This document shows positions 1-64,000 of a stretch of DNA of 64,000 nt, in pieces. Positions within the stretch are counted from its first letter, which is position 1. The number at the start of each line of letters is the position of its first letter. The notes below the pieces were generated by a model that made no database searches, was not told the origin of the DNA, and saw only the letters and a program-made list of their open reading frames with translations. Both the position numbers and the translations under genes were made by a program. Source of the DNA: an uncultured Planctomycetales bacterium (lineage in GTDB: Bacteria > Omnitrophota > Gorgyraeia > Zapsychrales > Fredricksoniimonadaceae); contig CAZNDZ010000001.1 in assembly GCA_964572155.1 (NCBI GenBank), positions 143,300 through 207,299 of the forward strand, in the 5' to 3' direction.

Positions 1-143
1 AACGCTTCGCTATTCTTCAAAAAATCTTCATCAAAGTGCTCTAAGATATACCCATACGTCCGCGCATAGGGTAAGAATTTATTCTTGATATAAGAAAATG
101 CGGCTTCCGTTTTGGGATATTGTTTAAGAAGAGTTGTGGAAAT
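1..143 (-). CDS. hypothetical protein, first 47 codons only (gene runs off the window start)
   Basis: ATG at 143 on minus strand opens MISTTLLKQYPKTEAAFSYIKNKFLPYARTYGYILEHFDEDFLKNSEA with no stop before position 1; divergent from the carrier-protein gene; too short for the ORF track. Confidence 0.25.
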   Translation of the reverse strand, partial: MSTTLLKQYPKTEAAFSYIKNKFLPYARTYGYILEHFDEDFLKNSEA

Positions 144-204
144 CATAAGAAAATTATTGTAACATGAAAATCATCTTTGAAACTAGCAAAAATACGGAGA
201 AAAA

Positions 205-504
205 ATGACTGAAACATTAACAAAAATCCAAGAAGCTGTGTATCAAGCCTTAGACAGCATCAATGAAACCTTACCACCAGAAAGCCAACTGGCAAAATCG
301 CCAACCACCCCGCTTTATGATACATATGGATCAACGGATTCTTTGGTTCTCACCATGTTGATTGTTGCCATCGAACAAAACGTTGAACAAAAACTTGGTA
401 AACCAATATCGCTTATCGGAGAAAATGTTTTTGCCGCTGAAAACAATGCCTTAACCAATGTCGATTCCCTGTGTAATTATATCGCCAAGATCTTAGCTAA
501 ATAG
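205..504 (+). CDS. acyl/peptidyl carrier protein (ACP / DltC-like)
   Basis: 99 aa; GGAG 8 nt upstream of ATG; phosphopantetheine attachment motif GSTDSLVLTMLIVAIEQ. Confidence 0.65.
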   Translation: MTETLTKIQEAVYQALDSINETLPPESQLAKSPTTPLYDTYGSTDSLVLTMLIVAIEQNVEQKLGKPISLIGENVFAAENNALTNVDSLCNYIAKILAK

Positions 505-505
505 T

Positions 506-739
506 TTAAGGACTGGCCATAAATGGCCTTTGAAAATCTTCCGCTGTTGTTCCATGTCGTTTTAGATAAAGTTCGTACACGGCTTTATCTTTTTCATTTT
601 GAAAAAAACCATTATACACAATCCCCAATAAATATTTACCGCGCTTGATAAAACATTCTTGAAAATCAATCGATCGGGCTAATATTAGCCCGACGATCAA
701 AAACAAGAATATGTTGCGATATAGAATTTTTTGTATCAT
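506..739 (-). CDS. small hypothetical membrane protein (77 aa if started at ATG 739)
   Basis: ATG at 737-739 overlaps the TGA of the upstream 681-aa gene as ATGA (translational coupling); one predicted TM helix IFLFLIVGLILA; ORF-track start at 814 is probably too far upstream. Confidence 0.3.
   Translation of the reverse strand: MIQKILYRNIFLFLIVGLILARSIDFQECFIKRGKYLLGIVYNGFFQNEKDKAVYELYLKRHGTTAEDFQRPFMASP
515..535. terminator. hairpin GGCCAT-aa-ATGGCC followed by TTTGAAAAT between convergent genes
   Basis: perfect 6-bp inverted repeat plus T-rich tail immediately after the carrier-protein stop codon. Confidence 0.3.
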
Positions 740-2781
740 TTCTTCTGCTTTAACATGATAGCTGTAAGGATTAAGAATATCAACAGCGTCGCGGTGGTCA
801 GCAAATAAATCCATTGCCCACCGGGTGGTTGATACTTAAATTCAATCGTGTGTTTCCCTGCCAGCACCCACACACCTTTAAAAGCACCGCTGGCTTTGAT
901 GAGTTCGGCTTTCTGCCCATCGACCTTCGCTTGCCAATGCTGGGTATAGGCATCGTTATACACCAACAATTTTGTTTTAGGTAGATCCACGTTAAAGACA
1001 ACACGGTTGACATCAAAATGCGTCACTTTCACTTGCGAATTTTCTTGGGTTATCACTTGTCCTGCAGATACTAAATCATCATACAAATAAACTTTATATT
1101 TGGCGTATTGAGCCAAGGCCGCATCACCTAATTGCTTGGAGAGCATAAACACCCAACGTGCTGCGGCTTGCGGGTAACCGACTACCGCCGGCGCATCTTG
1201 CATGCTCATGGCATACCAAAAATCTTCATAGGGCACAAATTGATAAATGCGACACGTGCTCGATGCTGGATTGTCTGGACGCACCCATCCAAATTGTGGC
1301 GTTACATGCGCATTTGGCAAATCACATTTGAATTCAACGGCATTTTTTGCATAGGCTTGGATAATAAAGATGGGCTGTATCATGCACAAACACACCAACG
1401 GCCACAAAATGGCTTTTTTCATGAAACCTAAATAATACACGATAAAAAATATTGCACTCAATGCCAGAGTAACCCACATCACAGGCATCGTGCCTCCCAA
1501 AAATTTAAGATAAACACCTATCCCTACATGCGCAACCATAACGCCGACGATGGCTAATTTCTTTGAACTAAACGTATCGGTTTTAAATGCCAACAATGAC
1601 TGTAATTGCTTTAACGCAAAGACGATCGCCAGCGGGATTAAAAATGCGCCTAGGAAAAATAAGTTGCGGAAATATTTAAAAAAGAAAACATGGTCATATA
1701 AAAATCGGTGCACTGGCGCGGCACTCCCTAAACCAATCAACCCAATCCCTGTCATCATCCCGACGATCAACACATTGATGCGGTCACACCTTAAGAACAG
1801 CGACAAAACCATCAACACGTACATAAAAAATGGCACAAAAAATAAGGAGTCACTGCCAAATGTGATCTTATCTAGATGAGCAAACAAGTACCCAACGTCG
1901 AAACGCTCACCTAAGCCACCACTGCGTGCAATCTCTTCATAGAGCATGCCACCTTGATGGCTGATCGTGCGGTCATAACATTCTTGAGTCGTCGTATATT
2001 GACAGTGGCGCCCTGGGGATACCGCATCTCCGGAGGCGTCTAACATTTTATACGCCAACAAAGGCCCAGCGGCGATGATAACACCAATCAGACATAATAA
2101 CGTTAAAGGCACATGTGATAATTTAAACCGCAGTGAATTTAGAATAAATTGCCACGATGCTTTGGGAAATAACAGCACAACCCCCAACACAAAAACAAAC
2201 ACAACCGACAAAAAGTAAAATGGTAAATACGACGATACAGCGATCATGAGCGCGTAGGTCAACCCCAGAAAATTACCTCGGGTTTGCTCCGCTTTAAAAC
2301 GCAGTAAGAATAGAAAGAATAGGATGGTTGGTACTAAAATTTCAATAAAGGTAAATTGTGTAAAGATGCTAAGCCCCAAACTTGAAAATAATAGGGCGAT
2401 GTAGCCTATGTAAGCTAACTGCTTATCTTTCAGTAAGGTTTTAAGCAAAAAGTAAAAACCTAAACACCCACACCAAAAATACGCCACCATATAAACGGCA
2501 AAAGCAACATTGTAAGTTACGCCACAGATTTTTAATAATGGCATCAAGAGCGTCACGGGATTGAAAAGATTACAGATGGACAATGCGTAAAATGGATGAC
2601 CTAGGCTAACAAAGGGATCCCACAGCGGGACAACGCCATTAAAAAGGTTATTAAAATAAAACTTGGCGACCCCATAAATGGTGTTGGTGTCCATATTAAA
2701 GGGAATGGCACCGGTGATGAAATCTTTAACCAAGAAAATCCAAATGAATAATGGAAGGCAGAATTTTAATGCATTACGCAT
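736..2781 (-). CDS. polytopic membrane protein, YfhO-like / GT-C-fold glycosyltransferase-like (inference)
   Basis: 681 aa; more than 12 hydrophobic helices; C-terminal soluble domain followed by a terminal TM helix IYLLTTATLLIFLILTAIML, as in YfhO-type proteins. Confidence 0.55.
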   Translation of the reverse strand: MRNALKFCLPLFIWIFLVKDFITGAIPFNMDTNTIYGVAKFYFNNLFNGVVPLWDPFVSLGHPFYALSICNLFNPVTLLMPLLKICGVTYNVAFAVYMVAYFWCGCLGFYFLLKTLLKDKQLAYIGYIALLFSSLGLSIFTQFTFIEILVPTILFFLFLLRFKAEQTRGNFLGLTYALMIAVSSYLPFYFLSVVFVFVLGVVLLFPKASWQFILNSLRFKLSHVPLTLLCLIGVIIAAGPLLAYKMLDASGDAVSPGRHCQYTTTQECYDRTISHQGGMLYEEIARSGGLGERFDVGYLFAHLDKITFGSDSLFFVPFFMYVLMVLSLFLRCDRINVLIVGMMTGIGLIGLGSAAPVHRFLYDHVFFFKYFRNLFFLGAFLIPLAIVFALKQLQSLLAFKTDTFSSKKLAIVGVMVAHVGIGVYLKFLGGTMPVMWVTLALSAIFFIVYYLGFMKKAILWPLVCLCMIQPIFIIQAYAKNAVEFKCDLPNAHVTPQFGWVRPDNPASSTCRIYQFVPYEDFWYAMSMQDAPAVVGYPQAAARWVFMLSKQLGDAALAQYAKYKVYLYDDLVSAGQVITQENSQVKVTHFDVNRVVFNVDLPKTKLLVYNDAYTQHWQAKVDGQKAELIKASGAFKGVWVLAGKHTIEFKYQPPGGQWIYLLTTATLLIFLILTAIMLKQKK

Positions 2782-2805
2782 AGTAAAGATGATATCATAG
2801 CACCC

Positions 2806-4413
2806 GTGTTCAACTCAAAAAAATCTACCCTGATTTGTTTTTTTCTACTCACTGTCCTGTGCGGCATTGTGATTCATTTACCCTATCACAATTTCCAAAG
2901 CTTTGTGTCGCAAGGTGATCATGGCCGTGATTTATACGCGGCGGCGGCTGTTTTACGTGGTGAGATGCCCTACAAAGATTTCTGGTGGGTGTATGGCCCC
3001 CTCATGCCGTATTATTACGGCTTATTCTTTAAAATCTTCGGCATTCATGTGCCTAGCATCTTGCTTGGTAAAATGATCCTCAATATCGGTGCTGGCTTAT
3101 GCATCTTTATGGCTGTCACCCGCTTCTTTTCCCCCATCGCAGGTTTTGTCGCTGGCCTTTGGTTTTTGGTGTATCACGCGGATTTCTTTTTTACCTATAA
3201 TCATGCTGGCGGCATCCTCTTACTCGTCGCTGCCATCTGGATGCATTGGTCTTACATTAAAACACAGCAATTTAAATATGCGGCATTGTCCTTGCTCATC
3301 GTTGGCGCCTTAGGTCTTGTTAAGATCAACTTTGCTATCACAACGCTTATCATGGGTATTTTAACAATCCTGATTACCCGCCGCCTTAATAACAAAAGCA
3401 TTGATACAGGTGAAAAAACATTCTACGCGCTTTCTATATTAGGGTTGCCGTTATTTTGGTTTGGGATTTATAGCATTTTTGTCCAAGGACTCACCATCAA
3501 TGAAATTCGCCAATGCTTACCTTACTTAGGTGGGGATGAACCTTACAATAATTTAGGGCCCCTGCAAACTATCCCGCAATTGATTACGATCATCCTTAAT
3601 AATATCCGCTCAACATGGATTAGTTTTGGGCTTTGTGTGTTGATATTGTTATCCACTATGAAAACATTGCTCGACTTAACAAAATCCAAAGACAAAACCC
3701 TAATGCTCATCATCGGTTACGCACTTTTGTTCTACGCGTTTAACTTGCATGAGTTTATTAAAAGCGGTGTGTTTTATCGGATGTTTTGGTCTCAACCATT
3801 CACCGTCCTTTTAACCTTTATCATGATTGCATCCGCCATCCAAAGCCTTGCCAAGCCCATCCGATTTATCGTGTGGTCTGTATTGTGTGTCATTGCCGCC
3901 ACCTCCGCGTGGCAAACAACAACATTTATCAATTCATATAAAACACCCGCGCATTATTTAGGCAGTAGCCGCGGCCAAGTTTACATCACCAACGACAGCA
4001 ATTGGCTGCAAACGGTGGTACTCACAACCAAGCAATTAAACATCAATTTTAAGAAGGACGAACTATTCTTAGCCTTACCGTATGATTGCCTCTATTACTA
4101 CTTAACCGATAAGAAAACACCGACGCGCCAATTAATCTTTTTTGACCATATTAAAATACCTTTGGAACAAGAAGGCCGCATCATTCAAAGCCTTGAACAA
4201 CAAAAAATTGCAGGTGTATTACTATCAAGCAGACATTCAGCAAAAGAACCTGGGCTTGGCACCATGGGCGTTACCTATTGCCCGATGATGGCGCAATACA
4301 TCAACACCAACTTCACGCCTTACGCCAAAATTGGTGACTGGATTAATGAACCTGGTTGGGCGTGGAATCATGGCACCTATATTTTCAAACGCAAAGAAGT
4401 CCCTCATGAATAA
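2806..4413 (+). CDS. polytopic membrane protein, paralog A of a tandem pair (putative GT-C glycosyltransferase-like)
   Basis: 535 aa; N-terminal TM then conserved QGDHGRDLY..LRGEMPYKDFWWVYGPLMPYY; C-terminal block LALPYDCLYYYLTDKKTPTRQLIFFDHIKI shared with the next gene. Confidence 0.6.
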   Translation: MFNSKKSTLICFFLLTVLCGIVIHLPYHNFQSFVSQGDHGRDLYAAAAVLRGEMPYKDFWWVYGPLMPYYYGLFFKIFGIHVPSILLGKMILNIGAGLCIFMAVTRFFSPIAGFVAGLWFLVYHADFFFTYNHAGGILLLVAAIWMHWSYIKTQQFKYAALSLLIVGALGLVKINFAITTLIMGILTILITRRLNNKSIDTGEKTFYALSILGLPLFWFGIYSIFVQGLTINEIRQCLPYLGGDEPYNNLGPLQTIPQLITIILNNIRSTWISFGLCVLILLSTMKTLLDLTKSKDKTLMLIIGYALLFYAFNLHEFIKSGVFYRMFWSQPFTVLLTFIMIASAIQSLAKPIRFIVWSVLCVIAATSAWQTTTFINSYKTPAHYLGSSRGQVYITNDSNWLQTVVLTTKQLNINFKKDELFLALPYDCLYYYLTDKKTPTRQLIFFDHIKIPLEQEGRIIQSLEQQKIAGVLLSSRHSAKEPGLGTMGVTYCPMMAQYINTNFTPYAKIGDWINEPGWAWNHGTYIFKRKEVPHE

Positions 4414-5971
4414 AAATAAAATCTTTCTGATTCTGATCATCGCCGTAGTGTTTTTGATGGGTATTTATAAACTAAATTATTACCCGCAACTCTCCCAAGG
4501 TGATCATGGACGAGATTTATATTCTGCTCAAGCTGCGTTGCGTGGCGAACTGCCTTACAAAGATTATTGGTGGGTCTATGGGCCTATCATGCCCTATTAT
4601 TTTGCTGTATTTTATAAGATTGCAGGATCAAGCATCGTCGGATTTCTACTTGGAGACCTTGTATTAAAAACAGCGGCGGCTGCCTTTTTTTATTTAGCCT
4701 GCGCACAATTTATCCCTGCGTTTGTTGCTTTTATCGGCGCTATTTGGTTTGCTCAATCTCAACCCGATTTCTTTTTTACTTTTAATCACGCGGGCGGCAT
4801 AACAACGGAATTATTTATCCTCTTCTGCCTTTTTGCCTTTATTAAAAACCGTACGCCCAAGTATTTATGGATGTGTTTGCCTGCCATCTTGATTTATTGC
4901 TGCATTAAAATCAATTTTGGCCTAGCGGCATTTGTCGTCGTGCTGTTAACAGCCGCTTGTTGCAAATTCAAAGAGAAGAAATTCTATATCGCAAGCGCGA
5001 TAACGATCGGTCTTGTGGCGTTGATCTATGGACTCTTATTACAGGGGCTTAGCATCGAAGAAATTCGCCAATGCCATCCCTATTTTGGCGATGACCAGCC
5101 TCATCATTTTCCGCCCAGCATGACAATTCCTTATTATTTCATGCAACACTGGCTAACCTTCGTGCATGGCCCGATCAATATGATCATGGGCCTTATCTTG
5201 CACAGCGCAACATTGATTGTCATCGTGCGTGTACTGCTTAAAAAAATCGAACCCAAGGATCAACAGCTGCTTTTTTCAGCTCTTGGCCTTTTAGCTGTGT
5301 TCTTTATTATTAATTTTCATGAATTCGTCGTCAGCGGCGTGTGGTATCGCACCTATTGGTCTTTGCCGTTTTTATTTGTGTTTCATTTCTTGATGATGTG
5401 GCAGGCATTTCGTATTTTCCCAGCCTTGGTGCGCGGGATCATCTGGGCGGCATTTGGAAGTTTGTTTGTCTTAAATATCTTAGCGGGCTTCTTTACAACA
5501 CAATCACAAAAGATCCCACCACGATTATTAACCTCCGTGCACGGTCAAATATATTTAGGCAATGAAATGGAATGGACACAGACCGTCAACACCGTCACAG
5601 ACTACTTAAATAAAAACCTTAAAAAGGACGAGACATTTTTTGCCCTGCCCTACGATGACATTTATTATTATTTAACAAACAAAAAAAGCCCGTCTAGGAT
5701 GCTCATCTTCTTTGATCACATTAAAATATTACCTGCGCAAGAAGTTGCCATCATCAAAGAATTAGAACAAAACAACGTGGCCTATGTGCTCATGTCGAAC
5801 CGCATCGCCTCAAGCGAACGTGGTCTTGGGATATTCGGAAAAACCTACTGTCCTTTAATTGCCGCCTACATCAATCAAAAATTCACACCTGTCGCACGAC
5901 AAGGCGGTGATTGGCAAAAAGAACCTGGTTGGGGTAATAATCACGGGGTTTTGATTTTAAAGCGAAGGTAA
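4406..5971 (+). CDS. polytopic membrane protein, paralog B of the tandem pair
   Basis: ATG at 4406 overlaps the upstream stop (ATGAATAA); the protein from MNKNKIFLILII shares QGDHGRDLY..LRGELPYKDYWWVYGPIMPYY and LPYDDIYYYLTNKKSPSRMLIFFDHIKI with paralog A; the ORF-track start at 4331 lies inside the upstream gene. Confidence 0.6.
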   Translation: MNKNKIFLILIIAVVFLMGIYKLNYYPQLSQGDHGRDLYSAQAALRGELPYKDYWWVYGPIMPYYFAVFYKIAGSSIVGFLLGDLVLKTAAAAFFYLACAQFIPAFVAFIGAIWFAQSQPDFFFTFNHAGGITTELFILFCLFAFIKNRTPKYLWMCLPAILIYCCIKINFGLAAFVVVLLTAACCKFKEKKFYIASAITIGLVALIYGLLLQGLSIEEIRQCHPYFGDDQPHHFPPSMTIPYYFMQHWLTFVHGPINMIMGLILHSATLIVIVRVLLKKIEPKDQQLLFSALGLLAVFFIINFHEFVVSGVWYRTYWSLPFLFVFHFLMMWQAFRIFPALVRGIIWAAFGSLFVLNILAGFFTTQSQKIPPRLLTSVHGQIYLGNEMEWTQTVNTVTDYLNKNLKKDETFFALPYDDIYYYLTNKKSPSRMLIFFDHIKILPAQEVAIIKELEQNNVAYVLMSNRIASSERGLGIFGKTYCPLIAAYINQKFTPVARQGGDWQKEPGWGNNHGVLILKRR

Positions 5972-5976
5972 GAAAA

Positions 5977-6050
5977 CGGGGCCGACGAGACTTGAACTCG
6001 CGGTCTTCAGCGTGACAAGCTGATGTGTTAACCAACTACACCACGGCCCC
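5977..6050 (-). tRNA. tRNA-Asp (anticodon GTC)
   Basis: reverse complement GGGGCCGTGGTGTAGTTGGTTAACACATCAGCTTGTCACGCTGAAGACCGCGAGTTCAAGTCTCGTCGGCCCCG folds as a cloverleaf; anticodon loop TTGTCAC; CCA not encoded. Confidence 0.85.
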
Positions 6051-6102
6051 AATAAGATTTCCAATTGTACCAAAGGTTGAGGTGATGTCAACCTAAAATT
6101 TT

Positions 6103-6693
6103 CTAACGGAATTTTGGGCTGATCAGCCCCAAGCTTATAACCATCTTAAAACCGTCTTGCACACTCCAACCTGGATCAATCACGCTCTTGGATTCTGCCA
6201 AATAAACAAAGCCGATCACAGGATGTGCCATCGGAATATAAACTTTATACCACTCTTGGCCACTATCTTTATCCATCACCTTACCTGCTAAAAATGCAAT
6301 GCTATATTGCTTGTTATTAGGATAATTGACCAAGACGGTCTTCTTGTAAACATCCCCGCCTTTTTTGCCTAAGATATCGCTAATCTGACGGGCTAATAAA
6401 TAAATTTGTCTAATAAATGGAATGCGCGCTGTGATGCGATCAAATATCTTTAACATGCGACGCCCTATAACATTAGTAACAACATATCCAATAAATAACA
6501 ATACAAACAAAAGGATAATAATACCAAGCCCCGGTATTTGGCGAACATCGAAATATTGATCTAGGAACACGACCACACGATGATCAATTAAATGTAATAA
6601 TAACTTAACAACAATAAAACAGAGAAGTAGTGGGATGATGGCAAACATGCCACGGATGATGTTGGTGCGAATATGAAGGAAGAAATTTTGCAT
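6103..6693 (-). CDS. DUF502 family membrane protein
   Basis: 196 aa; two N-terminal TM helices; conserved blocks IPFIRQIYLLARQISD, KTVLVNYPNNK and VYIPMAHPVIGFVYL typical of DUF502/COG2928. Confidence 0.75.
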   Translation of the reverse strand: MQNFFLHIRTNIIRGMFAIIPLLLCFIVVKLLLHLIDHRVVVFLDQYFDVRQIPGLGIIILLFVLLFIGYVVTNVIGRRMLKIFDRITARIPFIRQIYLLARQISDILGKKGGDVYKKTVLVNYPNNKQYSIAFLAGKVMDKDSGQEWYKVYIPMAHPVIGFVYLAESKSVIDPGWSVQDGFKMVISLGLISPKFR

Positions 6694-6711
6694 GTGAAGA
6701 GGTGAAGAAAA

Positions 6712-6764
6712 TGGGCGGTGAAGGAATTGGTGCCCCGACCTCTGTCGGGGTCATCCCCCCGCCC
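6712..6764 (-). other. tRNA-like fragment / pseudo-tRNA carrying a copy of the tRNA-Val 3' end
   Basis: minus-strand GGGCGGGGGGATGACCCCGACAGAGGTCGGGGCACCAATTCCTTCACCGCCCA; its last 22 nt equal the 3' end of the tRNA-Val 119 bp downstream; contains a 7-bp hairpin CCCCGAC/GTCGGGG. Confidence 0.4.
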
Positions 6765-6830
6765 TATAAACTGTTCCTAATCGTCACAGTTTATAAACAG
6801 GGCTCCCTTCAATTCCTTAAGAAATTAAAA

Positions 6831-6904
6831 TGGGCGGTGAAGGAATTGAACCCTCAGCCTATTGAATGTAAGTCAATTGCTCTAACCAATTGAGCTAACC
6901 GCCC
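6831..6904 (-). tRNA. tRNA-Val (anticodon TAC)
   Basis: reverse complement GGGCGGTTAGCTCAATTGGTTAGAGCAATTGACTTACATTCAATAGGCTGAGGGTTCAATTCCTTCACCGCCCA; anticodon loop CTTACAT; 5' end overlaps the stop of the permease gene by about 10 nt. Confidence 0.85.
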
Positions 6905-8349
6905 GAAAATTTACGCTGTAGCTTACTATTAAATCGTCCATATGTAAAGTAGATGATTAATCCGATGGCAAGCCAGATGATTAGGCGCCACCATGTTTCG
7001 CCGTCTAATGATGTCATCATGGCTAAACAAACGATGATGCCAAGGAAGGGAAAAAGTGGAAAACATGGCGTACGATAGGGTCTTGGGAGCAATGGTTGTG
7101 AATAACGTAACACCATAACGCCGGCGCAGACGATGATAAATGCCAGTAAGGTGCCGATCGATGTCATGTGGCCTAATTTTGAAATGGGGAAAAACCCGGC
7201 AAAAAAGCTAACGAAGAACATGAATAATAAATTCGAACGCCATGGCGTACGCCATGTGGGGTGAATATCAGAAAATAATTTTGGTAATAGCCCGTCGCGG
7301 GACATCGAATAAAAGATACGGGATTGGCCTAAGAGCATGACTAAGATGACCGACGTAAAACCTGCGATGATGCCACCCTTGATCATCAATTGTAACCATG
7401 GGTATGGGGTTAAATTAATCGCAGTGGCAACGGGCGCGGCATCCCCCTTCATGTCTTGATAATTAACCATGCCAGTTAAGACTGACGAGAACGCTAAATA
7501 AATTAAAGTGCAAATAGCCAACGAACCTAAGATGCCAATAGGAACATCTTTTTGGGGATTGCGAGATTCTTGAGCGGTGGTTGAAACTGTATCAAAGCCA
7601 ATGTAGGCAAAAAAGATAATCCCTGCGGCGCGCATGATGCCTGATATACCAAATTCACCGAAATGACCTGTGTTTGGTGGGATGAATGGAACATAATTAT
7701 TTGGATTGATGTAATGAATCCCGACAGCAACAAACGCTAAAACAACGGCTAGCTTGATCACAACAATGATCGAATTAACCCACGCAGATTCTTTGATACC
7801 TATCATCAATAATATAGACACAGCAACGATGATGAGCATGGCAGGAATGTTCACAATACCATGCCCGATCGTCCCATCGGCCAAGGTGATCGTATCAAAG
7901 GGGCACGCTGTAAATTGTGCTGGCAAGTGAATGCCAAAATCGCTAAGCAATGAACCAACATAACGCGACCAACTAACTGCGACAACCGACGAGGCAACCG
8001 CATATTCTAAGACCAAGTCCCAACCAATGATCCACGCGACAAACTCACCCATGGTTGCATAGGTGTATGTATAGGCGCTTCCAGCGACAGGGATCATAGA
8101 AGCCAATTCGCTATAACACATGCCTGCAAATGCACAGCCAATGGCCGCAACCATAAATGATAAAACCACCGCAGGGCCAGCATTCTCGGCAGCGGCAATA
8201 CCCGTTAAAGAAAATAAACCTGCACCAATGATTGCGCCTATGCCAAGTGATACCAAACTCCATGAACCAAGCGTGCGTTTAAGGGTATGCTCGCCGGACG
8301 TTGAATCTGCAATCATTTGATCAATAGGTTTTTTGGCAAAAAGGTTCAT
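6895..8349 (-). CDS. APC-family amino acid permease
   Basis: 484 aa; 12 TM helices; N-terminal signature SLVSLGIGAIIGAGLFSLTGIAAAENAGPAVVLSF. Confidence 0.85.
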   Translation of the reverse strand: MNLFAKKPIDQMIADSTSGEHTLKRTLGSWSLVSLGIGAIIGAGLFSLTGIAAAENAGPAVVLSFMVAAIGCAFAGMCYSELASMIPVAGSAYTYTYATMGEFVAWIIGWDLVLEYAVASSVVAVSWSRYVGSLLSDFGIHLPAQFTACPFDTITLADGTIGHGIVNIPAMLIIVAVSILLMIGIKESAWVNSIIVVIKLAVVLAFVAVGIHYINPNNYVPFIPPNTGHFGEFGISGIMRAAGIIFFAYIGFDTVSTTAQESRNPQKDVPIGILGSLAICTLIYLAFSSVLTGMVNYQDMKGDAAPVATAINLTPYPWLQLMIKGGIIAGFTSVILVMLLGQSRIFYSMSRDGLLPKLFSDIHPTWRTPWRSNLLFMFFVSFFAGFFPISKLGHMTSIGTLLAFIIVCAGVMVLRYSQPLLPRPYRTPCFPLFPFLGIIVCLAMMTSLDGETWWRLIIWLAIGLIIYFTYGRFNSKLQRKFSGG

Positions 8350-9062
8350 CCAATTTCCTCCAAAATGTTAATTGCCGCTTGCTTTGGATTTTTGTCTGCA
8401 ACAATGGGACGGCCTATGACCAGAAAATTGCTGCCACTTGCCAGCGCTATCGCCGGCGTTGCCACGCGTTTTTGATCCCCCACATCAGCGCCTGCAGGAC
8501 GAATGCCTGGGGTGACAATGATAAAATCTTTTCCTAAAGCTTTGCGCACCATGGCAGCTTCTTCGACGGATGCAACGATACCATCTAGGCCGCATGCCTT
8601 GGCTAATGTGGCACGCTCTAAAACAATTTGATCCAAATTATCTGTCTTGGCTTGACTGGTTAACACGGTCACACCGACGATCAAAGGCCTTTGTACGCCA
8701 AGCAAGGCGGCTTGCTCTTTAGCCGCTTGTGCGGCTGCCTTTAACATTTCTTCCCCACCTTGGGTATGCACCGTCATCATAAATAAGGGTGCAAAATTTC
8801 TATCTTGGTTTGGAGAAACGCTTAAACTAACGGCGCTTTTAACGGCACTAGCAACGGTGTTTGGAATATCATGGAATTTTAAATCAAGAAAAACCTTTTT
8901 ACCTTTAGCTTGAACATAACGCGTAACAAAAGGTCCATAGGCGGTAAATAATTGCGAGCCAATTTTAAAAATGTCAATGTGGTCCGATAACTCATCGATT
9001 AACTTTTGAGCTTTTTCAAAGGTGTCCACATCAAGGGCCACCATCAAGGGATTCGTTTTCAT
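8346..9062 (-). CDS. pyrF: orotidine 5'-phosphate decarboxylase
   Basis: 238 aa; MVALDVD..KIGSQLF..DLKFHDIPNTV active-site blocks. Confidence 0.9.
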   Translation of the reverse strand: MKTNPLMVALDVDTFEKAQKLIDELSDHIDIFKIGSQLFTAYGPFVTRYVQAKGKKVFLDLKFHDIPNTVASAVKSAVSLSVSPNQDRNFAPLFMMTVHTQGGEEMLKAAAQAAKEQAALLGVQRPLIVGVTVLTSQAKTDNLDQIVLERATLAKACGLDGIVASVEEAAMVRKALGKDFIIVTPGIRPAGADVGDQKRVATPAIALASGSNFLVIGRPIVADKNPKQAAINILEEIG

Positions 9063-9964
9063 CGCTGTACACTTCCAATCAAATCTTTAATGTCGTTGAT
9101 GTTATGTTCTTTCATATATGCCTCAATGCCCTCGAGCACTTCCATCGGTGCACGGGGATTAACAAAGTTCATGGTACCAACCGCCACCATTGACGCGCCA
9201 GCAATGATAAACTCAAGCGCATCTTGAGCGCTGGCAATGCCACCCATGCCAATGATGGGGATCTTAACGCGATTATAAACCTTATGGACCATGGCAACAG
9301 CGATCGGGCGAATGGCAGGACCTGATAGGCCACCGGTAAAATTACCAATCTTTGATCGACGGGTTTTAATGTCAATCGCCATCGCCGTAAAGGTGTTGAC
9401 CAAGCTCACCGCATCGGCGCCACCTTGCTCTGCAGCTAAAGCAATGTCACTAATGTCAGTGACATTGGGCGATAATTTGGCAATGACAGGAAATTTTGAA
9501 ACACCTTTGATGGCTTTTAACAAACTTTCCGTCGCTTGTGGATCTTGGGCGACCAAGGTCTTATGATTTAAGTTGGGGCATGACAGGTTAAGCTCAACAG
9601 CTGTGATACCTTCTTGAGAATTAATCTTTTCAATGATGCCCATGAATTGCTCGGGGGAATGGCCAAGGACGCTCACAATAAGCGGTACGCCGATCTTCTT
9701 AAATGATGGCAATTTATCTTTGATAAACCCGTCGATACCTGGGTTTTCAATCCCAATCGCATTAATCATACCCGACGGGGTTTCAACAATGCGCACCGGC
9801 TTATTGCCCACTTGCGCGGCAAAGGTCACGGTTTTGGGGATAATCGCGCCTAAATGTTTTACTTCTTCTAAATTAAAATATCGTTCCGCATGGCCAAAGG
9901 TACCTGAAGCCACGGTCACGGGATTTTTAAATTGGGCATTGCCTATCTTAATTGAAATATTCAT
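9059..9964 (-). CDS. pyrD: dihydroorotate dehydrogenase (class 1B) catalytic subunit
   Basis: 301 aa; NPVTVASGTFG..ETPSGMINAIGIENPG..LSCPN motifs. Confidence 0.9.
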   Translation of the reverse strand: MNISIKIGNAQFKNPVTVASGTFGHAERYFNLEEVKHLGAIIPKTVTFAAQVGNKPVRIVETPSGMINAIGIENPGIDGFIKDKLPSFKKIGVPLIVSVLGHSPEQFMGIIEKINSQEGITAVELNLSCPNLNHKTLVAQDPQATESLLKAIKGVSKFPVIAKLSPNVTDISDIALAAEQGGADAVSLVNTFTAMAIDIKTRRSKIGNFTGGLSGPAIRPIAVAMVHKVYNRVKIPIIGMGGIASAQDALEFIIAGASMVAVGTMNFVNPRAPMEVLEGIEAYMKEHNINDIKDLIGSVQR

Positions 9965-10740
9965 TAGTGAAATTTAACCTCATCCAACGGGAACGCTGGC
10001 CCGTCATAACATACTGTCTTAAATCCTTTGGTTGTTTCAATCGAACAACCCAAACATGCTCCTAACGCACAGGCCATGATTTCTTCGCAAGCGGCTTGCC
10101 CTTGCAATTGATGTTTGCCGGCAAATTCTTGAACGGCCTTCATCATGGGGTTTGGACCACAGGTATAGAGAAATGTGTTTTTAGGATTAACGTCGATCTT
10201 ATCAAACAAACCGCTCACGCGTCCTTTAAAACCAACAGAACCATCGTCGCTGGCTATATGCACTCGAACACCTAGTTCCTTAAAATCTGTTAAAGGATAA
10301 ACATGCGCGCGTGTCCGCCCACCGTAAATTAAGGTAAGGTCATATTTTAATTCTTTAAGTGCGTCCGACAAAATAAGCATGGGAGCAACCCCGATACCTC
10401 CGGCAATCATCACGACCTTTTTAATACCTGCAGGTGGTAAAACAAACGGCGTGCCTAAAGGACCTAAAACATCCAAGGTGTCGCCTTTTTTCTTTAATGA
10501 CAAGATCTTGGTGCCTGGACCTTTGACATCATAAAAGATGGAGACATATTTTTGTGCCCGATACACGCTAAATGGTCGACGGAAGAATGGTTCAAAGCCT
10601 GTTTCATTGGTGCGGATGTGCACAAATTGACCGGCCTTTACTTCTTGGGCAAGTTGCGGCGCATTAAATGTTAAGCGCCAATATTGCGGACACAATTTTT
10701 CGTTGCTGACAACCGTATAAATGTTTTGTATTTTTTCCAT
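9964..10740 (-). CDS. pyrK: dihydroorotate dehydrogenase electron-transfer subunit
   Basis: 258 aa; FAD/NAD-binding fold RPFSV..GGIGVAPM; C-terminal 2Fe-2S cysteine cluster CACALGACLGC. Confidence 0.85.
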   Translation of the reverse strand: MEKIQNIYTVVSNEKLCPQYWRLTFNAPQLAQEVKAGQFVHIRTNETGFEPFFRRPFSVYRAQKYVSIFYDVKGPGTKILSLKKKGDTLDVLGPLGTPFVLPPAGIKKVVMIAGGIGVAPMLILSDALKELKYDLTLIYGGRTRAHVYPLTDFKELGVRVHIASDDGSVGFKGRVSGLFDKIDVNPKNTFLYTCGPNPMMKAVQEFAGKHQLQGQAACEEIMACALGACLGCSIETTKGFKTVCYDGPAFPLDEVKFH

Positions 10741-10760
10741 AAGAAATTTAGTATATCAAA

Positions 10761-11564
10761 TTACCTTTGGCATTTCTTGCAATAAAATGTACTTCTTCCT
10801 GCCTGCACAATACGGACAATGGGTGTTTTACAGACGGTGCAAGGCTCATTGTCCCTCGCATAAACCTGTATGGCCTTATTGAAATTTCCTTTTTGCCCAG
10901 CCCCGTCACGGTAATTACGCATGGAAGAACCGCGCAAATCAATGGCATGTTGCAAAACATCCCGTGTCTTCTTTAAGAGCAGTGGTATTTCTGTTTTTCG
11001 AATCTGTTGTGCAGCCCTAGTTGGATTGATCTTGCTTTGAAACAAGATTTCACTGGCGTAAATATTACCAATACCAGCGACGAAGACATGATCCAGTAGG
11101 ACGCTTTTAATTGGGCGCGATGTCTTTTTTAAACATGCGCCTATGTAATTTTCATTAAACCCTTGTTCAAATGGCTCGGGTCCCAACAGACTAAAGTGTT
11201 TGATCTCTTTGAGATCCTTAACCACACGCAGCTGCCCAAAGACACGTTGATCGTTATATAAAAGTTTGGTTTTATCGAGGCTGAAATGAATGTGGCTATG
11301 TTTATCGGCTTGGCCGTTTACAACCAGCTGGCCTGTCATCATGACTTGCACAACAAGGAATTCACCACCGCTTAAGACAAAAACCAACGCTTTTCCTCGT
11401 CGACGAATCGCTTCAATAGTCTGACCTTTTAAACGATTAACAAAATCTTTTGTGGGTTGACGCAAGACACGATCATCTTTCACATCAATTGAAATAATGC
11501 GTTGGCCTTGGATGGTTTTTTCTAAATCACGTCGAATGGTCTCTACTTCAGGTAGTTCAGGCAT
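10761..11564 (-). CDS. mutM: formamidopyrimidine-DNA glycosylase
   Basis: the canonical N-terminus MPELPEVETIRRDL must follow the initiator Met (catalytic Pro2), so the start is at 11564, not the ORF-track 11591; C-terminal zinc finger CTVCKTPI..FYCKKCQ. Confidence 0.9.
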   Translation of the reverse strand: MPELPEVETIRRDLEKTIQGQRIISIDVKDDRVLRQPTKDFVNRLKGQTIEAIRRRGKALVFVLSGGEFLVVQVMMTGQLVVNGQADKHSHIHFSLDKTKLLYNDQRVFGQLRVVKDLKEIKHFSLLGPEPFEQGFNENYIGACLKKTSRPIKSVLLDHVFVAGIGNIYASEILFQSKINPTRAAQQIRKTEIPLLLKKTRDVLQHAIDLRGSSMRNYRDGAGQKGNFNKAIQVYARDNEPCTVCKTPIVRIVQAGRSTFYCKKCQR

Positions 11565-12030
11565 GTTGTAATTTCTTGATGATCTTCTCAATTTTTTCTT
11601 GAGCTTCGTCTAAATTCTTAACCTCAATCATCCCATTGATCTTCCAATTACCTAAATCAATGACGGGACGGCCATAGACCAGCGCATAACAAATTTCAGA
11701 ATTGGTGCCATAGCTGCCCGGTAAAGCAATGACAATGTCGGCGGCACAGGCAACAATGACGTTACGGGAATACCCGATCGACGTCGGCAGGGCAATATCT
11801 ATATACGGGTTCGCATCCGCTTTATCTTTGCCTGGCAAAATGCCAATCGTTAATCCGCCGGCTTTCTGAGCACCCTCTGCCGCAGCTTCCATCGCCCCAC
11901 CCAAACCACCGCAAATTAAAATGCAATCAAGTGAAGCAATCATCCGCCCAACCTTCATGGCTAAATCTTCAACCTTGACGCTAATGGAACTACCACCTAT
12001 AACCGAAATCGTAATCTTCTGTTTTCTCAT
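11557..12030 (-). CDS. TIGR00725 / LOG-family Rossmann-fold protein
   Basis: 157 aa; ISVIGGSS..GGLGGAMEAAAEGAQKAGGLTIGILPG signature. Confidence 0.65.
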   Translation of the reverse strand: MRKQKITISVIGGSSISVKVEDLAMKVGRMIASLDCILICGGLGGAMEAAAEGAQKAGGLTIGILPGKDKADANPYIDIALPTSIGYSRNVIVACAADIVIALPGSYGTNSEICYALVYGRPVIDLGNWKINGMIEVKNLDEAQEKIEKIIKKLQHA

Positions 12031-12060
12031 ATCTACTTTCTAAAATTAAAGACCAACAAA

Positions 12061-12132
12061 CGCGCCCGGCGGGACTCGAACCTGCATCGACAGCTCCGGA
12101 GGCTGTTGCCTTATCCATTAGGCCACGGGCGC
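12061..12132 (-). tRNA. tRNA-Arg (anticodon CCG)
   Basis: reverse complement GCGCCCGTGGCCTAATGGATAAGGCAACAGCCTCCGGAGCTGTCGATGCAGGTTCGAGTCCCGCCGGGCGCG; anticodon loop CTCCGGA; embedded inside the pyr operon. Confidence 0.8.
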
Positions 12133-12137
12133 AAAAA

Positions 12138-13415
12138 TTATGCCTTATAGACAACTTTCCCGCCGCAAATCGTGGCACATACGTGACCTTTTAATGTCCA
12201 TCCGATAAAAGGAGAGTTTTTTGACTTTGAAACAAAGCCTTCTTTGGTGACGACCCACTCTTTATCTTCGTCGATGATGGCAATATCGGCATCCATCCCC
12301 TCTTTGATCGTGCCTTTGTTGGTTAACCCAACAATGCGGGCTGGTGCGGTCGACATTTTCTCAACTAATTTTGGTAAATCAATGTGTCCTGGTTTTACTA
12401 GTTCTTTGATCGTTAAACCTAGTGAGGTTTCTAAACCAATCAACCCAAACGGCGCTCCGTCGAAACCAACTTCTTTGTCTTCATTGGTATGCGGCGCATG
12501 GTCGGTGACGATGCAATCGATCGTGCCATCGACAATCCCTGCAATGATGGCATCCACGTCAGATTGCGCACGTAGCGGCGGATTAACTTTTGTCGATGTA
12601 TCAAAACCTGCACAGGCCTCGTCGGTTAATGCAAAATGATGTGGGCACGCTTCAGCGGTTACTTTAATCCCTTGGGCCTTAGCCTGACGGATGAGTTCAA
12701 TCGAACGCTTGAGCGACATATGACACAAGTGCACCCGTGCATCTAAATAATTGGCAATCTCAATGTCGCGCGCAACCGTGACCGTTTCTGCAATTCCTGG
12801 GTCGCCTTTTAAACCAATGCGCGTGGAAACTTCACCTTCATTCATGACACCTCCAGCGGTAAGCAAAGGATCTTGGCAATGTTCGATGATCAAAAGATCT
12901 AACATCTTGGCATATTCCATGGCCAGACGAAATAAGCGGCTATTGAGGACCGATTTGCCATCATCAGAAAGCGCCAAACATCCTGCCGCCTTAAGCTCTG
13001 ACATATCGGTTAACTCGCCGTCATTTTGACCCTTGGTGATGGCGCCAATAGGATAAACATTGCATAAACCAACTCGCCGGGCTTCGCGAATAATGAATTC
13101 AACAACCATCGCATTATCGGTCACAGGTGTTGTATTTGGCATGCAAAAAATTGACGTAAACCCACCTTTGACAGCCGCTTTCGATCCTGTTTCAATGGTT
13201 TCTTTATCCTCACGCCCAGGTTGGCGCAAGTGCACATGGATATCAATGAGGCCCGGTAAAACTTTTCTATCTTTAGCATCGACAATCTCATGCTTGTCAT
13301 TGGCAATCGCAGGGGCAATTTTTACAATCTTGCCGTCTTCGCATAAAATATCTTGGGGCTTATCCCAAATCTTATCGCTGTTAACAATCGTTGCATTCTT
13401 AATCAGTAATCCCAT
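12138..13415 (-). CDS. pyrC: dihydroorotase
   Basis: metal-binding DIHVHLRQPG and downstream His/Asp blocks; preferred start is ATG at 13415 (MGLLIKNATIV), giving a TAAtATG junction with pyrB; the ORF-track start at 13436 is a TTG. Confidence 0.9.
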   Translation of the reverse strand: MGLLIKNATIVNSDKIWDKPQDILCEDGKIVKIAPAIANDKHEIVDAKDRKVLPGLIDIHVHLRQPGREDKETIETGSKAAVKGGFTSIFCMPNTTPVTDNAMVVEFIIREARRVGLCNVYPIGAITKGQNDGELTDMSELKAAGCLALSDDGKSVLNSRLFRLAMEYAKMLDLLIIEHCQDPLLTAGGVMNEGEVSTRIGLKGDPGIAETVTVARDIEIANYLDARVHLCHMSLKRSIELIRQAKAQGIKVTAEACPHHFALTDEACAGFDTSTKVNPPLRAQSDVDAIIAGIVDGTIDCIVTDHAPHTNEDKEVGFDGAPFGLIGLETSLGLTIKELVKPGHIDLPKLVEKMSTAPARIVGLTNKGTIKEGMDADIAIIDEDKEWVVTKEGFVSKSKNSPFIGWTLKGHVCATICGGKVVYKA

Positions 13416-13416
13416 A

Positions 13417-14920
<1,504 letters not shown>

Positions 14921-14978
14921 GAAACGTTAATCGAATTACAAAACTATAACATCCTTTCTTAAAATGCGCAAGTACCCC

Positions 14979-15006
14979 TTGCCTTATTGTGATTATGTTT
15001 TATACT
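14979..15006 (+). promoter_or_regulatory. sigma70-like promoter TTGCCT-16nt-TATACT placed for a leaderless transcript
   Basis: the -10 hexamer ends 6 nt before the ATG at 15013 and no SD precedes it, consistent with leaderless initiation. Confidence 0.3.
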
Positions 15007-15012
15007 TTAACT

Positions 15013-16254
15013 ATGAGACCACGTATCCTAATAGGACTACTTGCAGCAACCACCATTCCTCTCATTGCCTACGCCGGCACCTTAACCATGACTACCTATT
15101 ACCCAGCACCAACCGGTAATTACGACGTCCTAAACGCCAGCTCAATCGGCATCGGCACGGTCACAACCCGAGACAGACTAACTGTCGCTGGCTCTGGAAC
15201 TGGATATGCAGTAATCGGAGGATTAACCGGTTGTGGTTCAAATGTTACTGGTATTCAATTGAATGGCTCAGCGCTTACCTGTAATGACCATAATATGTCT
15301 ATGAATGGCAATAACCTAAGAATAAATAGGCCCAGTACTGGCACCATTATATTTAGACATGATAACAGCACTCAAATGACGCTCGATGCTACTGGAAACC
15401 TCGGTATTGGCATAACACCAACTAGTTTATTGCATGTAAACGGCGCTTCCAACCTTGTTGGTGCTGTAACCATGGGAAGCACTGCCAGTATTGCTGGAGC
15501 TGCAACCATCACAGGAGCTACCACACTTAATGGGGTTACAACGCTCAACAATAGCACAACTGCCAATAGTAATTTTACTGTTGCAGCTGGTGGTTTATCC
15601 GTTAATGCAGGTGTTGCAACCACCTTAAGCGGACCAGCCACCGCAGCAAATGGATTAACCGTTAGCGCAGGTGGTCTTGCAGTTACAGGTGCTACATCAA
15701 TAACTGGCAATACAACCATCACAGGCAATGCAAGCGTGTCTGGCACAACCACCCATACAGGTGCAACAACCTTAACAGGCGGCATTAACGGTGGCGCTAC
15801 TGTTAATACTGGAAATCTTACAGTAACTGTAGGTAATCTTGCTGTTAACGCTGGCAACCTCACGGTTGGCGGCACATCAACATTTACAGGCGCTTCTACA
15901 ATAAATAACAGTCTAACGGTAACTGGCAATGTGTCTGCCAATGGATTTTTCTATTCTTCTGACAAGCGCTTAAAAACACAGGTACAACCCATTTTCGACC
16001 CAATAGAAAAAGTAAAACAGCTCAAAGGTGTCACGTTCCGTTGGAAAAAAGATCGCAAGAAGTCTGTCGGTATCATTGCCCAAGATGTTGAAAAAGTATT
16101 TCCCGAACTTGTCCATACTGACAAACAAGGCATGAAATCTGTCGCATACCCTAACCTCATTGGCCTCTTGATTGAGACCACCAAAGAACAACAAAAACAA
16201 ATCGATGCGCTCAAAAAAGAAGTTGCCCAATTGCGCAAAGAGATAAAAAGGTGA
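15013..16254 (+). CDS. secreted phage tail-fibre-like protein with C-terminal intramolecular-chaperone (peptidase S74) domain
   Basis: signal peptide MRPRILIGLLAATTIPLIAYA|G; long G/T/N/A-rich beta-helix-type repeats (TGATTLTGGINGGATVNTGNLTV...); C-terminal SDKRLK autocleavage motif followed by VGIIAQDVEKVFPELV and a coiled coil. Confidence 0.75.
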   Translation: MRPRILIGLLAATTIPLIAYAGTLTMTTYYPAPTGNYDVLNASSIGIGTVTTRDRLTVAGSGTGYAVIGGLTGCGSNVTGIQLNGSALTCNDHNMSMNGNNLRINRPSTGTIIFRHDNSTQMTLDATGNLGIGITPTSLLHVNGASNLVGAVTMGSTASIAGAATITGATTLNGVTTLNNSTTANSNFTVAAGGLSVNAGVATTLSGPATAANGLTVSAGGLAVTGATSITGNTTITGNASVSGTTTHTGATTLTGGINGGATVNTGNLTVTVGNLAVNAGNLTVGGTSTFTGASTINNSLTVTGNVSANGFFYSSDKRLKTQVQPIFDPIEKVKQLKGVTFRWKKDRKKSVGIIAQDVEKVFPELVHTDKQGMKSVAYPNLIGLLIETTKEQQKQIDALKKEVAQLRKEIKR

Positions 16255-16258
16255 CGAT

Positions 16259-16284
16259 AAAAAGGTGACAGTCACCTTTTTATG
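16259..16284. repeat. REP-like palindrome AAAAAGGTGACAGTCACCTTTTTAT, also an intrinsic-terminator hairpin for the tail-fibre-like gene
   Basis: perfect palindrome with U-run on the plus strand; a partial direct copy AGATAAAAAGGTGAC sits immediately upstream at 16241-16255; inverted partner at 17054-17082. Confidence 0.6.
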
Positions 16285-16290
16285 TTAAAT

Positions 16291-16319
16291 TTGACAAATT
16301 TGCTTTTGTCTTTTAATAT
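16291..16319 (+). promoter_or_regulatory. sigma70-like promoter TTGACA-17nt-TAATAT upstream of the RAYT gene
   Basis: consensus -35 and a good -10 with 17-nt spacer; AGGA SD before the ATG at 16399. Confidence 0.35.
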
Positions 16320-16398
16320 TTAAATGCGCTTTAAATCCCCCTTTAAAGTGCTTTATTTTTAAATCTAAACTCCCCCTTACAAAATCCTAGGAATAAAC

Positions 16399-17058
16399 AT
16401 GCCACGTCGCGCCCGCATTGTTCTACCCGGTTACTTTCATCACGTAACTCAACGAGGAAACTATCAGCAAAATGTATTCTTAAGCAATCAAGATCGAGCA
16501 GTATATTTAAAATACATTGATGAAAATGCTCAAAAATATGGTCTGAACATTTATGCTTTTTGCTTAATGGACAATCACGTACACTTTATTGTGACCCCTA
16601 TAAGCAAAGATTCACTTTCAAATACTTTTCGTGTCGCTCATCAACGATATGCTTTGTATGTAAATAAAAGAGGTCGACAATTGGGGCACCTATGGCAATC
16701 TCGTTTCTACTCCTGCATCTTATTAGGAGAACACATTGCCCGCGCTATTCGTTACGTAGAACGTAACCCAGTACGAGCAGGATTGGTAAATAAACCGGAA
16801 GATTTCTTATGGTCTAGCGCTCGATCACATTTTGGGAAAAGATATAGAATAATATCCTTAACTGATATCCCAAAATATATTACTGTTGAATCTTGGAAGA
16901 AATACCTTACAAGTGAAGATGCGCCTGAAGATTTGCAAGAAATACGAGCTAATACACTTCAAGGAAAAGCTTTTGGAAATGTAAACTCCATTGAAATTCT
17001 AGAGAAACAAATTGATAGAAATTTAGTGTTTTGCCCTCAAGGAAGACCTAAAAGATAA
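16399..17058 (+). CDS. REP-associated tyrosine transposase (RAYT, IS200/IS605-like Y1 HUH transposase)
   Basis: 219 aa; MPRRARIVLPGYFHHVTQRGN, HUH motif NHVHFIV, catalytic-Tyr block RYVERNPVRAGLV. Confidence 0.8.
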   Translation: MPRRARIVLPGYFHHVTQRGNYQQNVFLSNQDRAVYLKYIDENAQKYGLNIYAFCLMDNHVHFIVTPISKDSLSNTFRVAHQRYALYVNKRGRQLGHLWQSRFYSCILLGEHIARAIRYVERNPVRAGLVNKPEDFLWSSARSHFGKRYRIISLTDIPKYITVESWKKYLTSEDAPEDLQEIRANTLQGKAFGNVNSIEILEKQIDRNLVFCPQGRPKR

Positions 17059-17082
17059 AAAGGTGACTGTCACCTTTTTACC
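17054..17082. repeat. REP-like palindrome GATAAAAAGGTGACTGTCACCTTTTTACC, inverted partner of 16259-16284
   Basis: identical to the upstream palindrome except the central base (A vs T), as expected for an inverted copy; overlaps the RAYT stop codon. Confidence 0.6.
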
Positions 17083-17737
17083 TTTTTATTAAGACGACAA
17101 ACTCACCCTTGGGTGGGTGTTTTAAAAAATGTGCCTGCAGTTCTTTGGCGGTCCCCTGCTTGACCTCTTCAAACATCTTGGTTAGTTCCCGAGCGCAAAC
17201 GACCGTGGCATCTTCTAAAACTTCTTCAATGTCTTTCAAGGTCTTTTCAATGCGGTGCGGCGATTCATAAAAGATGGCGGTGCCGTCAAAATCTTTGAGC
17301 GTTTCCAATACCTTGCGCCTTGCGCCTGATTTAACGGGCAAAAACCCTTCAAAAATAAAACGATGCGCTGGTAAACCCGACGCTGTTAGGGCCATAATGG
17401 CAGCACATGGGCCTGGGAGTACTTCGATCTTAATGCCTTCGGCGAGCGCAGCTTGAATCAACGGATAGCCTGGGTCACTAATGCCTGGTGTTCCTGCGTC
17501 GCTGACCAACGCCACCTTCTTACCCTCTTTTAACTTTGCGATGATGTCTTTGGTCTTAATGGCTTGATTGTGTTCGAAAAAACTAATCAAGGGTTTTGAA
17601 ATTTGATACGCATCGAGCAAGATTTTAGTGTGGCGCGTATCTTCTGCGGCAATATAATCCACGTCTTTTAATGTTTCTAAAGCACGCAGCGTAATGTCTT
17701 TTAAATTTCCGATGGGGGTTGCAACGATATACAGCAT
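17078..17737 (-). CDS. rsmI: 16S rRNA (cytidine1402-2'-O)-methyltransferase
   Basis: 219 aa; MLYIVATPIGNLKDITLRALETL..AAEDTRHT signature. Confidence 0.9.
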   Translation of the reverse strand: MLYIVATPIGNLKDITLRALETLKDVDYIAAEDTRHTKILLDAYQISKPLISFFEHNQAIKTKDIIAKLKEGKKVALVSDAGTPGISDPGYPLIQAALAEGIKIEVLPGPCAAIMALTASGLPAHRFIFEGFLPVKSGARRKVLETLKDFDGTAIFYESPHRIEKTLKDIEEVLEDATVVCARELTKMFEEVKQGTAKELQAHFLKHPPKGEFVVLIKR

Positions 17738-19566
17738 TATTCAACCGTGACAGATTTAGCCAAGTTGCGGGGTTGGTCGACGTCGCAGCCGCGTTTGACC
17801 GCCACATAATAAGCCATCAATTGCAAGGGCAAAACAACCAACAATGGGGATAATATCTCGTCGATCAAAGGCACTTCCAAACAATAATCCGCATCTTTTT
17901 GCACATGTTTGTCGCCTTTAGACACAACAGCAATGACGGTACCTTTGCGGGCTTTGATCTCTTGGATATTGGAAACCATTTTTTCATACACATGTGATTG
18001 CGGTGCGATGCAAACAACAGCGCGGTATTCATCAATCAAGGCAATAGGCCCATGCTTCATTTCACCGGCAGCATAGCCTTCGGCAGGGATATATGAAACT
18101 TCTTTGAGCTTTAACGCACCCTCGAGGGCAGATGGGAAATTCACATTGCGTCCTAAAAATAGGAAGCAACCAAAATGAGAATTGGCTTCCGCAACTTTTT
18201 GAATCTTGGCGCGTTGATCTAAAATGGTTTTATATAATGCGGGTACTGCCGCAAGCGATTTCAATGTTTTCTTGGCATTAACCGACGACAATGTGCCGCG
18301 GGCTTGGCCTAAATGTATGGTTAGCAAATACATCATGAGCAATTGCGCGGTGTAGGCTTTGGTGGATGCCACGCCAATTTCAGGACCGGCATGTGTATAC
18401 AAAATCCCATCCGCCTCACGCGCCAAGGATGATCCGATCACATTGCAGATAGCAACAATGGTCGCACCCCGACGTTTGGCTTCCTTTACAGCAGCCAATG
18501 TATCGGCCGTCTCACCAGACTGGCTGATCGCAATGATCAAGGTGTTTTTATCGACGATGGGGTTGCGGTAACGAAATTCGCTGGAGGTATCCACCTCGAC
18601 GCTGATACGCGCCATTTCTTCTAAGGCATATTTCGCAACCATCCCTGCATGATACGCGGTACCACAAGCCACAATGCCAACTTTACGAAATGCTTGTATT
18701 TTTTTAACCGAAAGATCTAAACCTTCCAGATTTAATTTCCCATTCTTTAATCGCAAGTCCAGCATATTCTGAACAACAGTTGGCTGTTCGTGAATTTCTT
18801 TGAGCATGAAATGTGCAAAGCCGTTTTTCTTAGCCGCTTCAACCGAGAATGCGACGGTGTCTACCTTGTAGGCTGCCTTCTTGCCGTCAAACGTTGAAAT
18901 GGCAATATCGCCTTTTTTAATCACGGCCATTTGACCATCTTTTAAATAAATCACCCGACGGGTGCGTTCGATGATGGCGGGGACATCGGAGGCAATATAA
19001 TTGCCTTCATCACTTAAACCAATGATCAACGGCGAACCAACACGCGCGGCAATCAATGTATCAGGATGATATTTGCAAATGATGCCAACTGCAAAAGCAC
19101 CTTGCAATTCATTTAATGTCTGACGCACGGCCAAGGCAAAATCACCTTTATAATGCGTCGCTAATAAATGAGCAATGACTTCAGTGTCTGTTTGAGAGAC
19201 AAACTTTACGCCTTTTTTAACTAGCTTGGTTTTAATCTCTAAATAATTTTCGATAATGCCGTTATGAACAACGGCAAATTGATGCTTGGTATCTGTATGC
19301 GGATGGGAATTAATGTCGCTTGGGCCCCCATGGGTTGCCCAGCGGGTATGGCAAATGCCAATCGGGGCAAAAGGCAGTGGTTCTTTGGATAAAACCCCCT
19401 CTAGCGCGCTTATTTTCCCCTTGGATTTGCGGACAAACAAAAGGGCGTCGCTATTTAACACAGCGACGCCACTAGAATCGTAACCACGGTATTCGAGTCT
19501 TTTAAGGCTGTCTAACAAGATTGGTGTTGCATTCGCACCACCGATAAAGCCTACGATACCGCACAT
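17737..19566 (-). CDS. glmS: glutamine--fructose-6-phosphate aminotransferase
   Basis: 609 aa; N-terminal MCGIVG nucleophile, HTRWATHG, two SIS domains (ISQSGETADTL), C-terminal KSVTVE. Confidence 0.95.
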   Translation of the reverse strand: MCGIVGFIGGANATPILLDSLKRLEYRGYDSSGVAVLNSDALLFVRKSKGKISALEGVLSKEPLPFAPIGICHTRWATHGGPSDINSHPHTDTKHQFAVVHNGIIENYLEIKTKLVKKGVKFVSQTDTEVIAHLLATHYKGDFALAVRQTLNELQGAFAVGIICKYHPDTLIAARVGSPLIIGLSDEGNYIASDVPAIIERTRRVIYLKDGQMAVIKKGDIAISTFDGKKAAYKVDTVAFSVEAAKKNGFAHFMLKEIHEQPTVVQNMLDLRLKNGKLNLEGLDLSVKKIQAFRKVGIVACGTAYHAGMVAKYALEEMARISVEVDTSSEFRYRNPIVDKNTLIIAISQSGETADTLAAVKEAKRRGATIVAICNVIGSSLAREADGILYTHAGPEIGVASTKAYTAQLLMMYLLTIHLGQARGTLSSVNAKKTLKSLAAVPALYKTILDQRAKIQKVAEANSHFGCFLFLGRNVNFPSALEGALKLKEVSYIPAEGYAAGEMKHGPIALIDEYRAVVCIAPQSHVYEKMVSNIQEIKARKGTVIAVVSKGDKHVQKDADYCLEVPLIDEILSPLLVVLPLQLMAYYVAVKRGCDVDQPRNLAKSVTVE

Positions 19567-19576
19567 ATCAAATGTT

Positions 19577-19831
19577 TTATTTTGTTGCTACTGGTTTGAT
19601 ATTGATTAACGTGATCACTCTTTTGTAGCCGTTTTTCTTTCTGGTGAAATATACTTCACCGTCGACAGCTGCGGTCAGAGAACTTAAACCGTTCACGTTA
19701 ATGCCTGGTTTCCAGATTTGACCTTGACGGGTTAACACGGTACCTGATTTGACCTTTTGGCCACCAGAAACCTTGACCCCGCGCGTTTCACTATAATATT
19801 TACTTGTTATACCACCTACACGACCACCCAT
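19577..19831 (-). CDS. rpmA: 50S ribosomal protein L27
   Basis: 84 aa; RGVKVSGGQKVKSGTVLTRQ..GINVNG..AAVDGEVYF matches the L27 core; SD GGGAGG 5 nt upstream; no rplU upstream. Confidence 0.8.
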   Translation of the reverse strand: MGGRVGGITSKYYSETRGVKVSGGQKVKSGTVLTRQGQIWKPGINVNGLSSLTAAVDGEVYFTRKKNGYKRVITLINIKPVATK

Positions 19832-19867
19832 AAATGCCTCCCTGAAAGTCTCTTTAAGAAAGGCAAT

Positions 19868-19896
19868 ACTATACCTCAGGAAGGCTTTTTTGGCAA
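19868..19896 (-). promoter_or_regulatory. sigma70-like promoter TTGCCA-17nt-TATAGT upstream of rpmA
   Basis: read on the minus strand directly after the stop of the DsbA-like gene; near-consensus hexamers and spacing. Confidence 0.4.
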
Positions 19897-20715
19897 CTAT
19901 AATTTATCGATGATCTCTTTGTAGCCAGCCGCATCACGAACCATGGCTTTTTTGCCATTGATAAAGAATGTTGGGGTGCCGCGCACATCACTGGACTCAA
20001 CTAACTTAGCATCTTCGACCAATATCGCTTCATATTTGGCATCATTATTCTTAAAGTCTGAAACCAACCGGCTATGATTTAACCCAATCTTCTGAGCATA
20101 CTCTTTGATCTTTGCATCAGAAACATCAGCGCCATTATCCATTAAGATCTCCATCATTTCTTTATACTTTCCTTGTTCGCTAGCTGCAAATGCCAACTTG
20201 GCAGCAGGACGTGCATTAGGATGAAAAGGAAGGGGGAAATTCTTTATAACCAAACGTACTTTATCTGGATAATTTTTTAGAGTTTCTTTAATTGCTGGAT
20301 AAAAGCGCCCACAAAAAGGACATTGCAAATCTGTAAACATCACAAGCGTGACAGGCGCATCTTTCTTTCCAATGATCACCGAATTACCGACGGGAATATC
20401 ATACACTTTATTCATATCTTCCGCTGGTGGTTGTTGTTGTGGAGGCATTTGGGGCTGTGCTGGTTGACGCGCTGCGGCGGCAATGCTATCGGCCTTAGAA
20501 ATTAATTTCTGCAAGATCACTTGTTGCTCATCAACTTTACTACTTAAATCTTTAACGGACTTTTGTAACTCTTCTTGACCCGTTGTAACTTCTTTTAATG
20601 CCATATAAATTGGTGCATTCGCATTGCTAACCGTATTATTAATACCTAATAGTAGACTTACGCCTGCTAAAACACCCACTAAAACTGAAAGCACCACGGT
20701 AAAGATGTTGTTCAT
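19897..20715 (-). CDS. DsbA-family thiol:disulfide oxidoreductase with N-terminal membrane anchor
   Basis: 272 aa; N-terminal TM, coiled-coil and P/Q-rich linker, then thioredoxin fold with CPFC active site. Confidence 0.75.
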   Translation of the reverse strand: MNNIFTVVLSVLVGVLAGVSLLLGINNTVSNANAPIYMALKEVTTGQEELQKSVKDLSSKVDEQQVILQKLISKADSIAAAARQPAQPQMPPQQQPPAEDMNKVYDIPVGNSVIIGKKDAPVTLVMFTDLQCPFCGRFYPAIKETLKNYPDKVRLVIKNFPLPFHPNARPAAKLAFAASEQGKYKEMMEILMDNGADVSDAKIKEYAQKIGLNHSRLVSDFKNNDAKYEAILVEDAKLVESSDVRGTPTFFINGKKAMVRDAAGYKEIIDKL

Positions 20716-20728
20716 ACGGTTCTCCTGG

Positions 20729-21559
20729 TTATAAATCTACTTTCCCATAACGCTCAATGATAAATTTAACATCATCCCATCGTCGATGACTTTTAAAAAC
20801 GCCTATGATGAGGGTGCGCCCATTTTTTTGCACAGAACCAATAAAACATGACTGGGCTTGTTTGGTAAACCCTGTCTTACCAACCACATCCATTTTCCAA
20901 TTCAACAACAAGGCACGGTTATGTGTCTTTAAAAAATGCCGCCGCCCATCTTTGGAATAAATGATGCGATATTTATAAGTTATTATCCTGTTAAAAACTG
21001 GGTTTTTCAAGGCTTCTTGCATTATTTTTGCCATGTCTTTGGCTGTGGTGTATTGAACAGATGTTGATGGCAATCCCGATGGATTGCTAAAACACGTGCG
21101 TGTTGCCCCCAATTGACGGGCGCGATTATTCATCATGGCGACGAAATTATTTTGAGTCCCGCCAACAGCCTCTGCCAACACATTGGCGGCATCATTAGCA
21201 GACTTTAGAAGAATGGCAAATAATAGATCCCTAACGCGATATTGTTCGCCAGCCCTTAATCCAAGTTTTGTTTCTTGAACCTGTGTGGCTTTTTGAGAAA
21301 CGGTGACCAATTGATCTAATGGCAATTTCTCCAAAACCAACAATGCCGTCATGACTTTGGTTGTGCTGGCTGGATAAATCGGACGATCAGCATTCTTCTG
21401 ATAAAGCATTTTATTGGCTGTGGCATCCCACAAAAGTGCCGATGTTGCATAGACGGCTGGGCGTTTATATTTTTTCTTTTTATGTTTGCGGGCAGAAAAA
21501 CCATCTGATGGGAAAGCGACAAGCAGAATCAGAAAACAAGCAATAATCCGTCTTAGCAT
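20729..21559 (-). CDS. D-alanyl-D-alanine carboxypeptidase (peptidase S11, PBP5-like)
   Basis: signal peptide MLRRIIACFLILLVAFPSDGFSA; SxxK (ASTTK), SxN (SAND) and KTG (GKTGFT) motifs; start taken at ATG 21559. Confidence 0.8.
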   Translation of the reverse strand: MLRRIIACFLILLVAFPSDGFSARKHKKKKYKRPAVYATSALLWDATANKMLYQKNADRPIYPASTTKVMTALLVLEKLPLDQLVTVSQKATQVQETKLGLRAGEQYRVRDLLFAILLKSANDAANVLAEAVGGTQNNFVAMMNNRARQLGATRTCFSNPSGLPSTSVQYTTAKDMAKIMQEALKNPVFNRIITYKYRIIYSKDGRRHFLKTHNRALLLNWKMDVVGKTGFTKQAQSCFIGSVQKNGRTLIIGVFKSHRRWDDVKFIIERYGKVDL

Positions 21560-22485
21560 ACCACGCTCTTGGCCGCCGCCTCGCGGACACATTCAATGGC
21601 TTGAGCTATGCCAGGGGTGGGCATTTGCATGCTCCCTTGGGCTAATCCAATATGCCAACCTTGTGGAATTTTTACAATCGATATGCGCACATGTTGCACC
21701 AAATCTTCGTCATGAACCAAAACGTAGACGAGACCGCGCTGCTGCGCAGCATCAAATAAATAATCTTTGAACACTACCGCACATGTGCCGTTTGAAAAAT
21801 CGGTCATGCTAAAATGGTCGGGGTCAAATTGAGGTAATGTATGGTGTTGAATAGCTGTGCCTTCTTTTAATGGGATATCTGCATGTTCTTGTTTCGTCAA
21901 TAACAGCTCATAAAAATCTTGTTGCCCGCCCTCTTGCCACTTGCGCTCAAACTTGGTGCCGTAATTTGCGCCGATGACGGTTTCTTTTAAATCAAAACCA
22001 CTGCCTGGCACTTGCTCTTTGATCCATTGGGCATACGCTTTAAAATCCGTCACAACTTTTAAAGCCCCGCCATCTTGTAAACGGCTATTGGCTAGACGTA
22101 AAAAATCCGTTTGCAGCAACCGGTGTTTGATATCGGACTTCTTGGGCCACGGTGCTGGAAACAGACAATGAATAAACGCGAGACTTTTAGGTGTAAATAA
22201 ATACTCTAATGCTGGGCGCACATCTACGCGCATCACCCGCGCATTACAATGCTCAACACGACTTAACTTGCGCAAGCTGCGCGCCACACGTTCGCAATAA
22301 ACTTCAAAACCCACATAATTGATATTTGGATTTTCCGTCGCTATGCGGGCTAAATATTCGCCATTGCCAATGCCGATTTCAACTTCTAGAGCTTTGTCAT
22401 TTCCAAAAACTTTTTTCCAATCAACGGGCCGCTCTTGGGACGCATGGTCCAAAAAAGGTTTTAGGGAAACATACAACGGTTTCAC
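21553..22485 (-). CDS. trmB: tRNA (guanine-N7)-methyltransferase with C-terminal extension
   Basis: 310 aa; SAM-MTase block LEVEIGIGNGEYL..NYVGFEV plus TrmB-type downstream blocks. Confidence 0.75.
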   Translation of the reverse strand: MKPLYVSLKPFLDHASQERPVDWKKVFGNDKALEVEIGIGNGEYLARIATENPNINYVGFEVYCERVARSLRKLSRVEHCNARVMRVDVRPALEYLFTPKSLAFIHCLFPAPWPKKSDIKHRLLQTDFLRLANSRLQDGGALKVVTDFKAYAQWIKEQVPGSGFDLKETVIGANYGTKFERKWQEGGQQDFYELLLTKQEHADIPLKEGTAIQHHTLPQFDPDHFSMTDFSNGTCAVVFKDYLFDAAQQRGLVYVLVHDEDLVQHVRISIVKIPQGWHIGLAQGSMQMPTPGIAQAIECVREAAAKSVVC

Positions 22486-22907
22486 TTTAACTTATCCCAA
22501 CCCTTTGCGGTCAATACGCCTTGGCAGAATTTTAATGGCATTAATTCAGCATCACTAACTACACCGTCGGGAATAACCACAGACGTGACATAATATTCAA
22601 CGGTGCATTTACCCTTAGCTTCTTCTACGTCGCTTGTTTTATAAGGATTATTTAATGTGACAGGTGCAGGTGAACCTTGTGCAGCATTTAAATTGGTATA
22701 ACCAATGATAATCGTCTGTCCCATGATGTCATGAACTTGTTGTAACGTCATGCCAACTGTGACCTTTTTTAATGCGCTTTGATTTAGCTCATAGGTGCCT
22801 GTTGTCGCTGCGGCAACAGGATTGTAGCCTTCATTCATCGCACAACCAGAGGTCAAGATACACAAAAATGATATTAAAATAAACTTTAACATGTGGCTAT
22901 TATACAT
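22482..22907 (-). CDS. lipoprotein, BamE/SmpA-OmlA-like
   Basis: 141 aa; lipobox LTSG|C; KVTVGMTLQQVHDIMGQ resembles the BamE motif. Confidence 0.45.
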   Translation of the reverse strand: MYNSHMLKFILISFLCILTSGCAMNEGYNPVAAATTGTYELNQSALKKVTVGMTLQQVHDIMGQTIIIGYTNLNAAQGSPAPVTLNNPYKTSDVEEAKGKCTVEYYVTSVVIPDGVVSDAELMPLKFCQGVLTAKGWDKLK

Positions 22908-22930
22908 AATCTTGAAGGATGAACAATAGA

Positions 22931-23644
22931 TTAAATTTCGGCTTGCAGATAAGCTTTGCGACGCTCAGGGCTTAATCGTTCAATGCTGTAACGCAGCATC
23001 ACACGCGGCATTTTTTTATAGTTGCGGCACAGATAATCTTCCATAATATCCATCCCAACGCGCTTGCCAACCTCACGCAACATCCAGCCAGCGGCCTTAT
23101 GAATTAACTCTTGGTCGTCTTTGAGGAGCATGCTGGCAACGGTTAATGTGGGTTCTTTTTTACCTTGGCGGATGGTGTGAAAACAGGCGACGATCGCGAT
23201 GCGACGCTTCCACAGGCTCTTGGAACGCGCAAGTTTTAAAAGAACTTCGTGATTCTTATGATTCAAATAAGCGCCAACAATTTGATAGGCGCTGGCATCG
23301 ACCAAATCCCAATTGTTAATGCGTGGCGCTTTCTTTAAATAGAATTGATAAATCGCTTTACGTTGTTTTTCGGTGCCTTTATTAAACTGCGCAACTAAAA
23401 TCAAGATCGCCGTTAAGCGTTCTTCATGAATATGACTATCTAAGAGCGTGCCAATGTCTTTAAGCGACAGATGCAAATATTTTGATGCAATGGTGCGCTG
23501 TACAGGAACCGTGACCCCAATAAAAACATCGCCATGCCCATATTCCCCCTTGCCTGTCTTAAAAAATTTCTGGGAAATAATGGCCCGCGCCGGATTTGAC
23601 TTAGTCTTAAGATCTTTACGTAATTGAGCGACGTCATTTAGCAT
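22931..23644 (-). CDS. DNA alkylation repair protein (AlkD/AlkC-like HEAT-repeat glycosylase family)
   Basis: 237 aa; NNWDLVD motif and helical-repeat pattern of PF08713. Confidence 0.7.
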   Translation of the reverse strand: MLNDVAQLRKDLKTKSNPARAIISQKFFKTGKGEYGHGDVFIGVTVPVQRTIASKYLHLSLKDIGTLLDSHIHEERLTAILILVAQFNKGTEKQRKAIYQFYLKKAPRINNWDLVDASAYQIVGAYLNHKNHEVLLKLARSKSLWKRRIAIVACFHTIRQGKKEPTLTVASMLLKDDQELIHKAAGWMLREVGKRVGMDIMEDYLCRNYKKMPRVMLRYSIERLSPERRKAYLQAEI

Positions 23645-23675
23645 ATTGACATGAATTATGCCATAAGAGTTTGCG

Positions 23676-26600
23676 CTATGCTCGCGCTTTTCTCTTTTTC
23701 TTTAACTTGCTCATGCGTTGTGCCGCTCTGCCCCTTGTCACAACACCAAGCAATGGGTGGTAGGATTCTTTATAAAGCTTTATAAATACCTCTTGGACGA
23801 TTTTTGGGATCGGCAAACTGACGATAAAATCTAATCGTCGGTTAATCTTCTCTAGCCAATCTTTTGCGGAGCGATCCATACGTGGCGTTAAATTTGAGAC
23901 GGAATCTGCCACCTTAATCACACCCAATGCAGCTAATAATAATCTGAGCGTCTCTTTGTCTTGAACTTGTCGAACGCGTTTGCGCATGGCATGTATAAAA
24001 TCCGCATCGGTTTCGCCGTTGCGTTTGGTGACGACATCAATCATGAATACAATTTCTTTAGCCGATGCAGCCTCTACTTGACTTAATAATCCTTCTAGAT
24101 TTGCTTTTGATTGTTCTAAGGTTTCACCAAAAGCAACTTCTTTAATCCTTGCTTCAACCCAATCATGCAATAATGCCGTGGACAAAGCCACATCCAAACG
24201 CACATGCAAATCATTTAAATATCGAAGTAATGGTCGATTATTAAGGACGATTTCCATAACACCCAACAAATGGAAAATATAAGGATGTCCGTCAGAGCGC
24301 TTCTCATCTTTATGCTGTTCATACGCAATGTCGAAAGCTTTAAGAATTAATGGCATATTGATATCTTGATCATACGCATAAGCCCTTGCCAATAAACGAT
24401 CAAACCATTCTCTAAAATACACAGCCACATACGCATCATATTGACGTTCATACGCATAAATAGGGATGTTGCTTAATCCCATGAAAGTTAAATCCACATG
24501 ATCCGAATACCTTTGTGTGAACTCAGGAATCTCATTGAACCATTTTTGGGCGGTTGTAATCAACATGCCTTTAGGATGAATCCATTGCACCAAGCGGTTG
24601 GCCACCAGAACGGTTGCCATGGGCTTGTTGGGATCTTGTTGGGCTTCCACCTTAAATTCCACCGCTTGCATCATAATCAGATCAAACTTTGTGCCATTAA
24701 TAGGGGCGTAATCTTCAATGCGCTCTTCTTGGAATTCAAAATATGCTTTGTACTTTTCTTGCAACTCAACGTGGTTAATGTCCGCGAATGCAAAGAAATG
24801 GTCGATGATCTTCTGTGTCTCTGTTGGAATAAAACGTTTTGCCGCATTGGTCTTGAAATATTCCAAATTGTACCTGCCACGCTTTGCAATGTTTAAGTCT
24901 TCTGGATTCGGATCAAATACTGTGATCTTAAAATTTTCTGGTGTTAACAGTTGGCCGCCCCATAATTCTGGATGAGCACGATTATCTTCTATGATATAAA
25001 CCAAAGCACGTACGGCATTAACAGCAGAAGGTTGTGTTAATTGACGCAGGTAAATGTCTAAAATATCAAGCCGCCCGCGTTGATTAAATAATTGTCTTAA
25101 ATTTGGGATGGATTTCTTAATCAATGTTACAGCACCGCTGTTGGATTTAAATAACTCGATCTTGTAACGAATGACCATGTTCTTAAAATAAGAAACATGT
25201 TGGTTGGCTTGTGCGCGAATTTGTGGGTATGTTCTTCCACCTTGTTCATTGTAGTAAATGGCAAATATTTCGTAGACGAGTGTTTGCTCTAGAACCATGC
25301 GATTTTTTAACGCTGCCGGAAATAAGATAACAACATAAATATGTTTATGCTTTGCAGCAAATCTGGTGTTCATGGCATAAAGCGTATTGCCATCTCCGAC
25401 GCGACGAGTCCACTCATCTTGCATTTTCTTATCAGCTTGCACAATCACCAATTCATTGCCTTCATTCTGGCCTTCTAGCATTTGAACCAAAACTTCTGGC
25501 GCTTTCATTTCATGAAAGAATTCTTCTATTTTTCCTCGAACATCTACATAATTTCGATCTGTCTTTAACAGACGTAATTCATGTTTAACTAAATTTAAAA
25601 TCTTTCCTCTATTAAAAAAAAGAAAATCATGCGCCTCTTTTAAACCTGCTTCATCTAACGGCAACAATGTCCGTGCAGGGTCAACGGACTTATTTTTTCT
25701 AATGTCTCGGCCAAGTGATATGAAATATGCATGAATCACACCACCAATTGCAGCGAGTGCCCAGCCATTTGATTTTGTAACAACAAAGATCGTTGTGCCT
25801 GGGAACAGAAAAGAACCTGGAAAAAATATTTTGTAGATGATGGTGCTTATCGCTAAAAATCCTGCGGCAACAACGAGTCTAGCTAAAGTTACATTGTATG
25901 CCCTTGGCCCTAGTCTATTTTGAATGATGTCAAAGGCTTGCTTACGAATCCACGCAAAAACTAAATAACTTGCGACGCTGCTACCAAATAATACGATCGT
26001 GGCTCCAAAACTATAAAGCATATTGTCATAGATTGGCCCAGACCCGAGGCTCATTAAATTCGCGATGATAAACGTCCAAATAGCTGTCTCTTTAATTGAC
26101 CTAAAATCTAAAATTTCATAACGTTCACGAGCTGTTGGATTTGAATGATTCACAAATGATGTGGCAACCAAGTTGCCAATATCTTCATTAACCTGATGGG
26201 ATAAACCTAAGATCGCACCTGCTTCATGCGCAATTGAATTTAAGATGTCTTTTTTATCTTTGTTGCGTTGTGGCATGAGAACGATGACGTTATATTGAGC
26301 ATCTTTAAAGCTAACCGGCAAATGGAATGCGGATATTTTAGGAGCGGCTACGTTACGCAAACGGTTGAGCCAAACTTTAATGTCATGCTTTAATTGCGCC
26401 GGTGCATTGATAACAATGGTGTGTTTATTGCGCAATAAATCGATCATGCGACCGATATTATCATTGTAACTAGAGTAGTTCTTTTTTAATTGCTCTAGTT
26501 GAGCAATTGTCTCTAAGATTTCTTTTTCATATGTTTGCGTCCCAGGGGCATTGTTTAAAACTGCCTCTAGGGCAAGCTCGATGCTGGGTACATATTTCGC

Positions 26601-29600
26601 AATGATCTTCCTTAACGATTGACGCTGTTGCTTTGTCATTTCCCAGGAACTACGTGCAACATCCTTAGCGTTATCTTTTAGTAAGAAGACTTCTTTATCT
26701 TTAAGACCAAAGATATGACTGACAGACCCTACATATTCTTGAGGCGTATTAAACTCTTTACCGCTTAATACAACCAAAAAGAATGTGAAAAGCTGATGAT
26801 TTGTTTTGAAATTAAGTTTGGCGATCTCTGTTTCCAGGCCCGTTTTTCTATCGCTTTCACGACGTAGATATAGTAAATATGGGATCGACCTCTTTAATAC
26901 AGCCATGGCAAAAATAAATTTCGCTGAGTGGCGCAACTGAAGCCTTGGGGCAAGTTGAAAATATTCTGCGTAAAGCGTCACCATTAAGAATAACAAGTCA
27001 TCATTCTTATAACCTTCAAAATCGATGCGATATCCAACCGCTTCATAGACAATCCCGCCGATATCATTGCCAACAGGAATTCTAATTGGAACACCTTCTG
27101 GCCAAGCAATTTTAAAAACCTTTAAATACTGCGCCTTAATCCATTGTTGTTTTGCTGCAACTTTTTCTCTTAAAGTAGGCTCTGGTGAATATACAATCGG
27201 CTGCGTCTTGATTGGAACAAAAATGCTTTTTGATGACTTGATTGGATCAATGATCACAGGGTCTTGCATATAATGTAACCATGCATGCGCTATAAACACA
27301 ACCAACGCTTCAATCCCAAACACATACAATGGTATTTTTTGTTGAAAGATAATACCTAAAACAATAAAGAGCCAAACAACCACATTCACCATATTTTTCC
27401 ATGTTGCTTTTGAAATGACTTCCGATGAACCTTCGATGCCAATCACTCGATCTAAATTGGAAAGCTTCATTAAACGTCGCTGGGCTTTAATCGCTGCCTT
27501 TTCTGTTGGTTGCTGTTCATGAGCGATAACATGGGCAATGAAACGCAAGGCTTGAGCTTGTGTTAAACCAAGCCTGTTGGTTAAAATATAATAGATAACG
27601 TCTTGAGGCTCTTCGTTATTTCTAACCGTGATCATCCATTTCCACGTCGTAACATATTGACCGTTAATCTTAACTGTTTTGCTTTGGGCAATCACACCTT
27701 GGGGCAGCATCGCATGTTCTTCTAAAAACTCTTTTAATGCTCTTGTCCATTTCGCTAAATCTCTAAATTGTTTAGCGCGCAGAACATCACGCTCTTGTGA
27801 AGCCGCTTTATCTTGTTCAAGGTCTGACCAATTGTGATGACTATCTTGAGATGTATTGTCGTTATATAACCATGGGAACATGTAACGGCTAAATCTTTCC
27901 CATGAACCTAATGACTGCAAATACTTCTCTCTTGCAATCTGGTTGATATCTTGAATGCTGGAACGGATCAACATAGCCACTTCATCATCAAAATACCGAC
28001 CCAAAATCAATCTGCGATACGGCGTCATCCATATCTCATTTAATTTAAATTTAATGTCTTCCCTATATTCAAAAGCCCATACAATACCCGCAACATAAGA
28101 TTCACCTGTTCTTGTATTCACAACTTGAGCAATGAGATTCTTTTGCAAATCACTGTTAATCATATCCCACGCTTCAGTGGCATTTAATTCTTGTGAGCTT
28201 GCTCGTAACCATATGTCTGGATAAAGTGTTGGTATGGTAAACGCGTCAGCGAGCGTCATGCTGCGGACAACCAAAACCGAATCATTCTCAGAGATAAAAT
28301 TATGCACCCGAATATGGGGCGTATTCATGATGTAATGGCTGCCAGTCTGATCATCTCTTAGGTTAAAAATATCTTTAAGCGTGACATCGATGCTCACCAT
28401 TTTTTTCTTGTCTAACGCTAATTCATGAAACCATGCGACTTGTGCGGCCAAGGCTAAGGATTCTGTTGGCTGTGCTTCGTGGCGTTTGATGTTTTCTAGA
28501 ATTTCGTATGCTCTTTGTTGTGGGAATTGCTCTAACAATAAGGCTCTGACGGTTGCTTCACCGTTTTCAAAAACAGCATTCCATTGAATCTTACCCGCTT
28601 CATGTTTCGCAAAATCAAAATGACGTAATTCACTGGCTGTTCCACGAACTCGTCCTAGACGGAGCAATTGGATGATGAAATCTTTCAAATCTTTTTCAAG
28701 CGTTGAAAAGCCTTCATAAGCAACTGTATCATTGCGGTACTTCATCTTTGCTTCGGCCATCCCTGCAATCGAAATCGCGTGACCTGCTTTCTTGGGTAAA
28801 CGAACAATGATTTGATAATAATCATCTTTTTTATTTCTGTAATCATCGACCCTAACCATAAAGCGTGGTGATTGTGTGATTAAGACAATGCGCTGCAATT
28901 TTCCTAATTCAAATGTGCGGGACAACCATCGCCCAAGCCAATATAAACGCCCATTGATGAGTTGCAATTTTCTGACCGTCAATAATGCATCCAAACGTTG
29001 CTCTCGGGTTTGAAAGTCTAATATATAAACTCGTTTTGTGTTAGGTAATGGATAAATCATCGACACGCCGCGACGTTCATCACCCCGTGAACTAAAGAAA
29101 TATCCATCATTAAACTTAGCCGCACCAAAAACTTCATGAAAACCAATTGCGGATTCAGGGCTATGGGTCATTAAAAATTCCACATTAGAATCTTGCATGG
29201 CCAACGCTTTGATATTGGTGATCAACAGCTTAGATAGATCTTTAGGGAAGTGGCTTCCATAATATGCCTTGCGATCTTTTGACACGCCTTTTAGATATGG
29301 GATACCGGTGCTGTGTGGGACAATGGCATTGCCATTAGGATCAAAGTTGTTTCGTACTTTCTGAATCGATTCCCAAATGGTTCCCTTCACATCACTTGAT
29401 TCAATTTTTGCTAACAGCAAATCATCCAACATAACTTTTGTCGTCCAGATAACAGAGCCCAAATAAGCACCTGAACCATTTTGTGCAACTTCAGCAACTA
29501 ACTGACCTTCAGGGTTCTTTAAAATCATGCCCCAAGCTTGATGGGCATCAAAGATATCTGACGGTGTTGTCATCCAAATGTCCTGTTGTAATGCAGCAAC

Positions 29601-32600
29601 AGGCAATGCGTCACTTAATGTCATGTGACGGATGATAACAACTTCGAAAACACCATCTTTGGTGCGATTGTAAATGCGCACATAAGGCTTATCGCTTTCA
29701 TATGCCTTGGGATCATCACCTTCTTGCAATTCATAAATGGAACGTTGAACGACTTCAATCGTTGCTTGACGACGACGATCTTGAGCTAATCGCTTAACTA
29801 GCAACTTTTGCGCTAAAATAGCGCGTTCTTCCGTCGACTCTGCTTCATGCACCCTAATGTGTTCTAAGATCTCGAATGCTCGATTGGCTGGGAAAACTTC
29901 GAGGAGCAACTTTAAAACCGTAGCTTCACCATTTTCAAATGCCGGATTCCAAACAATATTACCAAAATCATGGCGGGCAATTTCAAAAACACGTAATTCT
30001 TGCGGTGATCCTCGAATACGGCCGGTATCTTGGAGATATTGCAAGAACACCGTCAAATCCTTTACAAGATCAACAAATCCTGCCTTTTGCATGCCTTCAA
30101 TGGTCATGGGATGATCTTGATGTCGTTTGATGTATTTGATACCATCCGCGTCGACATTTTTAGCCGATATGAATTCAAAGATGGCTGCAAGCCCATGTAA
30201 ACCTGCCATTGCAAAAAGCGTATACTTTACAAAAACGGATATCACCCCAGCGGCTAGCAGCGATAGAATCGGCGCCGCACTTAATATAGAGTCAACCATG
30301 ATATACGGCGTGATCAAGGCTGCGACTGTAACAGGTTCAACATATAACCCTGCCGCAGCCAATAATAAGGCCGCAACAGCACTGGCAAAAAATCCAAACA
30401 AGAACGTTACGCCACTCACACCGTCGATACGACCTTCGTGAAAATTTACTCTGACTTTCTGTCCAAACATCAATGCCCCAAGCAAATGCCCAAACTCATG
30501 CCATGCGATGACGCCGGTATATTTCAATAAGTTTCTGACGCTCGACGATAAACCAAATGGCAATTGGTCGGTCCAAAGCAAAAGACCAAGATAGGCAGTT
30601 CCTGCAAAAACCTTGGTTCTTATAAAACCATTTAGATCCAACTGTTCGAGCCCATTGCCTTCGAATACTTTTGGATGCAAATATATTTGATGTGCTTGAG
30701 TTTTTCCAATCACGCTGCTGGCCGTAACCCATGTGATCAGAAATTTATTACTGGGATTGATCCAAGCAATTTTGAGGGGATCGATGGCTTTATTTGTTAA
30801 GAACTTTAATGTTTCTGGACTTAAAGCCTTCATGAAACGTTGACGTTCGACGTCATTTAATTCTCTTGGTAAATCGGTGCCAAAGTATTGCTCAACTTGA
30901 ACACCTAAGTTTTTTCCGTTCTCTAGAAGTGAGCGAATGAAATCAACTTGGCGTTTGATGTGTTTCACTGGATCAACCTGATAAAACTCTCCCACCACAG
31001 TGACTAAGCGTTGGGCAATTTGAATAGCATTCAAGTAACCTAAATCATCAAGTTGTTGATTCACAAAGATGAAGATAAATTCATCACCGCGATCCTTAAC
31101 ACCCTGCCATTGCGCCTTCATCGCTAAACCAACAGACTTAAATTCACCGTCCATTTTTCCGGCACTGGCCAACACATTTTTTAAACGCGCTGCCACATCA
31201 GGACGGCCTTGCGTTAAGCGATCTATCGATGCTTTAGATAGCGCCGTTAAATCAATTAATATGACACGATTATTGCGCAGCATGTCGGCCAACAAGTTCC
31301 CCATGGATAAACGTGGTTCTTTCGCTTCTCTAATATTAATGGTTTGATCCGGATGAGTTTGTAAGAAGTCGACCGCGAGTGTCGCAGCAAAATGATTCGG
31401 CTTTAATGTATGGTCTACATGGTTAGAAAACACAACACTATAGAGTTGCTTGAAGATATTGCGATAAACACCACTGTAACCATAACGCATTTGTGCTTGA
31501 TCGCTATCATATTGCAAGCCAACGTATGTATCGACAGATCTGTTTTGTTGATCTTTTTCAAAATCTCTAAACACAGCATCTAACTCATACTCAGCTTGCC
31601 TTTGTTCTTCTTCTAGCATCAAGGTTAAAATGGTGTTGCGGGCATATTCATCATCGGAAACAGCGCCTAAAATATCTAAGCCATCATATAAATGTTGTAA
31701 TTCAACAAAGTTTTCTGGTTTGCCTGTGAAATGATTTAAGGTAACATCAATGGCTTGTTGCTCATTTTCTCCTAACGCTTCATGTCCTAATATTTCATGT
31801 CGCAAAACATCTTTAAGCACCGCCAAAAATTTCGTGCTGCTGCGTTCATTCGTATTAAACGGCGGCAACATGGACATGGGGATCACATTAAGCAAAACGC
31901 GTCGGGTTTTAAAATCATACTGAGCTAAAATTTCTTTTGGAACAGCATTGGTAATTACAATGTTGTTCATGCGGCTAACAGGTAATGACAACCCTTCAAG
32001 TGCGGCTCGCACATAGGCTTGCTGACGGGCCAATAATTCATCGCCAGATGTAAATTTATCGGTGTCCAAACGGTGATGCCAAAAATCAAAACGTGATGGG
32101 TAATCAGATTTAATTTCAACAGGTGGCGTTCCAATGACGTCGACGATTTGGCCAGATGAAACTGGTTTTGGTGAACGGGTTGTATAGACTTTGGTCTGAC
32201 TGGTTGAATTCCAAGGATTGTAACGCCAGAAGGTGATCAAACGATCCAAGCCCTCTGGTTCAACCAAGGCCACTTCACTAAATGTTAAGACAAACATCTT
32301 TTGCACGGCCACCATATTGATTAACCCGTCATACATGATGCCGTATAATTTACGCACGTCACTAGATGCATCTCTAAAATCAACATCGCCTAAATGAATG
32401 TGATGATCCGTGACGTTGGAATTCTTACTATGGTCCGTCGCTTCTTCATTCGCTACTCTTAAGCCAGTGGTAAATACTTCAGCGCCGCCAGTAAATAAAT
32501 CACGGTAGCTCCACCCTGTTAATATCCCTTTGGTTTGCTTGGCAGTGGTTGCCACGTTGGCGGCGCGTTGAGGATCAATGGGTAAGAAGAAAAATGCCTT

Positions 32601-35600
32601 TGTACCACGTCTGACGCCACTTAAGAATCTAGCACCAAAATGGTCTTCGGCATTACCACCATGTTCAGCCACTTCTTGGGATGCGTGTGCAGTAGCATGC
32701 AATTTGCGTACTAAGATTTCTAAGAGTTGATGATAGGCTGATTCAGCACCGATCGCAAAGGTTGGCATTCCCAAACGATCCCACAGTGGATGATTCTTAA
32801 AGTAACGCATGACAATCGTAAAGCCATATAAGTTAAACAAGAACAACAATGTTTCAATGGTAACCGCAACAATGTTTAAATTCATGCCAAAAATAACGCC
32901 CGTGATAAACAGTTTGTTCCAAATCAACGCAGGGATAGAGAAGTTTAAAATTAAATATGAAACATTAAAAACCTTCCCCCACATAACTTCTTTAATACGC
33001 CACGCTAAATAATGTGCTTTCTCATTTATTGTTGCACTAACTGTTGATTCAATCGTTAATCCTTTATGATCAACTCCTAGAACTTGTTCGATTTTTTTGA
33101 GCGCATCATTGCGCAGGCGCATCAAATGTCTAAAGCCTTCTTTATTGATTTCCATCATGAAGCGGTACTGACGGCTATATTTTTGACGCATGCCGCGATG
33201 CAAGAACACGGCTAATTCGTTAACCAACCAAATCAATGCTGTTGTATCGACCGTTGATGCTTCAGAAATGCGGATATTCGCATCGGTGATAAACAAACGG
33301 CGACTAAATGGGGCCCCATCGCTAAAGCGTTGACCAATGCCCTTGGCCATGATGGTGTCAGGGCGATTATTTAAAACAAAAACACGCCCTGGAAACATGC
33401 TTTGCAACTTACCAACACCCGCTAAGGTTGGGAATGTTTGCCCTGAATCACTGATCGCAAAAAATATCGTTCTACGGGTCGCACCGTATTCGCGAGGATC
33501 ATCAACGAGCTTGTTCGACGAAATCGCTGAGATATTTAAATATGGGAAAATGACCTCTAATATTTCCTTAAGTTTTTCGCCCACCCATTGTGATTTTTCA
33601 AAACCTGTGATGATCAAATGTCGTTTCTCAAAATCAGCGATCTTATTCTTATGTATCTTTTCATGGAAATGACCATTGATCGCATCAACAAAGGCATTCA
33701 TGGCATTTTTGCTATCGTGTTCCCAATCCCAATCATTACGTACTTTGTTAAATGAGCTATTTAAGTAAGCTAAAATATTACGGCTAAGCACAAGCACCCA
33801 TGCGCTCAACTCTTTATCAAATTCTTTGGAAAGAGCATTTAAATCGATTGCTTGATCTAATTGTCCTGTTTGTGATAACTCATCGATTTTGTCCGAAACA
33901 AACTTTTCAGCCATCCCATAGAAGTAATCCTCTAATAAGGATTTTCCTTCAACAGCGTCCATCATGTCGGTGACAAACTTTTCGCGTGCTGACTCATCAA
34001 CCAACCCTACCTGATTACGCGCGAAGCGTTCGATCAACGTTAAAAATTTAGGTCTAAGTGTTGAAAAGCCCGTTGTGCGGCTTTTGATTTCATTTTCAAT
34101 AAATAGCGCTTCTAACATGGCCAACAGGTCTTGGGCGCTTTGATGGTTTAATGATGCTGGATTACTGAAACTATTGGTGATGCCAAGCAAAACACGGGCT
34201 GTATCTTCCATGTCAAACTTCACATAATTCTTAACACCAGCATAATCAACGAGCGGACGGTAGAACTGATTGTTTTCATTGAGCGACATCAAATTGTTAA
34301 AGAATTCATTCCCTGAAATCTCACGGCCTATATTCATGTTATAAACACTGACTTGGAAACGTCCATCCGCATACATGTTAAGATCTGCCACTTCACCTTT
34401 TCCGGTAATGTCCATGTCATAACGCTTGGTCAAATATCCTTTAGAACCATATTTGACTTGTAAGACCAATGATTCAGAAGCAAAACCGAAGAACTTTTCT
34501 TTCGTGTTAAAACCAAATGAGATGGCTTGATCGCGTGTAAAGAATGAAAGGCCATTGTTGAGTGAAGTGCGCACCACAACACCGAAGCTGCCTTCAGCGC
34601 GTTGTGCAAAGGCACGTGTGGCACGGTAACGATCATTGATAAAGAATGCGCGCAACACCCCTTCGACAAACACATCTAATTGTTGTGCATCTAAATGCCA
34701 ATTTCTAACGATTGCCGCTGCATTTTGATCCGCCAATAAAGCCTTAGTGATATCTTGGCGTAATTGATTTAAGCGCTCGCGTTGCTTTAACTTGACTGCA
34801 TCATCCGTCTGGTCAACTTCAACCCAAAGATCAGACAATGTTCTTCGTGGCTTATTAGCATTGAATTTAGAAATAGCTGCGGCATGTTGTTTAAAGATGT
34901 TGTCAATAACGCCAGCGATCGTGTTGCGGTCTTTGATGGATAAAGCCGTATTATCTTTAGCGACGGCTTCCAATGGCTTTTTGCCATTAAAAATATCTTG
35001 AGGTGTTTTAATAACATTTAAAATCCATGAGTTAATGACCGCAGATGTAAACATGCCTTGATTAAAGAATAATCGCACTGCACCGGAGGCTGGTGGAGAA
35101 TCGCCTGGGGTTTCGTCGGCAAACGGATAATCAAAAGGCTTCTTTACTTGTTCAACATGAAAGACATTCTTTAATAATTGGCGCAATTCATCATTATCGA
35201 TCTTACGCCCTAAAATATCAAAATAATCAAAATCCCCGTTATGAGTGATGGCCACAATCACCGTCTCAGTAGTCTTAACCAAGGCGCCTTGCGCATCAAA
35301 CGACCATACTTCAACATTTAATTCAACAAAGTCAACGTGAGGATGCGAAGCATTTGGCTTTGCTTTACCCGCCGTTGCAAAACGCACGTGACCAGATAAC
35401 AAATTGACGCCCAAGACTCCCTTTGCACCTTGCTTAATCATATGAATTACTTTTTTGGCCCAAGCACGTTCCATGACATCAGCAAGCAGAGGTCGTTTGC
35501 CTTTCATGGCTTTTAACATCAACATGCCATACCCACCTGTCGCATCACGGAAAGATTGGATCATACCTGCTGTTTGACCACCGCGGATGGTGATCATGGT

Positions 35601-38600
35601 CAATTGATTGCGTCTTGCTTCAACCGCCCAATCAGGATTGATTTCTGGTTCGAGTGAATTATCAATCCAACCAAAACCAAAGTTACCGCACTTAACCTCC
35701 TCATCGTAAACGTTATTTAAAACGTCTGTGATAAATGACAAAATAGTCGTAACCAAAAATCCAAAAACCATTGGAAAACTTACAAACGATACCCAAGAAA
35801 TAAAACCAAGATATCCCATCAATGAAACCATCAACAGTGTCAGATTTGATACAAACCCTGCCAATCGAACGCTCCAAGTCGCTGGTACGCGCGCATGAGG
35901 TTGAGCTTTGAAATATCCAACTACTGGTATTGCAGCAAATAATATTTGAGCTGGTGTTAGATTTCCTAGTAGATTGCTTTTATTTAGAAACTTACGGTCT
36001 TCGGTCACACCAGCTGCGAATGTATGCGCGGCTTCATTAACCACAAATCCTAAGACCAAGCTCACTCGAAAAACAATTATCCCAAGTAATGCCTGTATCC
36101 AACCACCACTCATGCCAATGCTTAGAATATTCAATAAATCTAATACCTTTAAATACCGATTAGGATTTAAAACTCCTGCTCCTCTATCATTATCCATCCC
36201 CAACCGCATGCCGCCTTGTGGCACGCCGGTTGAGCGGTCAATGATTTGAGCTGCTTCTCCCTCGCTGCTTAGAATTGCTTGCTCTGAAACTAACAATGTT
36301 GATCTTTCTTCATCATGAGTCAAGCGATGGGCGCGTAATTGCGCTAAATATGGGTCATTGTCATAAACAAATTTTTCGACGAATTGAATATGCTGATCAA
36401 ATGCATTTAAGTATTGAATGTAGGGAATGGTTCTAAAGCGGAAAACTTGGTCATTGCTTAATTGTGGTTCTTTGATGCTAGCGACTTCGTCAAACAAGAT
36501 AATTTTCAAATCTTGCGGTGGCGCACGTAATAACGCATTCATGTTTAAGTGAATCTCATTTAAACGCACCGTCGCAAAATATTTCAGACCATTGTTCACG
36601 CGAATACGAGGAGCAAAACCATTTAATTGTTCTCTGATAAAAGGCAGGACATGCTGATCAATAAATCGCAGTTCCACTGCTGTCGGCGCTCGCGGCTTGG
36701 CGTTGTGGTCAACTAATTCATCTTTTAAACGCAAAGGATAATTCTTTGCTTGATTCTTCTGAAATACTGATTCAAATCCATATGCAATGGAAATATGGAT
36801 GGGTTGGGAATTTTCCTTTGAAAATACACGACCAATGCCTTCTTGGAGACCTTCAAAATAGCTATTGATAGGGCTTGGTAAATCAGAGATTCCTCGAGAT
36901 GATAACAAGCTCTTTAATGTTCTGCCTGTCCTTAACATGACCAATGGAATGATAAAGTCACCTACAATATGTAAACTTCTAATCGGCATAACTTCTAGAA
37001 AACGATCATGCAGTTCATTTGAGTTTGGATCTTTAAAAAATAACGCTTGTTGTGCATCGATCCAATCCCGTGCATCTTTTATGCTGTACCCTAAAACATT
37101 TGTTAATACGCTAACTAACTTGTGAACCTGAGATTCAACACTAAACCATGCGCCTGACCGAATATACGCTTTTAATAAAATGTCGTAATCGCTCTCTCTT
37201 ACCCACTCAAATATTTTCTGAACATTGGATATGAATCTAACTTCTCGCTCTGTTGTATTAAAAGCAATGCGCATGAAACCTGTAAATGCTGGAAATTGTT
37301 CTAAGCCTAAATTGGCATAATCATATCGATTGAAGATATTATTACCCGCTAAAACTTTCTCAATCCTCTTGGCAAATACCAAATGATCATCAACAAACGG
37401 CTCAACCACCGCAACAGCCTCAAGTGTTCTTAAATCTTGAACAAGTACTCCCATTTTTTGGTTATTGGTGTCTTCTAAAGACATTTTCTGTGACGATAAA
37501 ACAATCTCACCTTCACGGCGTAATGGTCCTGTTAAAAATTGATCTCCAAAGGCCATATACAAAGCAGGTCTATCTGCATCATACATATCCAACAATGCTT
37601 CTTTAAGCGCATATAAGAACATGTCATCTCTGGCTGTAAAAACACCCTCCGAACCTTCTAACAATGACTTCGATAATAATGGCAATGTGAAATTTTCTTT
37701 TCTTAAACTTTCATTGATTGCTTCAAACATTTCCTTATCTTGAGCATCACCTGCTAATAATACAAGTCTACGTGTTTGGGTAATTGGCAAATCGAAGCGC
37801 GCCGCATCAATGAAATCTTCCCCATAAACTCTAAAACCTTCAGAAGGATTGTTTTTCGCGTATTTCCATAACTCGCTCAGCGTGGTTGATCTTCCTAAAT
37901 AATCTAAGGACATGAGAAACGGCCATAAACTGCCTCGTCCTACTTCCGTTGGCATAAAAATAATTGGGGTTTTATACAAGCTGGTTGATCGCATCATCAA
38001 ATATTCTTTTGAAGCACGAACAACATCCTGATCGTTTTCAACTGAGAAGATAATCATGTCGAGTGGGCTTGAATTGCTTTGTATATATCTTAAAGCATCC
38101 ATTTTCTTGCCCCACTGCAGCTGTTTAAAATAATCCCTTGTAAAAATGTGCTTCGCTCTTCCGATAAATATATTATTTAATTCCTCTTCAATGAACCTAA
38201 AACGACGTTCTACTAAATCAATGTCAGCTAATAACCCGGATTTGTTCTTCAATATGAATGGCAAATAATTAACTAAAACACCTGCACTGATCACCAATAA
38301 ACTTAATGTGGTCATTAATGTGAATCCTGTAAAAAATGCAAGATTTGTAAACATGATCGCTATGCCTAGGGGCACAAGAATTCTTCGACCAATCTGACTA
38401 TGACGCCAATAACGTTCAATAGAGAAATCTGTATCTTTCTCTTCTCCGCCTTCTAGCTTCTTCCCATCCTTGATAGAAATAAGTAATGCAGACCACTGTA
38501 TCAAAAATTCACTTGTTGATTCTTTATAAAGCCCAGGAATAAAACCATTGCTCTGATCATGAATCTTCTTAATTTGTTCTAGCGCTGACTGAATATACTT

Positions 38601-41600
38601 GTTTCCATTATAATCCAACCCCGTATGCCATGATCTTGCAAACTTCGTCCCATAACGCTGATAAAGATCTGCCAAATATTGACCTCTCGCAGATTTCCCA
38701 AAAAACTTAGGTATTGCATAATTAAACACACGGCGTGCAGAATAAATAGCCTCTAGCCCACCTAAGATATTATTGATCAATTGCCTTGTTTCTTGAATAA
38801 TCAGCAAAGCAAATGCTAAAACTTCTTTAAGCTCATCTGAGTCATCAGTTTTTGCTTGTTGATAAATGAAGTCCGTTATGATCTTATTTATCGATTTCTG
38901 TAGTTGGCTGTATGTACTCTTATATCTGACGACATTATCAGCAACCTTAATGGGGGAAGAAAAATTCTCTAGACGAATGATAAAAATAATCGTATTGAGA
39001 ACATTAGAGATTTCATCTGTCGTAAAGTATCTATCTTTTACATCTGTTTTCTTTTCTTTGATTTCAATAATCTGACTTAAATAATCCAACGCTTCTTGAA
39101 TCAACGTATCTTTATCTTTAGGTGTTTCAGAACGACCATTAGTCGTTGTACTCTGATTGACATTATTCTGACGATTATTTTCAATGTTTTTAATGGTGCG
39201 CACAAATGAGGATTTTGTTTCAACGGCTTGTGCCTGGTCAATTGATGCTTTAGGCTCATCATGCATCACAACAGAAATACTAGCCAATTCATTATTTGGA
39301 TCAAACGCAAATTCTTCCACAGGTGCTTGAGGTGCGGGTTTTGGTCCGTTAGATTTACGCTTGCCACCTCGAGGACCACGGCCATTGTTGCCCGTAATTT
39401 TGCGAATTAATCTTCTTAATAAGAAGTAAATGATCGCAACAACGGCTCCTGCGCCTGCAAAGCCAGCGGCAATTTCAGCAGCGCGTTGTGGCCATGTTAA
39501 GGTGTTTGATACATCATAAATGGTTTTCCAGTTAGCAACTTTGAAATCAAAGGTCTTATAAAACGTCTCCATCTCCAAAACGCGGTCGTTATAAAATTTC
39601 TTGTCGCCGTGTTCCAAAATTGGCAGCCATTTCCAAATCACATCATCAATTTTATCTTTATCATTTGCTCTTTGAATGGCCTGTTTGATTTCTTCTTCGA
39701 CAGCTGTATTCTTAAGCGGTGTATTGGTGTCTCTTACATTAAGTAGTTCTTTTAATTCTTGCTCGGCCAAACGTGCTGGTAAGGCATATTTATAATAGCT
39801 GTCGACCTTAGCCCAGTTTTCATTGAGTACCGCTGATTTCTCAACAACAGCCACAAGTTTTTGAACTAAAGGTTTATCTTGAACTGTAGGGCCAAAGTTT
39901 TCAAAGAGAGGTCGGACATGTAATATTTCCGCTGCGAGCAAAGCATTATTAAGATTTGAATTTTCTGTGACATTGATGCGGCGTTGCATTTCATCCGCCA
40001 AGATGCGCAAGGCATCACCATCTTTAGACGTTGCTAGAATTCGTAATGCTAAAAGCACTTCATCATTATTTGCTTTTGGATCCGCCAAAACTTCTTTTGC
40101 GATCTTTAAACGAATATCCACGGCATTATTTTGTGCATTGGCGCGCGTATTTTCAAACTGTGCCAAAGCCCATAAGACCTTGTCTCTTAAGACAGGATCT
40201 TTGAACTTTTCAGCTATCATATAAACCGCCAATGGATTACTCTTCCCCTTAAATTTAACTGGGTCGCGTTGTTCATCATAGTGATCAGACACGAGCGTCA
40301 TGATGGCATATTCACTATTTAAAACATCCGCCCCAAACAACCATTGATTAATCAAAGCCGTACGTGATCCTGTTGATTGAGCATACGTTAACGCGCTGCT
40401 GCAAACTGCTAAAGCAGAATCCATACGTTTATGGAAATCATGGATGTTAATCGTCATCTGGCTAAAGAACCGACGGGTTGCATCCTCATAATTAACTCTT
40501 GGTATCGGCCGACTTAAATTGATCAATGTTCTGGCGCGTAAAGGCTTGTCTTCAACAAGATTACTAAAGGTGCTTTGTTTGTACCCATAAGGCACAATAG
40601 CCCTAACCTTATCATGAAGGGTTGCATCAATTTCGGACATCAAGTTGATGGTCAACCATTCTTTGCCAATGCTTAATGGATCATTTTTGATTTTGTTTAA
40701 TTTATTCTGTGCCAAGAAATCTGGTTCAAGACCAGCAGCCATTTGCTTATATGCTTTAACAGCTGCAACAGCTAACTCTTGATAAAATTTCTGAGCAATA
40801 ACATCGCGGGTATCAATTGGATATTGTTCATTAAGATTCTCAATGACCGCGCGCAATGCACCCGCAGCTTGTGTGTTGTTTTGTAATTTACCTAAAGCAT
40901 CGATTGCGGCTTTGCGTGCAGGAACAAATTCATTTTTATCGTTAGCACGTTCGCCTAAGAATGTCACAATCGCATCATCCAAAGGCAATGTCTTCCATAA
41001 GCCTGCTTCTAATACAGACCCTAATGCCCCAATCATCGCCGTCTTATCATTATTTTCCGTTGTCTTCTTGGCCACATCAAAGACATTGATCACATCAACT
41101 GTCTTTGGATCAATGTTAACGATCAACCCTGTGCTTAACGTAACTTTTGATGCCGCGGGAACATTAGTAGAATCACGTAAGTTGCGCATGGCGCTCATTT
41201 GTGTTTGTAATAATAATTCTTTGCTTTGGCCTTGTGCCACGGTTGGTCGTTGTGGCAAGGCACGCAATTGACGATCAATCTGATCACGGACGACATTTTG
41301 ATCGAGTATTCTAAAGATAGATTTAACCTTGGTGATATGTGCTGACAATGATCCGGAATTAAACAAGGTCACATTAACCGCATCTTCTAAGATAAACTCG
41401 ATTAATGGTCTTACAAAAACTGGACTTTGCACATTTGCAGGGTTTAATTTTTCAAAGGTCATTAAAGCAATCGTGAATTTCTTGTGCGTTAATGCATCGG
41501 TTAAAATTTGTTGGGCATATTCATTATTGGTTTGAAGCAAGAAATCTACAATGGCTGCGGCTAACGCTGGATCAACGTTCTCTTCCTTTAATACAGCTGC

Positions 41601-44600
41601 TTGCTTGATCAATGAATTGTTATCGGCGGTATAAATGGAACCTACAACAACTGGGTCGATGTTAAGTGCGGCCTTAAACAAATTCATCTTGATCGTTGGG
41701 TTTGGATTTTCCATGGCCTTAGCTAATAAATTCAACATGCTTGGGGCAATGCGTTCTTGTGCCAATGTTTCTGAGGCGGCTAATCTAGCATTCATGGATT
41801 TGGAGCCATCTAATAAGATCTCAAAGGCATTGATGACATCTTCGGAGGCTGGATTACGTATATCTTGCAAAGCTAAGGCAATATCTTTTTCACCCTTCGC
41901 CCATGCTGCACGGATGGCTGCATCTAATTGCGCGTTAACAAAAGCGGTCTTGGGTAAAATATTGCGCAACGTCTTAATGCGTCCCATGACTTCGCGATAT
42001 GTCGATACGTCGGTGATGCTCCCTAAATGTAAGTCTCTGGCATTATTCACAAGCGTAGGGATTGCTGATGAGATCATACCTGATCCAGCAGCGGCATTGG
42101 CTATGGCTTCTTCTGCAGCCCGGCGGATGATGACATTGGCATCACCGGCATATTTGCCAATCACGGCTTGTGCATTGGTGTCTAACATAGAATTTAGCAA
42201 ATCAATGAGCACAACCATCGTCTCAGGATTATCTTTGAAGCGATCCATGGCCCCTTGCACTGCAGGTAATAACTTATCGTTGATCCCTTGGTATAAACGT
42301 GGCTTTAAATTAATTTGTTTAGCGGCGATCGCATAGGTCTTGATGCTCTCTGGATCCATTTCATTCTTGAAGCGTTCAACCAAGACTTCAACAGGGATGA
42401 TCACATTATTTTTTGTTGCGAGCAACAAGGCGCCAAATTCGCGTTCATGATTTTGGTTGGTGCTTAAATTGATCAAACGTTGCAATTGATCGCCAGATGC
42501 TGCGGCATTGTCCTTGGCAAATTGTGCATACCCTGTTTCTAATGCTTTTAAACGTGCTTCTAAAATTGGAGCGGCTGCTTGTAACGTTACATCTTTGCCT
42601 GCAGGGATGATGTTGAGCTTCTTTTTGATCTCAGCGATCAATCGTTCCACGTTCTTTGGATCTTTGCTCATGACCTTCTCTAATAACAGTAAATATTGGC
42701 GTGCCAATTGATCTGGGCCCTTAGCCACAATAGCTTTTTCAACTTCATTTTCAATCCTGCTTAAAGAATAATTGGAGCGATTGATTAAATAGGCTAAGGC
42801 GTCGATGATATGTTCTCTATAACCATCCCATATGCCTTGTTGAATGCTATTTTCTGAAGACTTGATTGAAAGCATCAGATCAAATAATGGGTCGATGGCG
42901 GTTTCATTTTCTAAAGCCTTCGCGGCTGTTGCTGCTGTTAAATATAATAACCATTCATCGTCTTTAACATTGCCACGATTAGCCTGTAAAACCTTGGTGA
43001 TGAAATCATGCAAACGCTTATCGCTGCTTAAACCCGCACCAGCAATGGCTGCTAAACGCACGCGGTTATTTGGACTATTTAACCCAAGCTGCTCAACCAT
43101 ATCAAAACCACGGAAATTATTCTTAATACCATCTTGTGATTGAACCAACCGGGCCCAGGTTTCAATGCCTAAGATCTGATTGTGTTCTACTTCTCGCGGT
43201 AAATTCTCAGCGATGCGGTTGATAATGTCAGCAATGGTTGGATTCCCAAAGGCATTGCCATTTAAGAAATAACTTAAAACTTGATTACCCTTGTTCGATT
43301 TATCCGCGACTAAAACCTTGGATGCCAAAATCAAATGTTGATATGCACGTGCACGTAAAACTGCTGGGTCATCACGCAAACGCCAGAATTCATCATAACC
43401 ACGTTCTAGAACACCAAATATTGTTTCTGTAGACAAAACTTCGAATGACTTCGCCTTCGAAACCAAATCAACAATCCCAGACCCTGTTCCATACGAAACT
43501 GGCTTAGTTGCAACGGGGCCTACAAAATAGGTACTTTGATAAGCCACTTTAATGGTCTCTGGTGTTACAACGCCTCTATCATTAAGGCGTTTTAACGCAT
43601 CCGCTTTTTGTGTATTTGTGCTGTTAGTATTTATGAGCACTTGAACGTCACTATCTAGATTTTGCTTTGTTGCTTGGCGCGTTTGTTGTGTTACAAAAGA
43701 TGCGCCGCCGCGTTGTGCATACGTGTTGGTTGATACTAACGCTGTCATTGCTCCAACTAAGATGGCTGCAGCAATAAATGATGTGAAGTTACCTGCCCCG
43801 TCAGTAAAGTCTTTCACGATATCATGGGCTTGATCGTCACCAACAATGCTTCTTAATTCAACAAGTAAGTCGCGCTTGATTTGTTCGATGGCGTCATTGG
43901 CTTTATTAAAATCTACCTGTGCGCCTTGGACGGGTTGTTTGCTTACGTCTGACAAGATCAAATAGGCTTGGGCAATGATTAATGCACGTAATTGAACTGC
44001 ATACGGTGCATCAAACTGGGTTGGTGCAAAATATTGCCCTTCGAGGATGGTTGCTTTCAAGCCACGGCTTAAAACGAATAGGTCTTCAAAGGTAACATCT
44101 TGATTATTTAAAAAGTCATTGATCAGTTTTTCTGGTGAGCCAATGTGTTCTAAAATAAACGCATTTATTTCATCTCCACCTTGCAAGCCATTGACACTTG
44201 CAATCTCTTGTCCAAGCTTTTTAAGCAAAACTTCAAACGCAGCGGCATTAAATGACACATAATTTGGTAAAAGCGTTTTCTTGGCAACATCAATAAAACC
44301 GTCGGACAAGGCATTAACACGCGCAACCAAGGTGTTTGGCTTGCGACCAAAGTAAAAAGCACGAATGGCATCATAAATTTCTTGGAAGCGCAACGGTTCA
44401 ACAACTGGCTCATCAAATGCTTGATCGAACAGAGATTCAAAAGTCTCGACGACTGGTTCTGGCGCAACCGTTGGTTCGTCCATCAACTTACGAACATCTA
44501 ACAATTGTTCTAACGTTTCTAGCCATTCTGCTTCAACAGTAAATCCAAGCGTATTGTTTGAAATAAACTCAAGGTAGCCTTCCAAGACAGCCGTTGGTTC

Positions 44601-47600
44601 TCTTAAGAAGAATTCTTTTTCGGCATTACGTGCGTCTGCTTCGTTGCCGCCAAACACGTGTGTTAACTCATGCACTAAAACAATTCTCAAGAAGCTTTCA
44701 AACGTATCTAAAGCATCAAACACCTTCACATCAATGAACATTGCCTGATCGCGTACTTCGCCGACATAAGGATTGTTTGAAACAATACGTAAGTTATTCA
44801 AAATATTTTGTAAATCTTCGTTAGAAACATCCCTCACACTTTCAATAGCAGCTCTAACATATGCTCTGCCTGCATCTTCTAATGGATATTCTTCTTGGGC
44901 GCCTTCGATGCTGAAACGACCTGGGTATGGGTTGACTGACTTAATCGCTGCAATCTTGAGGCGTAACGCTGTGATCCTCCCTCGGATCTTCATGCGCTTT
45001 TCACTGCTTAATTCTTGTCGATTCATGACAGTTTCTACAAGAATAAGTGTTAACTTATTGCTAAGCGTTGATACAGCTTTTGTGTCTGATTTAGCATCAA
45101 GCAACTTCGTCTCAATACTATCTAACGCATGGGCTATCTTTTCTTCTAATGTTGCGCCTTCCTCTGGAGGCAATGTTGGTCCCCAACCCGTCGATATTTC
45201 CCAGTTCGGATTGGTGTCTTTAAACTCAACTTCTTCTTTATTGCCCCTATATTTTCTAACACCAAGAATTGTTATCAAGATGGCTAAGGCTGCAGCGATG
45301 ATTTCTAAATATAAAATTAATACAAAATGAATGTCATTTTCAAGTTTCTCACCCTTGATATGTGCGCTATCTACCAGAGCGCGCAATTCTAATTCTCGTT
45401 TCACTGATGGCTCAACGACTTGGACGGGCTGTGGTGTTTCTTCTTTTACTGCTGGGATGACAATTCTTTCTTTGACTGGTACGCGGACAATTTGATTGGG
45501 ATGAATGATATTTGGATCTTTGAAATCCCCTCGGATATCCGTATATTTAGCCACATTGAATCGAGCCGCAATCTTGCTTAATGAATCGCCTGGGCGGACC
45601 GTATAATCAATATAGGTGGTGCGTTCAAAGAAGCGTGTTTCTTGAGCATATGCGGGTGTTACAAAGAAGTTCGCCGCGATGGCAAAGACGCTAATCGCCA
45701 ATAATCCAACCATTGTCGTTAATGTTGCTTTGCCGGATTGTTTTGGATCATTGTTTAAAGCAGCTCTTTTCTTGGCTAATTCTGCTCTTAATTTATCTTT
45801 AAGGTAATCTTTATATTCTTGGCCTAGATCTGGATCTAAAGAAGCTGCTGCTTGTGCTTGTGCTATTTCTGCTTTCAATAATTCTGTATCTGCGGCAACG
45901 ACCCTGGCTTCATCATTAATTTTTTGGACAGTGACATCTGTATCATTACGGCTAGCAACAATTGCTTCTGCTCGCTCTGTCGCTTTTTCATCTGTTGCTT
46001 TTTCTTCAGCATCAAGATTTGCGCGTTGTTGTGTTTGCTTGCTTTGTGCTTTCATTCCTTCTAAAATGGCATGATTATTGTCTAATAACGCTTGCGCAAC
46101 TTGTCCTTCTTTTACTACTAATGCAACTTCTTCATCTGCTTGGTTTCGAATGGAGCCTAGCTTTACCTCAGTTTCATTCCTCGCAGCCACAATTGTTTCT
46201 GCTAACGCAGGTGCTTCTTGATGTGTTCTATCGACGATCGCTCGTGCGACTATTCCTGCCACTTGAACATCTCTTTCTTTTTCAATATCTGCAGGTTTTA
46301 CTAAAGAAAGTGTCAACATCAAAGGTTGGAATAAGTTAATTGGTTCTTGAGGGGCTGCTAAAAGTAGTGGGGCTCTTACTTTATTTGCTTGAGGAGCATC
46401 ATTTGTTGGCTGTGTTTCTGTCTTAGCTGCTGGCGCCACATCCAACATCATTTGTTTGCGTAATTGCTCAATCGCATCTTGTATACCTTGAATCATGTCC
46501 ATCGTTACGACTTGCGGTTGAACTGGAGCTTCAACGGGTTGTGACACCGCGACGGGTGGTGCGCGTGGAGCCACTTGTTCTGCGACAGGTGCCGCAACTA
46601 CAACAGGCGCAGGTTGTGCGACAGGTAAACGTACAGCAATTGGTTTACTAAATAATGTGTTTCTAAGTGAAATCCCTGTCGTTACAACAGTAGTTGGTAT
46701 CACAGGCGCTGTTGGTGCTTCTGCTTCAACAGATGCTTGAGGCACAGGTGCTACAGGTGCAGCTGGCTTTTTAGATTCTTCTGCTTGCACACTTGCTCTA
46801 ATCCTTGCGTCAATAGCTGCTAACCTCGCCGCTATCTCAGCGCTTCTATCTTGCTTCACTACAGGATGCACGACTGTTGCTGCAACTGCAGGAACAACGA
46901 CGATAGGCGCTACATCAACATTAGGTGCTTGAACTACAGGAACAACTGCACTCGACACAATAGGTGCTGATATAAATGGAATTGGTTTACTAAAGAATTG
47001 ATCTCTTCTCGTAAGCTTTGGCGCAACAACTGGTGCTGCTGGAGCTAAATCAACTGGAACAAACGCTTCTGTCAGATCAAAATCTAAATCAAGTTCACTT
47101 ACCTCAGGGCTAATGACGATGCCAGCAAGTTGCTCACGCGCATTTGTGCTTGCCATTAACATGAATGGTCCAACGCTTGCTAAGACATCAGTTACGATTG
47201 GTGCCGCTTCAACAGCATCAAATGCGTTTGGCAAATCTAAGTCTAAATCAAAATCAATATCTAAACTTTCAACTGTTGGTACTATTGGTTGACGATGCAA
47301 TGTAACATATAAGTAATTATTTTCTGACAACAACGCATCTAACTGTGTGCGTGTCGTTGCTGTTACTTGATCTAAATATACTTGTGGATCGATTGGTTCA
47401 GGTTCAAATGCGATTTGTGGTTCTGCTATTTCTAGGTCTATGACATTGCGAAGAGCTTTTACATCCATTGCTACGCTAATTTGCTCAATGATAGCAGCTG
47501 CAATTTTTCTTTGTTGGGCCACGGCAATCGCATAATCTTCATATGACGGAAGAGACAACATTTGTAACATTGCACGATTTTGTGCTCTAATTCTCAATGC

Positions 47601-50600
47601 TCTTCGCGTATTTAATTCACGTTCGATGATTTGCTCTGTTGTTTCATCAAATTCTTGATTTGTTGGCCTTTCTAATGGAGCTACATCCGCTAATGTTATG
47701 CCACTAATCGATGATTTTAAATCATGACCTACTTCCATGAGCATTTGCTTGAGTGGAGCGCGATATGTTACCCAGATCATGCGAATATTTCCTTCAATCG
47801 CAACATGGATCTCAATGCTTCCAAATGAAACAGTTACTTGTTCCCTTGTTATACGAACTTTTGTACCATCAACTTTGTAAACATAGATATTTAACCGCTT
47901 GCCTATCAAATCTAAAATGGCTTTAGCTACTTCTTCTTTATTTTCAACGTTCACATGCTCTACAATTATTTTAAAACCTTCGGCTGTCTTTCTAGCATCA
48001 ATTGTAACTTCACTAGAATCAACATTAGGTAATACATCCTCAACAGCACTCATGATTGCAGCATCTCTTCCATTTCTAAAATTAACAACTGCTCCAACAT
48101 GATTGGCTGCTTGCCCTAAACGATATGACCGATCACCCTTATCTAGTTTCATGGCCATAGGATCTTCGATGCTCAAATATCTTGTGTGTATGTCTTTTAA
48201 GGTTGAAACAAGCTTGCCCCAGATTGATTGTTCAACAGGTTCTACGTTCGTTACTTGATCATTTGCGCCTTCATCAAGCCATGCAAAATCTCCGTCATCT
48301 AAATCATTGTTGCGTGTAACAACTGGGTCACGTTTTGCCGCATCTGTTATTCCTTGCAAATCTTCTGCTAAAGTTACCTGCAATGTTGTTATCGGTGCTG
48401 CTTCAACAGGAGCGTCGACAACTGGATCGACAATAACTTGATCTTCTACCACAGCTGGTGCTTCTGGTTTAGCTGGGGCTGTTTCAACAATACCTAATTT
48501 TGCTTTCGTGTCCGCGCTTAATGGTTGTGCTGGTCCTAAGAATCTGCTTCTGCTCGACGGCTTTGGTGCAGCGGGAGCGGCTGCTTCTACTGGCGTTGAA
48601 TCAGCTTGTGTTGCTCCTGTGGTATTTTGCTTCGCTGCTTTAGCGGCGCGGAATCTTGCTGCGTAATCAACTTTATTGCTTAATAATGGCGTAACTTCGG
48701 CGACAGGTTCTTGAACGTCTTGAACTACAGGCGCACCGGAATTCTTCGCTGCTAATTCTGCGGCCCATTTAGCTGCGTAATTTACTTTGCCTTTATCTGG
48801 GGCTGGGGTAGCTTCCACTTTTTCTGCTGGGGCATCGAACGTCAATAGCAAAGGTGATTGTGAATCTTCTGCGAATCGACGGGTAAATACAACCGTAGGT
48901 TCGCTAATCACAACTTCTTTCACATATTGCAAATAATCTGCTGGTGTGACATTGAGCTTTAAATAGAAATTATTGTCGATGATGACGACTTCTTGGGTCT
49001 TTACTTGAATTCTATAATTTGTGTTGGTCGCTGTTTCAATGATTAAACCTGCGTCGATGATAGCTTGTTCTAATTGTGCGGCTAACCCTTCAGGTCTAAT
49101 GTTAACTGATCCGATGCGCACAAACACACCGTTGTTATTCTTAATCGTTAAGAAATTAAAACGGTTTTCAGTGTTCACAAAGGTTTGGTTAAACACTTGC
49201 CTTAAAATGTTTTGTGCATCTTTGGATAACTTAACAATACTACCCTTTGGCGTTTGAACACCCTTGGCTCTTGGTAATACCGTATTTGTGCGCGATGGTG
49301 TGACATTTACAGGAACGACGAGCGGGATAACATTACTTGGTGTTTCAACAGCAGCTTCCTTCTTTGCTTCAGGTGCTGTTGGTGTTTCTGGAACAAACGT
49401 AGCTTCATTAGCTGCGACTGTCTTGCGACGGAACTTGAATCCTGCTAACCAGGCGATGGCATTGGCAATGGCATTGTTTACAACTGCAAATGTTGGACCA
49501 GCCCTGACAGGCGTGTAAGTAATATTAATGCTCTTAATATTTTCAACAGCAATGTTGATGTGAATGCTGCCAAACGTGATCACGACATCTTTTGCTAACA
49601 CTCGAATGGTTGTGTTATTAAACGTCTTAGCAATAATTTTTAATTGATTGTTAAGCGCAGCATACAAAGCTTTGGTGATTTCATCTTGCTGGGCTTCTGT
49701 TAGTTGATTTGAGCTAATTTGAATCTTCACGAAATTACCCTTATCAGCTGTTTCAATGATCTTGGTTGTGATCTTACCAATTGCAACATTGGGCAACACA
49801 TCGTGAACAAATTTTTGAACGGATTTTAATGTCGTGCGGTTTAACGTAATTGATGAACGCGTTGGTTCACGTATTAAATCTAAGTTGTAAACTGGTGATG
49901 TTTTCTTTAATAAGCCTTTAAAGAAGGTGCTGGTCGCTATCACCGTCTGAATAAAAACAATATAGTAGACGCCCAATAAGACCAAGACTTCCATTGGACC
50001 TGAGAATTTATTAAAGAAGATATCTGCAAGCACTCTGCGCTTACCTGGCTTTGTATGATGATTATATGGATACGTTTCAAACTGTGTGATGTTCCAATCT
50101 AAACGTTCTAATGTCTTTTTGCTAAGCTTCGCTTCTGCGGCAACAACATCTTTTTCAACAGCGGCTAATTTCTTAGCAGCAAAGCCATTTAATTCCAAAT
50201 ACGCCTTGGCATTGGCTAATGATGTTTGAATGGCTTTGTAGTAGTCTTTGATTTGCGTCTGTTCAAATGTGGCTACAGCTTTTGATGCTTCTAATTTCTT
50301 ATCATCTAATTTATTGCTGGCCACATCAGCGACTTTCAAGACCATTGGCAATGGCGCGCGTCCGTATAATCTTGCGTGATGTGACGGATATTGATGGAAA
50401 TATTCTAATCCCTTAACGTGGTCGTTTGCAGGTTCGACAGCTTTACCAGCAACCATCACAAGTTTTTGTAAATCACGATCTGCTCGGCCTAACCCTAAGA
50501 CTTGCTCGACCTTTAATATCATGTCCATCAAACCCCAACCAAAAGCGATTACAGCATTCTTCGCATCAAAAACCCAATCTTTCCATGTGGTCTTGGGGTT

Positions 50601-53600
50601 AAACCAGAATGGTGCAACAACAGCCACAACAGGCATGAAGACAACGGGCGCCCATAAGATGAATTTCCAAGGATGAAGCCCGACGTAGAATAAGATGACC
50701 GCACTCCAGAATGCCCCTTGTTGGATCACATATGAACCATTGATATATGTTAATTTAACATCCTTATCTCTAAAGATATTCCCGCCCTTACCACCCGTAT
50801 TAATAAACTTCCCTAAACGGTTTGATGCTAAAAGCTTAATTGTCTCGTCATATTCCCAAACGCGATATAGATAGAATGTATACATTCTTGGCATAGACAT
50901 TAAAGTTGCCATGATGCCACGTAACCAACCTTTACCAAGGTCGTAGATATTATAGAATGCTAAACCATAGCTGATGGCTTGCGATAAGACCATGCCACCA
51001 ATCCATAATGCCAATGGCACGCCGCTAAATACGTTCCAATCAAACATCAAGATAAACACAACCAACCACTTGAAGTAGCGGTTGATCAAAACTTTCTTAA
51101 AGTAGAAGCCTACCCCGTCTAAAATGAAATTATTAACTAAGAATGTCCAGCTTACATATTTCGATTGAACCAATTCCATGAATGAACGACCAGAGGCAAT
51201 TTCAAGTGAATCGTATGACCATTTGCGCATTGGGTTTCTTGATTCACGGAATTGATATGGCCAACCCTTATCAACTTCGATGGCGCTTGCTCTGCCCGCA
51301 ACATAACCAAACAACATATAGCGAATGACCGTCATGAAATCTTCGGCAACATAAGAATCTGTTAAACCTTCTGAATGACGCAACGCTGCAACGCGTTCGA
51401 ATAATTTACCGTATGCACCAATGCCACCAAAAAGCATCTTGCCTTGTTGTGTATGGAAATAAAACGCATTTTCGCCAACCGGAATGATCTTACCGACAGG
51501 ACCTAAATTACGGGTGATCTCATGGTTAACAACCGGTGTTGTGACCGCTAAACTTTGATTGTAAGCATATTCTAAAACGTGTGAAACAACGCCTTCCATC
51601 CCAACATAGCTAACACGATGATCAGCGTCTAAGTTAAGCAAAACAGAACCCATGATATACGGCATGATCGCTGTCTTCTGATTCCACTTAGCCCCATGAT
51701 AATTCTCAGCCTTCTCAAAATCCGTGCTAAGCCCACCACCAAATAATCTGGCAGGTATAACGCGGTCATTAATAATCAACTCAAATAATTTTTTGTACAT
51801 CTCAGGACTATTCGAGATCTTTAAGAGATCATAGATTTGATCGAAAGCCTTATCTGCTAATTCAATCGGTCTGCTAACAACTTTCCCTTTAGCATCTCTT
51901 TGTAATGTAACTCTGTCTTTTGATGTATTCTCTACTAAGACTCCCTTATTGATTAATGCTTCCAAAATGCTAGGACCATTCTTAATCGCATTGAAATCCA
52001 TTTTAGAAACAGATGTGAAACTAATTTTCAACAAGCGATCAATGTGTTCAATTGTTGCACCTCTGATCACATGTCCTTCTTGATCTACAATTGCAGTCGA
52101 CGCATATTCTGTTTCGATCAAAACATCTACAATCTCACGTAATTTATCTTCTAAAATACTATTTAATTCATGAACTCCCATGAGCAAACGATTGATGACT
52201 CTGAATCTGCTTAAGGCCCATTGGGTTGGATTTGCGACGTCAAACATCTTGCCGTAATACGTATAAAGATCTTTGAGGACTGTTTGATTGCTCTTGGAAT
52301 TCGACCAGACAGTTGGTAATTGTGTATTCGCCCACAAGATAACGGCCTTATACGTTTCGTCAGAAATATTCTGTGGCACATACAATGGGTTATTAAGCAG
52401 CGCCAAGAACTCAGATTGCTCTTCTTTAGAAACCACATTGTAAACCATGGTTACAAAGAGTTCTTTCTTGTACTTAGCCAACATACCTAAACGATGCACA
52501 AGATCGATTGTGCTGTTATCTGCGGCGGCTTTGAGCAATTGATCTTTGACGAAGAAGAAATCTTCACCATAACCGGTGTTAACCACTGTAAATGAAGCTA
52601 CCTCTTCCTTAGTTAATGGTTCTAACCCTTTGTCCATGCGGTATTGATTATTAATGTATTTCATGACGCGCAATAAACCAAATTCACGCATGATAGGTTT
52701 ATGACCCGCCACTAACAATGGTGTGGATAAATCATTGATGAATTGATCAATGGCTGACTTTAACGTCGCTCTGTTTAAGAATGGTGTCACATAATCTACG
52801 TTTGGTCGTGCTAAATGATATCCGCGATCCTTGCTCGTCAATTCTTCAACAACATTGATAAATGACTGCAAGCGTTCTTCGCCGCGGGTCTTGTATGTTG
52901 CATTGCCGTATAAACCTGTGGTTGAATCGGTGAACAAATCAAAAAGCTTTGCTTTGATGGTCTTAATTTTTCTAATGTTATTAACTTCATAAATATTGTT
53001 GCGCCAATTATGACCAAACTCAGCGATGCCCATGGCTAAATAATTAAAGGAATAGAAACTTAACAACCATGTGCTGGCAAATAACAAATATGGGATACCC
53101 TTTAATATCATTTGAACAGCTTCAGGGATCGCCACAATGTACATTTGAATGCCTAAGATCCAATTAACACCAAAACTTGCAGCAATCAAGGCAGCTTGCG
53201 ACCATAAGATAATCTTGTAACCGCGCATCAAGACCTTTAGCTTATGATTATCTAAGTTGCTGTCCTTGCTCTTTACATACTTGACTAATAAAGCTTTAGC
53301 TACCATGCCAACTAAGATGGCGACGATGGTTCCAATCGAGCCAATCATAATGCCGGTTGGCACATCAATGAACTTGGAGATGCTTAAGAAATCTGCCGCT
53401 TTATACGCTAAAGTTGAGAAGTAAATGAATAACCCCGTCACAACCGTTAACAAGGTGATGTTGTTTAACTTGCGTTGAACTTCTTCATGCGTATCTAAAT
53501 ATAAATATGGGCTTTCAAATACACGTTTTGCAAATTGACGTGACGTGGCCAATAATATGGTTGGATTTACAAATAATCTCCAGTGAGACTGACGATTCTT

Positions 53601-56600
53601 AATGCTTTGCACACCATAAATGCTATCTATTAAATTTGCCAATCCTTTGACTGCAAAATTAATCTCATTTAATCGACGGGCAAAGGTTGCATCTTCTTTG
53701 GCGCGTTTTAATTGTTCTACTTCTTGTAATTGATCATTTCCAATTAAGGCTAAGAAGCGATTGACGGCTGCGTCGATCTTGGCTTTTTCTTGATCGTTAG
53801 CGACATGGTTCGTCTCAGGGAAGATTCCTTGCACATATCCAAACACATCGTTGTAAAGTTCTTCATTCAAGATTTGATGTTGATTTACAATCTTGTCGTT
53901 TGGATCACGACCTTTTTCTAACTTTTGTTGAACTTCTGTATTCAAGATGGCTTGGAAGATCTTGGTAAATCTTGAAACATAATCCATGACATCTTTGAGA
54001 GCTTGGGTTCTGGCTGCGCCGCTTAAATTAAGCGCTGGCATGATCTTGGTTTGCCATAACCAATCTTCTGCACGGCCTTGTCCTGTTAAACCAAACATGC
54101 CACGTTGTAAAACAGCCTTCATGAAATATGCTTTTTCGACGGAAATCACTTGCCCCGTTAACAATTTATTAATGTAAGGAGAGCTTTGTGTATGGTTTTC
54201 GATAGGATAAAGGTACAACCCTGAGGCGATATCCATGGCATCGAATTCTAAACGTTCTGGTAATAATTGCGTGTTGCGAATATTGTTTAAGAATGTGCTT
54301 CTTAATAAAACGCGTTGATCATTAAACTTAGCGCTAAATCCAAGATCTTGATCAATTTGATCCACAATCGCTTCAACGCGATTCATATAACCTGCAGATA
54401 CCATCGTTTTCTCGATAATCATCTTTAAGAAAATACCTGCAGCTTGGGATTTTGATACACGACCCACATAGCTTGCTGCTAACTTACCATTAAAGATCGC
54501 TGCCGTATCAATACCCAAATCACGTACCATATTTGTTACACCAATAACGCTTGGGCTCATTGGGTCTACATCACTTAAACGTGCAATCGCAGCAATCACT
54601 TGAGGCATGTTGCTCTTCAATTGTAAGTCTTTCAAGTCTTCATTGGTAAAGACATCTTTACTCTTATAGATATAACGACGATCTGAGGCTAATAAGCGCA
54701 TGGCGCGTGCAAAACGCGCTTGTACATAAATGCGTTTCAATAAACTACCGGACTTCATAACTAAACTTTGTAATTGATTGCTTAACGCAACAACTTGTTC
54801 ATAGTTTGCAAATGCACCATTCAAGCGACGTGCACGAATGATGAATGCGGCTTGAGCTTGAGTAAATCCTAAGCTTTCTAAATCTTTCAACCAGCTGGTG
54901 TTGATATTGAAACGCTTGCCATGCATTGCAAACCAGATCCTCGTACTTAACCATGGCGTGAATGCAACGAATAAGAACACCAGTCCACCAGCAGCCAACA
55001 TTAAATTGACAAAGCCTTCGACAAAGAACGAGGTCATTGTCTTTGGTGACGTACCAAGCTTGCCTTGGAAATCACCTTGCATGGTCATGAAGTTTGGTTG
55101 ATTGATAGGATTATTATCTTTATCTAAGAAGCTAAAACGCAAAGCTTGATTATTCTTTTCTCTTAAGATTTCATTAATGATGTCTTCTTGAGGACCCTTG
55201 AAGATGCGTTTGACCATTCCGATAGCGCTTGTTTCATTTAAGTCGACATCATTTAACACCGTATCATATGGATTCGTATCGACCTTGAAATTATCTTTTT
55301 GGACAATGCGTTTGCCGTTTAAGAATAATCCTATTTCTTTTCCATCGATATATTCATGGGTGAAGCGATCCCACCATGAAGCAACCTTCACGTCTGCTGA
55401 AATCAAGTGATAAACGTTGCCCTCTTTATCTGCATAAAGATAGTTATCAAATGAAGAGTATTGTTTTTCTTGGCCATCTTCGATGGCATTGGTATACAAC
55501 GGATAACCATAGCCGTCAAAGTCGAAGTAGTAGATGCGGCGTTTGCCGTCTTGGTAGCGGCGTTCTTCAAAATATAACCCTGTGCGCAAATCATAGGTGA
55601 TGGCTGAGTTTTCAACCTTAACCATGTTCTCTAATACAATCTTGTACTTAGCAATGTGCGCATTATTTTGATTTGGATCAAAGACGTATTGGGTTTCACG
55701 TAAGTGATTGTTAAAACCACGGATCTTTTTGTTCAAGATCACTTGGCCTGGGGATAAATCGTAAGGCACGTTTGATACCGCGCGTTCCCACCATTTAACA
55801 AAGCTGATTTCACCAGATGGGCCTTCAACAGCTAATGAGCGGTTTAATGGATCATTTGGAACTAAATATGTTTTAATGGCTGCTTTTTCAAAGTGTGCGA
55901 ATTTAGCACCGACAGGCATCAATGGGTATTCAACGATAACGTCGAGCGATGTTTCTGGATTAACATCGAAATATTCTTTCATTTGCTTCTTAAAGCCATT
56001 AAACAATTCACGAGCTTGAATCTTTGAACCATTTTCTTTCATAGGTTCCAATTCTTTGATCGCACCATATGACATGATCTTATAACTGTGAATTGGACTG
56101 CCTTCTGTTCTCCATTGTGTATTGATCTGAACGAATGTTCCTGGGTTCATGACATCTGGATCTTTGCGGATTTGGGCGAAGATAACACGAGCTAACGGAT
56201 CTCCCTTAATACGATAGGCAATTGAATTTAAGCCGTATGGACGTTTTTCAACAGCCATCTCAACCTCAATTTGTCCGTCAATGATGCCTAATTCTTTCGC
56301 AATGTCTTGGATACCATTCTTGAATTCCTGTGAGATGCTAGCTCTTAAAGCATCATTGGAATTTGTATTGTTCAAATATTCTTGAATCCTGCCTTCGACT
56401 TGTGGCAATGGTAAGGTGAAAATCTTGGCGCGAACATTGATTGTTTGATCATTGATCACAAATGAACTACCAACTAAGAACGCTCTAGCTGTGACAATAT
56501 CGCTATCTAAAATATTGCGTAATTGAGCATGGTATTCATTGCCTGCAACACCGCCATCTGGAAGTCTATCAAAACGTCCAAACTCAACACCAGAAATAGC

Positions 56601-59600
56601 GTCGATCGCAAACCATGCTTTAGGTTTACCTAAATGATCTTCTTCCGTTGTGATGCGTAAATTTGGCGTCTGATATTGAGCAAGAACGCCATTTAATTGC
56701 AATGTCTTATCTGATAACTTCGCTGTGCCAACAACCACGCTTTTATTTGCTGCTGTTAAAAGGTTTCCTAAACGATCAAACAAATAAACTCTATTATCAA
56801 GAATACGGTAATAGTAGATTGGGCGTTCTGCCTTGTCATTTGTTCCAATGATAGCCGTTCCAGTATATTCAAATACTCTATTGTTCTTATCACGCTGACC
56901 ATCGAAGTACCCTGGGTGATAATAGAATTCAATATTGATATCCCCTGCATCATTGATACCTATCACGCGTTGGGTTGCCCCATTTACAAGTTTCCTTGCA
57001 ATGATTTGGCTGTTTTCAATAACGCCTCTGATTGCAATCACATTCATCTTCACAGCTTGGGCGACATTGGCTAATACTGTGCCATCTTCGCTGAACTTGT
57101 ACACCGTCGATAACTTGCCTTTACCAATAAACTCGATTTCGTATGCATGCTTTTCTTCTGAAGATTTATAGATGTATGCCAAGATGCGATTGTCATTTAA
57201 GGAAACCAATTGACCCTTGATGGACTTGCCTTCATTTTCAATGTTCCAGATAAGCATCAGCGACGTGTTCTTCAATGCTTTAACTTCAACAGCGTCACCT
57301 TTGAGTCTAATATTTGGTTGCACAAGGGTGTATGTAACTTTCTCAGTCTTTACATCAACACGTTTAACCAAGGTGCCTGTTTTTTGGAAGCCATTGAATT
57401 CACCGTTATACTTCGTGCGATATAAATTAGCGGTCCATTCATAGTTAACCTTGCCATTCTTTAAGGTCATTTCAAATTCTTTATCTTGGAACAAATCTTC
57501 AAAAACAAACACACCAGGTTTCTTAGTTGGGTAAACATATGCAGACGTTGCGCCATTCGGGCTTAAGCGCACGATACGAACAACATTTTTGGTGTTAAAC
57601 GAGGTTTTTAATAAATCAACAACAGGAACAAAAACCGTTCCTTTGAGCTTACTGTCATATTGAACCAAGAAATTCTCATCCATGAATTGACCGATGCGCG
57701 CTTGAGCCATTGGGGACACGATTTCTTTGGCAATGATCATAGATGGTTGCTTAGCTGCATCTACATCGACGATCGCAACTAACACTTGTTTGCCTTTTTC
57801 GTCTTTGAATGCTTGCTTCTTTAAACCATTTTTAATCCATGCCACAAATTCTTGCTTAGTGACAAAACCCATCCACATTTCGCCTTGCTTATTGCGCTTC
57901 AACATATACGCAACATTCGCATCATTAGCTAACTTATTAAACGCTGCTAATGCACCCTTTGTATTGGCATTGACCAAGGCGGAATATTCTTCGACTTCGG
58001 CGCGGTATTTAGCTAATTCGGCTGTTTGGCCTTTGACGGTTAGGTCGATTAAGATTAATGAATCACTGTTTAATTGCTTGGCATCGTTAGGTAAGACCAC
58101 CATGGCGTCCCCGCTGCCTAAGTTCAAGCGTGCTTTGTAACCGCTCTTGGCATAGAAGTAATTGTCACCTTCTTTGGTGATGCCTGTTCCAACAAACTCT
58201 TCTGCTTTCATAAATTTCAACACGCGAATGGCTGGCTTTAAGGCATTGTAATCACTGACGCTGACTGCCTTTGGTAATTTACCGTCGGTGAATCTTGCTG
58301 TTGCATACGCTTCACCGCTGATCGCTGCTTGTTCTGCGAATGAAGCCTTGGATTGTAAGATGACAATCTCACCATTTAACGTGCGTAAATATTCTTGTGG
58401 CTTGGCTGCTGGGATGGTGCTTGTGGCAAACAATGGTTTTTCAGTTGTGTAAATGTCTCTTGGGATATTGATAAATAAATCCGACCCAATCTCTGCACGT
58501 CTGAACTTAAACGCATCATTAAAGACATTGTCTAAGTTATCTTTATTAATATCAAAGGGCTTAATGCTCGTGTCTGGTGTTAAACGATGGGACATGCTGA
58601 CATTTAATGACTTACCTGTTGGGTCAATCGTAATGCCTGCTTGAACGCGATTACCAAACACATCAAAGTTATATTCACCGCTAATGCTGTTCTTACCGTC
58701 GATAACATTGATCCTACCGCTGAAGTTATTGTAAGCAGCGTTTAATCCAAAGCGGCTTGAACCTGCTTCAACAGCGATGCGAACGTCTTTGACGTTGATA
58801 TCTGCACCAACGGAACCAAATGTTTTATATGCAATCCCACCAAAATGGCTTTCAGCTTCTCTATTTAAGAAGATCTTAAAGGCAACATCGGCTTCACCAG
58901 TTTTAATGCCGCCAAGTTCAACACCAGCGCGTGTGAAACCAATCGCATTAGCTGCTTGTAATGGGATGCTAGCACCAATTAATTGTTGGCCTGTGTAGAA
59001 ATCTGTGATTTGAACATTGCTCAATGACTTTGCCGTTGACCCTGCTAAGCCGCCTTCTAAAATCAACTTAAAGTTTTCTGCGATTTTATAATCAAAAGCC
59101 ATATGCAAGCCAGCTGTTCTTGTGCTGCTGGTGTTATTGACATTGCCACTGCCGTCAAAAATTATACCTGCCACAGAAATTGTGTATTTCTCGCCTTGCA
59201 TACCTAAGGCATTACCAATAACTTTGTAGGTACGTTGCACACCAATGCCTGCAGCGCCGAATTGTTGTTGGAACTGATCTTCTTTAATCAAGCCCACAAT
59301 CAATTCATTGACCAACTTCGCTTGGTTTTCAGTTAAGGTAATGCTCCAAATGCCATAGCGTTGATTGATGTGTTCGGCTTGCAAGGTGCCGACATACGCT
59401 GCTGAGTTACCAAAAATTTGATTTACAGCAAATTGATAGTCGGTATTACGGTTGCCGACGTTGGTTTGCTTGATCGCCATCTCAAGGAAGCTTTGTGGTG
59501 TTGTGCCGTTGATCGTGACGTTAATCGATTTACCATTTGGCATCAAGACGCTGCTTGGGCTGGTTGGTAACGCTGGCACTGTGCCATTATTTGCTTTAAT

Positions 59601-62600
59601 CACATCTTGAAGGGCGCGTGCTGCAGCTTCAACATTATCCTTCAAGGTAGCTGTCTTATCTTGGGCTGCTGTTAATTTTTGATTCTGTGCTGATTGCGCC
59701 ACAACCGCACGACCCCAATTACCTAAACCTGCCACAATACCACGATGAGGATCAGCCACGCCTATTCTTGCGACATATTGCTCTAACGCTTTTTGGATAT
59801 TCGCTAAGGTATATTCTGTATAGCTTTGATTATTTCCTAAAATCGACGATGTAAAGGTGACCAATTGGCTTAAGCTCTGTGCTTGCTCTCTTAAAAGGGC
59901 TATGTCATGGGTGATTAAAATGATCTTACGTGCTTTAACTTGCTCGGGTGTTTCGCCGGCTGGATTTTGATAGTACGCAGCGTCCTTAAGTAAATCTGGG
60001 ATTTGTTCGGTCGTGATAAAGGTGGCACGTTTTTGTAAATTAACGATTTGCGACTTCAAGGCTGGGATGAATTCAGCCTTCGTACTCGGATTATCAATGA
60101 TTGATTGGATATACTTGATGCTAAGTGGTATCGCAACATTGACTTGGAAATTTAAGTAAGCATTACCAGATACAATCTCGCTCTGAGCAACTACGGGGAC
60201 GGCGTTTGTCCAATCAGCAACAGTTTGCGTTGTAGTAAATGCCAAATTCAAAATCGATGCTGTTTCAACATTGATCTCTGTATAAAGCTGGCTAACCAAC
60301 TTCTTTTGAATCAAGCGTTCACGCATGAATTGTTGGCCAATACCACCACGTGTGGTCGCTTCAATATCCATGTTTGCTGCAACCTTAGCTGCAGGGATAA
60401 ATTGATCTCTTTCTTTAATGGATTTAACAATTAAACGCTCGATGATTTGTCGAACATCGCTGCTTACAGGAAGACTTGCATATACTTGGCGTTGTTGTGT
60501 TAAATATGCGATTTGGGCTGATAATTCGGGAACGCGTGTATCAAAATATGCCAATGATGCACGAGCACTTGCCGTTGATTCAAACAAGCCATCGATGTCA
60601 ATAACTTGATTGCCGACGACATAAATATTATATACGCGCAATACTTCCGCATAATCTGTCTGTGATTGTGCTGCTAAGGCATTTGCTGCCAAGCGATCAG
60701 ATGCCTTGAAACCTAATGCTTGAGGGATGGTTGCTGTGGCATTAGGCAAAGCATTGATCTTAACTAACTCCGCTTCTTTCGTATTGATTTGATCAATGAG
60801 CGCATTATAGTTTTGTTGACTAAATGGATCACTTAACCCTGTCGATGCCTTCTTATAATCTGCGATGACATCTGCTAAAGCGCCACGCACATCTTGTTGC
60901 GCTTTGTTTAAAAAGTTTTGGTAATACGTTTGCGCACTTGGTGTCAATTTATCAAGTGCTTGTTTTGCTGCTTGTTGCGCCACAAAATCTAAGATGGCCA
61001 TCGTCGCATCGGTTTGCACGTGGGCTTGGGCAGCGGCCTTAAGGATGGCGTTGACTGCGACATTCTTTGAAACATCGATGCCTGCTTGTGCATCCTTAAC
61101 AGCCTTCTCAATATTTAATGCTGCTTGATATTCTAAAACTGCTTGTGTGTATGCTTCTTTGCGCGCCAAAATTTCTTTATGTTGCGCTTCTGCCTTAATC
61201 TTTAAGGCATCTAATTCTTGACGGGTCTTACCATAAGTAAAGCTTGGCACGATGCCGTAATCTTTTTCCATCAATGGCAAGCTGTTTAAAATTACCAATT
61301 CACCCGTATCTGAGTTCTTGGTAAAGGCGATGTTTTTGCCTGTATCTTTGAGTGGTGACACATATTGAGCGCCTGTGCCTAAGACCATGAATTCTTTGCC
61401 TTCTTCTAAACCGAAGCCCTTGGTAATCACGCGTGGTGCGGGCAATCCAGCTTCTTTGGCCACATTCACCATATGCACAAAATCTTCACCCGCTATGCCG
61501 TATTGACGAATGAATTCATTAGCACTACCTTCTTCAACGGATTGAGCTGCCAATTCTAATTCGAGCATTTCTTTAGGACTGTAAATATTTTTGGTCTCAA
61601 GATTGCGATAGGTTTGACCAATCACAGTGCGATCTGCCTTGATCACAAGACCAACACGGCCAGCGTCTTGATATACTTCTGCACCCTTTGGCATCTTAAA
61701 AGAGATGGCTTTAACGATGGTGCTTTCGAACGTTTCATTTAATTCTACCGATTTAACATCTAACGTGGCTAATGGCACATCGAATTTATATGAAAACGCC
61801 AAGCCATTCATGGTGGCTTCGTTTAGCATCAAAATCTTTTTGCCTTGCATCATCACAACCACATTATCACCCTTTGATCCGTCGATGATAACGCTCACAT
61901 CTTTATGTTCACTTGGGACGGCGTCATAGACGCGAGCCAATTCATTGCGAATATTGGTATTCTTTAAACTTTCTGGGTTGTGCACAATACGCTCATTCTT
62001 GGCATTACGCACATTGCTTTCCACGACCGTTGAAACAACAACGGGTTGTTCCAAGGTTACGGCTGTTTTACCTTCGACGCTGTTTAATCCTTCTTGTGTG
62101 ACAACTCCTAACAACGTGGTTGGAGTCCAAATCACTGCTGCATTGGTTGTATTATTAAAGCTGAAACTATCTTTGATGGCTTCTGGTGAGAAGACGATCA
62201 TCTTAAGCGCTTGTTTGCCGCTTTCATATTTACCGACGGAAGCAACCCCTACATCAGCCCAGGTCTTTTTACCATTAACCAACATCAAACGTTCGCGCAT
62301 TGCAAATGGGGTTGTATCTTCATAATACAATTGATCAACGCGCATGGTTAACACATCAACCGTACCTGCTAGAACACGACGACCAAATTCATCATACCCC
62401 GTCTTTAAGGCTCTGACCTTGACGATATTTTCCATATCTAATAATGAAGGCACATATGAAACAACGCCTTCTGGATTCTTCACATAATTTTCATCGTGAT
62501 TCAATGCACGAAACGCTTCATAAATACCCTTGTTGGTCCCTGCTGCCAATTCTTTCTTGTTAATGATAAGCCCGCGGGTCATAAACATCTTGTTCACATA

Positions 62601-64000
62601 CGGCGCAAATTCTGGGTTCTTAATGGTGACAGGATCAACGTCTTGGACGACCATGACAAACACATAGTCGGTATTTTTATTTAATAATGCTGCACGACGA
62701 TACAAAATCTCTTGTGTACCCCAAACACGGTACACACCTTGTTTGACTTCAAAAGGCATCTTGGTATTTGGATCACCAAACAATACATTGCCAATGCCGC
62801 CAGCATAATTGCCTTGGGCATCTTGCTTGCCAAATAACTTTTCATCTAAGCCAATCGACTTAAGCGTCTTTACAGCTGTGCGTGGTACGACAGTCTCTAA
62901 CATCTCGCCTGCAAAAATATTGCGGTAGATATTCTCATTCGCTGCAACCCATTGATTGTTCTTATCTAATGCGGCGTCATACACGACTGGTTTGCTGTCG
63001 ATAATCAAGCGGCTGTTTAATTCTGGGACAGCGATGATTCGACCTGGATTATTTTCTTGTGATGCATCGGTATAAGCATTCTTTAAATTCATCACATCAT
63101 TACCCAACACCACGGCCCCAATTAAGGAAAGCTTGCGGCCAGATAAGATTTGAACAACTTCCGTGATCTTGGAATATTCGTTGGTAATCGTTGGCACAAA
63201 ACGCAATTGGCCAATCTTCAAATTCAAGAAAGGCAAGCCGTTTGCTGGAGCATTGCTTCCCGTTGTTAAGTTAAAGACAATGCTTGTGCCATTGACCTTG
63301 GTACCGGCCATGGCTTTGACAATATCTTCTTCGGCCATTTGTGCGGTGGTTTCTAAGAATTCCAATTGCTTCATCCATGCAATCTTTGCTTCATTGATTG
63401 CGCCCGTACGATCTTCAGGTTGTTGATTCAAAGCAACCTTTAACGCTTCAATAGCGGCATTGAGCTTATTTAACTCTGCTGTTGCAGCCTTTAAGTATTC
63501 TTCTTTTAAGGTGATATTACGGCTTAAGGCAACCAACACGTCGCGTTGTGCCTTTGTCGCAGATCTAACGGCGCTAGATACGCTCGGTCTTATAGCAGGA
63601 CGCGTTTTGGCTTGCGGATTCGATGAGGATGCGTAAAGATTCTTTGATTCTGGATTCAACGGGGTCCCAGCTTGATTTAAGCCCGTTGTGTTTATAGATA
63701 GCACCGAATTTGTTAATGAGGTAAATGTGAATTCTGTTGTTGGAGTCTCTTGCAGTGGCAATCCGAGAATCGTCTTCGCGGACGCTGACAACGTGTTGAA
63801 ACTTGAGTTCGCTGACCATGGTGCACCCCCATTTTGGTTAATAAAATCAATGATTAATAATTGCGCTTGTGTGAGATAAATCGGACTTGTTACAGCTGTT
63901 GCGCTAGATACTAAGGCATCTTCCACGAAGGTTTGTGAAAGACCTGCTTCGAAGCTACCCTTAGCTGGCGTTACGGTTGGATCAAAAGCGATGACAAACA
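23676..64000 (-). CDS. giant multi-domain, multi-pass membrane protein (more than 13,416 aa; 5' end beyond the window)
   Basis: single 40,251-nt open frame ending at TAG 23676-23678; the GTG at 63926 is only an ORF-finder start, since the frame stays open for 24 more codons to position 64000; recognisable protein motifs along the whole length. Confidence 0.9.
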   Translation of the reverse strand, partial: FVIAFDPTVTPAKGSFEAGLSQTFVEDALVSSATAVTSPIYLTQAQLLIIDFINQNGGAPWSANSSFNTLSASAKTILGLPLQETPTTEFTFTSLTNSVLSINTTGLNQAGTPLNPESKNLYASSSNPQAKTRPAIRPSVSSAVRSATKAQRDVLVALSRNITLKEEYLKAATAELNKLNAAIEALKVALNQQPEDRTGAINEAKIAWMKQLEFLETTAQMAEEDIVKAMAGTKVNGTSIVFNLTTGSNAPANGLPFLNLKIGQLRFVPTITNEYSKITEVVQILSGRKLSLIGAVVLGNDVMNLKNAYTDASQENNPGRIIAVPELNSRLIIDSKPVVYDAALDKNNQWVAANENIYRNIFAGEMLETVVPRTAVKTLKSIGLDEKLFGKQDAQGNYAGGIGNVLFGDPNTKMPFEVKQGVYRVWGTQEILYRRAALLNKNTDYVFVMVVQDVDPVTIKNPEFAPYVNKMFMTRGLIINKKELAAGTNKGIYEAFRALNHDENYVKNPEGVVSYVPSLLDMENIVKVRALKTGYDEFGRRVLAGTVDVLTMRVDQLYYEDTTPFAMRERLMLVNGKKTWADVGVASVGKYESGKQALKMIVFSPEAIKDSFSFNNTTNAAVIWTPTTLLGVVTQEGLNSVEGKTAVTLEQPVVVSTVVESNVRNAKNERIVHNPESLKNTNIRNELARVYDAVPSEHKDVSVIIDGSKGDNVVVMMQGKKILMLNEATMNGLAFSYKFDVPLATLDVKSVELNETFESTIVKAISFKMPKGAEVYQDAGRVGLVIKADRTVIGQTYRNLETKNIYSPKEMLELELAAQSVEEGSANEFIRQYGIAGEDFVHMVNVAKEAGLPAPRVITKGFGLEEGKEFMVLGTGAQYVSPLKDTGKNIAFTKNSDTGELVILNSLPLMEKDYGIVPSFTYGKTRQELDALKIKAEAQHKEILARKEAYTQAVLEYQAALNIEKAVKDAQAGIDVSKNVAVNAILKAAAQAHVQTDATMAILDFVAQQAAKQALDKLTPSAQTYYQNFLNKAQQDVRGALADVIADYKKASTGLSDPFSQQNYNALIDQINTKEAELVKINALPNATATIPQALGFKASDRLAANALAAQSQTDYAEVLRVYNIYVVGNQVIDIDGLFESTASARASLAYFDTRVPELSAQIAYLTQQRQVYASLPVSSDVRQIIERLIVKSIKERDQFIPAAKVAANMDIEATTRGGIGQQFMRERLIQKKLVSQLYTEINVETASILNLAFTTTQTVADWTNAVPVVAQSEIVSGNAYLNFQVNVAIPLSIKYIQSIIDNPSTKAEFIPALKSQIVNLQKRATFITTEQIPDLLKDAAYYQNPAGETPEQVKARKIILITHDIALLREQAQSLSQLVTFTSSILGNNQSYTEYTLANIQKALEQYVARIGVADPHRGIVAGLGNWGRAVVAQSAQNQKLTAAQDKTATLKDNVEAAARALQDVIKANNGTVPALPTSPSSVLMPNGKSINVTINGTTPQSFLEMAIKQTNVGNRNTDYQFAVNQIFGNSAAYVGTLQAEHINQRYGIWSITLTENQAKLVNELIVGLIKEDQFQQQFGAAGIGVQRTYKVIGNALGMQGEKYTISVAGIIFDGSGNVNNTSSTRTAGLHMAFDYKIAENFKLILEGGLAGSTAKSLSNVQITDFYTGQQLIGASIPLQAANAIGFTRAGVELGGIKTGEADVAFKIFLNREAESHFGGIAYKTFGSVGADINVKDVRIAVEAGSSRFGLNAAYNNFSGRINVIDGKNSISGEYNFDVFGNRVQAGITIDPTGKSLNVSMSHRLTPDTSIKPFDINKDNLDNVFNDAFKFRRAEIGSDLFINIPRDIYTTEKPLFATSTIPAAKPQEYLRTLNGEIVILQSKASFAEQAAISGEAYATARFTDGKLPKAVSVSDYNALKPAIRVLKFMKAEEFVGTGITKEGDNYFYAKSGYKARLNLGSGDAMVVLPNDAKQLNSDSLILIDLTVKGQTAELAKYRAEVEEYSALVNANTKGALAAFNKLANDANVAYMLKRNKQGEMWMGFVTKQEFVAWIKNGLKKQAFKDEKGKQVLVAIVDVDAAKQPSMIIAKEIVSPMAQARIGQFMDENFLVQYDSKLKGTVFVPVVDLLKTSFNTKNVVRIVRLSPNGATSAYVYPTKKPGVFVFEDLFQDKEFEMTLKNGKVNYEWTANLYRTKYNGEFNGFQKTGTLVKRVDVKTEKVTYTLVQPNIRLKGDAVEVKALKNTSLMLIWNIENEGKSIKGQLVSLNDNRILAYIYKSSEEKHAYEIEFIGKGKLSTVYKFSEDGTVLANVAQAVKMNVIAIRGVIENSQIIARKLVNGATQRVIGINDAGDINIEFYYHPGYFDGQRDKNNRVFEYTGTAIIGTNDKAERPIYYYRILDNRVYLFDRLGNLLTAANKSVVVGTAKLSDKTLQLNGVLAQYQTPNLRITTEEDHLGKPKAWFAIDAISGVEFGRFDRLPDGGVAGNEYHAQLRNILDSDIVTARAFLVGSSFVINDQTINVRAKIFTLPLPQVEGRIQEYLNNTNSNDALRASISQEFKNGIQDIAKELGIIDGQIEVEMAVEKRPYGLNSIAYRIKGDPLARVIFAQIRKDPDVMNPGTFVQINTQWRTEGSPIHSYKIMSYGAIKELEPMKENGSKIQARELFNGFKKQMKEYFDVNPETSLDVIVEYPLMPVGAKFAHFEKAAIKTYLVPNDPLNRSLAVEGPSGEISFVKWWERAVSNVPYDLSPGQVILNKKIRGFNNHLRETQYVFDPNQNNAHIAKYKIVLENMVKVENSAITYDLRTGLYFEERRYQDGKRRIYYFDFDGYGYPLYTNAIEDGQEKQYSSFDNYLYADKEGNVYHLISADVKVASWWDRFTHEYIDGKEIGLFLNGKRIVQKDNFKVDTNPYDTVLNDVDLNETSAIGMVKRIFKGPQEDIINEILREKNNQALRFSFLDKDNNPINQPNFMTMQGDFQGKLGTSPKTMTSFFVEGFVNLMLAAGGLVFLFVAFTPWLSTRIWFAMHGKRFNINTSWLKDLESLGFTQAQAAFIIRARRLNGAFANYEQVVALSNQLQSLVMKSGSLLKRIYVQARFARAMRLLASDRRYIYKSKDVFTNEDLKDLQLKSNMPQVIAAIARLSDVDPMSPSVIGVTNMVRDLGIDTAAIFNGKLAASYVGRVSKSQAAGIFLKMIIEKTMVSAGYMNRVEAIVDQIDQDLGFSAKFNDQRVLLRSTFLNNIRNTQLLPERLEFDAMDIASGLYLYPIENHTQSSPYINKLLTGQVISVEKAYFMKAVLQRGMFGLTGQGRAEDWLWQTKIMPALNLSGAARTQALKDVMDYVSRFTKIFQAILNTEVQQKLEKGRDPNDKIVNQHQILNEELYNDVFGYVQGIFPETNHVANDQEKAKIDAAVNRFLALIGNDQLQEVEQLKRAKEDATFARRLNEINFAVKGLANLIDSIYGVQSIKNRQSHWRLFVNPTILLATSRQFAKRVFESPYLYLDTHEEVQRKLNNITLLTVVTGLFIYFSTLAYKAADFLSISKFIDVPTGIMIGSIGTIVAILVGMVAKALLVKYVKSKDSNLDNHKLKVLMRGYKIILWSQAALIAASFGVNWILGIQMYIVAIPEAVQMILKGIPYLLFASTWLLSFYSFNYLAMGIAEFGHNWRNNIYEVNNIRKIKTIKAKLFDLFTDSTTGLYGNATYKTRGEERLQSFINVVEELTSKDRGYHLARPNVDYVTPFLNRATLKSAIDQFINDLSTPLLVAGHKPIMREFGLLRVMKYINNQYRMDKGLEPLTKEEVASFTVVNTGYGEDFFFVKDQLLKAAADNSTIDLVHRLGMLAKYKKELFVTMVYNVVSKEEQSEFLALLNNPLYVPQNISDETYKAVILWANTQLPTVWSNSKSNQTVLKDLYTYYGKMFDVANPTQWALSRFRVINRLLMGVHELNSILEDKLREIVDVLIETEYASTAIVDQEGHVIRGATIEHIDRLLKISFTSVSKMDFNAIKNGPSILEALINKGVLVENTSKDRVTLQRDAKGKVVSRPIELADKAFDQIYDLLKISNSPEMYKKLFELIINDRVIPARLFGGGLSTDFEKAENYHGAKWNQKTAIMPYIMGSVLLNLDADHRVSYVGMEGVVSHVLEYAYNQSLAVTTPVVNHEITRNLGPVGKIIPVGENAFYFHTQQGKMLFGGIGAYGKLFERVAALRHSEGLTDSYVAEDFMTVIRYMLFGYVAGRASAIEVDKGWPYQFRESRNPMRKWSYDSLEIASGRSFMELVQSKYVSWTFLVNNFILDGVGFYFKKVLINRYFKWLVVFILMFDWNVFSGVPLALWIGGMVLSQAISYGLAFYNIYDLGKGWLRGIMATLMSMPRMYTFYLYRVWEYDETIKLLASNRLGKFINTGGKGGNIFRDKDVKLTYINGSYVIQQGAFWSAVILFYVGLHPWKFILWAPVVFMPVVAVVAPFWFNPKTTWKDWVFDAKNAVIAFGWGLMDMILKVEQVLGLGRADRDLQKLVMVAGKAVEPANDHVKGLEYFHQYPSHHARLYGRAPLPMVLKVADVASNKLDDKKLEASKAVATFEQTQIKDYYKAIQTSLANAKAYLELNGFAAKKLAAVEKDVVAAEAKLSKKTLERLDWNITQFETYPYNHHTKPGKRRVLADIFFNKFSGPMEVLVLLGVYYIVFIQTVIATSTFFKGLLKKTSPVYNLDLIREPTRSSITLNRTTLKSVQKFVHDVLPNVAIGKITTKIIETADKGNFVKIQISSNQLTEAQQDEITKALYAALNNQLKIIAKTFNNTTIRVLAKDVVITFGSIHINIAVENIKSINITYTPVRAGPTFAVVNNAIANAIAWLAGFKFRRKTVAANEATFVPETPTAPEAKKEAAVETPSNVIPLVVPVNVTPSRTNTVLPRAKGVQTPKGSIVKLSKDAQNILRQVFNQTFVNTENRFNFLTIKNNNGVFVRIGSVNIRPEGLAAQLEQAIIDAGLIIETATNTNYRIQVKTQEVVIIDNNFYLKLNVTPADYLQYVKEVVISEPTVVFTRRFAEDSQSPLLLTFDAPAEKVEATPAPDKGKVNYAAKWAAELAAKNSGAPVVQDVQEPVAEVTPLLSNKVDYAARFRAAKAAKQNTTGATQADSTPVEAAAPAAPKPSSRSRFLGPAQPLSADTKAKLGIVETAPAKPEAPAVVEDQVIVDPVVDAPVEAAPITTLQVTLAEDLQGITDAAKRDPVVTRNNDLDDGDFAWLDEGANDQVTNVEPVEQSIWGKLVSTLKDIHTRYLSIEDPMAMKLDKGDRSYRLGQAANHVGAVVNFRNGRDAAIMSAVEDVLPNVDSSEVTIDARKTAEGFKIIVEHVNVENKEEVAKAILDLIGKRLNIYVYKVDGTKVRITREQVTVSFGSIEIHVAIEGNIRMIWVTYRAPLKQMLMEVGHDLKSSISGITLADVAPLERPTNQEFDETTEQIIERELNTRRALRIRAQNRAMLQMLSLPSYEDYAIAVAQQRKIAAAIIEQISVAMDVKALRNVIDLEIAEPQIAFEPEPIDPQVYLDQVTATTRTQLDALLSENNYLYVTLHRQPIVPTVESLDIDFDLDLDLPNAFDAVEAAPIVTDVLASVGPFMLMASTNAREQLAGIVISPEVSELDLDFDLTEAFVPVDLAPAAPVVAPKLTRRDQFFSKPIPFISAPIVSSAVVPVVQAPNVDVAPIVVVPAVAATVVHPVVKQDRSAEIAARLAAIDARIRASVQAEESKKPAAPVAPVPQASVEAEAPTAPVIPTTVVTTGISLRNTLFSKPIAVRLPVAQPAPVVVAAPVAEQVAPRAPPVAVSQPVEAPVQPQVVTMDMIQGIQDAIEQLRKQMMLDVAPAAKTETQPTNDAPQANKVRAPLLLAAPQEPINLFQPLMLTLSLVKPADIEKERDVQVAGIVARAIVDRTHQEAPALAETIVAARNETEVKLGSIRNQADEEVALVVKEGQVAQALLDNNHAILEGMKAQSKQTQQRANLDAEEKATDEKATERAEAIVASRNDTDVTVQKINDEARVVAADTELLKAEIAQAQAAASLDPDLGQEYKDYLKDKLRAELAKKRAALNNDPKQSGKATLTTMVGLLAISVFAIAANFFVTPAYAQETRFFERTTYIDYTVRPGDSLSKIAARFNVAKYTDIRGDFKDPNIIHPNQIVRVPVKERIVIPAVKEETPQPVQVVEPSVKRELELRALVDSAHIKGEKLENDIHFVLILYLEIIAAALAILITILGVRKYRGNKEEVEFKDTNPNWEISTGWGPTLPPEEGATLEEKIAHALDSIETKLLDAKSDTKAVSTLSNKLTLILVETVMNRQELSSEKRMKIRGRITALRLKIAAIKSVNPYPGRFSIEGAQEEYPLEDAGRAYVRAAIESVRDVSNEDLQNILNNLRIVSNNPYVGEVRDQAMFIDVKVFDALDTFESFLRIVLVHELTHVFGGNEADARNAEKEFFLREPTAVLEGYLEFISNNTLGFTVEAEWLETLEQLLDVRKLMDEPTVAPEPVVETFESLFDQAFDEPVVEPLRFQEIYDAIRAFYFGRKPNTLVARVNALSDGFIDVAKKTLLPNYVSFNAAAFEVLLKKLGQEIASVNGLQGGDEINAFILEHIGSPEKLINDFLNNQDVTFEDLFVLSRGLKATILEGQYFAPTQFDAPYAVQLRALIIAQAYLILSDVSKQPVQGAQVDFNKANDAIEQIKRDLLVELRSIVGDDQAHDIVKDFTDGAGNFTSFIAAAILVGAMTALVSTNTYAQRGGASFVTQQTRQATKQNLDSDVQVLINTNSTNTQKADALKRLNDRGVVTPETIKVAYQSTYFVGPVATKPVSYGTGSGIVDLVSKAKSFEVLSTETIFGVLERGYDEFWRLRDDPAVLRARAYQHLILASKVLVADKSNKGNQVLSYFLNGNAFGNPTIADIINRIAENLPREVEHNQILGIETWARLVQSQDGIKNNFRGFDMVEQLGLNSPNNRVRLAAIAGAGLSSDKRLHDFITKVLQANRGNVKDDEWLLYLTAATAAKALENETAIDPLFDLMLSIKSSENSIQQGIWDGYREHIIDALAYLINRSNYSLSRIENEVEKAIVAKGPDQLARQYLLLLEKVMSKDPKNVERLIAEIKKKLNIIPAGKDVTLQAAAPILEARLKALETGYAQFAKDNAAASGDQLQRLINLSTNQNHEREFGALLLATKNNVIIPVEVLVERFKNEMDPESIKTYAIAAKQINLKPRLYQGINDKLLPAVQGAMDRFKDNPETMVVLIDLLNSMLDTNAQAVIGKYAGDANVIIRRAAEEAIANAAAGSGMISSAIPTLVNNARDLHLGSITDVSTYREVMGRIKTLRNILPKTAFVNAQLDAAIRAAWAKGEKDIALALQDIRNPASEDVINAFEILLDGSKSMNARLAASETLAQERIAPSMLNLLAKAMENPNPTIKMNLFKAALNIDPVVVGSIYTADNNSLIKQAAVLKEENVDPALAAAIVDFLLQTNNEYAQQILTDALTHKKFTIALMTFEKLNPANVQSPVFVRPLIEFILEDAVNVTLFNSGSLSAHITKVKSIFRILDQNVVRDQIDRQLRALPQRPTVAQGQSKELLLQTQMSAMRNLRDSTNVPAASKVTLSTGLIVNIDPKTVDVINVFDVAKKTTENNDKTAMIGALGSVLEAGLWKTLPLDDAIVTFLGERANDKNEFVPARKAAIDALGKLQNNTQAAGALRAVIENLNEQYPIDTRDVIAQKFYQELAVAAVKAYKQMAAGLEPDFLAQNKLNKIKNDPLSIGKEWLTINLMSEIDATLHDKVRAIVPYGYKQSTFSNLVEDKPLRARTLINLSRPIPRVNYEDATRRFFSQMTINIHDFHKRMDSALAVCSSALTYAQSTGSRTALINQWLFGADVLNSEYAIMTLVSDHYDEQRDPVKFKGKSNPLAVYMIAEKFKDPVLRDKVLWALAQFENTRANAQNNAVDIRLKIAKEVLADPKANNDEVLLALRILATSKDGDALRILADEMQRRINVTENSNLNNALLAAEILHVRPLFENFGPTVQDKPLVQKLVAVVEKSAVLNENWAKVDSYYKYALPARLAEQELKELLNVRDTNTPLKNTAVEEEIKQAIQRANDKDKIDDVIWKWLPILEHGDKKFYNDRVLEMETFYKTFDFKVANWKTIYDVSNTLTWPQRAAEIAAGFAGAGAVVAIIYFLLRRLIRKITGNNGRGPRGGKRKSNGPKPAPQAPVEEFAFDPNNELASISVVMHDEPKASIDQAQAVETKSSFVRTIKNIENNRQNNVNQSTTTNGRSETPKDKDTLIQEALDYLSQIIEIKEKKTDVKDRYFTTDEISNVLNTIIFIIRLENFSSPIKVADNVVRYKSTYSQLQKSINKIITDFIYQQAKTDDSDELKEVLAFALLIIQETRQLINNILGGLEAIYSARRVFNYAIPKFFGKSARGQYLADLYQRYGTKFARSWHTGLDYNGNKYIQSALEQIKKIHDQSNGFIPGLYKESTSEFLIQWSALLISIKDGKKLEGGEEKDTDFSIERYWRHSQIGRRILVPLGIAIMFTNLAFFTGFTLMTTLSLLVISAGVLVNYLPFILKNKSGLLADIDLVERRFRFIEEELNNIFIGRAKHIFTRDYFKQLQWGKKMDALRYIQSNSSPLDMIIFSVENDQDVVRASKEYLMMRSTSLYKTPIIFMPTEVGRGSLWPFLMSLDYLGRSTTLSELWKYAKNNPSEGFRVYGEDFIDAARFDLPITQTRRLVLLAGDAQDKEMFEAINESLRKENFTLPLLSKSLLEGSEGVFTARDDMFLYALKEALLDMYDADRPALYMAFGDQFLTGPLRREGEIVLSSQKMSLEDTNNQKMGVLVQDLRTLEAVAVVEPFVDDHLVFAKRIEKVLAGNNIFNRYDYANLGLEQFPAFTGFMRIAFNTTEREVRFISNVQKIFEWVRESDYDILLKAYIRSGAWFSVESQVHKLVSVLTNVLGYSIKDARDWIDAQQALFFKDPNSNELHDRFLEVMPIRSLHIVGDFIIPLVMLRTGRTLKSLLSSRGISDLPSPINSYFEGLQEGIGRVFSKENSQPIHISIAYGFESVFQKNQAKNYPLRLKDELVDHNAKPRAPTAVELRFIDQHVLPFIREQLNGFAPRIRVNNGLKYFATVRLNEIHLNMNALLRAPPQDLKIILFDEVASIKEPQLSNDQVFRFRTIPYIQYLNAFDQHIQFVEKFVYDNDPYLAQLRAHRLTHDEERSTLLVSEQAILSSEGEAAQIIDRSTGVPQGGMRLGMDNDRGAGVLNPNRYLKVLDLLNILSIGMSGGWIQALLGIIVFRVSLVLGFVVNEAAHTFAAGVTEDRKFLNKSNLLGNLTPAQILFAAIPVVGYFKAQPHARVPATWSVRLAGFVSNLTLLMVSLMGYLGFISWVSFVSFPMVFGFLVTTILSFITDVLNNVYDEEVKCGNFGFGWIDNSLEPEINPDWAVEARRNQLTMITIRGGQTAGMIQSFRDATGGYGMLMLKAMKGKRPLLADVMERAWAKKVIHMIKQGAKGVLGVNLLSGHVRFATAGKAKPNASHPHVDFVELNVEVWSFDAQGALVKTTETVIVAITHNGDFDYFDILGRKIDNDELRQLLKNVFHVEQVKKPFDYPFADETPGDSPPASGAVRLFFNQGMFTSAVINSWILNVIKTPQDIFNGKKPLEAVAKDNTALSIKDRNTIAGVIDNIFKQHAAAISKFNANKPRRTLSDLWVEVDQTDDAVKLKQRERLNQLRQDITKALLADQNAAAIVRNWHLDAQQLDVFVEGVLRAFFINDRYRATRAFAQRAEGSFGVVVRTSLNNGLSFFTRDQAISFGFNTKEKFFGFASESLVLQVKYGSKGYLTKRYDMDITGKGEVADLNMYADGRFQVSVYNMNIGREISGNEFFNNLMSLNENNQFYRPLVDYAGVKNYVKFDMEDTARVLLGITNSFSNPASLNHQSAQDLLAMLEALFIENEIKSRTTGFSTLRPKFLTLIERFARNQVGLVDESAREKFVTDMMDAVEGKSLLEDYFYGMAEKFVSDKIDELSQTGQLDQAIDLNALSKEFDKELSAWVLVLSRNILAYLNSSFNKVRNDWDWEHDSKNAMNAFVDAINGHFHEKIHKNKIADFEKRHLIITGFEKSQWVGEKLKEILEVIFPYLNISAISSNKLVDDPREYGATRRTIFFAISDSGQTFPTLAGVGKLQSMFPGRVFVLNNRPDTIMAKGIGQRFSDGAPFSRRLFITDANIRISEASTVDTTALIWLVNELAVFLHRGMRQKYSRQYRFMMEINKEGFRHLMRLRNDALKKIEQVLGVDHKGLTIESTVSATINEKAHYLAWRIKEVMWGKVFNVSYLILNFSIPALIWNKLFITGVIFGMNLNIVAVTIETLLFLFNLYGFTIVMRYFKNHPLWDRLGMPTFAIGAESAYHQLLEILVRKLHATAHASQEVAEHGGNAEDHFGARFLSGVRRGTKAFFFLPIDPQRAANVATTAKQTKGILTGWSYRDLFTGGAEVFTTGLRVANEEATDHSKNSNVTDHHIHLGDVDFRDASSDVRKLYGIMYDGLINMVAVQKMFVLTFSEVALVEPEGLDRLITFWRYNPWNSTSQTKVYTTRSPKPVSSGQIVDVIGTPPVEIKSDYPSRFDFWHHRLDTDKFTSGDELLARQQAYVRAALEGLSLPVSRMNNIVITNAVPKEILAQYDFKTRRVLLNVIPMSMLPPFNTNERSSTKFLAVLKDVLRHEILGHEALGENEQQAIDVTLNHFTGKPENFVELQHLYDGLDILGAVSDDEYARNTILTLMLEEEQRQAEYELDAVFRDFEKDQQNRSVDTYVGLQYDSDQAQMRYGYSGVYRNIFKQLYSVVFSNHVDHTLKPNHFAATLAVDFLQTHPDQTINIREAKEPRLSMGNLLADMLRNNRVILIDLTALSKASIDRLTQGRPDVAARLKNVLASAGKMDGEFKSVGLAMKAQWQGVKDRGDEFIFIFVNQQLDDLGYLNAIQIAQRLVTVVGEFYQVDPVKHIKRQVDFIRSLLENGKNLGVQVEQYFGTDLPRELNDVERQRFMKALSPETLKFLTNKAIDPLKIAWINPSNKFLITWVTASSVIGKTQAHQIYLHPKVFEGNGLEQLDLNGFIRTKVFAGTAYLGLLLWTDQLPFGLSSSVRNLLKYTGVIAWHEFGHLLGALMFGQKVRVNFHEGRIDGVSGVTFLFGFFASAVAALLLAAAGLYVEPVTVAALITPYIMVDSILSAAPILSLLAAGVISVFVKYTLFAMAGLHGLAAIFEFISAKNVDADGIKYIKRHQDHPMTIEGMQKAGFVDLVKDLTVFLQYLQDTGRIRGSPQELRVFEIARHDFGNIVWNPAFENGEATVLKLLLEVFPANRAFEILEHIRVHEAESTEERAILAQKLLVKRLAQDRRRQATIEVVQRSIYELQEGDDPKAYESDKPYVRIYNRTKDGVFEVVIIRHMTLSDALPVAALQQDIWMTTPSDIFDAHQAWGMILKNPEGQLVAEVAQNGSGAYLGSVIWTTKVMLDDLLLAKIESSDVKGTIWESIQKVRNNFDPNGNAIVPHSTGIPYLKGVSKDRKAYYGSHFPKDLSKLLITNIKALAMQDSNVEFLMTHSPESAIGFHEVFGAAKFNDGYFFSSRGDERRGVSMIYPLPNTKRVYILDFQTREQRLDALLTVRKLQLINGRLYWLGRWLSRTFELGKLQRIVLITQSPRFMVRVDDYRNKKDDYYQIIVRLPKKAGHAISIAGMAEAKMKYRNDTVAYEGFSTLEKDLKDFIIQLLRLGRVRGTASELRHFDFAKHEAGKIQWNAVFENGEATVRALLLEQFPQQRAYEILENIKRHEAQPTESLALAAQVAWFHELALDKKKMVSIDVTLKDIFNLRDDQTGSHYIMNTPHIRVHNFISENDSVLVVRSMTLADAFTIPTLYPDIWLRASSQELNATEAWDMINSDLQKNLIAQVVNTRTGESYVAGIVWAFEYREDIKFKLNEIWMTPYRRLILGRYFDDEVAMLIRSSIQDINQIAREKYLQSLGSWERFSRYMFPWLYNDNTSQDSHHNWSDLEQDKAASQERDVLRAKQFRDLAKWTRALKEFLEEHAMLPQGVIAQSKTVKINGQYVTTWKWMITVRNNEEPQDVIYYILTNRLGLTQAQALRFIAHVIAHEQQPTEKAAIKAQRRLMKLSNLDRVIGIEGSSEVISKATWKNMVNVVVWLFIVLGIIFQQKIPLYVFGIEALVVFIAHAWLHYMQDPVIIDPIKSSKSIFVPIKTQPIVYSPEPTLREKVAAKQQWIKAQYLKVFKIAWPEGVPIRIPVGNDIGGIVYEAVGYRIDFEGYKNDDLLFLMVTLYAEYFQLAPRLQLRHSAKFIFAMAVLKRSIPYLLYLRRESDRKTGLETEIAKLNFKTNHQLFTFFLVVLSGKEFNTPQEYVGSVSHIFGLKDKEVFLLKDNAKDVARSSWEMTKQQRQSLRKIIAKYVPSIELALEAVLNNAPGTQTYEKEILETIAQLEQLKKNYSSYNDNIGRMIDLLRNKHTIVINAPAQLKHDIKVWLNRLRNVAAPKISAFHLPVSFKDAQYNVIVLMPQRNKDKKDILNSIAHEAGAILGLSHQVNEDIGNLVATSFVNHSNPTARERYEILDFRSIKETAIWTFIIANLMSLGSGPIYDNMLYSFGATIVLFGSSVASYLVFAWIRKQAFDIIQNRLGPRAYNVTLARLVVAAGFLAISTIIYKIFFPGSFLFPGTTIFVVTKSNGWALAAIGGVIHAYFISLGRDIRKNKSVDPARTLLPLDEAGLKEAHDFLFFNRGKILNLVKHELRLLKTDRNYVDVRGKIEEFFHEMKAPEVLVQMLEGQNEGNELVIVQADKKMQDEWTRRVGDGNTLYAMNTRFAAKHKHIYVVILFPAALKNRMVLEQTLVYEIFAIYYNEQGGRTYPQIRAQANQHVSYFKNMVIRYKIELFKSNSGAVTLIKKSIPNLRQLFNQRGRLDILDIYLRQLTQPSAVNAVRALVYIIEDNRAHPELWGGQLLTPENFKITVFDPNPEDLNIAKRGRYNLEYFKTNAAKRFIPTETQKIIDHFFAFADINHVELQEKYKAYFEFQEERIEDYAPINGTKFDLIMMQAVEFKVEAQQDPNKPMATVLVANRLVQWIHPKGMLITTAQKWFNEIPEFTQRYSDHVDLTFMGLSNIPIYAYERQYDAYVAVYFREWFDRLLARAYAYDQDINMPLILKAFDIAYEQHKDEKRSDGHPYIFHLLGVMEIVLNNRPLLRYLNDLHVRLDVALSTALLHDWVEARIKEVAFGETLEQSKANLEGLLSQVEAASAKEIVFMIDVVTKRNGETDADFIHAMRKRVRQVQDKETLRLLLAALGVIKVADSVSNLTPRMDRSAKDWLEKINRRLDFIVSLPIPKIVQEVFIKLYKESYHPLLGVVTRGRAAQRMSKLKKKRKARA
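23757..24344 (-). other. C-terminal Rel/SpoT-type HD (ppGpp-hydrolase-like) domain (aa ~13195-13390)
   Basis: SDGHPYIFHLLGVMEIV, ALLHDWVEA (HD codons at 24162-24167) and IKVADSVSNL match SGEPYIxHPLxVA, AALLHDvvED and IKLADRLHNM of RelA/SpoT N-terminal domains. Confidence 0.6.
30147..30659 (-). other. S2P/M50-like intramembrane metalloprotease-like region (aa ~11090-11260)
   Basis: VIAWHEFGHLLGALMFGQKVRVNFHEGRIDG resembles RseP [24 protein letters not shown]; HEFGH codons verified at 30486-30500; followed by several TM helices, with a possible Asp-in-helix at IMVDSIL. Confidence 0.5.
33147..33659 (-). other. SIS (sugar isomerase) domain, GlmS-like (aa ~10090-10260)
   Basis: RTIFFAISDSGQTFPTLAG and RISEASTVDTT align with the GlmS blocks NTLIIAISQSGETADTLAA and EIGVASTKAYT. 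Confidence 0.6.
34977..35690 (-). other. class-II (Ntn) glutamine amidotransferase-like domain with internal Cys nucleophile (aa 9413-~9650)
   Basis: KCGNFGFGW..IRGGQTAGM..GHVRFATAGKAKPNASHPHVD..VIVAITHNGDFDYFD aligns with glmS [49 protein letters not shown]; Cys codon gca at 35688-35690 checked. Confidence 0.6.
39627..43679 (-). other. HEAT/PBS-lyase-like alpha-solenoid region of the giant protein (aa ~6750-8100)
   Basis: about 1,300 aa of recurring helical units such as KAAIDALGKL, AAGALRAVIENL, LRILADEMQ, EEAIANAA. Confidence 0.4.
44658..44672 (-). other. zincin HEXXH site (LVHELTHVFGG) inside the giant protein (aa 6419-6423)
   Basis: reverse complement of ctcatgcac...gtgttaactcatg located at 44658-44672; acidic residues follow (NEAD, EKE). 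Confidence 0.55.
45477..45611 (-). other. LysM peptidoglycan-binding domain inside the giant protein (aa ~6106-6150)
   Basis: YTVRPGDSLSKIAARFNV...IHPNQIVRVP; confirmed on DNA as the reverse complement of ggcgattcattaagcaagattgcggctcgattcaatgtggc. Confidence 0.7.

Follow-up and report, generated by a model that had tools for sequence, protein, structure and literature searches.

The last part of a giant open reading frame (ORF) in an uncultured Omnitrophota bacterium, encoding a membrane protein of more than 13,400 aa, raises the question as to whether such a protein can end in a genuine Rel/SpoT-type (RSH) HD domain and whether this domain is likely to turn over alarmones such as (p)ppGpp.

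A giant membrane protein with a probably cytoplasmic C-terminus

Within the window, the 64-kb stretch of DNA that was analysed, the giant ORF lies on the minus strand at 23676..63926 and encodes 13,416 aa counted from the first GTG, with roughly 20 hydrophobic segments and only 2 Cys. With 13,440 codons the frame runs uninterrupted to base 64000, where the window stops, and the protein probably extends further, its true N-terminus lying outside the window. The neighbouring GlmS has named best relatives that are all Ca. Omnitrophota (64-70% identity) and there are no che genes among the neighbours of the giant ORF. Searches of the whole protein against Pfam, NCBIfam and PDB sequences recognised only LysM and the RSH HD domain and returned no sensing domain in the rest of the protein, while blastp of the protein against itself revealed no internal repeats at E<=1e-3. 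An internal GlmS-like Cys and HExxH-like motifs could bear on possible cleavage of this polyprotein. The last cluster of transmembrane helices was placed at 25713..26084 on the minus strand (aa 12615-12738) using hydropathy and sequence. As the final helix is followed directly by RDIRKNK, the positive-inside rule, which is the one basis for this placement, suggests that the C-terminal ~680 aa are probably cytoplasmic, in line with the cytoplasmic tail proposed in an initial annotation of this DNA.

With more than 10,000 aa, numerous transmembrane helices and an Omnitrophota host, the protein resembles the 'Archaeovorin-type' Omnitrophota giants, which in the accessible portions of the two papers that describe them (10.1101/2023.11.21.568195; 10.64898/2026.06.07.730766) exceed 10,000 aa and carry many transmembrane helices and divergent embedded enzyme domains. 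Methyltransferase, LOG and HD-type content is reported for Omnitrophota giants in these same portions (10.1101/2023.11.21.568195; 10.64898/2026.06.07.730766), and the available text of the 2026 preprint (10.64898/2026.06.07.730766) refers generically to 'HD-domain regulators' in giant proteins. RSH/HD_4, RelA_SpoT and CheR-like domains go unmentioned in the searchable text of both papers (10.1101/2023.11.21.568195; 10.64898/2026.06.07.730766), and their searchable supplementary tables hold no HD_4, RelA_SpoT or CheR entries. SecA-DEAD, glycosyltransferase, NUDIX and peptidase domains, which reportedly require structure prediction to be recognised, gave no Pfam match at E up to 0.01 in the part of our protein that lies in the window, its N-terminus being outside.

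Homology to the Rel/SpoT hydrolase domain

The RSH-type HD domain occupies 23754..24425 on the minus strand (aa ~13168-13391). The motif blocks that the initial annotation had reported at 23757-24344 are all present, four in number and all within the last 230 aa of the giant ORF, with the correction that the feature lies on the minus strand, the plus-strand translation being ridden with stops. As a single sequence the domain gives borderline matches that remain below threshold, both to Pfam HD_4 (E 8.4e-4, 19.5 bits against a cut-off of 27.2) and to NCBIfam spoT_relA (E 5e-4, 18.4 bits against a cut-off of 499), and it is below the gathering threshold for Pfam HD as well. The weak PDB matches of the single sequence are nonetheless all (8/8) to Rel, RelA or MESH1 hydrolase domains, and a long-RSH HMM run on the giant matched solely at aa 13174-13259 (HMM positions 24-98). 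No other RSH match is present within the 64-kb window.

In order to find relatives we used the last 1200 aa of the giant as a query in an exhaustive search of a library of 1.84e9 proteins, which gave 25 hits and yielded 24 relatives, with E-values from the giant to the family of 1e-47 to 1e-10. Matches other than to strain variants were confined to query residues ~712-1186, the exceptions being a handful of small HD/Rel-like proteins of ordinary type, in which the match covers the first HD motif only. A profile of this conserved module matched Rel/RelA/SpoT hydrolase domains of known structure at E 8e-17 to 1e-12, SAH/MESH1 at E 1e-11 to 1e-10 and CheR at E 2.8e-7, and when compared with 5.8e9 proteins it recovered canonical long RSH proteins at E 7e-13, the matches there being to ordinary long RSH proteins with no additional members of the module family. 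When the last 354 aa were used in a word-indexed homology search, no match was obtained at E<=1e-3, the protein itself included, so that the giant is apparently absent from that index. A scan of genome contigs with the last 574 aa returned no relative, and a scan of metagenome contigs recovered a single short locus, which suggests that the family is rare or poorly assembled.

The AlphaFold2 (AF2) model of the module has a pLDDT of 82.5 and a pTM of 0.79, with most 10-residue blocks of the HD region at a pLDDT of about 85-97, and in this predicted model the domain adopts an all-alpha RSH-type HD fold, nearer to the RSH hydrolases than to other HD phosphohydrolases. The sub-threshold scores of the single sequence against HD_4 and HD are the one observation that would favour a chance resemblance of motifs, or a generic HD-superfamily phosphohydrolase unrelated to Rel/SpoT; we consider this extremely improbable and effectively refuted by the family profile matches to Rel/SpoT. 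The link is firm because significance is reached through the profile of the relatives and not through the single sequence. Judged from these profiles and the predicted model, the giant protein ends in a genuine but divergent homologue of the Rel/SpoT hydrolase domain, as had been proposed, the structure prediction and the placement of the metal ligands (see below) both agreeing with that proposal.

Neither of the familiar forms of RSH protein accommodates this domain. A stand-alone small alarmone hydrolase (SAH) was rejected, the domain being the C-terminus of a 13,416-aa ORF and fused to a CheR-like domain, as was a long RSH protein, since RelA_SpoT synthetase, TGS and ACT domains gave no match either in the giant protein or in a six-frame translation of the 64-kb window.

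A two-domain module shared with other giant proteins

The initial annotation had pictured a lone SAH-like appendage. What we find instead is that the HD domain forms the second half of a larger unit, the first half of which is a CheR-like class I methyltransferase fold at 24444..25088 on the minus strand (aa ~12947-13161). Based on alignments and the predicted structure, the conserved unit is ~450 aa long and consists of the CheR-like methyltransferase fold followed by the RSH HD domain. The CheR-like half retains the motifs FDLIMMQAVEF and GMLITTAQKWF and the class I fold. The Gly-containing S-x-G loop for SAM binding is deleted in the giant by 4 residues (LDILDIY----LRQ, as against ILSFGG/ILSFGA in relatives), and this region has a pLDDT of 48 in the AF2 model. 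With the loop deleted, binding of SAM is doubtful. Compared with the CheR glutamate O-methyltransferases (PF01739; 5y4r, 5ftw, 1af7) this half has about 17% identity in addition to the loop deletion, and neither the CheR N-terminal helical domain nor the receptor-binding beta-subdomain was identified in the giant. Pfam CheR gave no match to the giant at E up to 10, and the relatives score 18-22 bits, below the cut-off of 27.

The module also occurs internally in open frames of 6464, 5785 and 6929 aa from Omnitrophota/'Planctomycetia' MAGs, three loci that were located by a contig scan with patterns drawn from a 5-sequence alignment, the full alignment of 16 sequences being too divergent to yield such patterns. 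Among the protein relatives it is found with further nucleotide-related domains: P0014 combines the CheR-like fold with HD_4 (44 bits) and a RelA_SpoT synthetase (38 bits), P0005/L004 joins LOG to the module and P0027 joins a PRPP synthetase to it. The module of JAKQAH010000046 (L004 aa 3352-3776) is one of those with ED/EE. The synthetase that follows the module in some relatives indicates that the module derives from the catalytic N-terminal half of a long RSH protein. Usually the module is internal in relatives, in which it keeps the full catalytic signature HDxxE[D/E], K.xD[R/K]..N, and it is terminal in the present giant. On this comparative evidence the module is an evolutionary building block common to giant proteins of Omnitrophota/PVC bacteria. 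We found no description of a CheR-like/RSH-HD architecture in the searchable literature, so the earlier statement that nothing like it was known holds for that literature, although the architecture is not unique, the same module being present in other Omnitrophota/PVC giant ORFs.

P0004 had been considered as an 81%-identical orthologue, which would have pointed to conservation of EA. Full alignment rejected this: P0004 is a strain variant that shares 94.6% identity with the giant overall and about 100% in the module. Between the two strains the module is 99-100% identical and the adjacent segment has diverged to 35-78%.

Metal site and loss of the ED aspartate

The first motif of the HD domain, EKRSDGHPYIFHLL, lies at 24264..24305 on the minus strand (aa 13208-13221), includes GHPYIFHLL and carries Arg13210, Tyr13216 and the first metal ligand His13219; it aligns with GEPFFYHP/GDPYITHP of solved Rel proteins and its R, G, P and H columns are invariant in the family alignment (A1). 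The second, ALLHDWVEA at 24150..24176 on the minus strand (aa 13251-13259), keeps the metal ligands His13254 and Asp13255 as well as Glu13258. The third, IKVADSVSNL at 23889..23918 on the minus strand (aa 13337-13346), keeps Lys13338, the fourth metal ligand Asp13341 and Asn13345, and aligns with liKfcDRLHNMRT of Rel, with K392, D395 and N399 invariant in A1. The fourth, KDWLEKINRRLDFIV, is found at 23820..23864 on the minus strand (aa 13355-13369). The protein then ends in a polybasic tail, RGRAAQRMSKLKKKRKARA (23679..23735, minus strand), which is disordered in the model (pLDDT <50, residues 447-470) and which the relatives lack.

RSH hydrolases are characterised by an invariant 2H2D motif and an invariant ED diad (PMC11554896). 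All four ligands of the 2H2D motif (His13219, His13254, Asp13255 and Asp13341) are kept in the giant, in columns that do not vary across A1 and that line up with the motifs of Rel. More broadly, 14 columns invariant in the family, all metal ligands among them, are kept in the giant; in A1 numbering, the invariant R264, G267, P269, H273, H308, D309, E312, K392, D395 and N399 are all retained. Arg13210, Tyr13216 and Asn13345 align with conserved RSH positions, and Tyr13216 and Asn13345 correspond to Y32 and N126 of MESH1, which contact the substrate phosphate. That the 2H2D site and most of the substrate-contacting residues are intact argues for retained chemistry and against a dead domain.

The ED diad (HDxxED) is incomplete. 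The Glu is kept and the Asp is replaced by Ala13259 (24150-24152), giving HDWVEA, which bears out the earlier reading of an EA in place of ED and of uncertain activity. We compared this position across the module relatives, the small HD proteins P0023 and P0026, long RSH proteins and the three MAG loci, and Ala was present only in the giant and its strain variant P0004, with D or E in every other motif-bearing sequence examined. A second departure is Ser13342, where nearly all relatives, again with the three MAG loci in the comparison, have Arg or Lys (K.xD[RK]..N). On account of the incomplete diad we class the domain as a divergent homologue and not as a bona fide (p)ppGpp hydrolase, and with one catalytic residue lost this copy may be weak or inactive. 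The agreement of P0004, as a strain variant, confirms the sequence and says nothing as to long-term selection on EA.

In SpoT(Ab) E82Q is dead, whereas D83N works poorly with Mg2+ and recovers in part with mM Mn2+ (PMC11554896), and human MESH1 is severely impaired by E65A as well as by D66K (bioRxiv 10.1101/325266). The D83N substitution in SpoT differs from the D-to-A change in the giant. The only second sequence with EA is the strain variant P0004.

The initial annotation had suggested that turnover of alarmones is coupled to whatever the giant senses. A fully competent, membrane-tethered (p)ppGpp/(p)ppApp pyrophosphohydrolase of this kind would agree with the RSH fold and profile matches, with a site in which none of the four Mn ligands is missing and in which Arg, Tyr, Asn and the ED Glu are also retained, and with relatives in which a complete ED/EE and an adjacent synthetase tie the module family to alarmone chemistry. 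We regard it as unlikely, however, as the invariant Asp is Ala and SpoT D83N is poor with Mg2+ (PMC11554896), Ser stands in place of the conserved Arg/Lys that follows the last Asp, and neither a synthetase (in the protein or the window) nor a sensing domain (in the rest of the protein) was identified. The proposed coupling is weakened by the missing Asp, the poor activity of SpoT D83N in Mg2+ (PMC11554896) and the lack of a synthetase in the protein.

Alternatively D to A and R to S could both be marks of a changed substrate, the domain being an active phosphohydrolase of the RSH fold that acts, for example, on a 3'- or 2'-monophosphate ester, pyrophosphorylated tRNA 3' ends or a nucleotide from neighbouring enzyme modules. 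Diversification of this type has precedents in MESH1, an NADPH phosphatase (bioRxiv 10.1101/325266), and in the toxSAS SAH antitoxins that act on tRNA 3' ends; the specificity of RSH hydrolases is set by the supplier of the second-metal ligand (PMC11554896); and some relatives have LOG or PRPP synthetase, both domains of nucleotide metabolism, joined to the module. The ED diad is nevertheless kept in MESH1 and in every variant characterised (PMC11554896), and no sequence feature of the giant points to another substrate, so this explanation seems to us quite improbable.

The simultaneous defects in the two halves, namely the Gly-loop deletion in the methyltransferase together with ED to EA and R to S in the HD domain, and the terminal position of a module that is internal in relatives, might also mean that what closes the polyprotein is a decaying relic, without a function of its own and under relaxed selection in both halves. 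Against this the ORF is intact, every metal ligand is among the 14 family-invariant columns that the giant retains, the predicted structure carries high confidence (pLDDT mostly about 85-97 across the HD region) and the module is 99-100% identical in two strains next to a segment at 35-78%, making a relic very unlikely in our judgement.

A probably attenuated or nucleotide-binding domain

The explanation we favour, and consider somewhat probable from the sequence and the predicted structure, is that the giant ends in a cytoplasmic module of a CheR-like fold packed against a divergent RSH HD domain, and that the latter is attenuated or nucleotide-binding and is not the main alarmone hydrolase of the cell. 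The HD domain would still bind metal and, on the cytoplasmic side of the membrane, a 3'-(pyro)phosphorylated nucleotide, e.g. (p)ppGpp or (p)ppApp. With its second-metal site crippled it would at best be a slow, Mn-dependent hydrolase, and more probably a nucleotide-binding or regulatory remnant by analogy with the pseudo-hydrolase domain of RelA. It counts against attenuation that a neighbouring residue or the substrate phosphate could replace the lost Asp as second-metal ligand.

Comparison with known systems illustrates how far the domain departs from them. Identity to the HD domains of long RSH Rel/SpoT proteins (HD_4, PF13328; PDB 9s6k, 8acu, 6s2t, 7qpr, 1vj7) is only about 17-24%, and in contrast to these proteins the giant is without synthetase, TGS and ACT domains, has Ala for the ED Asp and Ser for the Arg of ADR, and presents its HD domain behind a CheR-like domain, as the last part of a polytopic membrane protein that exceeds 13,400 aa. 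The known SAH/MESH1 comparators (P. aeruginosa SAH 6z3n, human MESH1 5vxa/3nr1 and the (p)ppApp hydrolase 7smg) belong to a class of soluble proteins that stand alone, measure about 180-200 aa and have the complete ED, whereas the HD domain of the giant is fused, membrane-tethered and has EA. RelA offers a parallel, in that its inactive pseudo-hydrolase domain has been retained in a regulatory role (PMC8012599), and the giant likewise retains an RSH HD domain with loss of a catalytic residue. RelA has, however, lost the whole HDxxED and regulates an adjacent synthetase, whereas the giant has an intact metal site and lacks a synthetase that could be regulated.

A wider reading, which we put forward tentatively as a possibility on the less likely side, is that CheR-like plus Rel/SpoT HD modules in Omnitrophota giants, with or without a RelA_SpoT synthetase, are an unrecognised class of membrane-tethered alarmone enzymes or sensors, in which the ED-defective copy of the present giant would be a (p)ppNpp receptor gating the activity or processing of the megaprotein.

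Implications

The fusion of a CheR-like fold to an RSH hydrolase domain, and sometimes to a synthetase, inside polytopic megaproteins is new to the searchable RSH literature, and the natural ED-to-EA variant bears on the recently proposed two-metal mechanism. The giant proteins of Omnitrophota are almost wholly uncharacterised, and as sequence searches recognise only LysM and the RSH HD domain in the 13,416 aa of the present one, the RSH-type module is among the very few functional handles on it, with ~450 aa being small enough for expression and assay. If the organism is without a canonical synthetase, it becomes directly testable whether the alarmone that reaches the domain comes from the cell itself or from a prey or host. 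Were the receptor reading true, alarmone signalling would be wired into the giant proteins that are thought to underlie a predatory or epibiotic lifestyle.

The RSH hydrolase domain at the C-terminus of the giant protein

The interval 23757-24344, initially annotated as a Rel/SpoT-type HD domain, holds no open frame on the plus strand upon translation and corresponds to the end of the giant ORF on the minus strand (23676..63926, 13,416 codons counted from the first GTG). A 40-kb ORF at 41.7% G+C is not possible by chance and is therefore coding sequence. No stop interrupts the frame from the first GTG (63926) through 63927-64000 on the minus strand, and it remains open at the window edge (base 64000; 13,440 codons in total), so the protein probably exceeds 13,416 aa, with its N-terminus beyond the window. 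The annotated peptide blocks were all found exactly in the minus-strand translation, namely GHPYIFHLL (within aa 13208-13221), ALLHDWVEA (aa 13251-13259), IKVADSVSNL (aa 13337-13346) and KDWLEKINRRLDFIV (aa 13355-13369). The stop lies 47 residues past the last of these, following a polybasic tail (...KLKKKRKARA; RGRAAQRMSKLKKKRKARA, 23679-23735, minus strand) which is disordered in the AF2 model of the C-terminal module, is missing in all relatives and might serve to bind anionic lipids or nucleic acids.

Taken alone the HD sequence is a borderline RSH (RelA/SpoT homologue) match, with E-values of 8.4e-4 for Pfam HD_4 (19.5 bits; cut-off 27.2), 0.036 for generic Pfam HD and about 5e-4 for NCBIfam spoT_relA and SpoT; the eight weak matches given by phmmer against the PDB (E 1e-3 to 0.07) were without exception hydrolase domains of Rel, RelA or MESH1. 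No match to the giant C-terminus came from a word-indexed search of 5.8e9 proteins. The decisive evidence was an exhaustive HMMER search with the last 1200 aa against 1.84e9 cluster representatives, which returned 25 matches including a strain variant, P0004. Six (P0022-P0026 and P0028) are ordinary small HD/Rel-like proteins matching the first motif only, and the remainder (E 1e-47 to about 1e-3) all fall inside query residues ~712-1186 and mark out a unit of ~450 aa. Aligned, 16 of these units share invariant columns at T179 and W183, at R264, G267, P269 and H273, at L307, H308, D309 and E312 and at K392, D395, N399 and P402. The profile of this alignment matched solved Rel/RelA/SpoT hydrolase domains (E 8e-17 to 1e-12), small alarmone hydrolases together with MESH1 (E 1e-11 to 1e-10) and a (p)ppApp hydrolase (E 5e-7), with GePYliHp, LLHDivEd and liKiaDrldN aligning on GEPFFYHP, LLHDVIED and liKfcDRLHN of Rel; among 5.8e9 proteins it reached E 7e-13 against long RSH proteins of the canonical type. 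The giant's own domain stays below the HD_4 cut-off, but because the module family's profile matches RSH hydrolases, and solved Rel/SpoT domains at E 8e-17, the initial assignment is correct and the domain is, by homology and fold, a member of the RSH hydrolase-domain lineage. That the low individual scores reflect chance resemblance or a non-RSH HD domain is extremely improbable beside these profile matches.

A composite module recurrent in giant proteins

The conserved unit is not the lone HD domain first described, as its N-terminal half, previously unnoticed, has the fold of a CheR-like class I methyltransferase (aa ~12947-13161, window 24444-25088, minus strand). The profile matched B. 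subtilis CheR (5ftw) at E 2.8e-7, the best ten Foldseek matches were all CheR (E about 2e-6) and several relatives gave Pfam CheR matches below threshold. The high pTM of the model suggests that the two domains are packed in a defined arrangement, and model confidence in the methyltransferase half is lowest where the giant has lost an S-F-G-G loop (LDILDIY----LRQ) that in relatives takes the place of the CheR SAM-binding loop.

Scanning one genome per species in GTDB with a 5-sequence alignment of the module identified three loci, in the Candidatus Omnitrophota MAG JAKQAH010000046 and in two MAGs labelled Planctomycetia/Planctomycetales. In all three the module lies mid-frame, within open frames of 6464, 5785 and 6929 aa (the last running past both ends of its locus), and is followed by between 2000 and 3300 residues. 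Since the other HMMER matches are likewise parts of proteins 2689 to 7967 aa long, the module is a building block that recurs among giant proteins. P0014 combines the CheR-like fold with HD_4 (44 bits) and a RelA_SpoT synthetase (38 bits), both above threshold, while upstream of the module are a LOG/Lysine_decarbox domain (P0005/L004, directly adjacent), a PRPP-synthetase pair (P0027) or a GNAT domain (P0007); these neighbours point to nucleotide chemistry. A local long-RSH HMM placed a second RSH HD near the N-terminus, followed by synthetase sequence, in P0016 (7967 aa) and P0018 and close to the C-terminus in P0015; this lineage may often embed alarmone-type enzymes in its megaproteins. The window's giant has one RSH HD, and the long-RSH HMM found no synthetase, TGS or ACT anywhere in it in the window, which rules out a long RSH; it is also not a small alarmone hydrolase, as the domain is not free-standing.

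Active-site residues

What defines an RSH hydrolase is a set of four invariant metal ligands (2H2D) together with an invariant Glu-Asp diad, on which a second metal is proposed to sit; SpoT(Ab) E82Q is inactive, and D83N is poor in Mg2+ with only partial rescue by millimolar Mn2+ (PMC11554896). Human MESH1 is severely impaired by E65A and by D66K (bioRxiv 10.1101/325266). In the giant all four Mn-binding ligands are in place (H13219, H13254, D13255, D13341), so that the first metal site is intact, and the diad Glu (E13258), first-motif Arg and Tyr (R13210, Y13216) and last-motif Asn (N13345) are kept. The diad Asp is lost to Ala13259 (HDWVEA), as the initial annotation had noted, at a position that is Asp or Glu in every other motif-bearing sequence examined except P0004. 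The presence of EA in P0004, a strain variant only (94.6% identity overall, 99-100% in the module), shows that it is not a sequencing error. Ser13342 follows the last Asp, where all relatives but one have R or K. Unlike bona fide (p)ppGpp hydrolases the domain lacks the defining ED diad, and it is not classed as one for that reason.

Catalytic competence of the giant's copy is suspect, and our reading of the module is made at the level of domains. The HD domain would bind Mn2+ and a 3'-(pyro)phosphorylated purine nucleotide at the cytoplasmic face; with a weakened second-metal site it would be at best a slow, Mn-dependent hydrolase and would more probably act within the megaprotein as a nucleotide-binding or regulatory part, comparable to the regulatory pseudo-hydrolase domain that RelA keeps (PMC8012599). 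We lean modestly towards this reading. A fully active alarmone hydrolase, with which the complete 2H2D set is compatible and the missing Asp is not easily squared, seems unlikely, and a hydrolase with a shifted substrate slightly more so. A functionless relic could have lost the Asp, yet the retained metal ligands and motif residues make it the least probable of these.

Membrane location and other features

The hydrophobic cluster nearest the C-terminus (aa 12615-12738) terminates in the basic ...ISLG-RDIRKNK and the loop before it is strongly basic as well, so under the positive-inside rule the final ~680 residues would be cytoplasmic, as first proposed, which fits a nucleotide-handling module. 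Besides the HD domain, sequence searches of the whole giant recognised solely a LysM peptidoglycan-binding motif (45477-45605, minus strand, aa 6108-6150; a partial Pfam match at 24 bits, above threshold; PDB SafA E 0.007), which lies between two hydrophobic segments and implies a loop in the periplasm that contacts the wall. A very divergent GlmS-like module (~33177-35690, minus strand, aa ~9413-10250) has three co-linear signatures and weak matches (NCBIfam GlmS E 0.008; local GlmS HMM E 0.004): Cys9413, one of only two Cys in 13,416 aa, lies in KCGNFGFGW, GHVRFATAGKAKPNASHPH matches the class-II amidotransferase motif and FFAISDSGQTFPTLAG the SIS motif. As an internal residue Cys9413 would require polyprotein cleavage to become an N-terminal nucleophile.

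P0004 is 94-100% identical to the giant in nearly all 200-aa windows. Identity falls to 71%, 35% and 78% in a segment adjoining the module upstream (~25284-27083, minus strand, aa 12282-12881) that holds the last TM cluster and HEAGAILGLSH, pointing to a hotspot of recombination or diversification. Short HExxH-like or HE.GA..GL.H motifs (HELTHVFGG, HEILGHEALG, WHEFGHLLGA, HEAGAILGLSH), each preceded by a hydrophobic strand, occur at aa ~6440s, ~10,700s, ~11,150 and 12567 with a degenerate copy at ~12880, and also beside the module in P0017 and P0020. Pfam recognises none of them; they may be minimal metallopeptidase-like "punctuation" units.

Genomic and taxonomic context

Around the giant gene lie ordinary housekeeping genes of bacteria, including a pyrR/pyrB/pyrC/pyrK/pyrD/pyrF-like set (assigned from Pfam domains), fpg, glmS, dacA, dsbA, a BamE-like gene and tRNAs, and the named best relatives of the neighbouring GlmS are all Candidatus Omnitrophota/Omnitrophica MAGs (64-70% identity). 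The next gene encodes a DNA_alkylation repair protein (22931-23644, minus strand); the 31-base gap to the giant stop (23645-23675) contains no terminator-like site, and the 40-kb gene may share a transcript with the housekeeping genes downstream of it. Two genes on the strand opposite to the giant separate the pyr genes from glmS: a Peptidase_S74 intramolecular-chaperone gene (14989-16254, plus strand), a domain typical of phage tail fibres, and an IS200-type Y1 transposase gene (16399-17058, plus strand), an arrangement repeated on an independent Logan contig (L001).

Giant, TM-rich and highly divergent multi-enzyme proteins are described as a hallmark of Omnitrophota in the available text of two studies (bioRxiv 10.1101/2023.11.21.568195; 10.64898/2026.06.07.730766), which does not mention RSH, HD_4, RelA_SpoT, CheR or alarmones, the latter naming "HD-domain regulators" among signal-transduction content. 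Literature searches found no paper on Omnitrophota together with ppGpp and, among papers that mention both CheR and an alarmone hydrolase, none that seemed by title or abstract to deal with such a fusion. In the searchable literature no description was found of a CheR-like and HD module within giant proteins of Omnitrophota, and this new RSH architecture provides a real, assayable handle on an otherwise dark megaprotein.

Follow-up and report, generated by a model that had tools for sequence, protein, structure and literature searches.

What does a bacterial reading frame that stays open for 40 kb encode? In the window (the whole 64,000-nucleotide stretch of DNA analysed here), one such frame occupies most of the minus strand.

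23676..64000, minus strand: giant open reading frame (13,416 aa or more), which ends in a stop codon at 23676-23678 and is still open where the window ends

The count of 13,416 codons starts at the first GTG; a further 24 codons upstream of it are open as well. The N-terminus lies beyond the window, so both the protein length and the helix total given below are lower bounds. On sequence grounds the source organism is an Omnitrophota bacterium; the named best matches of the neighbouring GlmS (64-70% identity) are all Candidatus Omnitrophica/Omnitrophota. Giant Omnitrophota proteins with many transmembrane (TM) helices have already been published, with proteomic support for one such gene, which makes the window protein one more member of a kind known for the phylum.

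One gene, many membrane helices

Could the frame be an artefact, either genes fused through assembly or sequencing error or a decaying pseudogene? Its 40 kb are an extreme length for a bacterial gene, and the greater part of it has neither homologue nor Pfam domain. However, the frame runs for 40 kb with no internal stop (the other five have 510-1,224 each), and its codon-position GC pattern (GC1>GC3>GC2) is uniform along its length. The C-terminal 404 aa and 202 aa recur identically in contigs of two other sequencing runs, and the neighbouring proteins are present on 6-9 contigs, one of 1.34 Mb. Relatives are open for several thousand aa too, the homologous 22-kb locus of another MAG is one single open frame, and the published Omnitrophota genes are a precedent. 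An artefact is hardly credible.

The initial annotation had listed 13 hydrophobic clusters. In each of these intervals one or more strongly hydrophobic segments, 19-23 residues long, do appear on three scales: Kyte-Doolittle (KD), a TopPred-style GES scan and a re-implemented Hessa/von Heijne dG_app predictor, whose parameters were validated on only a handful of window proteins. By dG_app, 20 segments score 0.5 kcal/mol or less, and another 11 no more than 2. Only three fall outside the listed clusters, namely aa 6714-6733 and the weak aa 6642-6661 and 13325-13343. The first of these had been overlooked, so that the count is 14 rather than 13. Soluble spacers do lie between the clusters, but they measure 111-1,418 aa and not 200-1,300 aa as proposed.

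Are these stretches mostly the buried cores of soluble domains, in a protein that is soluble or held by one or two helices? L, A, V, I and F are abundant in the protein, and the soluble enzymes of the window reach GES scores of 1.6. Windows with KD >= 1.6 are no more frequent (25) than in shuffled sequence (27), so the bare count proves nothing. However, dG_app recovers 12 of 12 helices in an amino-acid permease of the window and 2 of 2 in a DUF502 protein, and about 4,400 aa of soluble enzymes yield just 1-2 false positives at dG <= 0.5, against the 20 segments here. Strong segments exceed shuffles about 6-fold (14 with GES >= 1.7 against 2.4 +/- 1.5, maximum 7; 8 with GES >= 2.0 against 0.7; 200 shuffles) and are clustered, neighbours at most 60 aa apart numbering 15 against 2.7 (maximum 9; n=200). 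In aa 1-2965 of the same protein, of the same composition, the dG_app scan finds no segment that qualifies as TM (best dG 2.6). Clusters 2 and 3 share homology with the helix bundle in the solved Fks1 structure, and diverged homologues keep their hydrophobicity at exactly these places. Across 9 aligned homologues (25-40% identity), mean hydropathy reaches 1.3 only at clusters 1-3 and in one 91%-gapped, poorly aligned stretch, cluster 4; in the two homologues P0065 and P0066 such windows occur only at clusters 9-10. The positive-inside rule is also obeyed (see Topology). Together, energetics, clustering, Fks1 homology, conservation and flank charges disfavour buried cores, which are very improbable. 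For clusters 5-8 and 11-13, where homologues could not be detected, the evidence is hydrophobicity and flank charges.

The region is therefore likely to be the middle and C-terminal portion of a single genuine gene, encoding a polytopic inner-membrane protein whose 14 clusters, spread over aa 2972-12743, contain about 31-35 alpha-helical spans.

An FKS-like synthase module

The first part of the chain within the window reads as follows.

55014..64000, minus strand: TM-free region, aa 1-2971, predicted extracytoplasmic (best dG 2.6; side from alternation and flank charges)
54948..55013, minus strand: cluster 1, single TM helix aa 2972-2993, dG -1.46 (hydropathy, GES, dG_app)
53031..53468, minus strand: cluster 2, four TM helices aa 3487-3508, 3526-3548, 3570-3591 and 3611-3632, N-terminal to the glycosyltransferase (dG_app)
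51147..52649, minus strand: predicted cytoplasmic GT-A glycosyltransferase, FKS (GT48)-like, aa ~3760-4260 (profile and fold matches)
50601..51080, minus strand: cluster 3, four TM helices aa 4283-4301, 4303-4325, 4399-4417 and 4420-4442 (dG_app, AlphaFold, homologues)
49920..49988, minus strand: cluster 4, single hydrophobic helix aa 4647-4669, candidate span, dG -1.13 (dG_app)

A Pfam search found no domain in aa 1-2971. From there on about 9 homologues keep the order 1 TM, 4 TM, glycosyltransferase, 3-4 TM and at least 1 TM, with fixed distances to the ED motif; cluster 1 lies at about -1,210 aa in these, and the site of cluster 4 carries 1-3 TM helices at +455 to +710 aa. Cluster 2 forms four long helices in the AlphaFold model, with hydrophobic peaks conserved across 9 homologues, and at cluster 4 the pLDDT is below 50.

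Profile and fold comparisons show clusters 2 and 3 and the GT-A domain to form a predicted FKS/BcsA-type processive glycan synthase, bacterial and with GT2-type motifs. Against the PDB, the family profile matches Fks1/Gsc2 with E 1e-25 across the GT domain and the helices that follow, and BcsA with E 1e-6. The AlphaFold model of the module (pLDDT 78, pTM 0.81) retrieves Fks2/Fks1 first in Foldseek (E 1.7e-10 to 4e-9), followed by BcsA, HAS, CesA and Chs1; the model's alignment with Fks1/Fks2 spans about 1,230 columns. PF02364 scores above threshold in the relatives P0057 and P0047; on the window sequence it reaches 14.3 bits, below the Pfam threshold. The catalytic residues of Fks1, Y849/E851, K1082/N1085, D1102 and E1221-D1222, have window counterparts in GYGED (3785), KWNQ (4080), DAD (4100) and VAED (4193) (PMC12715860); RKW follows at 4234. 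Cluster 3 also contains an amphipathic interface helix (4334-4369), a FINTGGKGG loop and a terminal APFWFNP. It is HMM-aligned to Fks1 from TM7 on, and the alignment ends at the Fks1 motif APFIFNP. The interval 50517-51155, previously read as TM helices throughout, does contain them, but also non-spanning interface helices. By these comparisons the module is related to the beta-glucan synthase of fungi and plants, a relationship not remarked before.

The LysM region

45660..45728, minus strand: cluster 5, single TM helix aa 6067-6089, N-in/C-out, signal-peptide-like, end ..TPAYA/Q (5 K/R in N-flank)
45480..45605, minus strand: LysM domain aa 6108-6149 in a 111-aa outside loop (Pfam PF01476, 27.7 bits, threshold 20.9)
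45258..45326, minus strand: cluster 6, single TM helix aa 6201-6223, dG -2.76, out to in (5 K/R in C-flank)
43728..43787, minus strand: extra cluster, single TM helix aa 6714-6733, dG -0.11, GES 2.06, followed by ..TNTYA/Q (GES, dG_app)
40842..40973, minus strand: HEAT_2 repeat aa 7652-7695, within a 1,418-aa module 6734-8151 (Pfam PF13646, E 3.5e-7, 30.8 bits, threshold 27.7)
39405..39473, minus strand: cluster 7, single TM helix aa 8152-8174, dG -1.51, out to in (Arg/Lys/Gly/Pro-rich tail 8175-8202 after the helix)
38250..38384, minus strand: cluster 8, helical hairpin aa 8515-8537 and 8537-8559, dG -1.1 and -0.36 (dG_app; both outer flanks positive)

The LysM domain, which also matches SafA LysM in the PDB (E 0.008), probably binds peptidoglycan or another GlcNAc polymer. 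It had been proposed to lie outside, and this agrees with the positive flanks of the two bracketing helices, which both point away from the loop. Without the extra helix at aa 6714-6733, the topology would not match the C-flank of helix 8152-8174, which is positive. That helix, described as a single span (39411-39485) with a cytoplasmic stop-transfer flank, indeed has 5 K/R in its C-flank against 1 in its N-flank; the tail quoted for it, GNNGRGPRGGKRKSNGPKPAPQAP, is found at aa 8179-8202.

The C-terminal modules

35715..36152, minus strand: cluster 9, 4 (possibly 5) TM helices, aa 9259-9404 (dG_app; peaks conserved in P0065 and P0066)
35217..35690, minus strand: probable class-II (Ntn) glutamine amidotransferase-like domain from Cys9413 (invariant residues, hhalign)
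33027..33509, minus strand: SIS (sugar-phosphate isomerase)-like domain aa ~10140-10300 (motif, hhalign, Foldseek)
32799..32972, minus strand: cluster 10, 2 (possibly 3) TM helices, aa 10319-10341 and 10354-10376 (dG_app; conserved in P0065 and P0066)
30210..30626, minus strand: cluster 11, 3-4 TM helices, aa 11101-11239, HEFGH at 11143-11147 (M50B-like intramembrane metalloprotease candidate)
27264..27383, minus strand: cluster 12, helical hairpin aa 12182-12203 and 12200-12220 (dG_app)
25698..26087, minus strand: cluster 13, 3-4 TM helices, aa 12614-12743 (dG_app; weak NicO match, E 0.008)
23889..24338, minus strand: C-terminal RelA/SpoT-like HD domain aa 13197-13346, predicted cytoplasmic (GHPYIFHLLGV ... 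ALLHDWVEA)

The amidotransferase (GATase), SIS and HD calls belong to the giant frame itself and not merely to the adjacent glmS gene. The amidotransferase-like domain carries KCGNFG, RGGQT, GHVRFATAGKA..SHPH and THNGD, with invariant residues in the alignment, and hhalign puts Cys9413 onto Cys2 of GlmS (E 0.003, probability 10%); a Pfam search of the domain was negative and the AlphaFold pLDDT is 40. The SIS-like domain has AISDSGQTFPTL at 10157 and SEASTVD at 10221. It aligns to GlmS with E 3.7e-4 (hhalign), and the top 50 Foldseek matches of its low-confidence model are all SIS proteins (E ~3e-4); Pfam was negative for this domain as well. The HD domain reaches E 0.0012 and 19 bits with Pfam HD_4, under threshold, and E 0.025 with GTP pyrophosphokinase in the PDB. 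Cluster 11 looks like an M50-type intramembrane metalloprotease domain by its sequence (PF13398: E 0.0058, 16.8 bits, under the threshold of 26), as does cluster 9 in degenerate form, with NEAAH in one of its helices where the homologue P0066 has HEILGH.

Topology

An alternating model with 31 helices obeys the positive-inside rule, which had been suggested as a check. K+R make up 16.9% of inside flanks against 7.3% of outside flanks (Fisher p 8e-4), in a partly tuned model (the strongly hydrophobic 4647-4669 left out, two weak helices of dG 2.1 and 2.9 added for parity) whose outside flanks are shorter than its inside ones. The more positive flank is inside in 26 of its 27 informative helices. 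By alternation and flank charges the model would place aa 1-2971 outside, aa 2994-4442 with the glycosyltransferase inside, the LysM loop 6090-6200 outside, aa 6224-6713 inside and the HEAT-like aa 6734-8151 outside. From aa 8175 to the C-terminus everything would be inside in the best model, including the GlmS-like amidotransferase and SIS and the RelA/SpoT-like HD domain. The sides to which the model assigns LysM, SIS, GATase and HD are those required by their biochemistry, as the initial annotation had presumed for the last three, and its view of a many-pass protein with domains on both faces holds. The outside placement of HEAT repeats is unusual. The chain was also said to weave through the membrane. 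It is indeed multi-pass, but most clusters are even in helix number (4, 4, 2, 4, 2, about 4, 2, about 4), so the chain comes back to the same side and is stapled to the membrane rather than woven through it.

One aspect that does not fit is parity in aa 4443-6066. With the glycosyltransferase inside and LysM outside, the listed helices between them do not add up. What if some large modules of the same protein lie on the opposite side, for example aa 4670-6066 outside, with 4647-4669 spanning and a weak extra span elsewhere? Helix 4647-4669 has a dG of -1.13, and 1 or 3 helices are kept there in homologues. P0008 and P0011 carry an extra TM helix at +299 to +334 aa from the ED motif, and at that site the window has a well-modelled helix, aa 4448-4476 (dG 3.1), a candidate fifth helix after the glycosyltransferase. 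With both spanning, LysM parity is restored and aa 4472-4646 lie outside. However, a dG of 3.1 is far above the range of control helices, and this placement is a tentative possibility that we hold to be the lesser one. A further step, compatible with the preferred reading of one polytopic protein, is that the chain is translated and inserted as a whole and then cut into separate membrane proteins. A class-II amidotransferase requires a free N-terminal Cys, and the invariant aligned Cys lies at residue 9413. The 13,416 aa contain just one other Cys, the 3,022-aa homologue P0065 has no Cys besides the counterpart of this one, and such an internal nucleophile hints at cleavage. Candidate cuts are before Cys9413 and at signal-peptidase-like sites after aa 6094 and 6737, where two N-in/C-out helices end ..AYA/Q and ..TYA/Q, or cuts by the protein's own HExxH protease modules. 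Three HExxH motifs occur where about 0.2 would be expected (hand calculation), one of them within the M50B-like helix cluster, and such giants have likewise been suggested to be cut by their own peptidase domains (West-Roberts et al., 2023). However, the GATase assignment is weak on the scores given above, the domain could be a non-catalytic relic, and the 5 occurrences of YAQ (1.8 expected, up to 7 in shuffles) are not significant on their own. Cleavage is, on balance, rather unlikely.

Implications

On the preferred reading, of a single polytopic protein, the chain would be a membrane-tethered line to make, export and hold a cell-surface glycan. Its parts would be a hexosamine-phosphate supply, a polymerase-exporter and a LysM anchor, borne on a large surface-exposed N-terminal part. 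By analogy, the synthase would polymerise nucleotide-sugar on the cytoplasmic face and extrude the chain via its own helix bundle. The remaining clusters are side-switching single helices or else, as hairpins and sets of four helices, fasten cytoplasmic modules to the membrane. To the giant proteins known from Omnitrophota this adds two details: a predicted bacterial FKS-like synthase module with GT2-type motifs, and extreme cysteine depletion combined with a probable internal amidotransferase nucleophile.

Reality of the Giant Gene

The giant open reading frame occupies 23676..63926 on the minus strand and encodes 13,416 aa, numbered here from the first GTG. Because a further 24 in-frame codons reach from 63926 to the window edge without a stop, the true N-terminus lies outside the window. 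This frame has no internal stops over its 40 kb, whereas each of the remaining five has 510-1,224. GC content by codon position is constant over the whole gene, and the C-terminal 404 aa and 202 aa are found in identical form in contigs from two other sequencing runs. The stop-free frame, the uniform codon-position GC and the identical end establish that this is a real gene rather than a chance open frame. Two ORFs opposite the gene are probably spurious and have no Pfam match:

41635-42336 (+), 233 aa
44773-45330 (+), 185 aa

What if the gene encoded a repetitive adhesin? Self-comparison of the protein gives only two internal duplications:

aa 4702-4804 with 5290-5388 (nt ~47763-49820), minus strand, about 30% identity
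aa 11266-11495 with 11710-11951 (nt ~28074-30128), minus strand, about 37% identity

With almost no internal repeats, a repetitive adhesin is ruled out.

In the 23 kb beside the giant gene are ordinary bacterial genes (the pyr operon, mutM, glmS and genes for a D-Ala-D-Ala carboxypeptidase, a DsbA-like and an AlkD-like protein), the products of which are also present on an NCBI contig of 1,344,502 bp. The best NCBI-named relatives of the GlmS encoded here (64-70% identity) are all from Candidatus Omnitrophica/Omnitrophota MAGs, and the first named homologue of the giant itself, P0001, is an Omnitrophica protein. Between the pyr operon and glmS is a pair of genes that may be a small mobile insertion, and elsewhere in the flank are three ORFs for large multi-span membrane proteins:

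14989-16254 (+), Peptidase_S74 (endosialidase chaperone, as in phage tail fibres)
16399-17058 (+), adjoining IS200-type Y1 transposase
736-2781 (-), YfhO-like protein
2806-4413 (+), PMT_2 (GT-C type glycosyltransferase)
4331-5971 (+), 10 helices, no Pfam match; overlaps the PMT_2 ORF by 83 nt in a different frame

Hydrophobic Segments

The initial annotation placed at least 13 clusters of transmembrane (TM) helices along the chain, numbered here from the N-terminus. This observation is confirmed, since strongly hydrophobic stretches are present in all 13 intervals. The count needs one addition. All 13 clusters were found, together with a 14th at aa 6714-6733 (dG -0.11 in a dG_app scan). Two of the single clusters listed there are hairpins (aa 8515-8559 and aa 12182-12220), and in total there are 31-35 helices in 14 clusters.

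The choice of scale matters here. The number of windows with KD of at least 1.6 is no higher in the giant than in shuffled sequences, so this count alone is no evidence. The Wimley-White octanol scale at threshold 0 gave 84 segments versus 113 in shuffles and was dropped. Two extra scales, a TopPred-style GES scale and the Hessa/von Heijne dG_app, were calibrated on proteins of the same window. GES recovered 12/12 helices of an amino-acid permease. Soluble enzymes score up to 1.6 on this scale, so only segments of at least 1.7 were counted as safe; there are 14-15 in the giant. dG_app, re-implemented here and validated on in-window control proteins only, recovered 12/12 permease helices and 2/2 in DUF502; across ~4,400 aa of soluble enzymes it made 1-2 false calls at dG <= 0.5. 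Applied to the giant, it finds 20 segments at <= 0.5 and 11 more at <= 2. Three of its segments lie beyond the 13 clusters, namely aa 6714-6733 and two weak ones at aa 6642-6661 and aa 13325-13343; none qualifies in aa 1-2965. The giant has about 6 to 12 times as many strong segments as shuffled sequences, and about 5 times as many close neighbours.

Two further candidates were rejected as TM segments. One, aa 5648-5691, reaches a KD of 2.15, yet its dG is at least 2.06 and it is Pro-rich. The other, aa 4810-4830, has a dG of 2.9. Pro/Val/Ala-rich low-complexity linkers at aa ~5640-5900 (nt ~46230-47010), e.g., PIPFISAPIVSSAVVPVVQAPNVDVAPIVVVPAVAATVVHPVV, are hydrophobic on simple scales and not helix-like.

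An FKS-like Synthase Between Clusters 2 and 3

The next question is what the clusters are. Whole-protein and 5,000-aa searches of Pfam and PDB sequences gave almost no matches, and smaller pieces helped slightly. The clearest answer concerns clusters 2 (aa 3487-3632) and 3 (aa 4283-4442), which bracket a glycosyltransferase (GT) domain at aa ~3760-4260. A profile of the family alignment around this module matched the 1,3-beta-glucan synthases Fks1 and Gsc2/Fks2 in the PDB with E about 1e-25 (hmmsearch; Fks1 residues 836-1500). The match spans the GT domain and the subsequent helices, as far as a shared APF(I/W)FNP motif. The same profile matched BcsA, the bacterial cellulose synthase, with E 1e-6. 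An AlphaFold2 model of aa 3481-4680 built with this alignment has a pLDDT of 78 and a pTM of 0.81. Foldseek with this model ranked Fks2 and Fks1 first (E 1.7e-10 to 4e-9, about 1,230-1,246 columns), followed by BcsA (E 9e-7), hyaluronan synthases, plant CesA and chitin synthase, all of them membrane-integrated processive synthases. PF02364 (Glucan_synthase) scores below threshold in the giant (14.3 bits versus a cutoff of 37.2). Two distant relatives, P0057 with 71.8 bits and P0047 with 42.9 bits, exceed it. Glyco_trans_2_3 and related Pfam models do not match the giant; among distant relatives, P0045, P0052 and P0047 pass only marginally.

The residues known to act in catalysis or UDP-Glc binding in Fks1 are Y849, E851, K1082, N1085, D1102 and E1221-D1222 (PMC12715860). 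The family alignment places them as follows, all on the minus strand:

Fks1 Y849 / E851: GYGED, aa 3785-3789
Fks1 K1082 / N1085: KWNQ, aa 4080-4083; N spacing off by one residue
Fks1 D1102 of the DAN motif: DAD, aa 4100 (D-A-D-H 4100-4103)
Fks1 E1221-D1222: VAED, aa 4193-4196

Two of the motifs are GT2-like rather than GT48-like. The giant has a canonical DxD (DAD) where Fks1 has a metal-independent DAN, and its last motif, NPMRKW, keeps the R and W of the GT2 QxxRW as an R-K-W remnant that Fks1 does not have. Of the GT2 signature (D, DxD, (T)ED and QxxRW), the giant has DAD and AED, and the Q of QxxRW is absent.

The module can be compared with two groups. Like FKS1/FKS2/callose synthase (CAZy GT48; PDB 7xe4, 8jzn, 9wzs), it consists of a helix bundle, a cytoplasmic GT-A domain and a second helix bundle, with counterparts of the UDP-Glc binding residues, an ED motif and a C-terminal APF(W/I)FNP. 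FKS enzymes, which are regulated by Rho1, have 6 + 11 helices, whereas the module has 4 before the GT domain and 4-6 after; it is also without the accessory domain that is N-terminal in FKS and is embedded in a 13-kaa bacterial chain. Since the module contains no Cys, the extracellular disulfides of FKS are absent as well. With BcsA and the other GT2 processive synthases (CesA, hyaluronan synthase, chitin synthase) it shares the order of 4 TM helices, GT-A, interface helix, 2 TM helices, a second interface helix with gating-type loop and 2 further TM helices, in addition to the DxD and ED motifs. However, by profile score it is much nearer GT48 than GT2, and unlike the GT2 enzymes it has no PilZ domain and lacks the Q of QxxRW.

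Homology, the structural model and conserved hydropathy identify clusters 2 and 3 as the helix bundles that form the channel of an FKS/BcsA-type synthase. It is clear that the giant is a real polytopic membrane protein containing such a module.

Distribution of the Module

HMMER, run exhaustively with aa 3481-4680 as the query, gave 63 relatives, many of them fragments or proteins of 5,000-7,500 aa, which share only aa ~2180-4660 with the giant. Queries of 2.5-5 kaa from the giant found 1-2 relatives each. The FKS-like module, about 2,450 aa long, is common to dozens of multi-thousand-aa proteins, including P0001 and the product of a homologous locus in another MAG (L003, CAZWOH010000002.1, positions 1-22124). 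L003 was the one related locus found in a single-protein search of the genome collection. A single open frame of 7,374 codons, with 10 Cys, fills the whole 22 kb, and it matches the giant only over aa 2181-4633 (31% identity). Its MAG is labelled uncultured Planctomycetales. The label may be wrong, or the module may be present outside Omnitrophota.

Are the helices conserved along with the catalytic domain? In a 1,800-column alignment of nine relatives (25-40% identity), mean homologue hydropathy reaches at least 1.3 only at clusters 1, 2 and 3, with the exception of one poorly aligned stretch (91% gaps) at cluster 4. Scanned singly, the relatives have their TM helices in the same arrangement, at constant spacing from the catalytic ED motif:

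1 helix at about -1,210 aa
4 helices at -700 to -570 aa
3-4 helices at +90 to +235 aa
1-3 helices at +455 to +710 aa

A GlmS-like Module and Other Domains

The initial annotation also assigned GATase and SIS domains to the giant. One explanation is a mix-up with the neighbouring glmS, since a normal gene of this kind lies 4 kb downstream. This was rejected once a GlmS-like module was found inside the giant itself, between clusters 9 and 10. Two proteins obtained by word-indexed search with aa 10300-12760, P0065 and P0066, align to aa 9226-10761 with 40% and 26-34% identity and have hydropathy peaks only at clusters 9 and 10. The invariant residues between these clusters form a class-II (Ntn) glutamine amidotransferase signature followed by SIS:

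minus strand, invariant in the alignment, in order: (K/E)CG(N/I)FG; RGGQT; GHVRFATAGKA..SHPH; THNGD; AISDSGQTFPTL; SEAST

The KCGNFG motif is invariant, and hhalign places its Cys9413 on Cys2 of the GlmS of the window (E 0.003, probability 10%). The SIS part aligns with a GlmS alignment (E 3.7e-4, probability 37%) and has the S-x-S-G-x-T phosphate-binding motif. A GlmS HMM finds both motifs in the correct order in the giant, P0065 and P0066, as motif-length matches scoring from negative to about 5 bits. AlphaFold with three sequences gave a pLDDT of 40 overall and 60-70 locally; with the best-modelled part of this low-confidence model, the top 50 Foldseek matches are all SIS-domain structures. 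Pfam GATase_6/7 and SIS gave no match at E <= 5 in pieces from the window, P0065 or P0066, and a profile of the alignment of the giant with P0065 and P0066 found nothing relevant in the PDB. Motifs and hhalign, with Foldseek in addition for SIS, make a SIS domain likely and a class-II GATase domain probable.

The likeness to GlmS consists of the colinear motifs CG(N/I)FG, RGxxxxG, H(V/T)R(F/W)AT.G....HPH, HNG, S.SG.T...L and AST and of the likely SIS fold of the modelled part. In contrast to GlmS, the module has its nucleophile Cys at an internal position (residue 9413) and its two halves separated by about 640 aa rather than about 270, and it is flanked by TM clusters and unseen by Pfam models.

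Further domains are scattered along the chain. A LysM at aa 6108-6149 (PF01476, 27.7 bits versus a cutoff of 20.9) also matches the SafA LysM structure, and HEAT_2 at aa 7652-7695 is above the Pfam threshold. HHH_3 at aa 3004-3046 is below it. Within the last 220 aa is a RelA/SpoT-like HD signature, GHPYIFH...LLHDWVEA, for which HD_4 scores 19 bits (cutoff 27.2) and a PDB GTP pyrophosphokinase gives E 0.025. Three HExxH motifs are present versus about 0.2 expected (hand calculation from residue frequencies):

HELTH, aa 6419-6423, nt 44658-44672, minus strand
HEKIH, aa 10088-10092, nt 33651-33665, minus strand
HEFGH, aa 11143-11147, nt 30486-30500, minus strand, in cluster 11

The last is reminiscent of site-2 protease/M50/M50B enzymes in that HEFGH lies within a hydrophobic helix of a cluster of 3-4 helices, and a weak Peptidase_M50B alignment covers profile positions 19-127. 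However, PF13398 reaches 16.8 bits where 26 are required, no second zinc-ligand motif was identified and searches found no homologues. One helix of cluster 9 has HEILGH in P0066, NEWGH in P0065 and NEAAH in the giant. This is a degenerate metalloprotease motif, and the copy in the giant differs from M50 in having Asn in place of the first His. The HELTH motif, as VLVHELTHVF, is within an acidic 490-aa module (aa 6224-6713) without a Pfam match that could be a zincin protease.

Topology

Glycosyltransferase, SIS/GATase and HD domains need cytoplasmic substrates, and LysM binds wall glycans. These four anchors can be compared with a model of 31 alternating helices that starts outside. The model omits helix 4647-4669 (dG -1.13) and takes in two weak helices for parity. 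It puts all four anchors on the expected side, with LysM outside and GATase, SIS and HD inside, as the initial annotation had proposed. The positive-inside rule, suggested there as a check, holds along the chain: K+R makes up 16.9% of inside flanks versus 7.3% of the shorter outside flanks (Fisher p 8e-4), and the more positive flank is inside in 26/27 informative helices. The tail after helix 8152-8174, described as a stop-transfer flank, is indeed very positive and is inside in the model. This is also why aa 6714-6733 must span the membrane; otherwise, that flank would face outside. Most clusters have an even number of helices in the model, which makes everything after aa 8175 cytoplasmic. 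The parts predicted to be outside are aa 1-2971, short loops, the LysM loop and aa 6734-8151.

A many-pass protein with domains on both faces is therefore supported, as 14 mostly even-numbered clusters and with one parity conflict. By analogy with BcsA and Fks1, aa 4443 would be inside, and helix 6067-6089 has to cross from inside to outside. Helix 4647-4669 must then be paired with another span. The strongest candidate is helix 4448-4476, which is confidently modelled and has a dG of 3.1; two relatives have a detectable TM segment at the corresponding place.

Cysteine Depletion and Possible Processing

Cys occurs only twice in the 13,416 aa of the giant, once at aa 7842 (nt 40401-40403) and once at aa 9413 (nt 35688-35690), whereas its frequency in neighbouring genes is 0.3-2.7%. 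Relatives of at least 2 kaa average 0.14% Cys, compared with 1.29% in Omnitrophota GlmS, and several that exceed 5,000 aa are Cys-free. P0065 (3,022 aa) has a single Cys, and this is aligned with Cys9413. A class-II amidotransferase nucleophile must be N-terminal to work. Therefore, Cys9413, an internal residue, would need cleavage to act as one.

Another clue is that two N-in/C-out helices end in a sequence like that cut by signal peptidase I:

aa 6090-6095 (nt 45642-45659), minus strand, ..TPAYA|QE
aa 6733-6738 (nt 43713-43730), minus strand, ..TNTYA|QR

YAQ occurs five times in the giant versus 1.8 expected. A third YAQ, at aa 7846-7850, comes after a stretch of weak hydrophobicity in which the other Cys lies (..LAVCSSALTYAQ). 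Proteolytic processing of the chain, as these sequences and the three HExxH motifs might suggest, is speculative but testable.

How might such a protein work? The chain would tether several enzymes to the inner membrane, with its long N-terminal part exposed outside. The synthase would polymerise a nucleotide sugar and extrude the polymer. Hexosamine phosphate could come from the GlmS-like module, and LysM might attach the complex to peptidoglycan or to the GlcNAc-containing polymer that the complex itself makes. In its fullest form, which we consider rather unlikely, the proposal is a membrane-threaded polyprotein built around a bacterial FKS-type synthase with DxD and R-x-W, possibly a living intermediate between cellulose-synthase-like enzymes and GT48 glucan/callose synthases. 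It would be cut after insertion before Cys9413, which would activate the Ntn amidotransferase, and possibly at the two signal-peptidase-like sites. If this were true, one 40-kb gene would deliver a stoichiometric set of membrane enzymes to supply hexosamine, to make and export the polymer and to provide attachment to the wall.

Relation to Published Omnitrophota Giants

All full-length giant Omnitrophota genes encode numerous TM regions, on the placement of which TMHMM and DeepTMHMM disagree, and most encode a divergent SecA_DEAD helicase domain (West-Roberts et al., 2023, bioRxiv 10.1101/2023.11.21.568195). DeepTMHMM classed 94% of 916 long Omnitrophota proteins as membrane-targeted; those of at least 10 kaa average 22 helices (median 16), and one protein has as many as 331 (Nielsen and Lui, 2026, bioRxiv 10.64898/2026.06.07.730766). 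Since giants of this phylum with tens to hundreds of TM helices are already catalogued, the initial annotation correctly recognised a published phenomenon in a new protein. The result is confirmatory in this respect and adds one more giant of a catalogued type, at the small end of the range.

Like these proteins ('Archaeovorins' and related), the one described here is encoded in an Omnitrophota genome by a single ORF of more than 10 kaa, has TM helices all along the chain and HEAT_2 and glycosyltransferase content, and consists mostly of sequence without HMM-detectable domains. It differs in helix density (about 5% of residues versus an average of about 2% in published giants), and only about 2,450 aa are common to other giants. 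Pfam found no SecA_DEAD (reported as very divergent), dockerin, TSP3, C39 or S8 in the 13.4 kaa within the window. Neither West-Roberts et al. (2023) nor Nielsen and Lui (2026) mention an FKS/GT48-like synthase, a LysM loop, an internal GlmS-like module or M50-like clusters.

What is new beside the known giants is the bacterial FKS-like module, together with the internal nucleophile and the Cys depletion as a clue to processing. The published papers on giants leave processing open. Cys depletion combined with an invariant Cys at an N-terminal-nucleophile position yields a testable prediction that it occurs. At least some TM clusters in giants are membrane domains of recognisable integral-membrane enzymes, not anonymous anchors. 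This lets the dark sequence be read module by module, with internal anchor domains to fix the topology.

A literature search found no paper linking GT48 with Omnitrophota or with bacteria. GT48 is regarded as essentially eukaryotic. The eukaryotic GT48 glucan synthases are antifungal drug targets, and an FKS-like module with GT2-type motifs bears on their origin. The module also suggests that the bacteria carrying it make and export a beta-glycan.

What the first reader, a model, noticed from the sequence alone, without database searches (positions are those of the whole stretch)
28047..30014. Tandem duplicated ~200-aa module of unknown function (two full copies plus a partial third)
- Copy A lies at aa ~11305-11510 (nt 29397-30014). 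Copy B lies at aa ~11760-11960 (nt 28047-28649).
- The two copies share ELR(V/H)F(E/D)(I/F)A(R/K)H(D/E).G.I.WN..FENGEATV..LLLE.FP..RA(F/Y)EILE.I..HEA.
- They also share a second block MTL(S/A)DA....L..DIW......E.....AW.MI.
- A remnant of the first block recurs at aa ~12115-12150 (LTQAQALRFIAHVIAHEQQPTEKAAIKAQRRL, nt 27462-27599).
- I do not recognise the family.
Basis: seen in the sequence. Interest (0 to 1): 0.55.

Follow-up and report, generated by a model that had tools for sequence, protein, structure and literature searches.

The report
New repeated domain in giant protein
Inside a 13,416-residue protein of an uncultured Omnitrophota bacterium, a ~230-residue segment really is duplicated, and its first half (present three times) is a previously undescribed small domain that recurs next to unrelated enzyme modules in other Omnitrophota giant proteins; what it does is still unknown.

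Summary
The window holds one 13,416-aa ORF (23676..63926, minus strand). Residues 11272-11500 and 11716-11955 align at 38% identity over 236 aa (E=6e-50), with no low-complexity contribution and no DNA-level repeat.

The unit is composite.
- **N-half (~115-125 aa):** it belongs to an undescribed domain family. The motifs are H-x-Φ-S/T, G-x-I-x-G-P-P, an invariant W, and HE-x-x-P-T-E-E-x-A-I-x-A-Q.
- **C-half (~110 aa):** it has no relative anywhere except in a near-identical strain.

A profile built only from non-window homologs finds exactly three N-domains in the giant protein.

All relatives lie in long ORFs of Omnitrophota or PVC metagenome-assembled genomes. Where neighbouring modules could be identified, the domain sits next to unrelated ones (radical SAM, α/β-hydrolase, SecA-like, GT1, adenosine deaminase).

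AlphaFold gives pLDDT 96. There is no match in Pfam, NCBIfam, PDB or BFVD.

My best reading is a non-enzymatic connector or docking domain between modules, amplified by internal duplication in a fast-evolving mosaic gene. A processing-boundary role is not excluded. Function is inferred, not shown.

The parts
23676..63926 (-). Giant ORF, 13,416 aa, about 22 candidate TM segments, almost Pfam-dark; it hosts the repeats
   Evidence: A near-identical strain fragment, P0001, is 94.6% identical over 5,917 aa.
29760..30113 (-). N-domain copy A (aa 11272-11389): HPMT...GRIRGSP...W...HEAESTEERAILAQ
   Evidence: Scores 47.4 bits with the profile built from non-window homologs. AlphaFold pLDDT 96.
29427..29759 (-). 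C-extension copy A (aa 11390-11500), predicted β-rich, lineage-specific
   Evidence: The model has low confidence here. No homologs.
28782..29426 (-). Spacer between A and B (aa 11501-11715); no similarity to other parts
28392..28781 (-). N-domain copy B (aa 11716-11845): HAIS...GRVRGTA...W...HEAQPTESLALAAQ
   Evidence: Scores 48.6 bits with the non-window profile.
28062..28391 (-). C-extension copy B (aa 11846-11955)
27447..27836 (-). N-domain copy C (aa 12031-12160): HNWS...W...HEQQPTEKAAIKAQ; no C-extension; followed 16 aa later by a TM segment
   Evidence: 17.4 bits; shuffle maximum 6.4 bits. A positional ortholog with HNWS...HE followed by a TM segment is present in the syntenic relative L008.
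27402..30239 (-). Single soluble loop (aa ~11230-12175) between TM segments that contains all three copies
   Evidence: Kyte-Doolittle scan; approximate

Best explanation
**Shown.**
- The repeat is an old intragenic duplication inside a rapidly evolving, mosaic giant gene of an Omnitrophota bacterium.
- Each ~230-aa copy has two parts. The first is a ~115-125-aa autonomous α/β domain, which I call the HE-PTEE domain, from a new family seen only in long ORFs of Omnitrophota/PVC metagenome-assembled genomes. The second is a ~110-aa extension with no detectable relative outside this lineage.
- The domain occurs three times here, all within one soluble loop.
- It occurs 1-4 times in each related protein or fragment. 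It always follows a polar linker and lies next to unrelated modules, directly adjacent to radical SAM and α/β-hydrolase and near SecA-like, GT1 and adenosine deaminase.

**Inferred.**
- The domain is a non-enzymatic inter-module connector. It is a compact fold that insulates or caps neighbouring cassettes, and it probably mediates docking between modules or chains. This would be analogous to docking or carrier-type connector domains of megasynthases.
- It is probably cytoplasmic, because its neighbours are cytoplasmic-type enzymes.
- Its repetition results from cassette duplication and shuffling within these genes.
For: **Duplication.** 38% identity, E=6e-50. The N-half is 52% identical and the C-half 27%.

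**Family.** An exhaustive profile search of 1.84 billion representatives found 5 distant proteins, matching profile positions 1-~125 only. All five are named Candidatus Omnitrophota. Further loci are L001-L007 and L017.

**Three copies.** They are detected with a profile that contains no window sequence, and this is supported by a shuffle control.

**Autonomous fold.** pLDDT 96.2, pTM 0.87.

**Boundary position.**
- The domain ends 46 aa before a Radical_SAM domain.
- It starts 16 aa after an α/β-hydrolase domain.
- In other proteins it lies in the same chains as TreT_GT1, PRPP-synthase, SecA_DEAD and A_deaminase modules.
- Upstream flanks are polar, linker-like sequence.

**Conserved Thr/Ser explained structurally.** T4 and T94 sit exactly at the N-cap of predicted helices 5-11 and 95-113. 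There is no HExxH and no Cys.

**Cassette mobility and rapid turnover.**
- Two identical domain copies in P0003 have different downstream sequence.
- The syntenic giant orthologs are only 26-33% identical where GlmS is 85% identical.
- The giant gene's sequence is unrelated or absent in other relatives.
Against: - No direct evidence exists for any interaction or for lack of catalysis.
- Invariant polar residues (His-Glu, Gln, plus the N-terminal His) are more typical of an active or ligand site than of a passive connector.
- The sample is small, about 20 copies from about 12 proteins or fragments.
- The cytoplasmic location is inferred only from neighbouring enzyme types.
Confidence: 0.45

Rival explanations
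1. Processing boundary. The HE-PTEE domain marks where the giant polyprotein is cut. Either it cleaves itself at its N-terminal H-x-Φ-S/T edge, using the invariant His-Glu, or it is the recognition handle for a protease.
For: - The N-terminal edge H-x-[ILMFW]-[ST] is sharply conserved directly after variable polar linkers in 16 of 18 copies. It is also retained in the 33%-identical ortholog of copy C.
- His-Glu is invariant.
- The domain sits between unrelated modules.
- Whether these giant proteins are cleaved is an open question, and cleavage points are unknown (bioRxiv 10.1101/2023.11.21.568195).
- From my own knowledge, H-Φ|S/T is the cis-autoproteolysis motif of GPS/GAIN, Nup98 and ZU5.
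Against: - Here the His is at -3 rather than -2 relative to the Ser/Thr.
- The conserved Thr/Ser is at a predicted helix N-cap, which explains it structurally.
- There is no fold match to any autoproteolytic domain.
- A copy at the extreme C-terminus of P0002 would release nothing.
- No fission ORF starting at the domain was seen. The one split ortholog, L016, is split by a frameshift at a site with no detectable copy of the domain.
Confidence: 0.2
2. Small catalytic or metal/ligand-binding regulatory domain. The invariant H, E, Q and W, plus the N-terminal His, would form a binding or active site that senses or modifies something for the adjacent module.
For: H89-E90, Q102 and W55 are invariant, and H1 is nearly invariant, across about 18 copies at only ~25-55% overall identity.
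Against: - There is no similarity to any known metal-binding or enzyme family.
- Neighbouring modules are functionally unrelated, so a common ligand is hard to rationalise.
- The PTEE part looks like a helix capping box (plus established knowledge of capping boxes).
Confidence: 0.15
3. Histidine-kinase-like phosphotransfer (H-box/DHp-like) element. HE-x-x-P would resemble the HisKA H-box (H-E-x-x-x-P) and feed a downstream HATPase_c.
For: By eye, in P0003 and P0002 a copy lies upstream of an HATPase-like segment, and the helix-Pro-kink-helix arrangement around the His is similar.
Against: - No HisKA or HPt match even at E<=10 in any of 12 members.
- The Pro spacing differs by one residue.
- Most copies, including all three in the window, have no HATPase nearby.
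- The HATPase assignment in P0003 is not supported by Pfam at E<=1e-4.
Confidence: 0.04
4. The similarity is chance, a compositional artefact, or lies in a non-coding or mis-called ORF.
For: None.
Against: - E=6e-50 between the copies.
- An independent profile recovers the copies, with a shuffle control.
- The frame is open for 40 kb, and the same ORF is present in a near-identical strain.
- Only short ORFs (<=104 aa) occur on the other strand.
Confidence: 0.01

Closest known systems
Omnitrophota giant proteins ('Archaeovorins'; 'multi-enzyme metabolic cluster' and 'Pfam-dark' long proteins) described in bioRxiv 10.1101/2023.11.21.568195 and 10.64898/2026.06.07.730766
   Same: - Phylum: all named GlmS relatives are Omnitrophota.
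- Size above 10,000 aa, with many TM segments.
- Internal repeats that survive only at protein level.
- Assembly breaks at the gene.
- The homolog-bearing proteins are multi-enzyme fusions.
   Different: - The window protein has essentially no Pfam content.
- It has no C39 or S8 peptidase, dockerin or TSP3.
- The repeated domain found here is not mentioned in either paper.
Connector, docking and carrier domains of megasynthases (PKS/NRPS ACP/PCP and docking domains); analogy from my own knowledge
   Same: A small (~80-120 aa), mostly helical, autonomous domain that recurs between unrelated catalytic modules of very large polypeptides.
   Different: - No sequence or fold similarity.
- No GxDS phosphopantetheine site.
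- The neighbours are not assembly-line enzymes.
Module-delimiting elements of polymorphic and MARTX toxins (pre-toxin PT-VENN/PT-TG motifs, CPD-processed linkers); analogy from my own knowledge
   Same: A conserved element at cassette boundaries in large, rapidly shuffling multi-module proteins, associated with cassette replacement. A ~400-aa hypervariable patch lies ~190 aa downstream of copy C.
   Different: - No toxin or immunity context.
- The element is a folded 115-aa domain rather than a short motif.
- No cysteine protease domain was detected.
GPS/GAIN, Nup98 and ZU5 cis-autoproteolytic motifs (H-Φ|S/T); own knowledge
   Same: A conserved His, hydrophobic residue, then Ser/Thr at a domain edge.
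   Different: - The spacing is H-x-Φ-S/T.
- The fold is α/β-helical rather than β-sandwich.
- No structural match.
HisKA H-box (PF00512)
   Same: A His-Glu followed by a Pro kink in a long helix.
   Different: No profile match, different spacing, and usually no kinase ATPase downstream.

Membership tests
Any curated protein family (Pfam-A, NCBIfam, PHROGs, PADLOC) | Profile match at or near the curated threshold | tested here: not met
   - Whole giant protein: only sub-threshold or partial hits.
- 12 domain members at E<=10: no family shared by more than 2 members.
- NCBIfam: none consistent.
- PHROGs and PADLOC: none.
Any solved structure / known fold | Sequence-profile or structural match to a PDB chain | tested here: not met
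   - PDB profile searches: best E=0.17.
- Foldseek against PDB with the pLDDT-96 model: best E=2.1, TM<=0.3.
- BFVD: best E=0.9.
Zincin metalloproteases | HExxH (or HxxEH) zinc-binding motif within the domain | tested here: not met
   The consensus is H-E-x-x-P-T-E-E with no second His.
HisKA / DHp phosphoacceptor domain | HisKA profile match and a downstream HATPase_c | tested here: not met
   No HisKA hit at E<=10. No HATPase_c in the window protein or after most copies.
Cis-autoproteolytic domains (GPS/GAIN, SEA, Nup98, ZU5) | H-Φ|S/T or G|S scissile motif inside a β-rich fold; actual cleavage | tested here: inconclusive
   The motif H-x-Φ-S/T is only similar, and the fold does not match. 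Cleavage is not testable with these tools.
Tandem repeat (head-to-tail array) | Adjacent copies without unrelated spacer | tested here: not met
   Spacers of 215 and 75 aa show no similarity. There is no DNA tandem or direct repeat.
Omnitrophota giant-protein class | Encoded in an Omnitrophota genome | tested here: met
   For GlmS in the window, all named relatives are Candidatus Omnitrophota/Omnitrophica. All domain homologs are named Omnitrophota.
Omnitrophota giant-protein class | Very long single ORF with multiple TM segments | tested here: met
   13,416 aa with 22 candidate TM segments. Syntenic relatives carry ORFs of 16,419, 26,141 and 16,313 aa.
Omnitrophota giant-protein class ('Archaeovorin' sensu West-Roberts) | Characteristic Pfam content (GT, TPR, HATPase_c, C39/S8 peptidase etc.) | tested here: not met
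   Only weak HEAT_2, LysM (partial), HHH_3 and HD_4 signals. It fits the 'Pfam-dark' fraction of the 2026 preprint instead.

The most novel reading that the evidence does not exclude
The HE-PTEE domain is the long-sought processing signal of Omnitrophota giant polyproteins. Each copy would define, and perhaps itself catalyse through the invariant His-Glu, a cleavage at its conserved H-x-Φ-S/T edge. Copy positions would then predict the mature products of these 10,000-150,000-aa proteins.
Probability: 0.17. Interest if true: 0.85.

Novelty: new variant of a known kind. Interest (0 to 1): 0.55.

Why it matters
Omnitrophota giant genes encode the largest predicted proteins known. Two open questions are how they are organised into functional units and whether they are cleaved, and published work states that cleavage points are unknown. 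A compact, confidently folded, sequence-recognisable domain that recurs beside unrelated enzyme modules provides three things:

1. A first practical marker for parsing the "dark" parts of these proteins into cassettes.
2. A concrete, small construct for testing cleavage, docking or metal binding experimentally.
3. A candidate new fold and family for the domain databases.

The duplicated C-extension and the neighbouring hypervariable patch also illustrate how fast these genes are remodelled by internal duplication and cassette replacement.

Tried and rejected
- **Word-indexed homolog searches** with the two-copy alignment and with the 13-member alignment found nothing. The exhaustive HMMER search was needed.
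- **Pattern scans** of genome and metagenome collections with the window copies found nothing. A tighter alignment of four non-window members was needed.
- **Family and sequence searches** were all negative: Pfam, NCBIfam, PHROGs, PADLOC, PDB sequence profiles, and phage and plasmid tblastn.
- **The C-extension** was searched for in all fetched relatives and not found. Its structure model has low confidence.
- **Juxtamembrane-domain idea** rejected: there is no consistent distance to TM segments.
- **HisKA H-box idea** rejected.
- **Recent DNA duplication** rejected.
- **Opposite-strand genes** rejected: only ORFs of 104 aa or less.
- **Constraint from the near-identical strain P0001** was uninformative. 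The whole region is 100% identical.
- **A/B orthologs in syntenic relatives** could not be recovered. The flanks reachable from glmS cover only the last ~1,900 aa, and the giant genes are too divergent or unrelated.
Full report
**1. What is in the window**

The region lies inside a single ORF at 23676..63926 on the minus strand, 13,416 aa long. Downstream on the same strand are ordinary bacterial housekeeping genes:
- a DNA-alkylation repair gene, a methyltransferase, a PBP5-type carboxypeptidase and a DsbA-like gene
- glmS, the pyrR-pyrB-pyrC and pyrK-pyrD-pyrF genes, and fpg

GlmS has an identical database entry on a 1.34-Mb contig. Every named relative is Candidatus Omnitrophota/Omnitrophica.

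The giant ORF is almost silent in Pfam. It gives only weak or partial HEAT_2, LysM, HHH_3 and HD_4 signals. A hydropathy scan finds about 22 candidate transmembrane segments.

It therefore belongs to the Omnitrophota giant-gene phenomenon described in bioRxiv 10.1101/2023.11.21.568195 and 10.64898/2026.06.07.730766. More precisely, it fits the "Pfam-dark" fraction.

**2. The observation**

- BLASTP of aa 11150-11600 against 11601-12100 gives one alignment: 11272-11494 versus 11716-11950, 90/236 identical (38%), E=6e-50.
- Identical columns are spread over W, H, F, N, M, R, P and G. The refutation criterion of low-complexity similarity is therefore not met.
- At DNA level only ~20-nt stretches encoding the HE..TE motif are alike, so the duplication is old.
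- The other strand carries only ORFs of 104 aa or less.
- The copies are not head-to-tail. Unrelated spacers of 215 and 75 aa separate them.

**3. The unit is composite**

An exhaustive HMMER search of 1.84 billion representative proteins with the A+B profile returned six proteins.
- P0001 is the C-terminal 5,926 aa of the same protein from a near-identical strain (94.6% identity).
- The other five match profile positions 1-~125 only.
- All five are Candidatus Omnitrophota proteins. Four are annotated partial, and each nearly fills its contig.

The second half of the module (aa 11390-11500 and 11846-11955) has no relative anywhere. Between A and B the N-half is 52% identical and the C-half 27%.

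**4. The N-half is a new domain family**

Aligning the instances gives a ~115-125-aa domain with these features:
- an N-terminal H-x-[ILMFW]-[ST] directly after variable polar linkers
- a conserved Phe
- G-x-I-x-G-P-P
- an invariant Trp
- a C-terminal (I/L)-x-x-H-E-x-x-P-T-E-E-x-A-I-x-A-Q, with His-Glu and Gln invariant

A profile built only from the non-window homologs finds exactly three copies in the 13,416-aa protein:

| Copy | Residues matched | Score | Profile positions |
|---|---|---|---|
| A | 11281-11380 | 47.4 bits | 21-116 of 120 |
| B | 11718-11835 | 48.6 bits | 2-115 of 120 |
| C | 12051-12154 | 17.4 bits | 21-114 of 120 |

The best score in 200 block-shuffled versions of the protein is 6.4 bits.

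Its positional ortholog is present in a syntenic relative, L008 (GCA_964520655.1). That ortholog also runs HNWS...W...HE and is followed by a TM segment. This holds even though the giant proteins are only 26-33% identical there, while GlmS is 85% identical.

**5. Structure**

With 13 sequences AlphaFold2 gives mean pLDDT 96.2 and pTM 0.87. The predicted elements are:
- a short N-terminal strand
- helices 5-11, 14-29 and 37-41
- a β-hairpin at 46-55, ending in the invariant Trp
- helices 63-73, 76-90 (containing the His-Glu at its C-terminal end) and 95-113

Both conserved Thr/Ser residues (T4, T94) sit at the N-cap of helices. P-T-E-E reads as a capping box, which is a structural explanation for part of the conservation.

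Comparisons with known structures and families were negative:
- Foldseek finds nothing in PDB (best E=2.1, TM<=0.3) or BFVD.
- PDB sequence profiles find nothing.
- Pfam and NCBIfam scans of 12 members find nothing consistent.
- The C-extension was modelled only with two sequences and is low-confidence.

**6. Where the domain sits**

In the window all three copies lie in one ~940-aa soluble loop between TM segments at about aa 11211 and 12176.

In relatives the domain lies next to unrelated modules:
- In P0002/L003 it ends 46 aa before a radical-SAM domain.
- In the same protein another copy starts 16 aa after an α/β-hydrolase domain.
- P0004 carries it between a TreT-type GT1 module and a PRPP-synthetase module.
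- In P0005 it precedes a SecA-DEAD-like module.
- In P0006 it precedes an adenosine-deaminase-like module.
- P0003 has two identical copies followed by different sequence, which suggests cassette duplication.

There is no consistent distance to TM segments. All additional loci found by pattern scan encode the domain within long open frames. These are five new loci (L001, L004-L007), labelled Omnitrophota or "uncultured Planctomycetales" MAGs or unlabelled metagenome (L007), plus L017.

**7. Evolutionary setting**

The giant gene is conserved in position, upstream of the DNA-alkylation gene and glmS, but not in content:

| Relative | Giant gene at the syntenic site |
|---|---|
| L008 | 16,419 aa, 26-33% identical |
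| L014 | 26,141 aa, no detectable similarity in the last 1,871 aa |
| L016 | 16,313 + 1,947 aa, split by a frameshift |
| L015 | absent |

Between the window and the near-identical strain P0001, everything is ~99-100% identical except a ~400-aa patch at 24-69% identity, which starts ~190 aa downstream of copy C. Internal duplication, as in A/B, and cassette replacement thus appear to be the normal mode of evolution for this gene.

**8. How it most likely works**

Shown:
- a real, old, intragenic duplication
- a composite unit
- a new, autonomously folding domain family restricted to Omnitrophota-type giant proteins, located beside unrelated modules

Inferred, with confidence about 0.45: the domain is a non-enzymatic connector or docking element that caps and insulates cassettes and may mediate contacts between modules or chains.

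Rivals:
- **Processing boundary, about 0.2.** This would involve self-cleavage or protease recognition at the H-x-Φ-S/T edge. It is attractive because cleavage points in these proteins are explicitly unknown. It is weakened by the N-cap explanation, by the lack of any autoproteolytic fold, and by a copy at an extreme C-terminus.
- **Metal- or ligand-binding or catalytic module built on the invariant His-Glu, Gln and Trp, about 0.15.**
- **Histidine-kinase H-box-like element, about 0.04.** There is no HisKA match.
- **Chance or artefact.** This is excluded.

**9. Novelty**

Neither paper on Omnitrophota giant proteins mentions this domain, and no curated library contains it. The kind of object is known: repeats in Omnitrophota giant proteins. 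The domain family and its boundary position are new. I rate it a new variant of a known kind, with interest 0.55.

Noticed in passing
window 25677-26894 (-), giant aa ~12345-12750: A hypervariable patch. A strain that is otherwise ~99-100% identical (P0001, Logan assembly) is only 24-69% identical here. The patch covers an 'INAPAxL...LMPQRxKD...NSIxHExGA' segment and two TM helices, and looks like an allelic cassette replacement.
   Followed up: partly
window 30486-30500 (-), giant aa 11143-11147: An HEFGH motif inside a hydrophobic, TM-rich stretch about 125 aa upstream of copy A. It is reminiscent of site-2 (M50) intramembrane metalloproteases, but Pfam is silent. Two other HExxH motifs lie at aa 6419 and 10088.
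   Followed up: no
window 49515-49823 and 47763-48059 (-), giant aa 4702-4804 and 5290-5388: The only other significant internal repeat in the giant protein: 30% identity over 104 aa, E=7e-9. It is uncharacterised.
   Followed up: no
giant aa ~10900-10960, ~12505-12590, ~12840-12900; P0004 aa ~560-620: By eye, a second recurring unannotated element of the form '...PPF/LMP...(V/I)L(R)HE(I/F)...HE...', shared between the window protein and the Omnitrophota protein P0004. It may be another boundary-type module. It was not tested statistically.
   Followed up: no
L008, L014, L015, L016, L017 (syntenic loci of relatives): The giant gene keeps its position upstream of the DNA-alkylation gene and glmS, but its length and sequence turn over drastically. 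In the four relatives with a complete or near-complete gene call it is 16,419 aa at 26-33% identity, 26,141 aa with no similarity, 16,313+1,947 aa split by a frameshift, or absent, while GlmS stays 72-85% identical. L017 holds only a contig-truncated fragment (at least 2,194 aa) that carries one copy of the domain.
   Followed up: partly
window 16399-17058 (+) and 14989-16254 (+): An IS200/Y1 transposase and a Peptidase_S74 (intramolecular-chaperone) domain protein interrupt the housekeeping block between the TP_methylase gene that follows glmS and pyrR. Relatives carry one or two S74 proteins, and sometimes toxin-antitoxin genes, at the same spot.
   Followed up: no
window 23889-24338 (-), giant aa ~13197-13346: A weak HD_4 (RelA/SpoT-type HD) signal near the C-terminus of the giant protein (E=0.041, below threshold). 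By eye, a GlmS-like amidotransferase/SIS-looking stretch lies around aa ~9600-10300, which Pfam did not report.
   Followed up: no
L011, L012, L013 (contig ends): Several metagenomic contigs of close relatives end within ~200 nt upstream of the DNA-alkylation gene, at the 3' end of the giant gene. This is consistent with assembly fragmentation inside giant genes.
   Followed up: no

Follow-up and report, generated by a model that had tools for sequence, protein, structure and literature searches.

A giant protein encoded on an Omnitrophota chromosome carries, at the edge of a cluster of hydrophobic helices, an HEFGH motif that may constitute a genuine, highly diverged membrane zinc site of the site-2-protease (S2P) type, together with a second motif, HELTH, that may form a minimal zincin-like site in a soluble segment. 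Judged from sequence, we assign this reading a probability of roughly 0.45. Both motifs and their contexts are present and occur in excess over chance, and similarity to the M50 and M50B peptidases is seen at the level of the helix carrying HEFGH. Given that all family matches are sub-threshold and that there are no relatives for testing, a protease role of the giant protein is plausible only, and membership in the M50/M50B or zincin families is not established. The window analysed here is a single stretch of 64,000 nucleotides with the following principal features:

23676-63926, minus strand: giant ORF (from the ORF list), 13,416 aa within the window, without interruption
30147-30659, minus strand: hydrophobic module with HEFGH (aa 11090-11260), from translation, hydropathy and a sub-threshold PF13398 match of 17.3 bits
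30450-30539, minus strand: active-site-like helix VRNLLKYTGVIAWHEFGHLLGALMFGQKVR (aa 11130-11159), which alone among the parts carries most of the M50/M50B similarity
30486-30500, minus strand: HEFGH (aa 11143-11147), with H11143, E11144 and H11147 as putative zinc ligands and general base
33651-33665, minus strand: HEKIH, a third HEXXH (aa 10088), in a polar, His-rich context and not zincin-like
44658-44672, minus strand: HELTH (aa 6419-6423), in the same uninterrupted ORF as HEFGH

Translation of the minus strand across 30147-30659 yields exactly the peptide quoted in the original prediction, aa 11090-11260, and reproduces its residue numbering. Two HEXXH motifs had been claimed; HEFGH and HELTH are both present, but a third true HEXXH, HEKIH, had been overlooked. 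The look-alike at aa 10710 is confirmed, with HEXXXH rather than HEXXH spacing. Three HEXXH motifs compare to 0.18 expected in 5000 shuffles of the protein (P(>=3) = 6e-4), and two with three hydrophobic residues ahead compare to 0.018 expected. By hydropathy, the HEFGH helix is only moderately hydrophobic and lies at the cluster's N-terminal edge; a helix of weak hydrophobicity (aa 11106-11124) comes before it and a strongly hydrophobic block of 89 residues (aa 11167-11255) after it, in line with the several hydrophobic helices noted after the motif. This block contains four Asp or Glu residues, compared to zero to two in the other large clusters. PDZ or CBS domains, the substrate-handling parts of S2P enzymes, were not detected near the module.

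The proposed likeness to S2P (M50) enzymes holds for the motif, for its hydrophobic surroundings and for the similarity to the RseP helix: BLASTP against E. coli RseP aligns residues 18-38 of that protein with 9/21 identities, the HEFGH pentapeptide being identical. The best profile match of the module is Peptidase_M50B (PF13398), with 17.3 bits for the module and 14.9-18.0 bits depending on segment length (E=0.002-0.004 at 17.3-18.0 bits). The 79-aa N-terminal piece alone reaches 18.0 bits against this profile (positions 16-44) and matches Peptidase_M50 (PF02163) with 12.9 bits on 23 residues (positions 8-30 of 221). While these sole family-level signals fall on the predicted M50 and M50B families, both lie below the Pfam gathering cut-offs (26 bits for PF13398 and 27.2 bits for PF02163), as does the Zincin_1 (PF06262) match of HELTH described below (cut-off 22.4 bits). 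The M50B score stems from ~30 residues around HExxH; replacing HExxH abolishes the PF13398 match, and the region after it gives no PF13398 match on its own, the helices beyond the loop adding nothing. None of 99 shuffles keeping HEFGH equalled the real segment, the best metallopeptidase match among them having E=0.033, and shuffled TM-like sequences produced unrelated Pfam matches at E=0.003-0.01 in ~4% of cases. Nine other segments of the giant protein gave no match better than E=0.06, and a small TM protein from L019, unrelated but bearing HESGH, matched neither M50 nor M50B. The HEFGH segment matched no transporter family in Pfam, and an NCBIfam search returned nothing useful for family assignment. 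The M50, M50B and Zincin_1 matches are absent from scans of long protein pieces and thus appear only once a segment is chosen by its motif.

It is quite possible, if somewhat doubtful, that HEFGH is instead part of a non-catalytic membrane anchor with a convergent or chance likeness to M50, and that HELTH is fortuitous in a helical soluble domain. The matches, all of them sub-threshold, are restricted to 23-30 residues, the second S2P motif is missing, and ~12 other hydrophobic clusters of the protein are without an enzyme signature. Comparison with 30 real M50B proteins by hhalign gave a probability of 2% and nothing above shuffles. An HMM built from these proteins gave the segment -0.4 or 4.8 bits, values that 29% and 11%, respectively, of 3000 shuffles also reached; the alignment underlying this HMM is narrow, the M50B set having been gathered with a consensus as bait against plasmids and then with a real Tsukamurella protein as query. 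The noise level of such scores is shown by the HEKIH segment, whose sole weak Pfam match is the unrelated WipA_Phos at an equally strong 16.9 bits. However, HEXXH preceded by hydrophobic residues occurs twice, ~100 times the expectation, and the sub-threshold matches fall on two families predicted beforehand and are equalled by 0/99 motif-keeping shuffles. His and Glu residues within a membrane-associated helix are, moreover, costly if they are not used.

If HEFGH is an S2P-like site, an Asp of the subsequent loop or helices would complete the zinc site, for which the following positions are candidates:

30405-30440, minus strand: polar loop HEGRIDGVSGVT (aa 11163-11174; H11163, E11164, D11168), with D11168 as candidate third ligand
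30279-30308, minus strand: PYIMVDSILS (aa 11207-11216) in a hydrophobic helix, with D11212 (30291-30293) as candidate third ligand
30144-30155, minus strand: VDAD (aa 11258-11261) at the C-terminal edge of the module, with D11259/D11261 as candidate ligands, resembling the M50B invariant SDADQL

Candidates exist, including the Asp of IMVDSIL put forward in the original prediction, but the canonical second S2P motif, NxxPxxxLDG, which provides the Asp zinc ligand from a later TM helix, is absent. No [LIVM]DG occurs in the hydrophobic helices of the module, and the LDG region of RseP, NLFPLPVLDGGH, has no counterpart in the module by BLASTP. The H..D..SG.T pattern of the polar loop resembles the invariant HSDTSGLT of the M50B alignment with different spacing; mutating these loop residues (H/D/SG/T) lowers the PF13398 score by 4.2 bits, and AF2 draws the loop as a hairpin with low confidence. 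D11212 has a Pro five residues ahead, as in PLPVLD of RseP, but the Asn and Gly of NxxPxxxLDG are missing. The likeness of VDAD is based on the invariants D207 and D209 of the M50B alignment, and HMMER does not align it. Beyond these look-alikes of M50B invariants, the module shares with PF13398, a family of actinobacterial 'M50 family metallopeptidases' of ~240 aa, the HExxH itself and, counted from the second His, Ala at +4 and Gly at +8; a G.Y..P stretch at equal distance looks like the invariant AGY..P, and the DAD look-alike is likewise at the end. In contrast, the loop spacing is different, the invariant QIRN is missing, the module is ~30 residues shorter and its score remains below 26 bits. 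A match by eye at many invariant M50B positions was not backed by a shuffle test and is not relied on. To our knowledge, none of the PF13398 proteins has been characterised biochemically, and a full-text literature search for the family returned two incidental mentions only.

The second motif, HELTH, resides in a soluble part of the protein, for which two features are relevant:

44472-44909, minus strand: soluble block with HELTH (aa 6340-6485), from strain alignment
45477-45605, minus strand: LysM domain (aa 6108-6150), Pfam 24.3 bits; LysM of SafA in the PDB, E=0.008

In the original prediction, HELTH sits in a soluble segment just after a LysM loop. The LysM domain, supported by both Pfam and SafA, lies between hydrophobic helices at aa 6071-6089 and 6202-6220 (hydropathy), and HELTH follows ~270 aa beyond it, after one further predicted TM helix. 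Given that one predicted TM helix lies between them, HELTH would be on the cytoplasmic side if LysM is periplasmic. The context of the motif, LRIVLVHELTHVFGGNEAD, conforms to the HExxHxxGxx(D/E) signature, here preceded by a hydrophobic strand or helix; this is also the C-terminal signature of the Zincin_1 family. A zincin family was matched, as had been suggested, but with 13.8-15.5 bits (E=0.018 at 15.5), which is below the cut-off. The Zincin_1 match is motif-level, covering 25 residues (profile 67-91 of 97) with the upstream part of the domain unmatched; none of 99 HELTH-keeping shuffles matched this family. DUF4157/eCIS_core was also considered as the family of HELTH, and the real sequence gave no match. 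When aa 6300-6489 were compared between strains, aa 6366-6485 were unchanged and three replacements fell in aa 6340-6365. Between the strains, aa 6358-6457 contain one replacement versus five synonymous differences, compared to 47 versus 27 in the adjoining, divergent aa 6158-6357.

Pfam scans reveal almost no recognisable domains in the giant protein, along which hydropathy places ~12 hydrophobic clusters. Further features outside the two motif regions are:

29427-30143, minus strand: internal repeat copy 1 (aa 11262-11500, ~230 aa), directly after the HEFGH module, from self-BLAST
28059-28811, minus strand: internal repeat copy 2, from self-BLAST
23889-24338, minus strand: weak C-terminal RelA/SpoT-type HD domain (aa 13197-13346), HD_4 14.1 bits

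The repeat copies share 37% identity (self-BLAST, E=2e-49) and have no Pfam match, and the HD domain further matches spoT_relA (E=0.001) and a GTP pyrophosphokinase in the PDB (E=0.03). An exhaustive phmmer search of 1.84 billion representatives (50%-identity clusters of ~15 billion) recovered only P0001 of a near-identical strain and a spurious TM match. Pattern scans of GTDB genomes found no diverged homologue, and those of JGI metagenomes, using a 601-aa region and the internal-repeat alignment, found no homologue. There was no match by tblastn against plasmids, nor when the entire protein was compared in this way with 80 glmS neighbourhoods (~15 from Omnitrophota), which indicates no synteny in the latter. 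A word-indexed search returned nothing for the 261-aa module or for a 55-aa core; since the same search missed P0001 at 97% identity, its negatives are weak. PDB sequence searches with the module, the HELTH block and the whole protein yielded LysM and the weak RelA/SpoT HD only. Single-sequence AF2 models, drawn as helix, hairpin and helix for the HEFGH module (pLDDT 47) and as all-helical for the HELTH block (pLDDT 53), were of too low confidence for use; Foldseek against the PDB, which carries no meaning for such models, gave no match for the former and none at E<=0.001 for the latter. The core fold of S2P enzymes has three conserved TM helices and a membrane-reentrant beta hairpin.

The module would be a small polytopic membrane unit: a helix of weak hydrophobicity comes first, then the HEFGH helix and a short polar loop, and finally three or four helices that are strongly hydrophobic. 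As an S2P-like site, the HEFGH helix would have the build of the active-site helix found in M50/M50B intramembrane metalloproteases. In this predicted topology, H11143 and H11147 would bind zinc, E11144 would activate water, and D11168, D11212 or D11259/61 could act as the completing ligand. HELTH (aa 6419) would provide a second, independent soluble site of the HExxHxxGxx(E/D) type. Catalysis might be directed at the polypeptide itself or at other membrane substrates; self-processing of the giant protein is speculation. It is unlikely, by comparison, that the module binds metal without being a protease, acting as a zinc site for structure or regulation or as part of an ion or metal path across the membrane, with the main functions located elsewhere (LysM wall binding, HD hydrolase). 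Several polar or acidic residues in the hydrophobic block would suit such a role, as would the fact that similarity ends at the metal-binding helix and that PDZ- or CBS-like parts are undetected nearby. Yet both sites retain the HExxH glutamate, which serves zincins as catalytic base; the HExGH form with such flanks is typical of M50 enzymes and not of known transporters, and no transporter family was matched.

The giant ORF is open at the window end (position 64000) with no in-frame stop upstream, and the contig of the near-identical strain (L001) continues ~5,400 aa farther upstream, which brings the full gene to at least ~18,800 aa. L001 is 91-99% identical to the giant gene. Synonymous differences between the two far exceed replacements across long stretches, for example with 0-1 replacements versus 4-19 synonymous codon differences in 200-codon windows of aa 9699-10198, indicating that the ORF is a real gene. 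The HEFGH module and the following ~650 aa are DNA-identical in this sole other strain, and the comparison is therefore uninformative on constraint there. The neighbouring GlmS shares 57-64% identity with Omnitrophota MAGs, and the host DNA is an Omnitrophota chromosome. Although the gene is broken by a frameshift near aa 7495 in the related strain's contig and hardly any known domains are detected, it is highly improbable that the ORF is decaying or an artefact of assembly or annotation, with meaningless motifs, in view of the stop-free 40-kb frame in two independent assemblies, the strong purifying selection over long stretches between strains, the bona fide LysM domain and an extreme cysteine avoidance that is sensible only for a translated protein.

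Among known systems, M50 enzymes such as RseP and B. subtilis SpoIVFB likewise carry HExxH, usually as HExGH, on a helix associated with the membrane, after which come a short polar loop and further TM helices. However, the module is without NxxPxxxLDG and without a PDZ or CBS insert, scores far under 27.2 bits and lies deep inside a protein of >13,000 aa, whereas M50 proteins are stand-alone enzymes of 200-450 aa. With the Archaeovorin-type Omnitrophota giants, the protein shares its Omnitrophota origin, a length of >10,000 aa and many TM regions. Peptidase domains of these giants have been proposed to cut the precursor into pieces, and C39 and S8 peptidase as well as SecA_DEAD domains have been reported, with TM regions left out of structure prediction (West-Roberts et al. 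2023, bioRxiv 10.1101/2023.11.21.568195). Neither this study nor a 2026 Omnitrophota survey mentions metalloproteases, M50 or zincins. C39, S8 and SecA_DEAD domains were not detected in the 13,416 aa analysed here, at least ~5,400 N-terminal residues being outside the window. A bolder and rather improbable proposal is that the HEFGH module founds an unrecognised membrane zinc-protease family and, together with a cytoplasmic HELTH, cuts the precursor of at least 18,800 aa in cis, at or within the membrane, into functional pieces. If true, this would constitute a maturation route for giant proteins unlike the C39/S8 route proposed for Omnitrophota.

How bacterial proteins of tens of thousands of residues are made, inserted and matured is the wider question addressed by these observations. 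In place of C39 or S8, the analysed part of this protein displays two motifs of the zincin type, of which one lies in the membrane. If the motifs are inactive, they would provide an example of how far motif-level resemblance reaches without family membership. If they are active, E11144 and E6420 would offer mutable residues for probing self-processing of giant proteins, and intramembrane metalloproteases would be extended to a new architecture.

The interval 30147-30659 on the minus strand, whose originally predicted peptide was reproduced exactly by translation, encodes residues 11090-11260 of a single open reading frame (23676-63926, minus strand). This giant ORF comprises 13,416 amino acids in the window, contains no in-frame stop as far as the window end, and is numbered here from its first residue there. 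It carries the following motifs:

30486-30500, minus strand: HEFGH, residues 11143-11147
44658-44672, minus strand: HELTH, residues 6419-6423
33651-33665, minus strand: HEKIH, residue 10088, a third true HEXXH unlisted in the original prediction
Residue 10710, minus strand: look-alike with HEXXXH spacing

The HEXXH motifs are present above chance, with three observed against a mean of 0.18 in 5000 protein shuffles (P = 6e-4, a value to be read in the light that many motifs may have been screened beforehand); two have three preceding hydrophobic residues (0.018 expected from shuffles). Judged by about 12 hydrophobic clusters in its hydropathy profile, the giant protein is a polytopic membrane protein. 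It is almost wholly an orphan: Pfam gives LysM, weak HEAT repeats and a weak C-terminal RelA/SpoT-type HD domain and no more, and PDB sequence searches return LysM and the HD domain again. The latter (residues 13197-13346; 23889-24338, minus strand) shows an H...HD pattern (HD_4, 14.1 bits; spoT_relA, E=0.001; PDB GTP pyrophosphokinase, E=0.03), which suggests a cytoplasmic nucleotide-hydrolase end. Cysteine avoidance is extreme, with two residues (7842 and 9413) against an expectation of about 190; in the window's 22 other ORFs taken together, cysteine makes up 1.42% (104/7,307 residues).

The HEFGH helix (residues 11130-11159) is only moderately hydrophobic. It is preceded by a weakly hydrophobic helix (11106-11124) and followed by a strongly hydrophobic block of 89 residues (11167-11255), in which four residues are acidic, a higher number than in the other large hydrophobic clusters. 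Scans of long pieces of the giant protein reported no protease family. When the HEFGH segment was scanned alone, Peptidase_M50B (PF13398) was the top match, scoring 14.9, 17.3 and 18.0 bits with 300, 176 and 79 residues, respectively, all below the gathering score of 26 bits; Peptidase_M50 (PF02163) reached 12.9 bits (cut-off 27.2). The M50-type match that had been predicted is thus present in kind and sub-threshold in score. The N-terminal 79 residues suffice for the full M50B score (profile positions 16-44), which is lost when HEFGH is changed to AAFGA and drops by 4.2 bits when H, D, S, G and T in the adjoining loop are mutated, while the segment after HEFGH gives no match alone. From this dissection, the similarity consists of an active-site-helix pattern of about 30 residues plus a small loop contribution. 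Among 99 HEFGH-preserving shuffles, one matched M50B at E<=1 without reaching the strength of the real segment (E=0.0041), and the best metallopeptidase match was E=0.033. The significance is nevertheless shallow, because about 4% of TM-like HEFGH-preserving shuffles reach E=0.003-0.01 on unrelated families. Checks of specificity spoke mildly in favour: no M50 or M50B match was obtained with an unrelated small HESGH-bearing TM protein (locus L019), and nine other giant-protein segments gave nothing better than E=0.06.

Compared by BLASTP with E. coli RseP (from NC_000913.3), a site-2 protease, the HEFGH helix shares 9/21 identities over RseP residues 18-38, including the identical pentapeptide; there is no alignment at the RseP NLFPLPVLDGGH motif. 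The canonical NxxPxxxLDG motif of site-2 proteases is likewise absent from the module. As to the third metal ligand, the aspartate originally proposed in IMVDSIL is one of several candidates:

D11168, within the HEGRIDG loop
D11212, in PYIMVDS (the aspartate of IMVDSIL), with Pro at -5 as in RseP
D11259 and D11261, in VDAD

Of 120 PF13398 proteins fetched, 30 were aligned; HExxH, A at +4, G at +8, an HSDTSGLT loop, AGY..P, QIRN and SDADQL are invariant. The module has look-alikes of several of these (A at +4, G at +8, H..D..SG.T, G.Y..P at equal distance and a terminal VDAD). We regard them as leads only, since hhalign gave a probability of 2% and, of 3000 block-shuffled controls, 29% and 11% matched the scores of the 30-protein HMM (-0.4 bits and, without composition correction, 4.8 bits, respectively). 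An AlphaFold2 single-sequence model of residues 11060-11300 was unusable (pLDDT 47), the helix, hairpin and helix around HEFGH being its least uncertain part, and Foldseek found no match for it.

An exhaustive phmmer search of 1.84 billion representatives recovered a single real relative of residues 11040-11300, a protein of 97% identity (P0001) encoded on a 56-kb Logan contig (L001; SRR30545106). This contig is a strain variant, its DNA being 91-99% identical to window positions 23561-51547. Its upstream gene piece runs to the contig start, about 5,400 residues past residue 1 of the window's ORF, and the full giant protein therefore comprises at least ~18,800 residues. A frameshift near residue 7495 (L001 ~10001-10022), which could reflect either a true disruption or an error of sequencing or assembly, splits the gene into products of 12,870 and 5,926 residues. 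Synonymous differences between the strains far outnumber replacements along long stretches, indicating that the giant ORF is translated and that purifying selection acts on it. From residue 11113 to ~11800 the DNA is identical in this only other strain, so that the comparison is uninformative on constraint of the HEFGH module. Searches of GTDB genomes, JGI metagenomes, plasmids and Omnitrophota glmS neighbourhoods yielded no further relatives; word-indexed protein searches were also empty, and are weak negatives as they missed P0001, a collection member 97-100% identical to the queries.

Between the strains, a block flanked by TM helices (residues ~12300-12800; ~25500-27000, minus strand) is hypervariable: replacements outnumber synonymous changes by a wide margin (as many as 130 versus 29 per 200 codons), while its flanks are nearly identical, a pattern suggestive of diversifying selection or of a replaced cassette. 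In-frame indels between the two strains lie near residues 4808-4824 and 6490-6505. The protein also contains an internal duplication of a ~230-residue soluble domain (29427-30143 and 28059-28811, minus strand; 37% identity, E=2e-49) with the conserved core FENGEATV..LLLE.FP..RA.EILE; its first copy begins directly after the HEFGH module, and it has no Pfam match and no relative in JGI metagenomes. A shorter repeat pairs residues 4702-4804 with 5290-5388. The Pro/Val-rich low-complexity stretch IPFISAPIVSSAVVPVVQAPNVDVAPIVVVPAVAATVVHPVV (residues ~5649-5690; 46860-46985, minus strand) is hydrophobic by score and unlikely to be a TM helix.

The HELTH site had been predicted as a soluble zincin. 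LysM (residues 6108-6150) is flanked by hydrophobic helices at 6071-6089 and 6202-6220, and HELTH lies C-terminal to the second, which would place it in the cytoplasm if LysM faces the wall. Its context, LRIVLVHELTHVFGGNEAD, fits the C-terminal signature of Zincin_1 (PF06262) over 25 residues, in agreement with the predicted class, albeit at 13.8-15.5 bits (cut-off 22.4). Among 100 segments (the real one and 99 HELTH-preserving shuffles), the real one was the sole Zincin_1 match and had the best E-value, by a small margin (0.018 versus 0.03). Neither a PDB sequence search nor Foldseek on the AlphaFold2 model (pLDDT 53) found anything for this block. Residues 6358-6457 show one replacement versus five synonymous changes between strains, compared with 47 versus 27 in the 200 residues just upstream, mild evidence that the HELTH block is constrained. 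These upstream residues form a second divergent block (6158-6357; 45000-45500, minus strand) between LysM and the HELTH domain. HEKIH was dropped as a zincin-like site: its context is polar and His-rich, with WipA_Phos, an unrelated family, as the sole weak match (16.9 bits).

The genes 3' of the giant gene are ordinary chromosomal ones of Gram-negative type: a DNA alkylation repair enzyme, a BamE-like protein, a TrmB-like methyltransferase, a D-Ala-D-Ala carboxypeptidase, DsbA, GlmS and the pyr operon. The best matches of GlmS among 185,579 species genomes are Candidatus Omnitrophota MAGs (57-64% identity). An ORF with a Peptidase_S74 domain (14989-16254, plus strand), which serves endosialidases and tail-fibre proteins as an intramolecular chaperone, adjoins an IS200-like Y1 transposase (16399-17058, plus strand); the pair has the pyr operon on one side and a tetrapyrrole methylase on the other.

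HEFGH is probably a real zincin-type metal site, given that HEXXH with a zincin-like lead-in is in excess, that the Glu is kept, that the motif has the HExGH form and that the sub-threshold matches fall on families predicted beforehand. That it is a working, site-2-protease-like site is more tentative, and we put the probability at about 0.45. Nearly as likely, the site is non-functional or non-proteolytic: the M50/M50B match is short and significant only once the segment is chosen by its motif, the second site-2-protease motif is missing, and neither fold nor conservation lends support. The protein cannot be assigned to M50, M50B or Zincin_1, since for each of these families a defining feature was looked for and not found. 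Metalloproteases are not mentioned in the study of giant Omnitrophota proteins by West-Roberts et al. (2023, bioRxiv 10.1101/2023.11.21.568195), which excluded TM regions from structure prediction, or in a 2026 Omnitrophota survey. The self-processing originally proposed for this giant protein is speculative; it parallels what West-Roberts et al. (2023) suggested for other giant Omnitrophota proteins, there on the strength of C39 and S8 domains.
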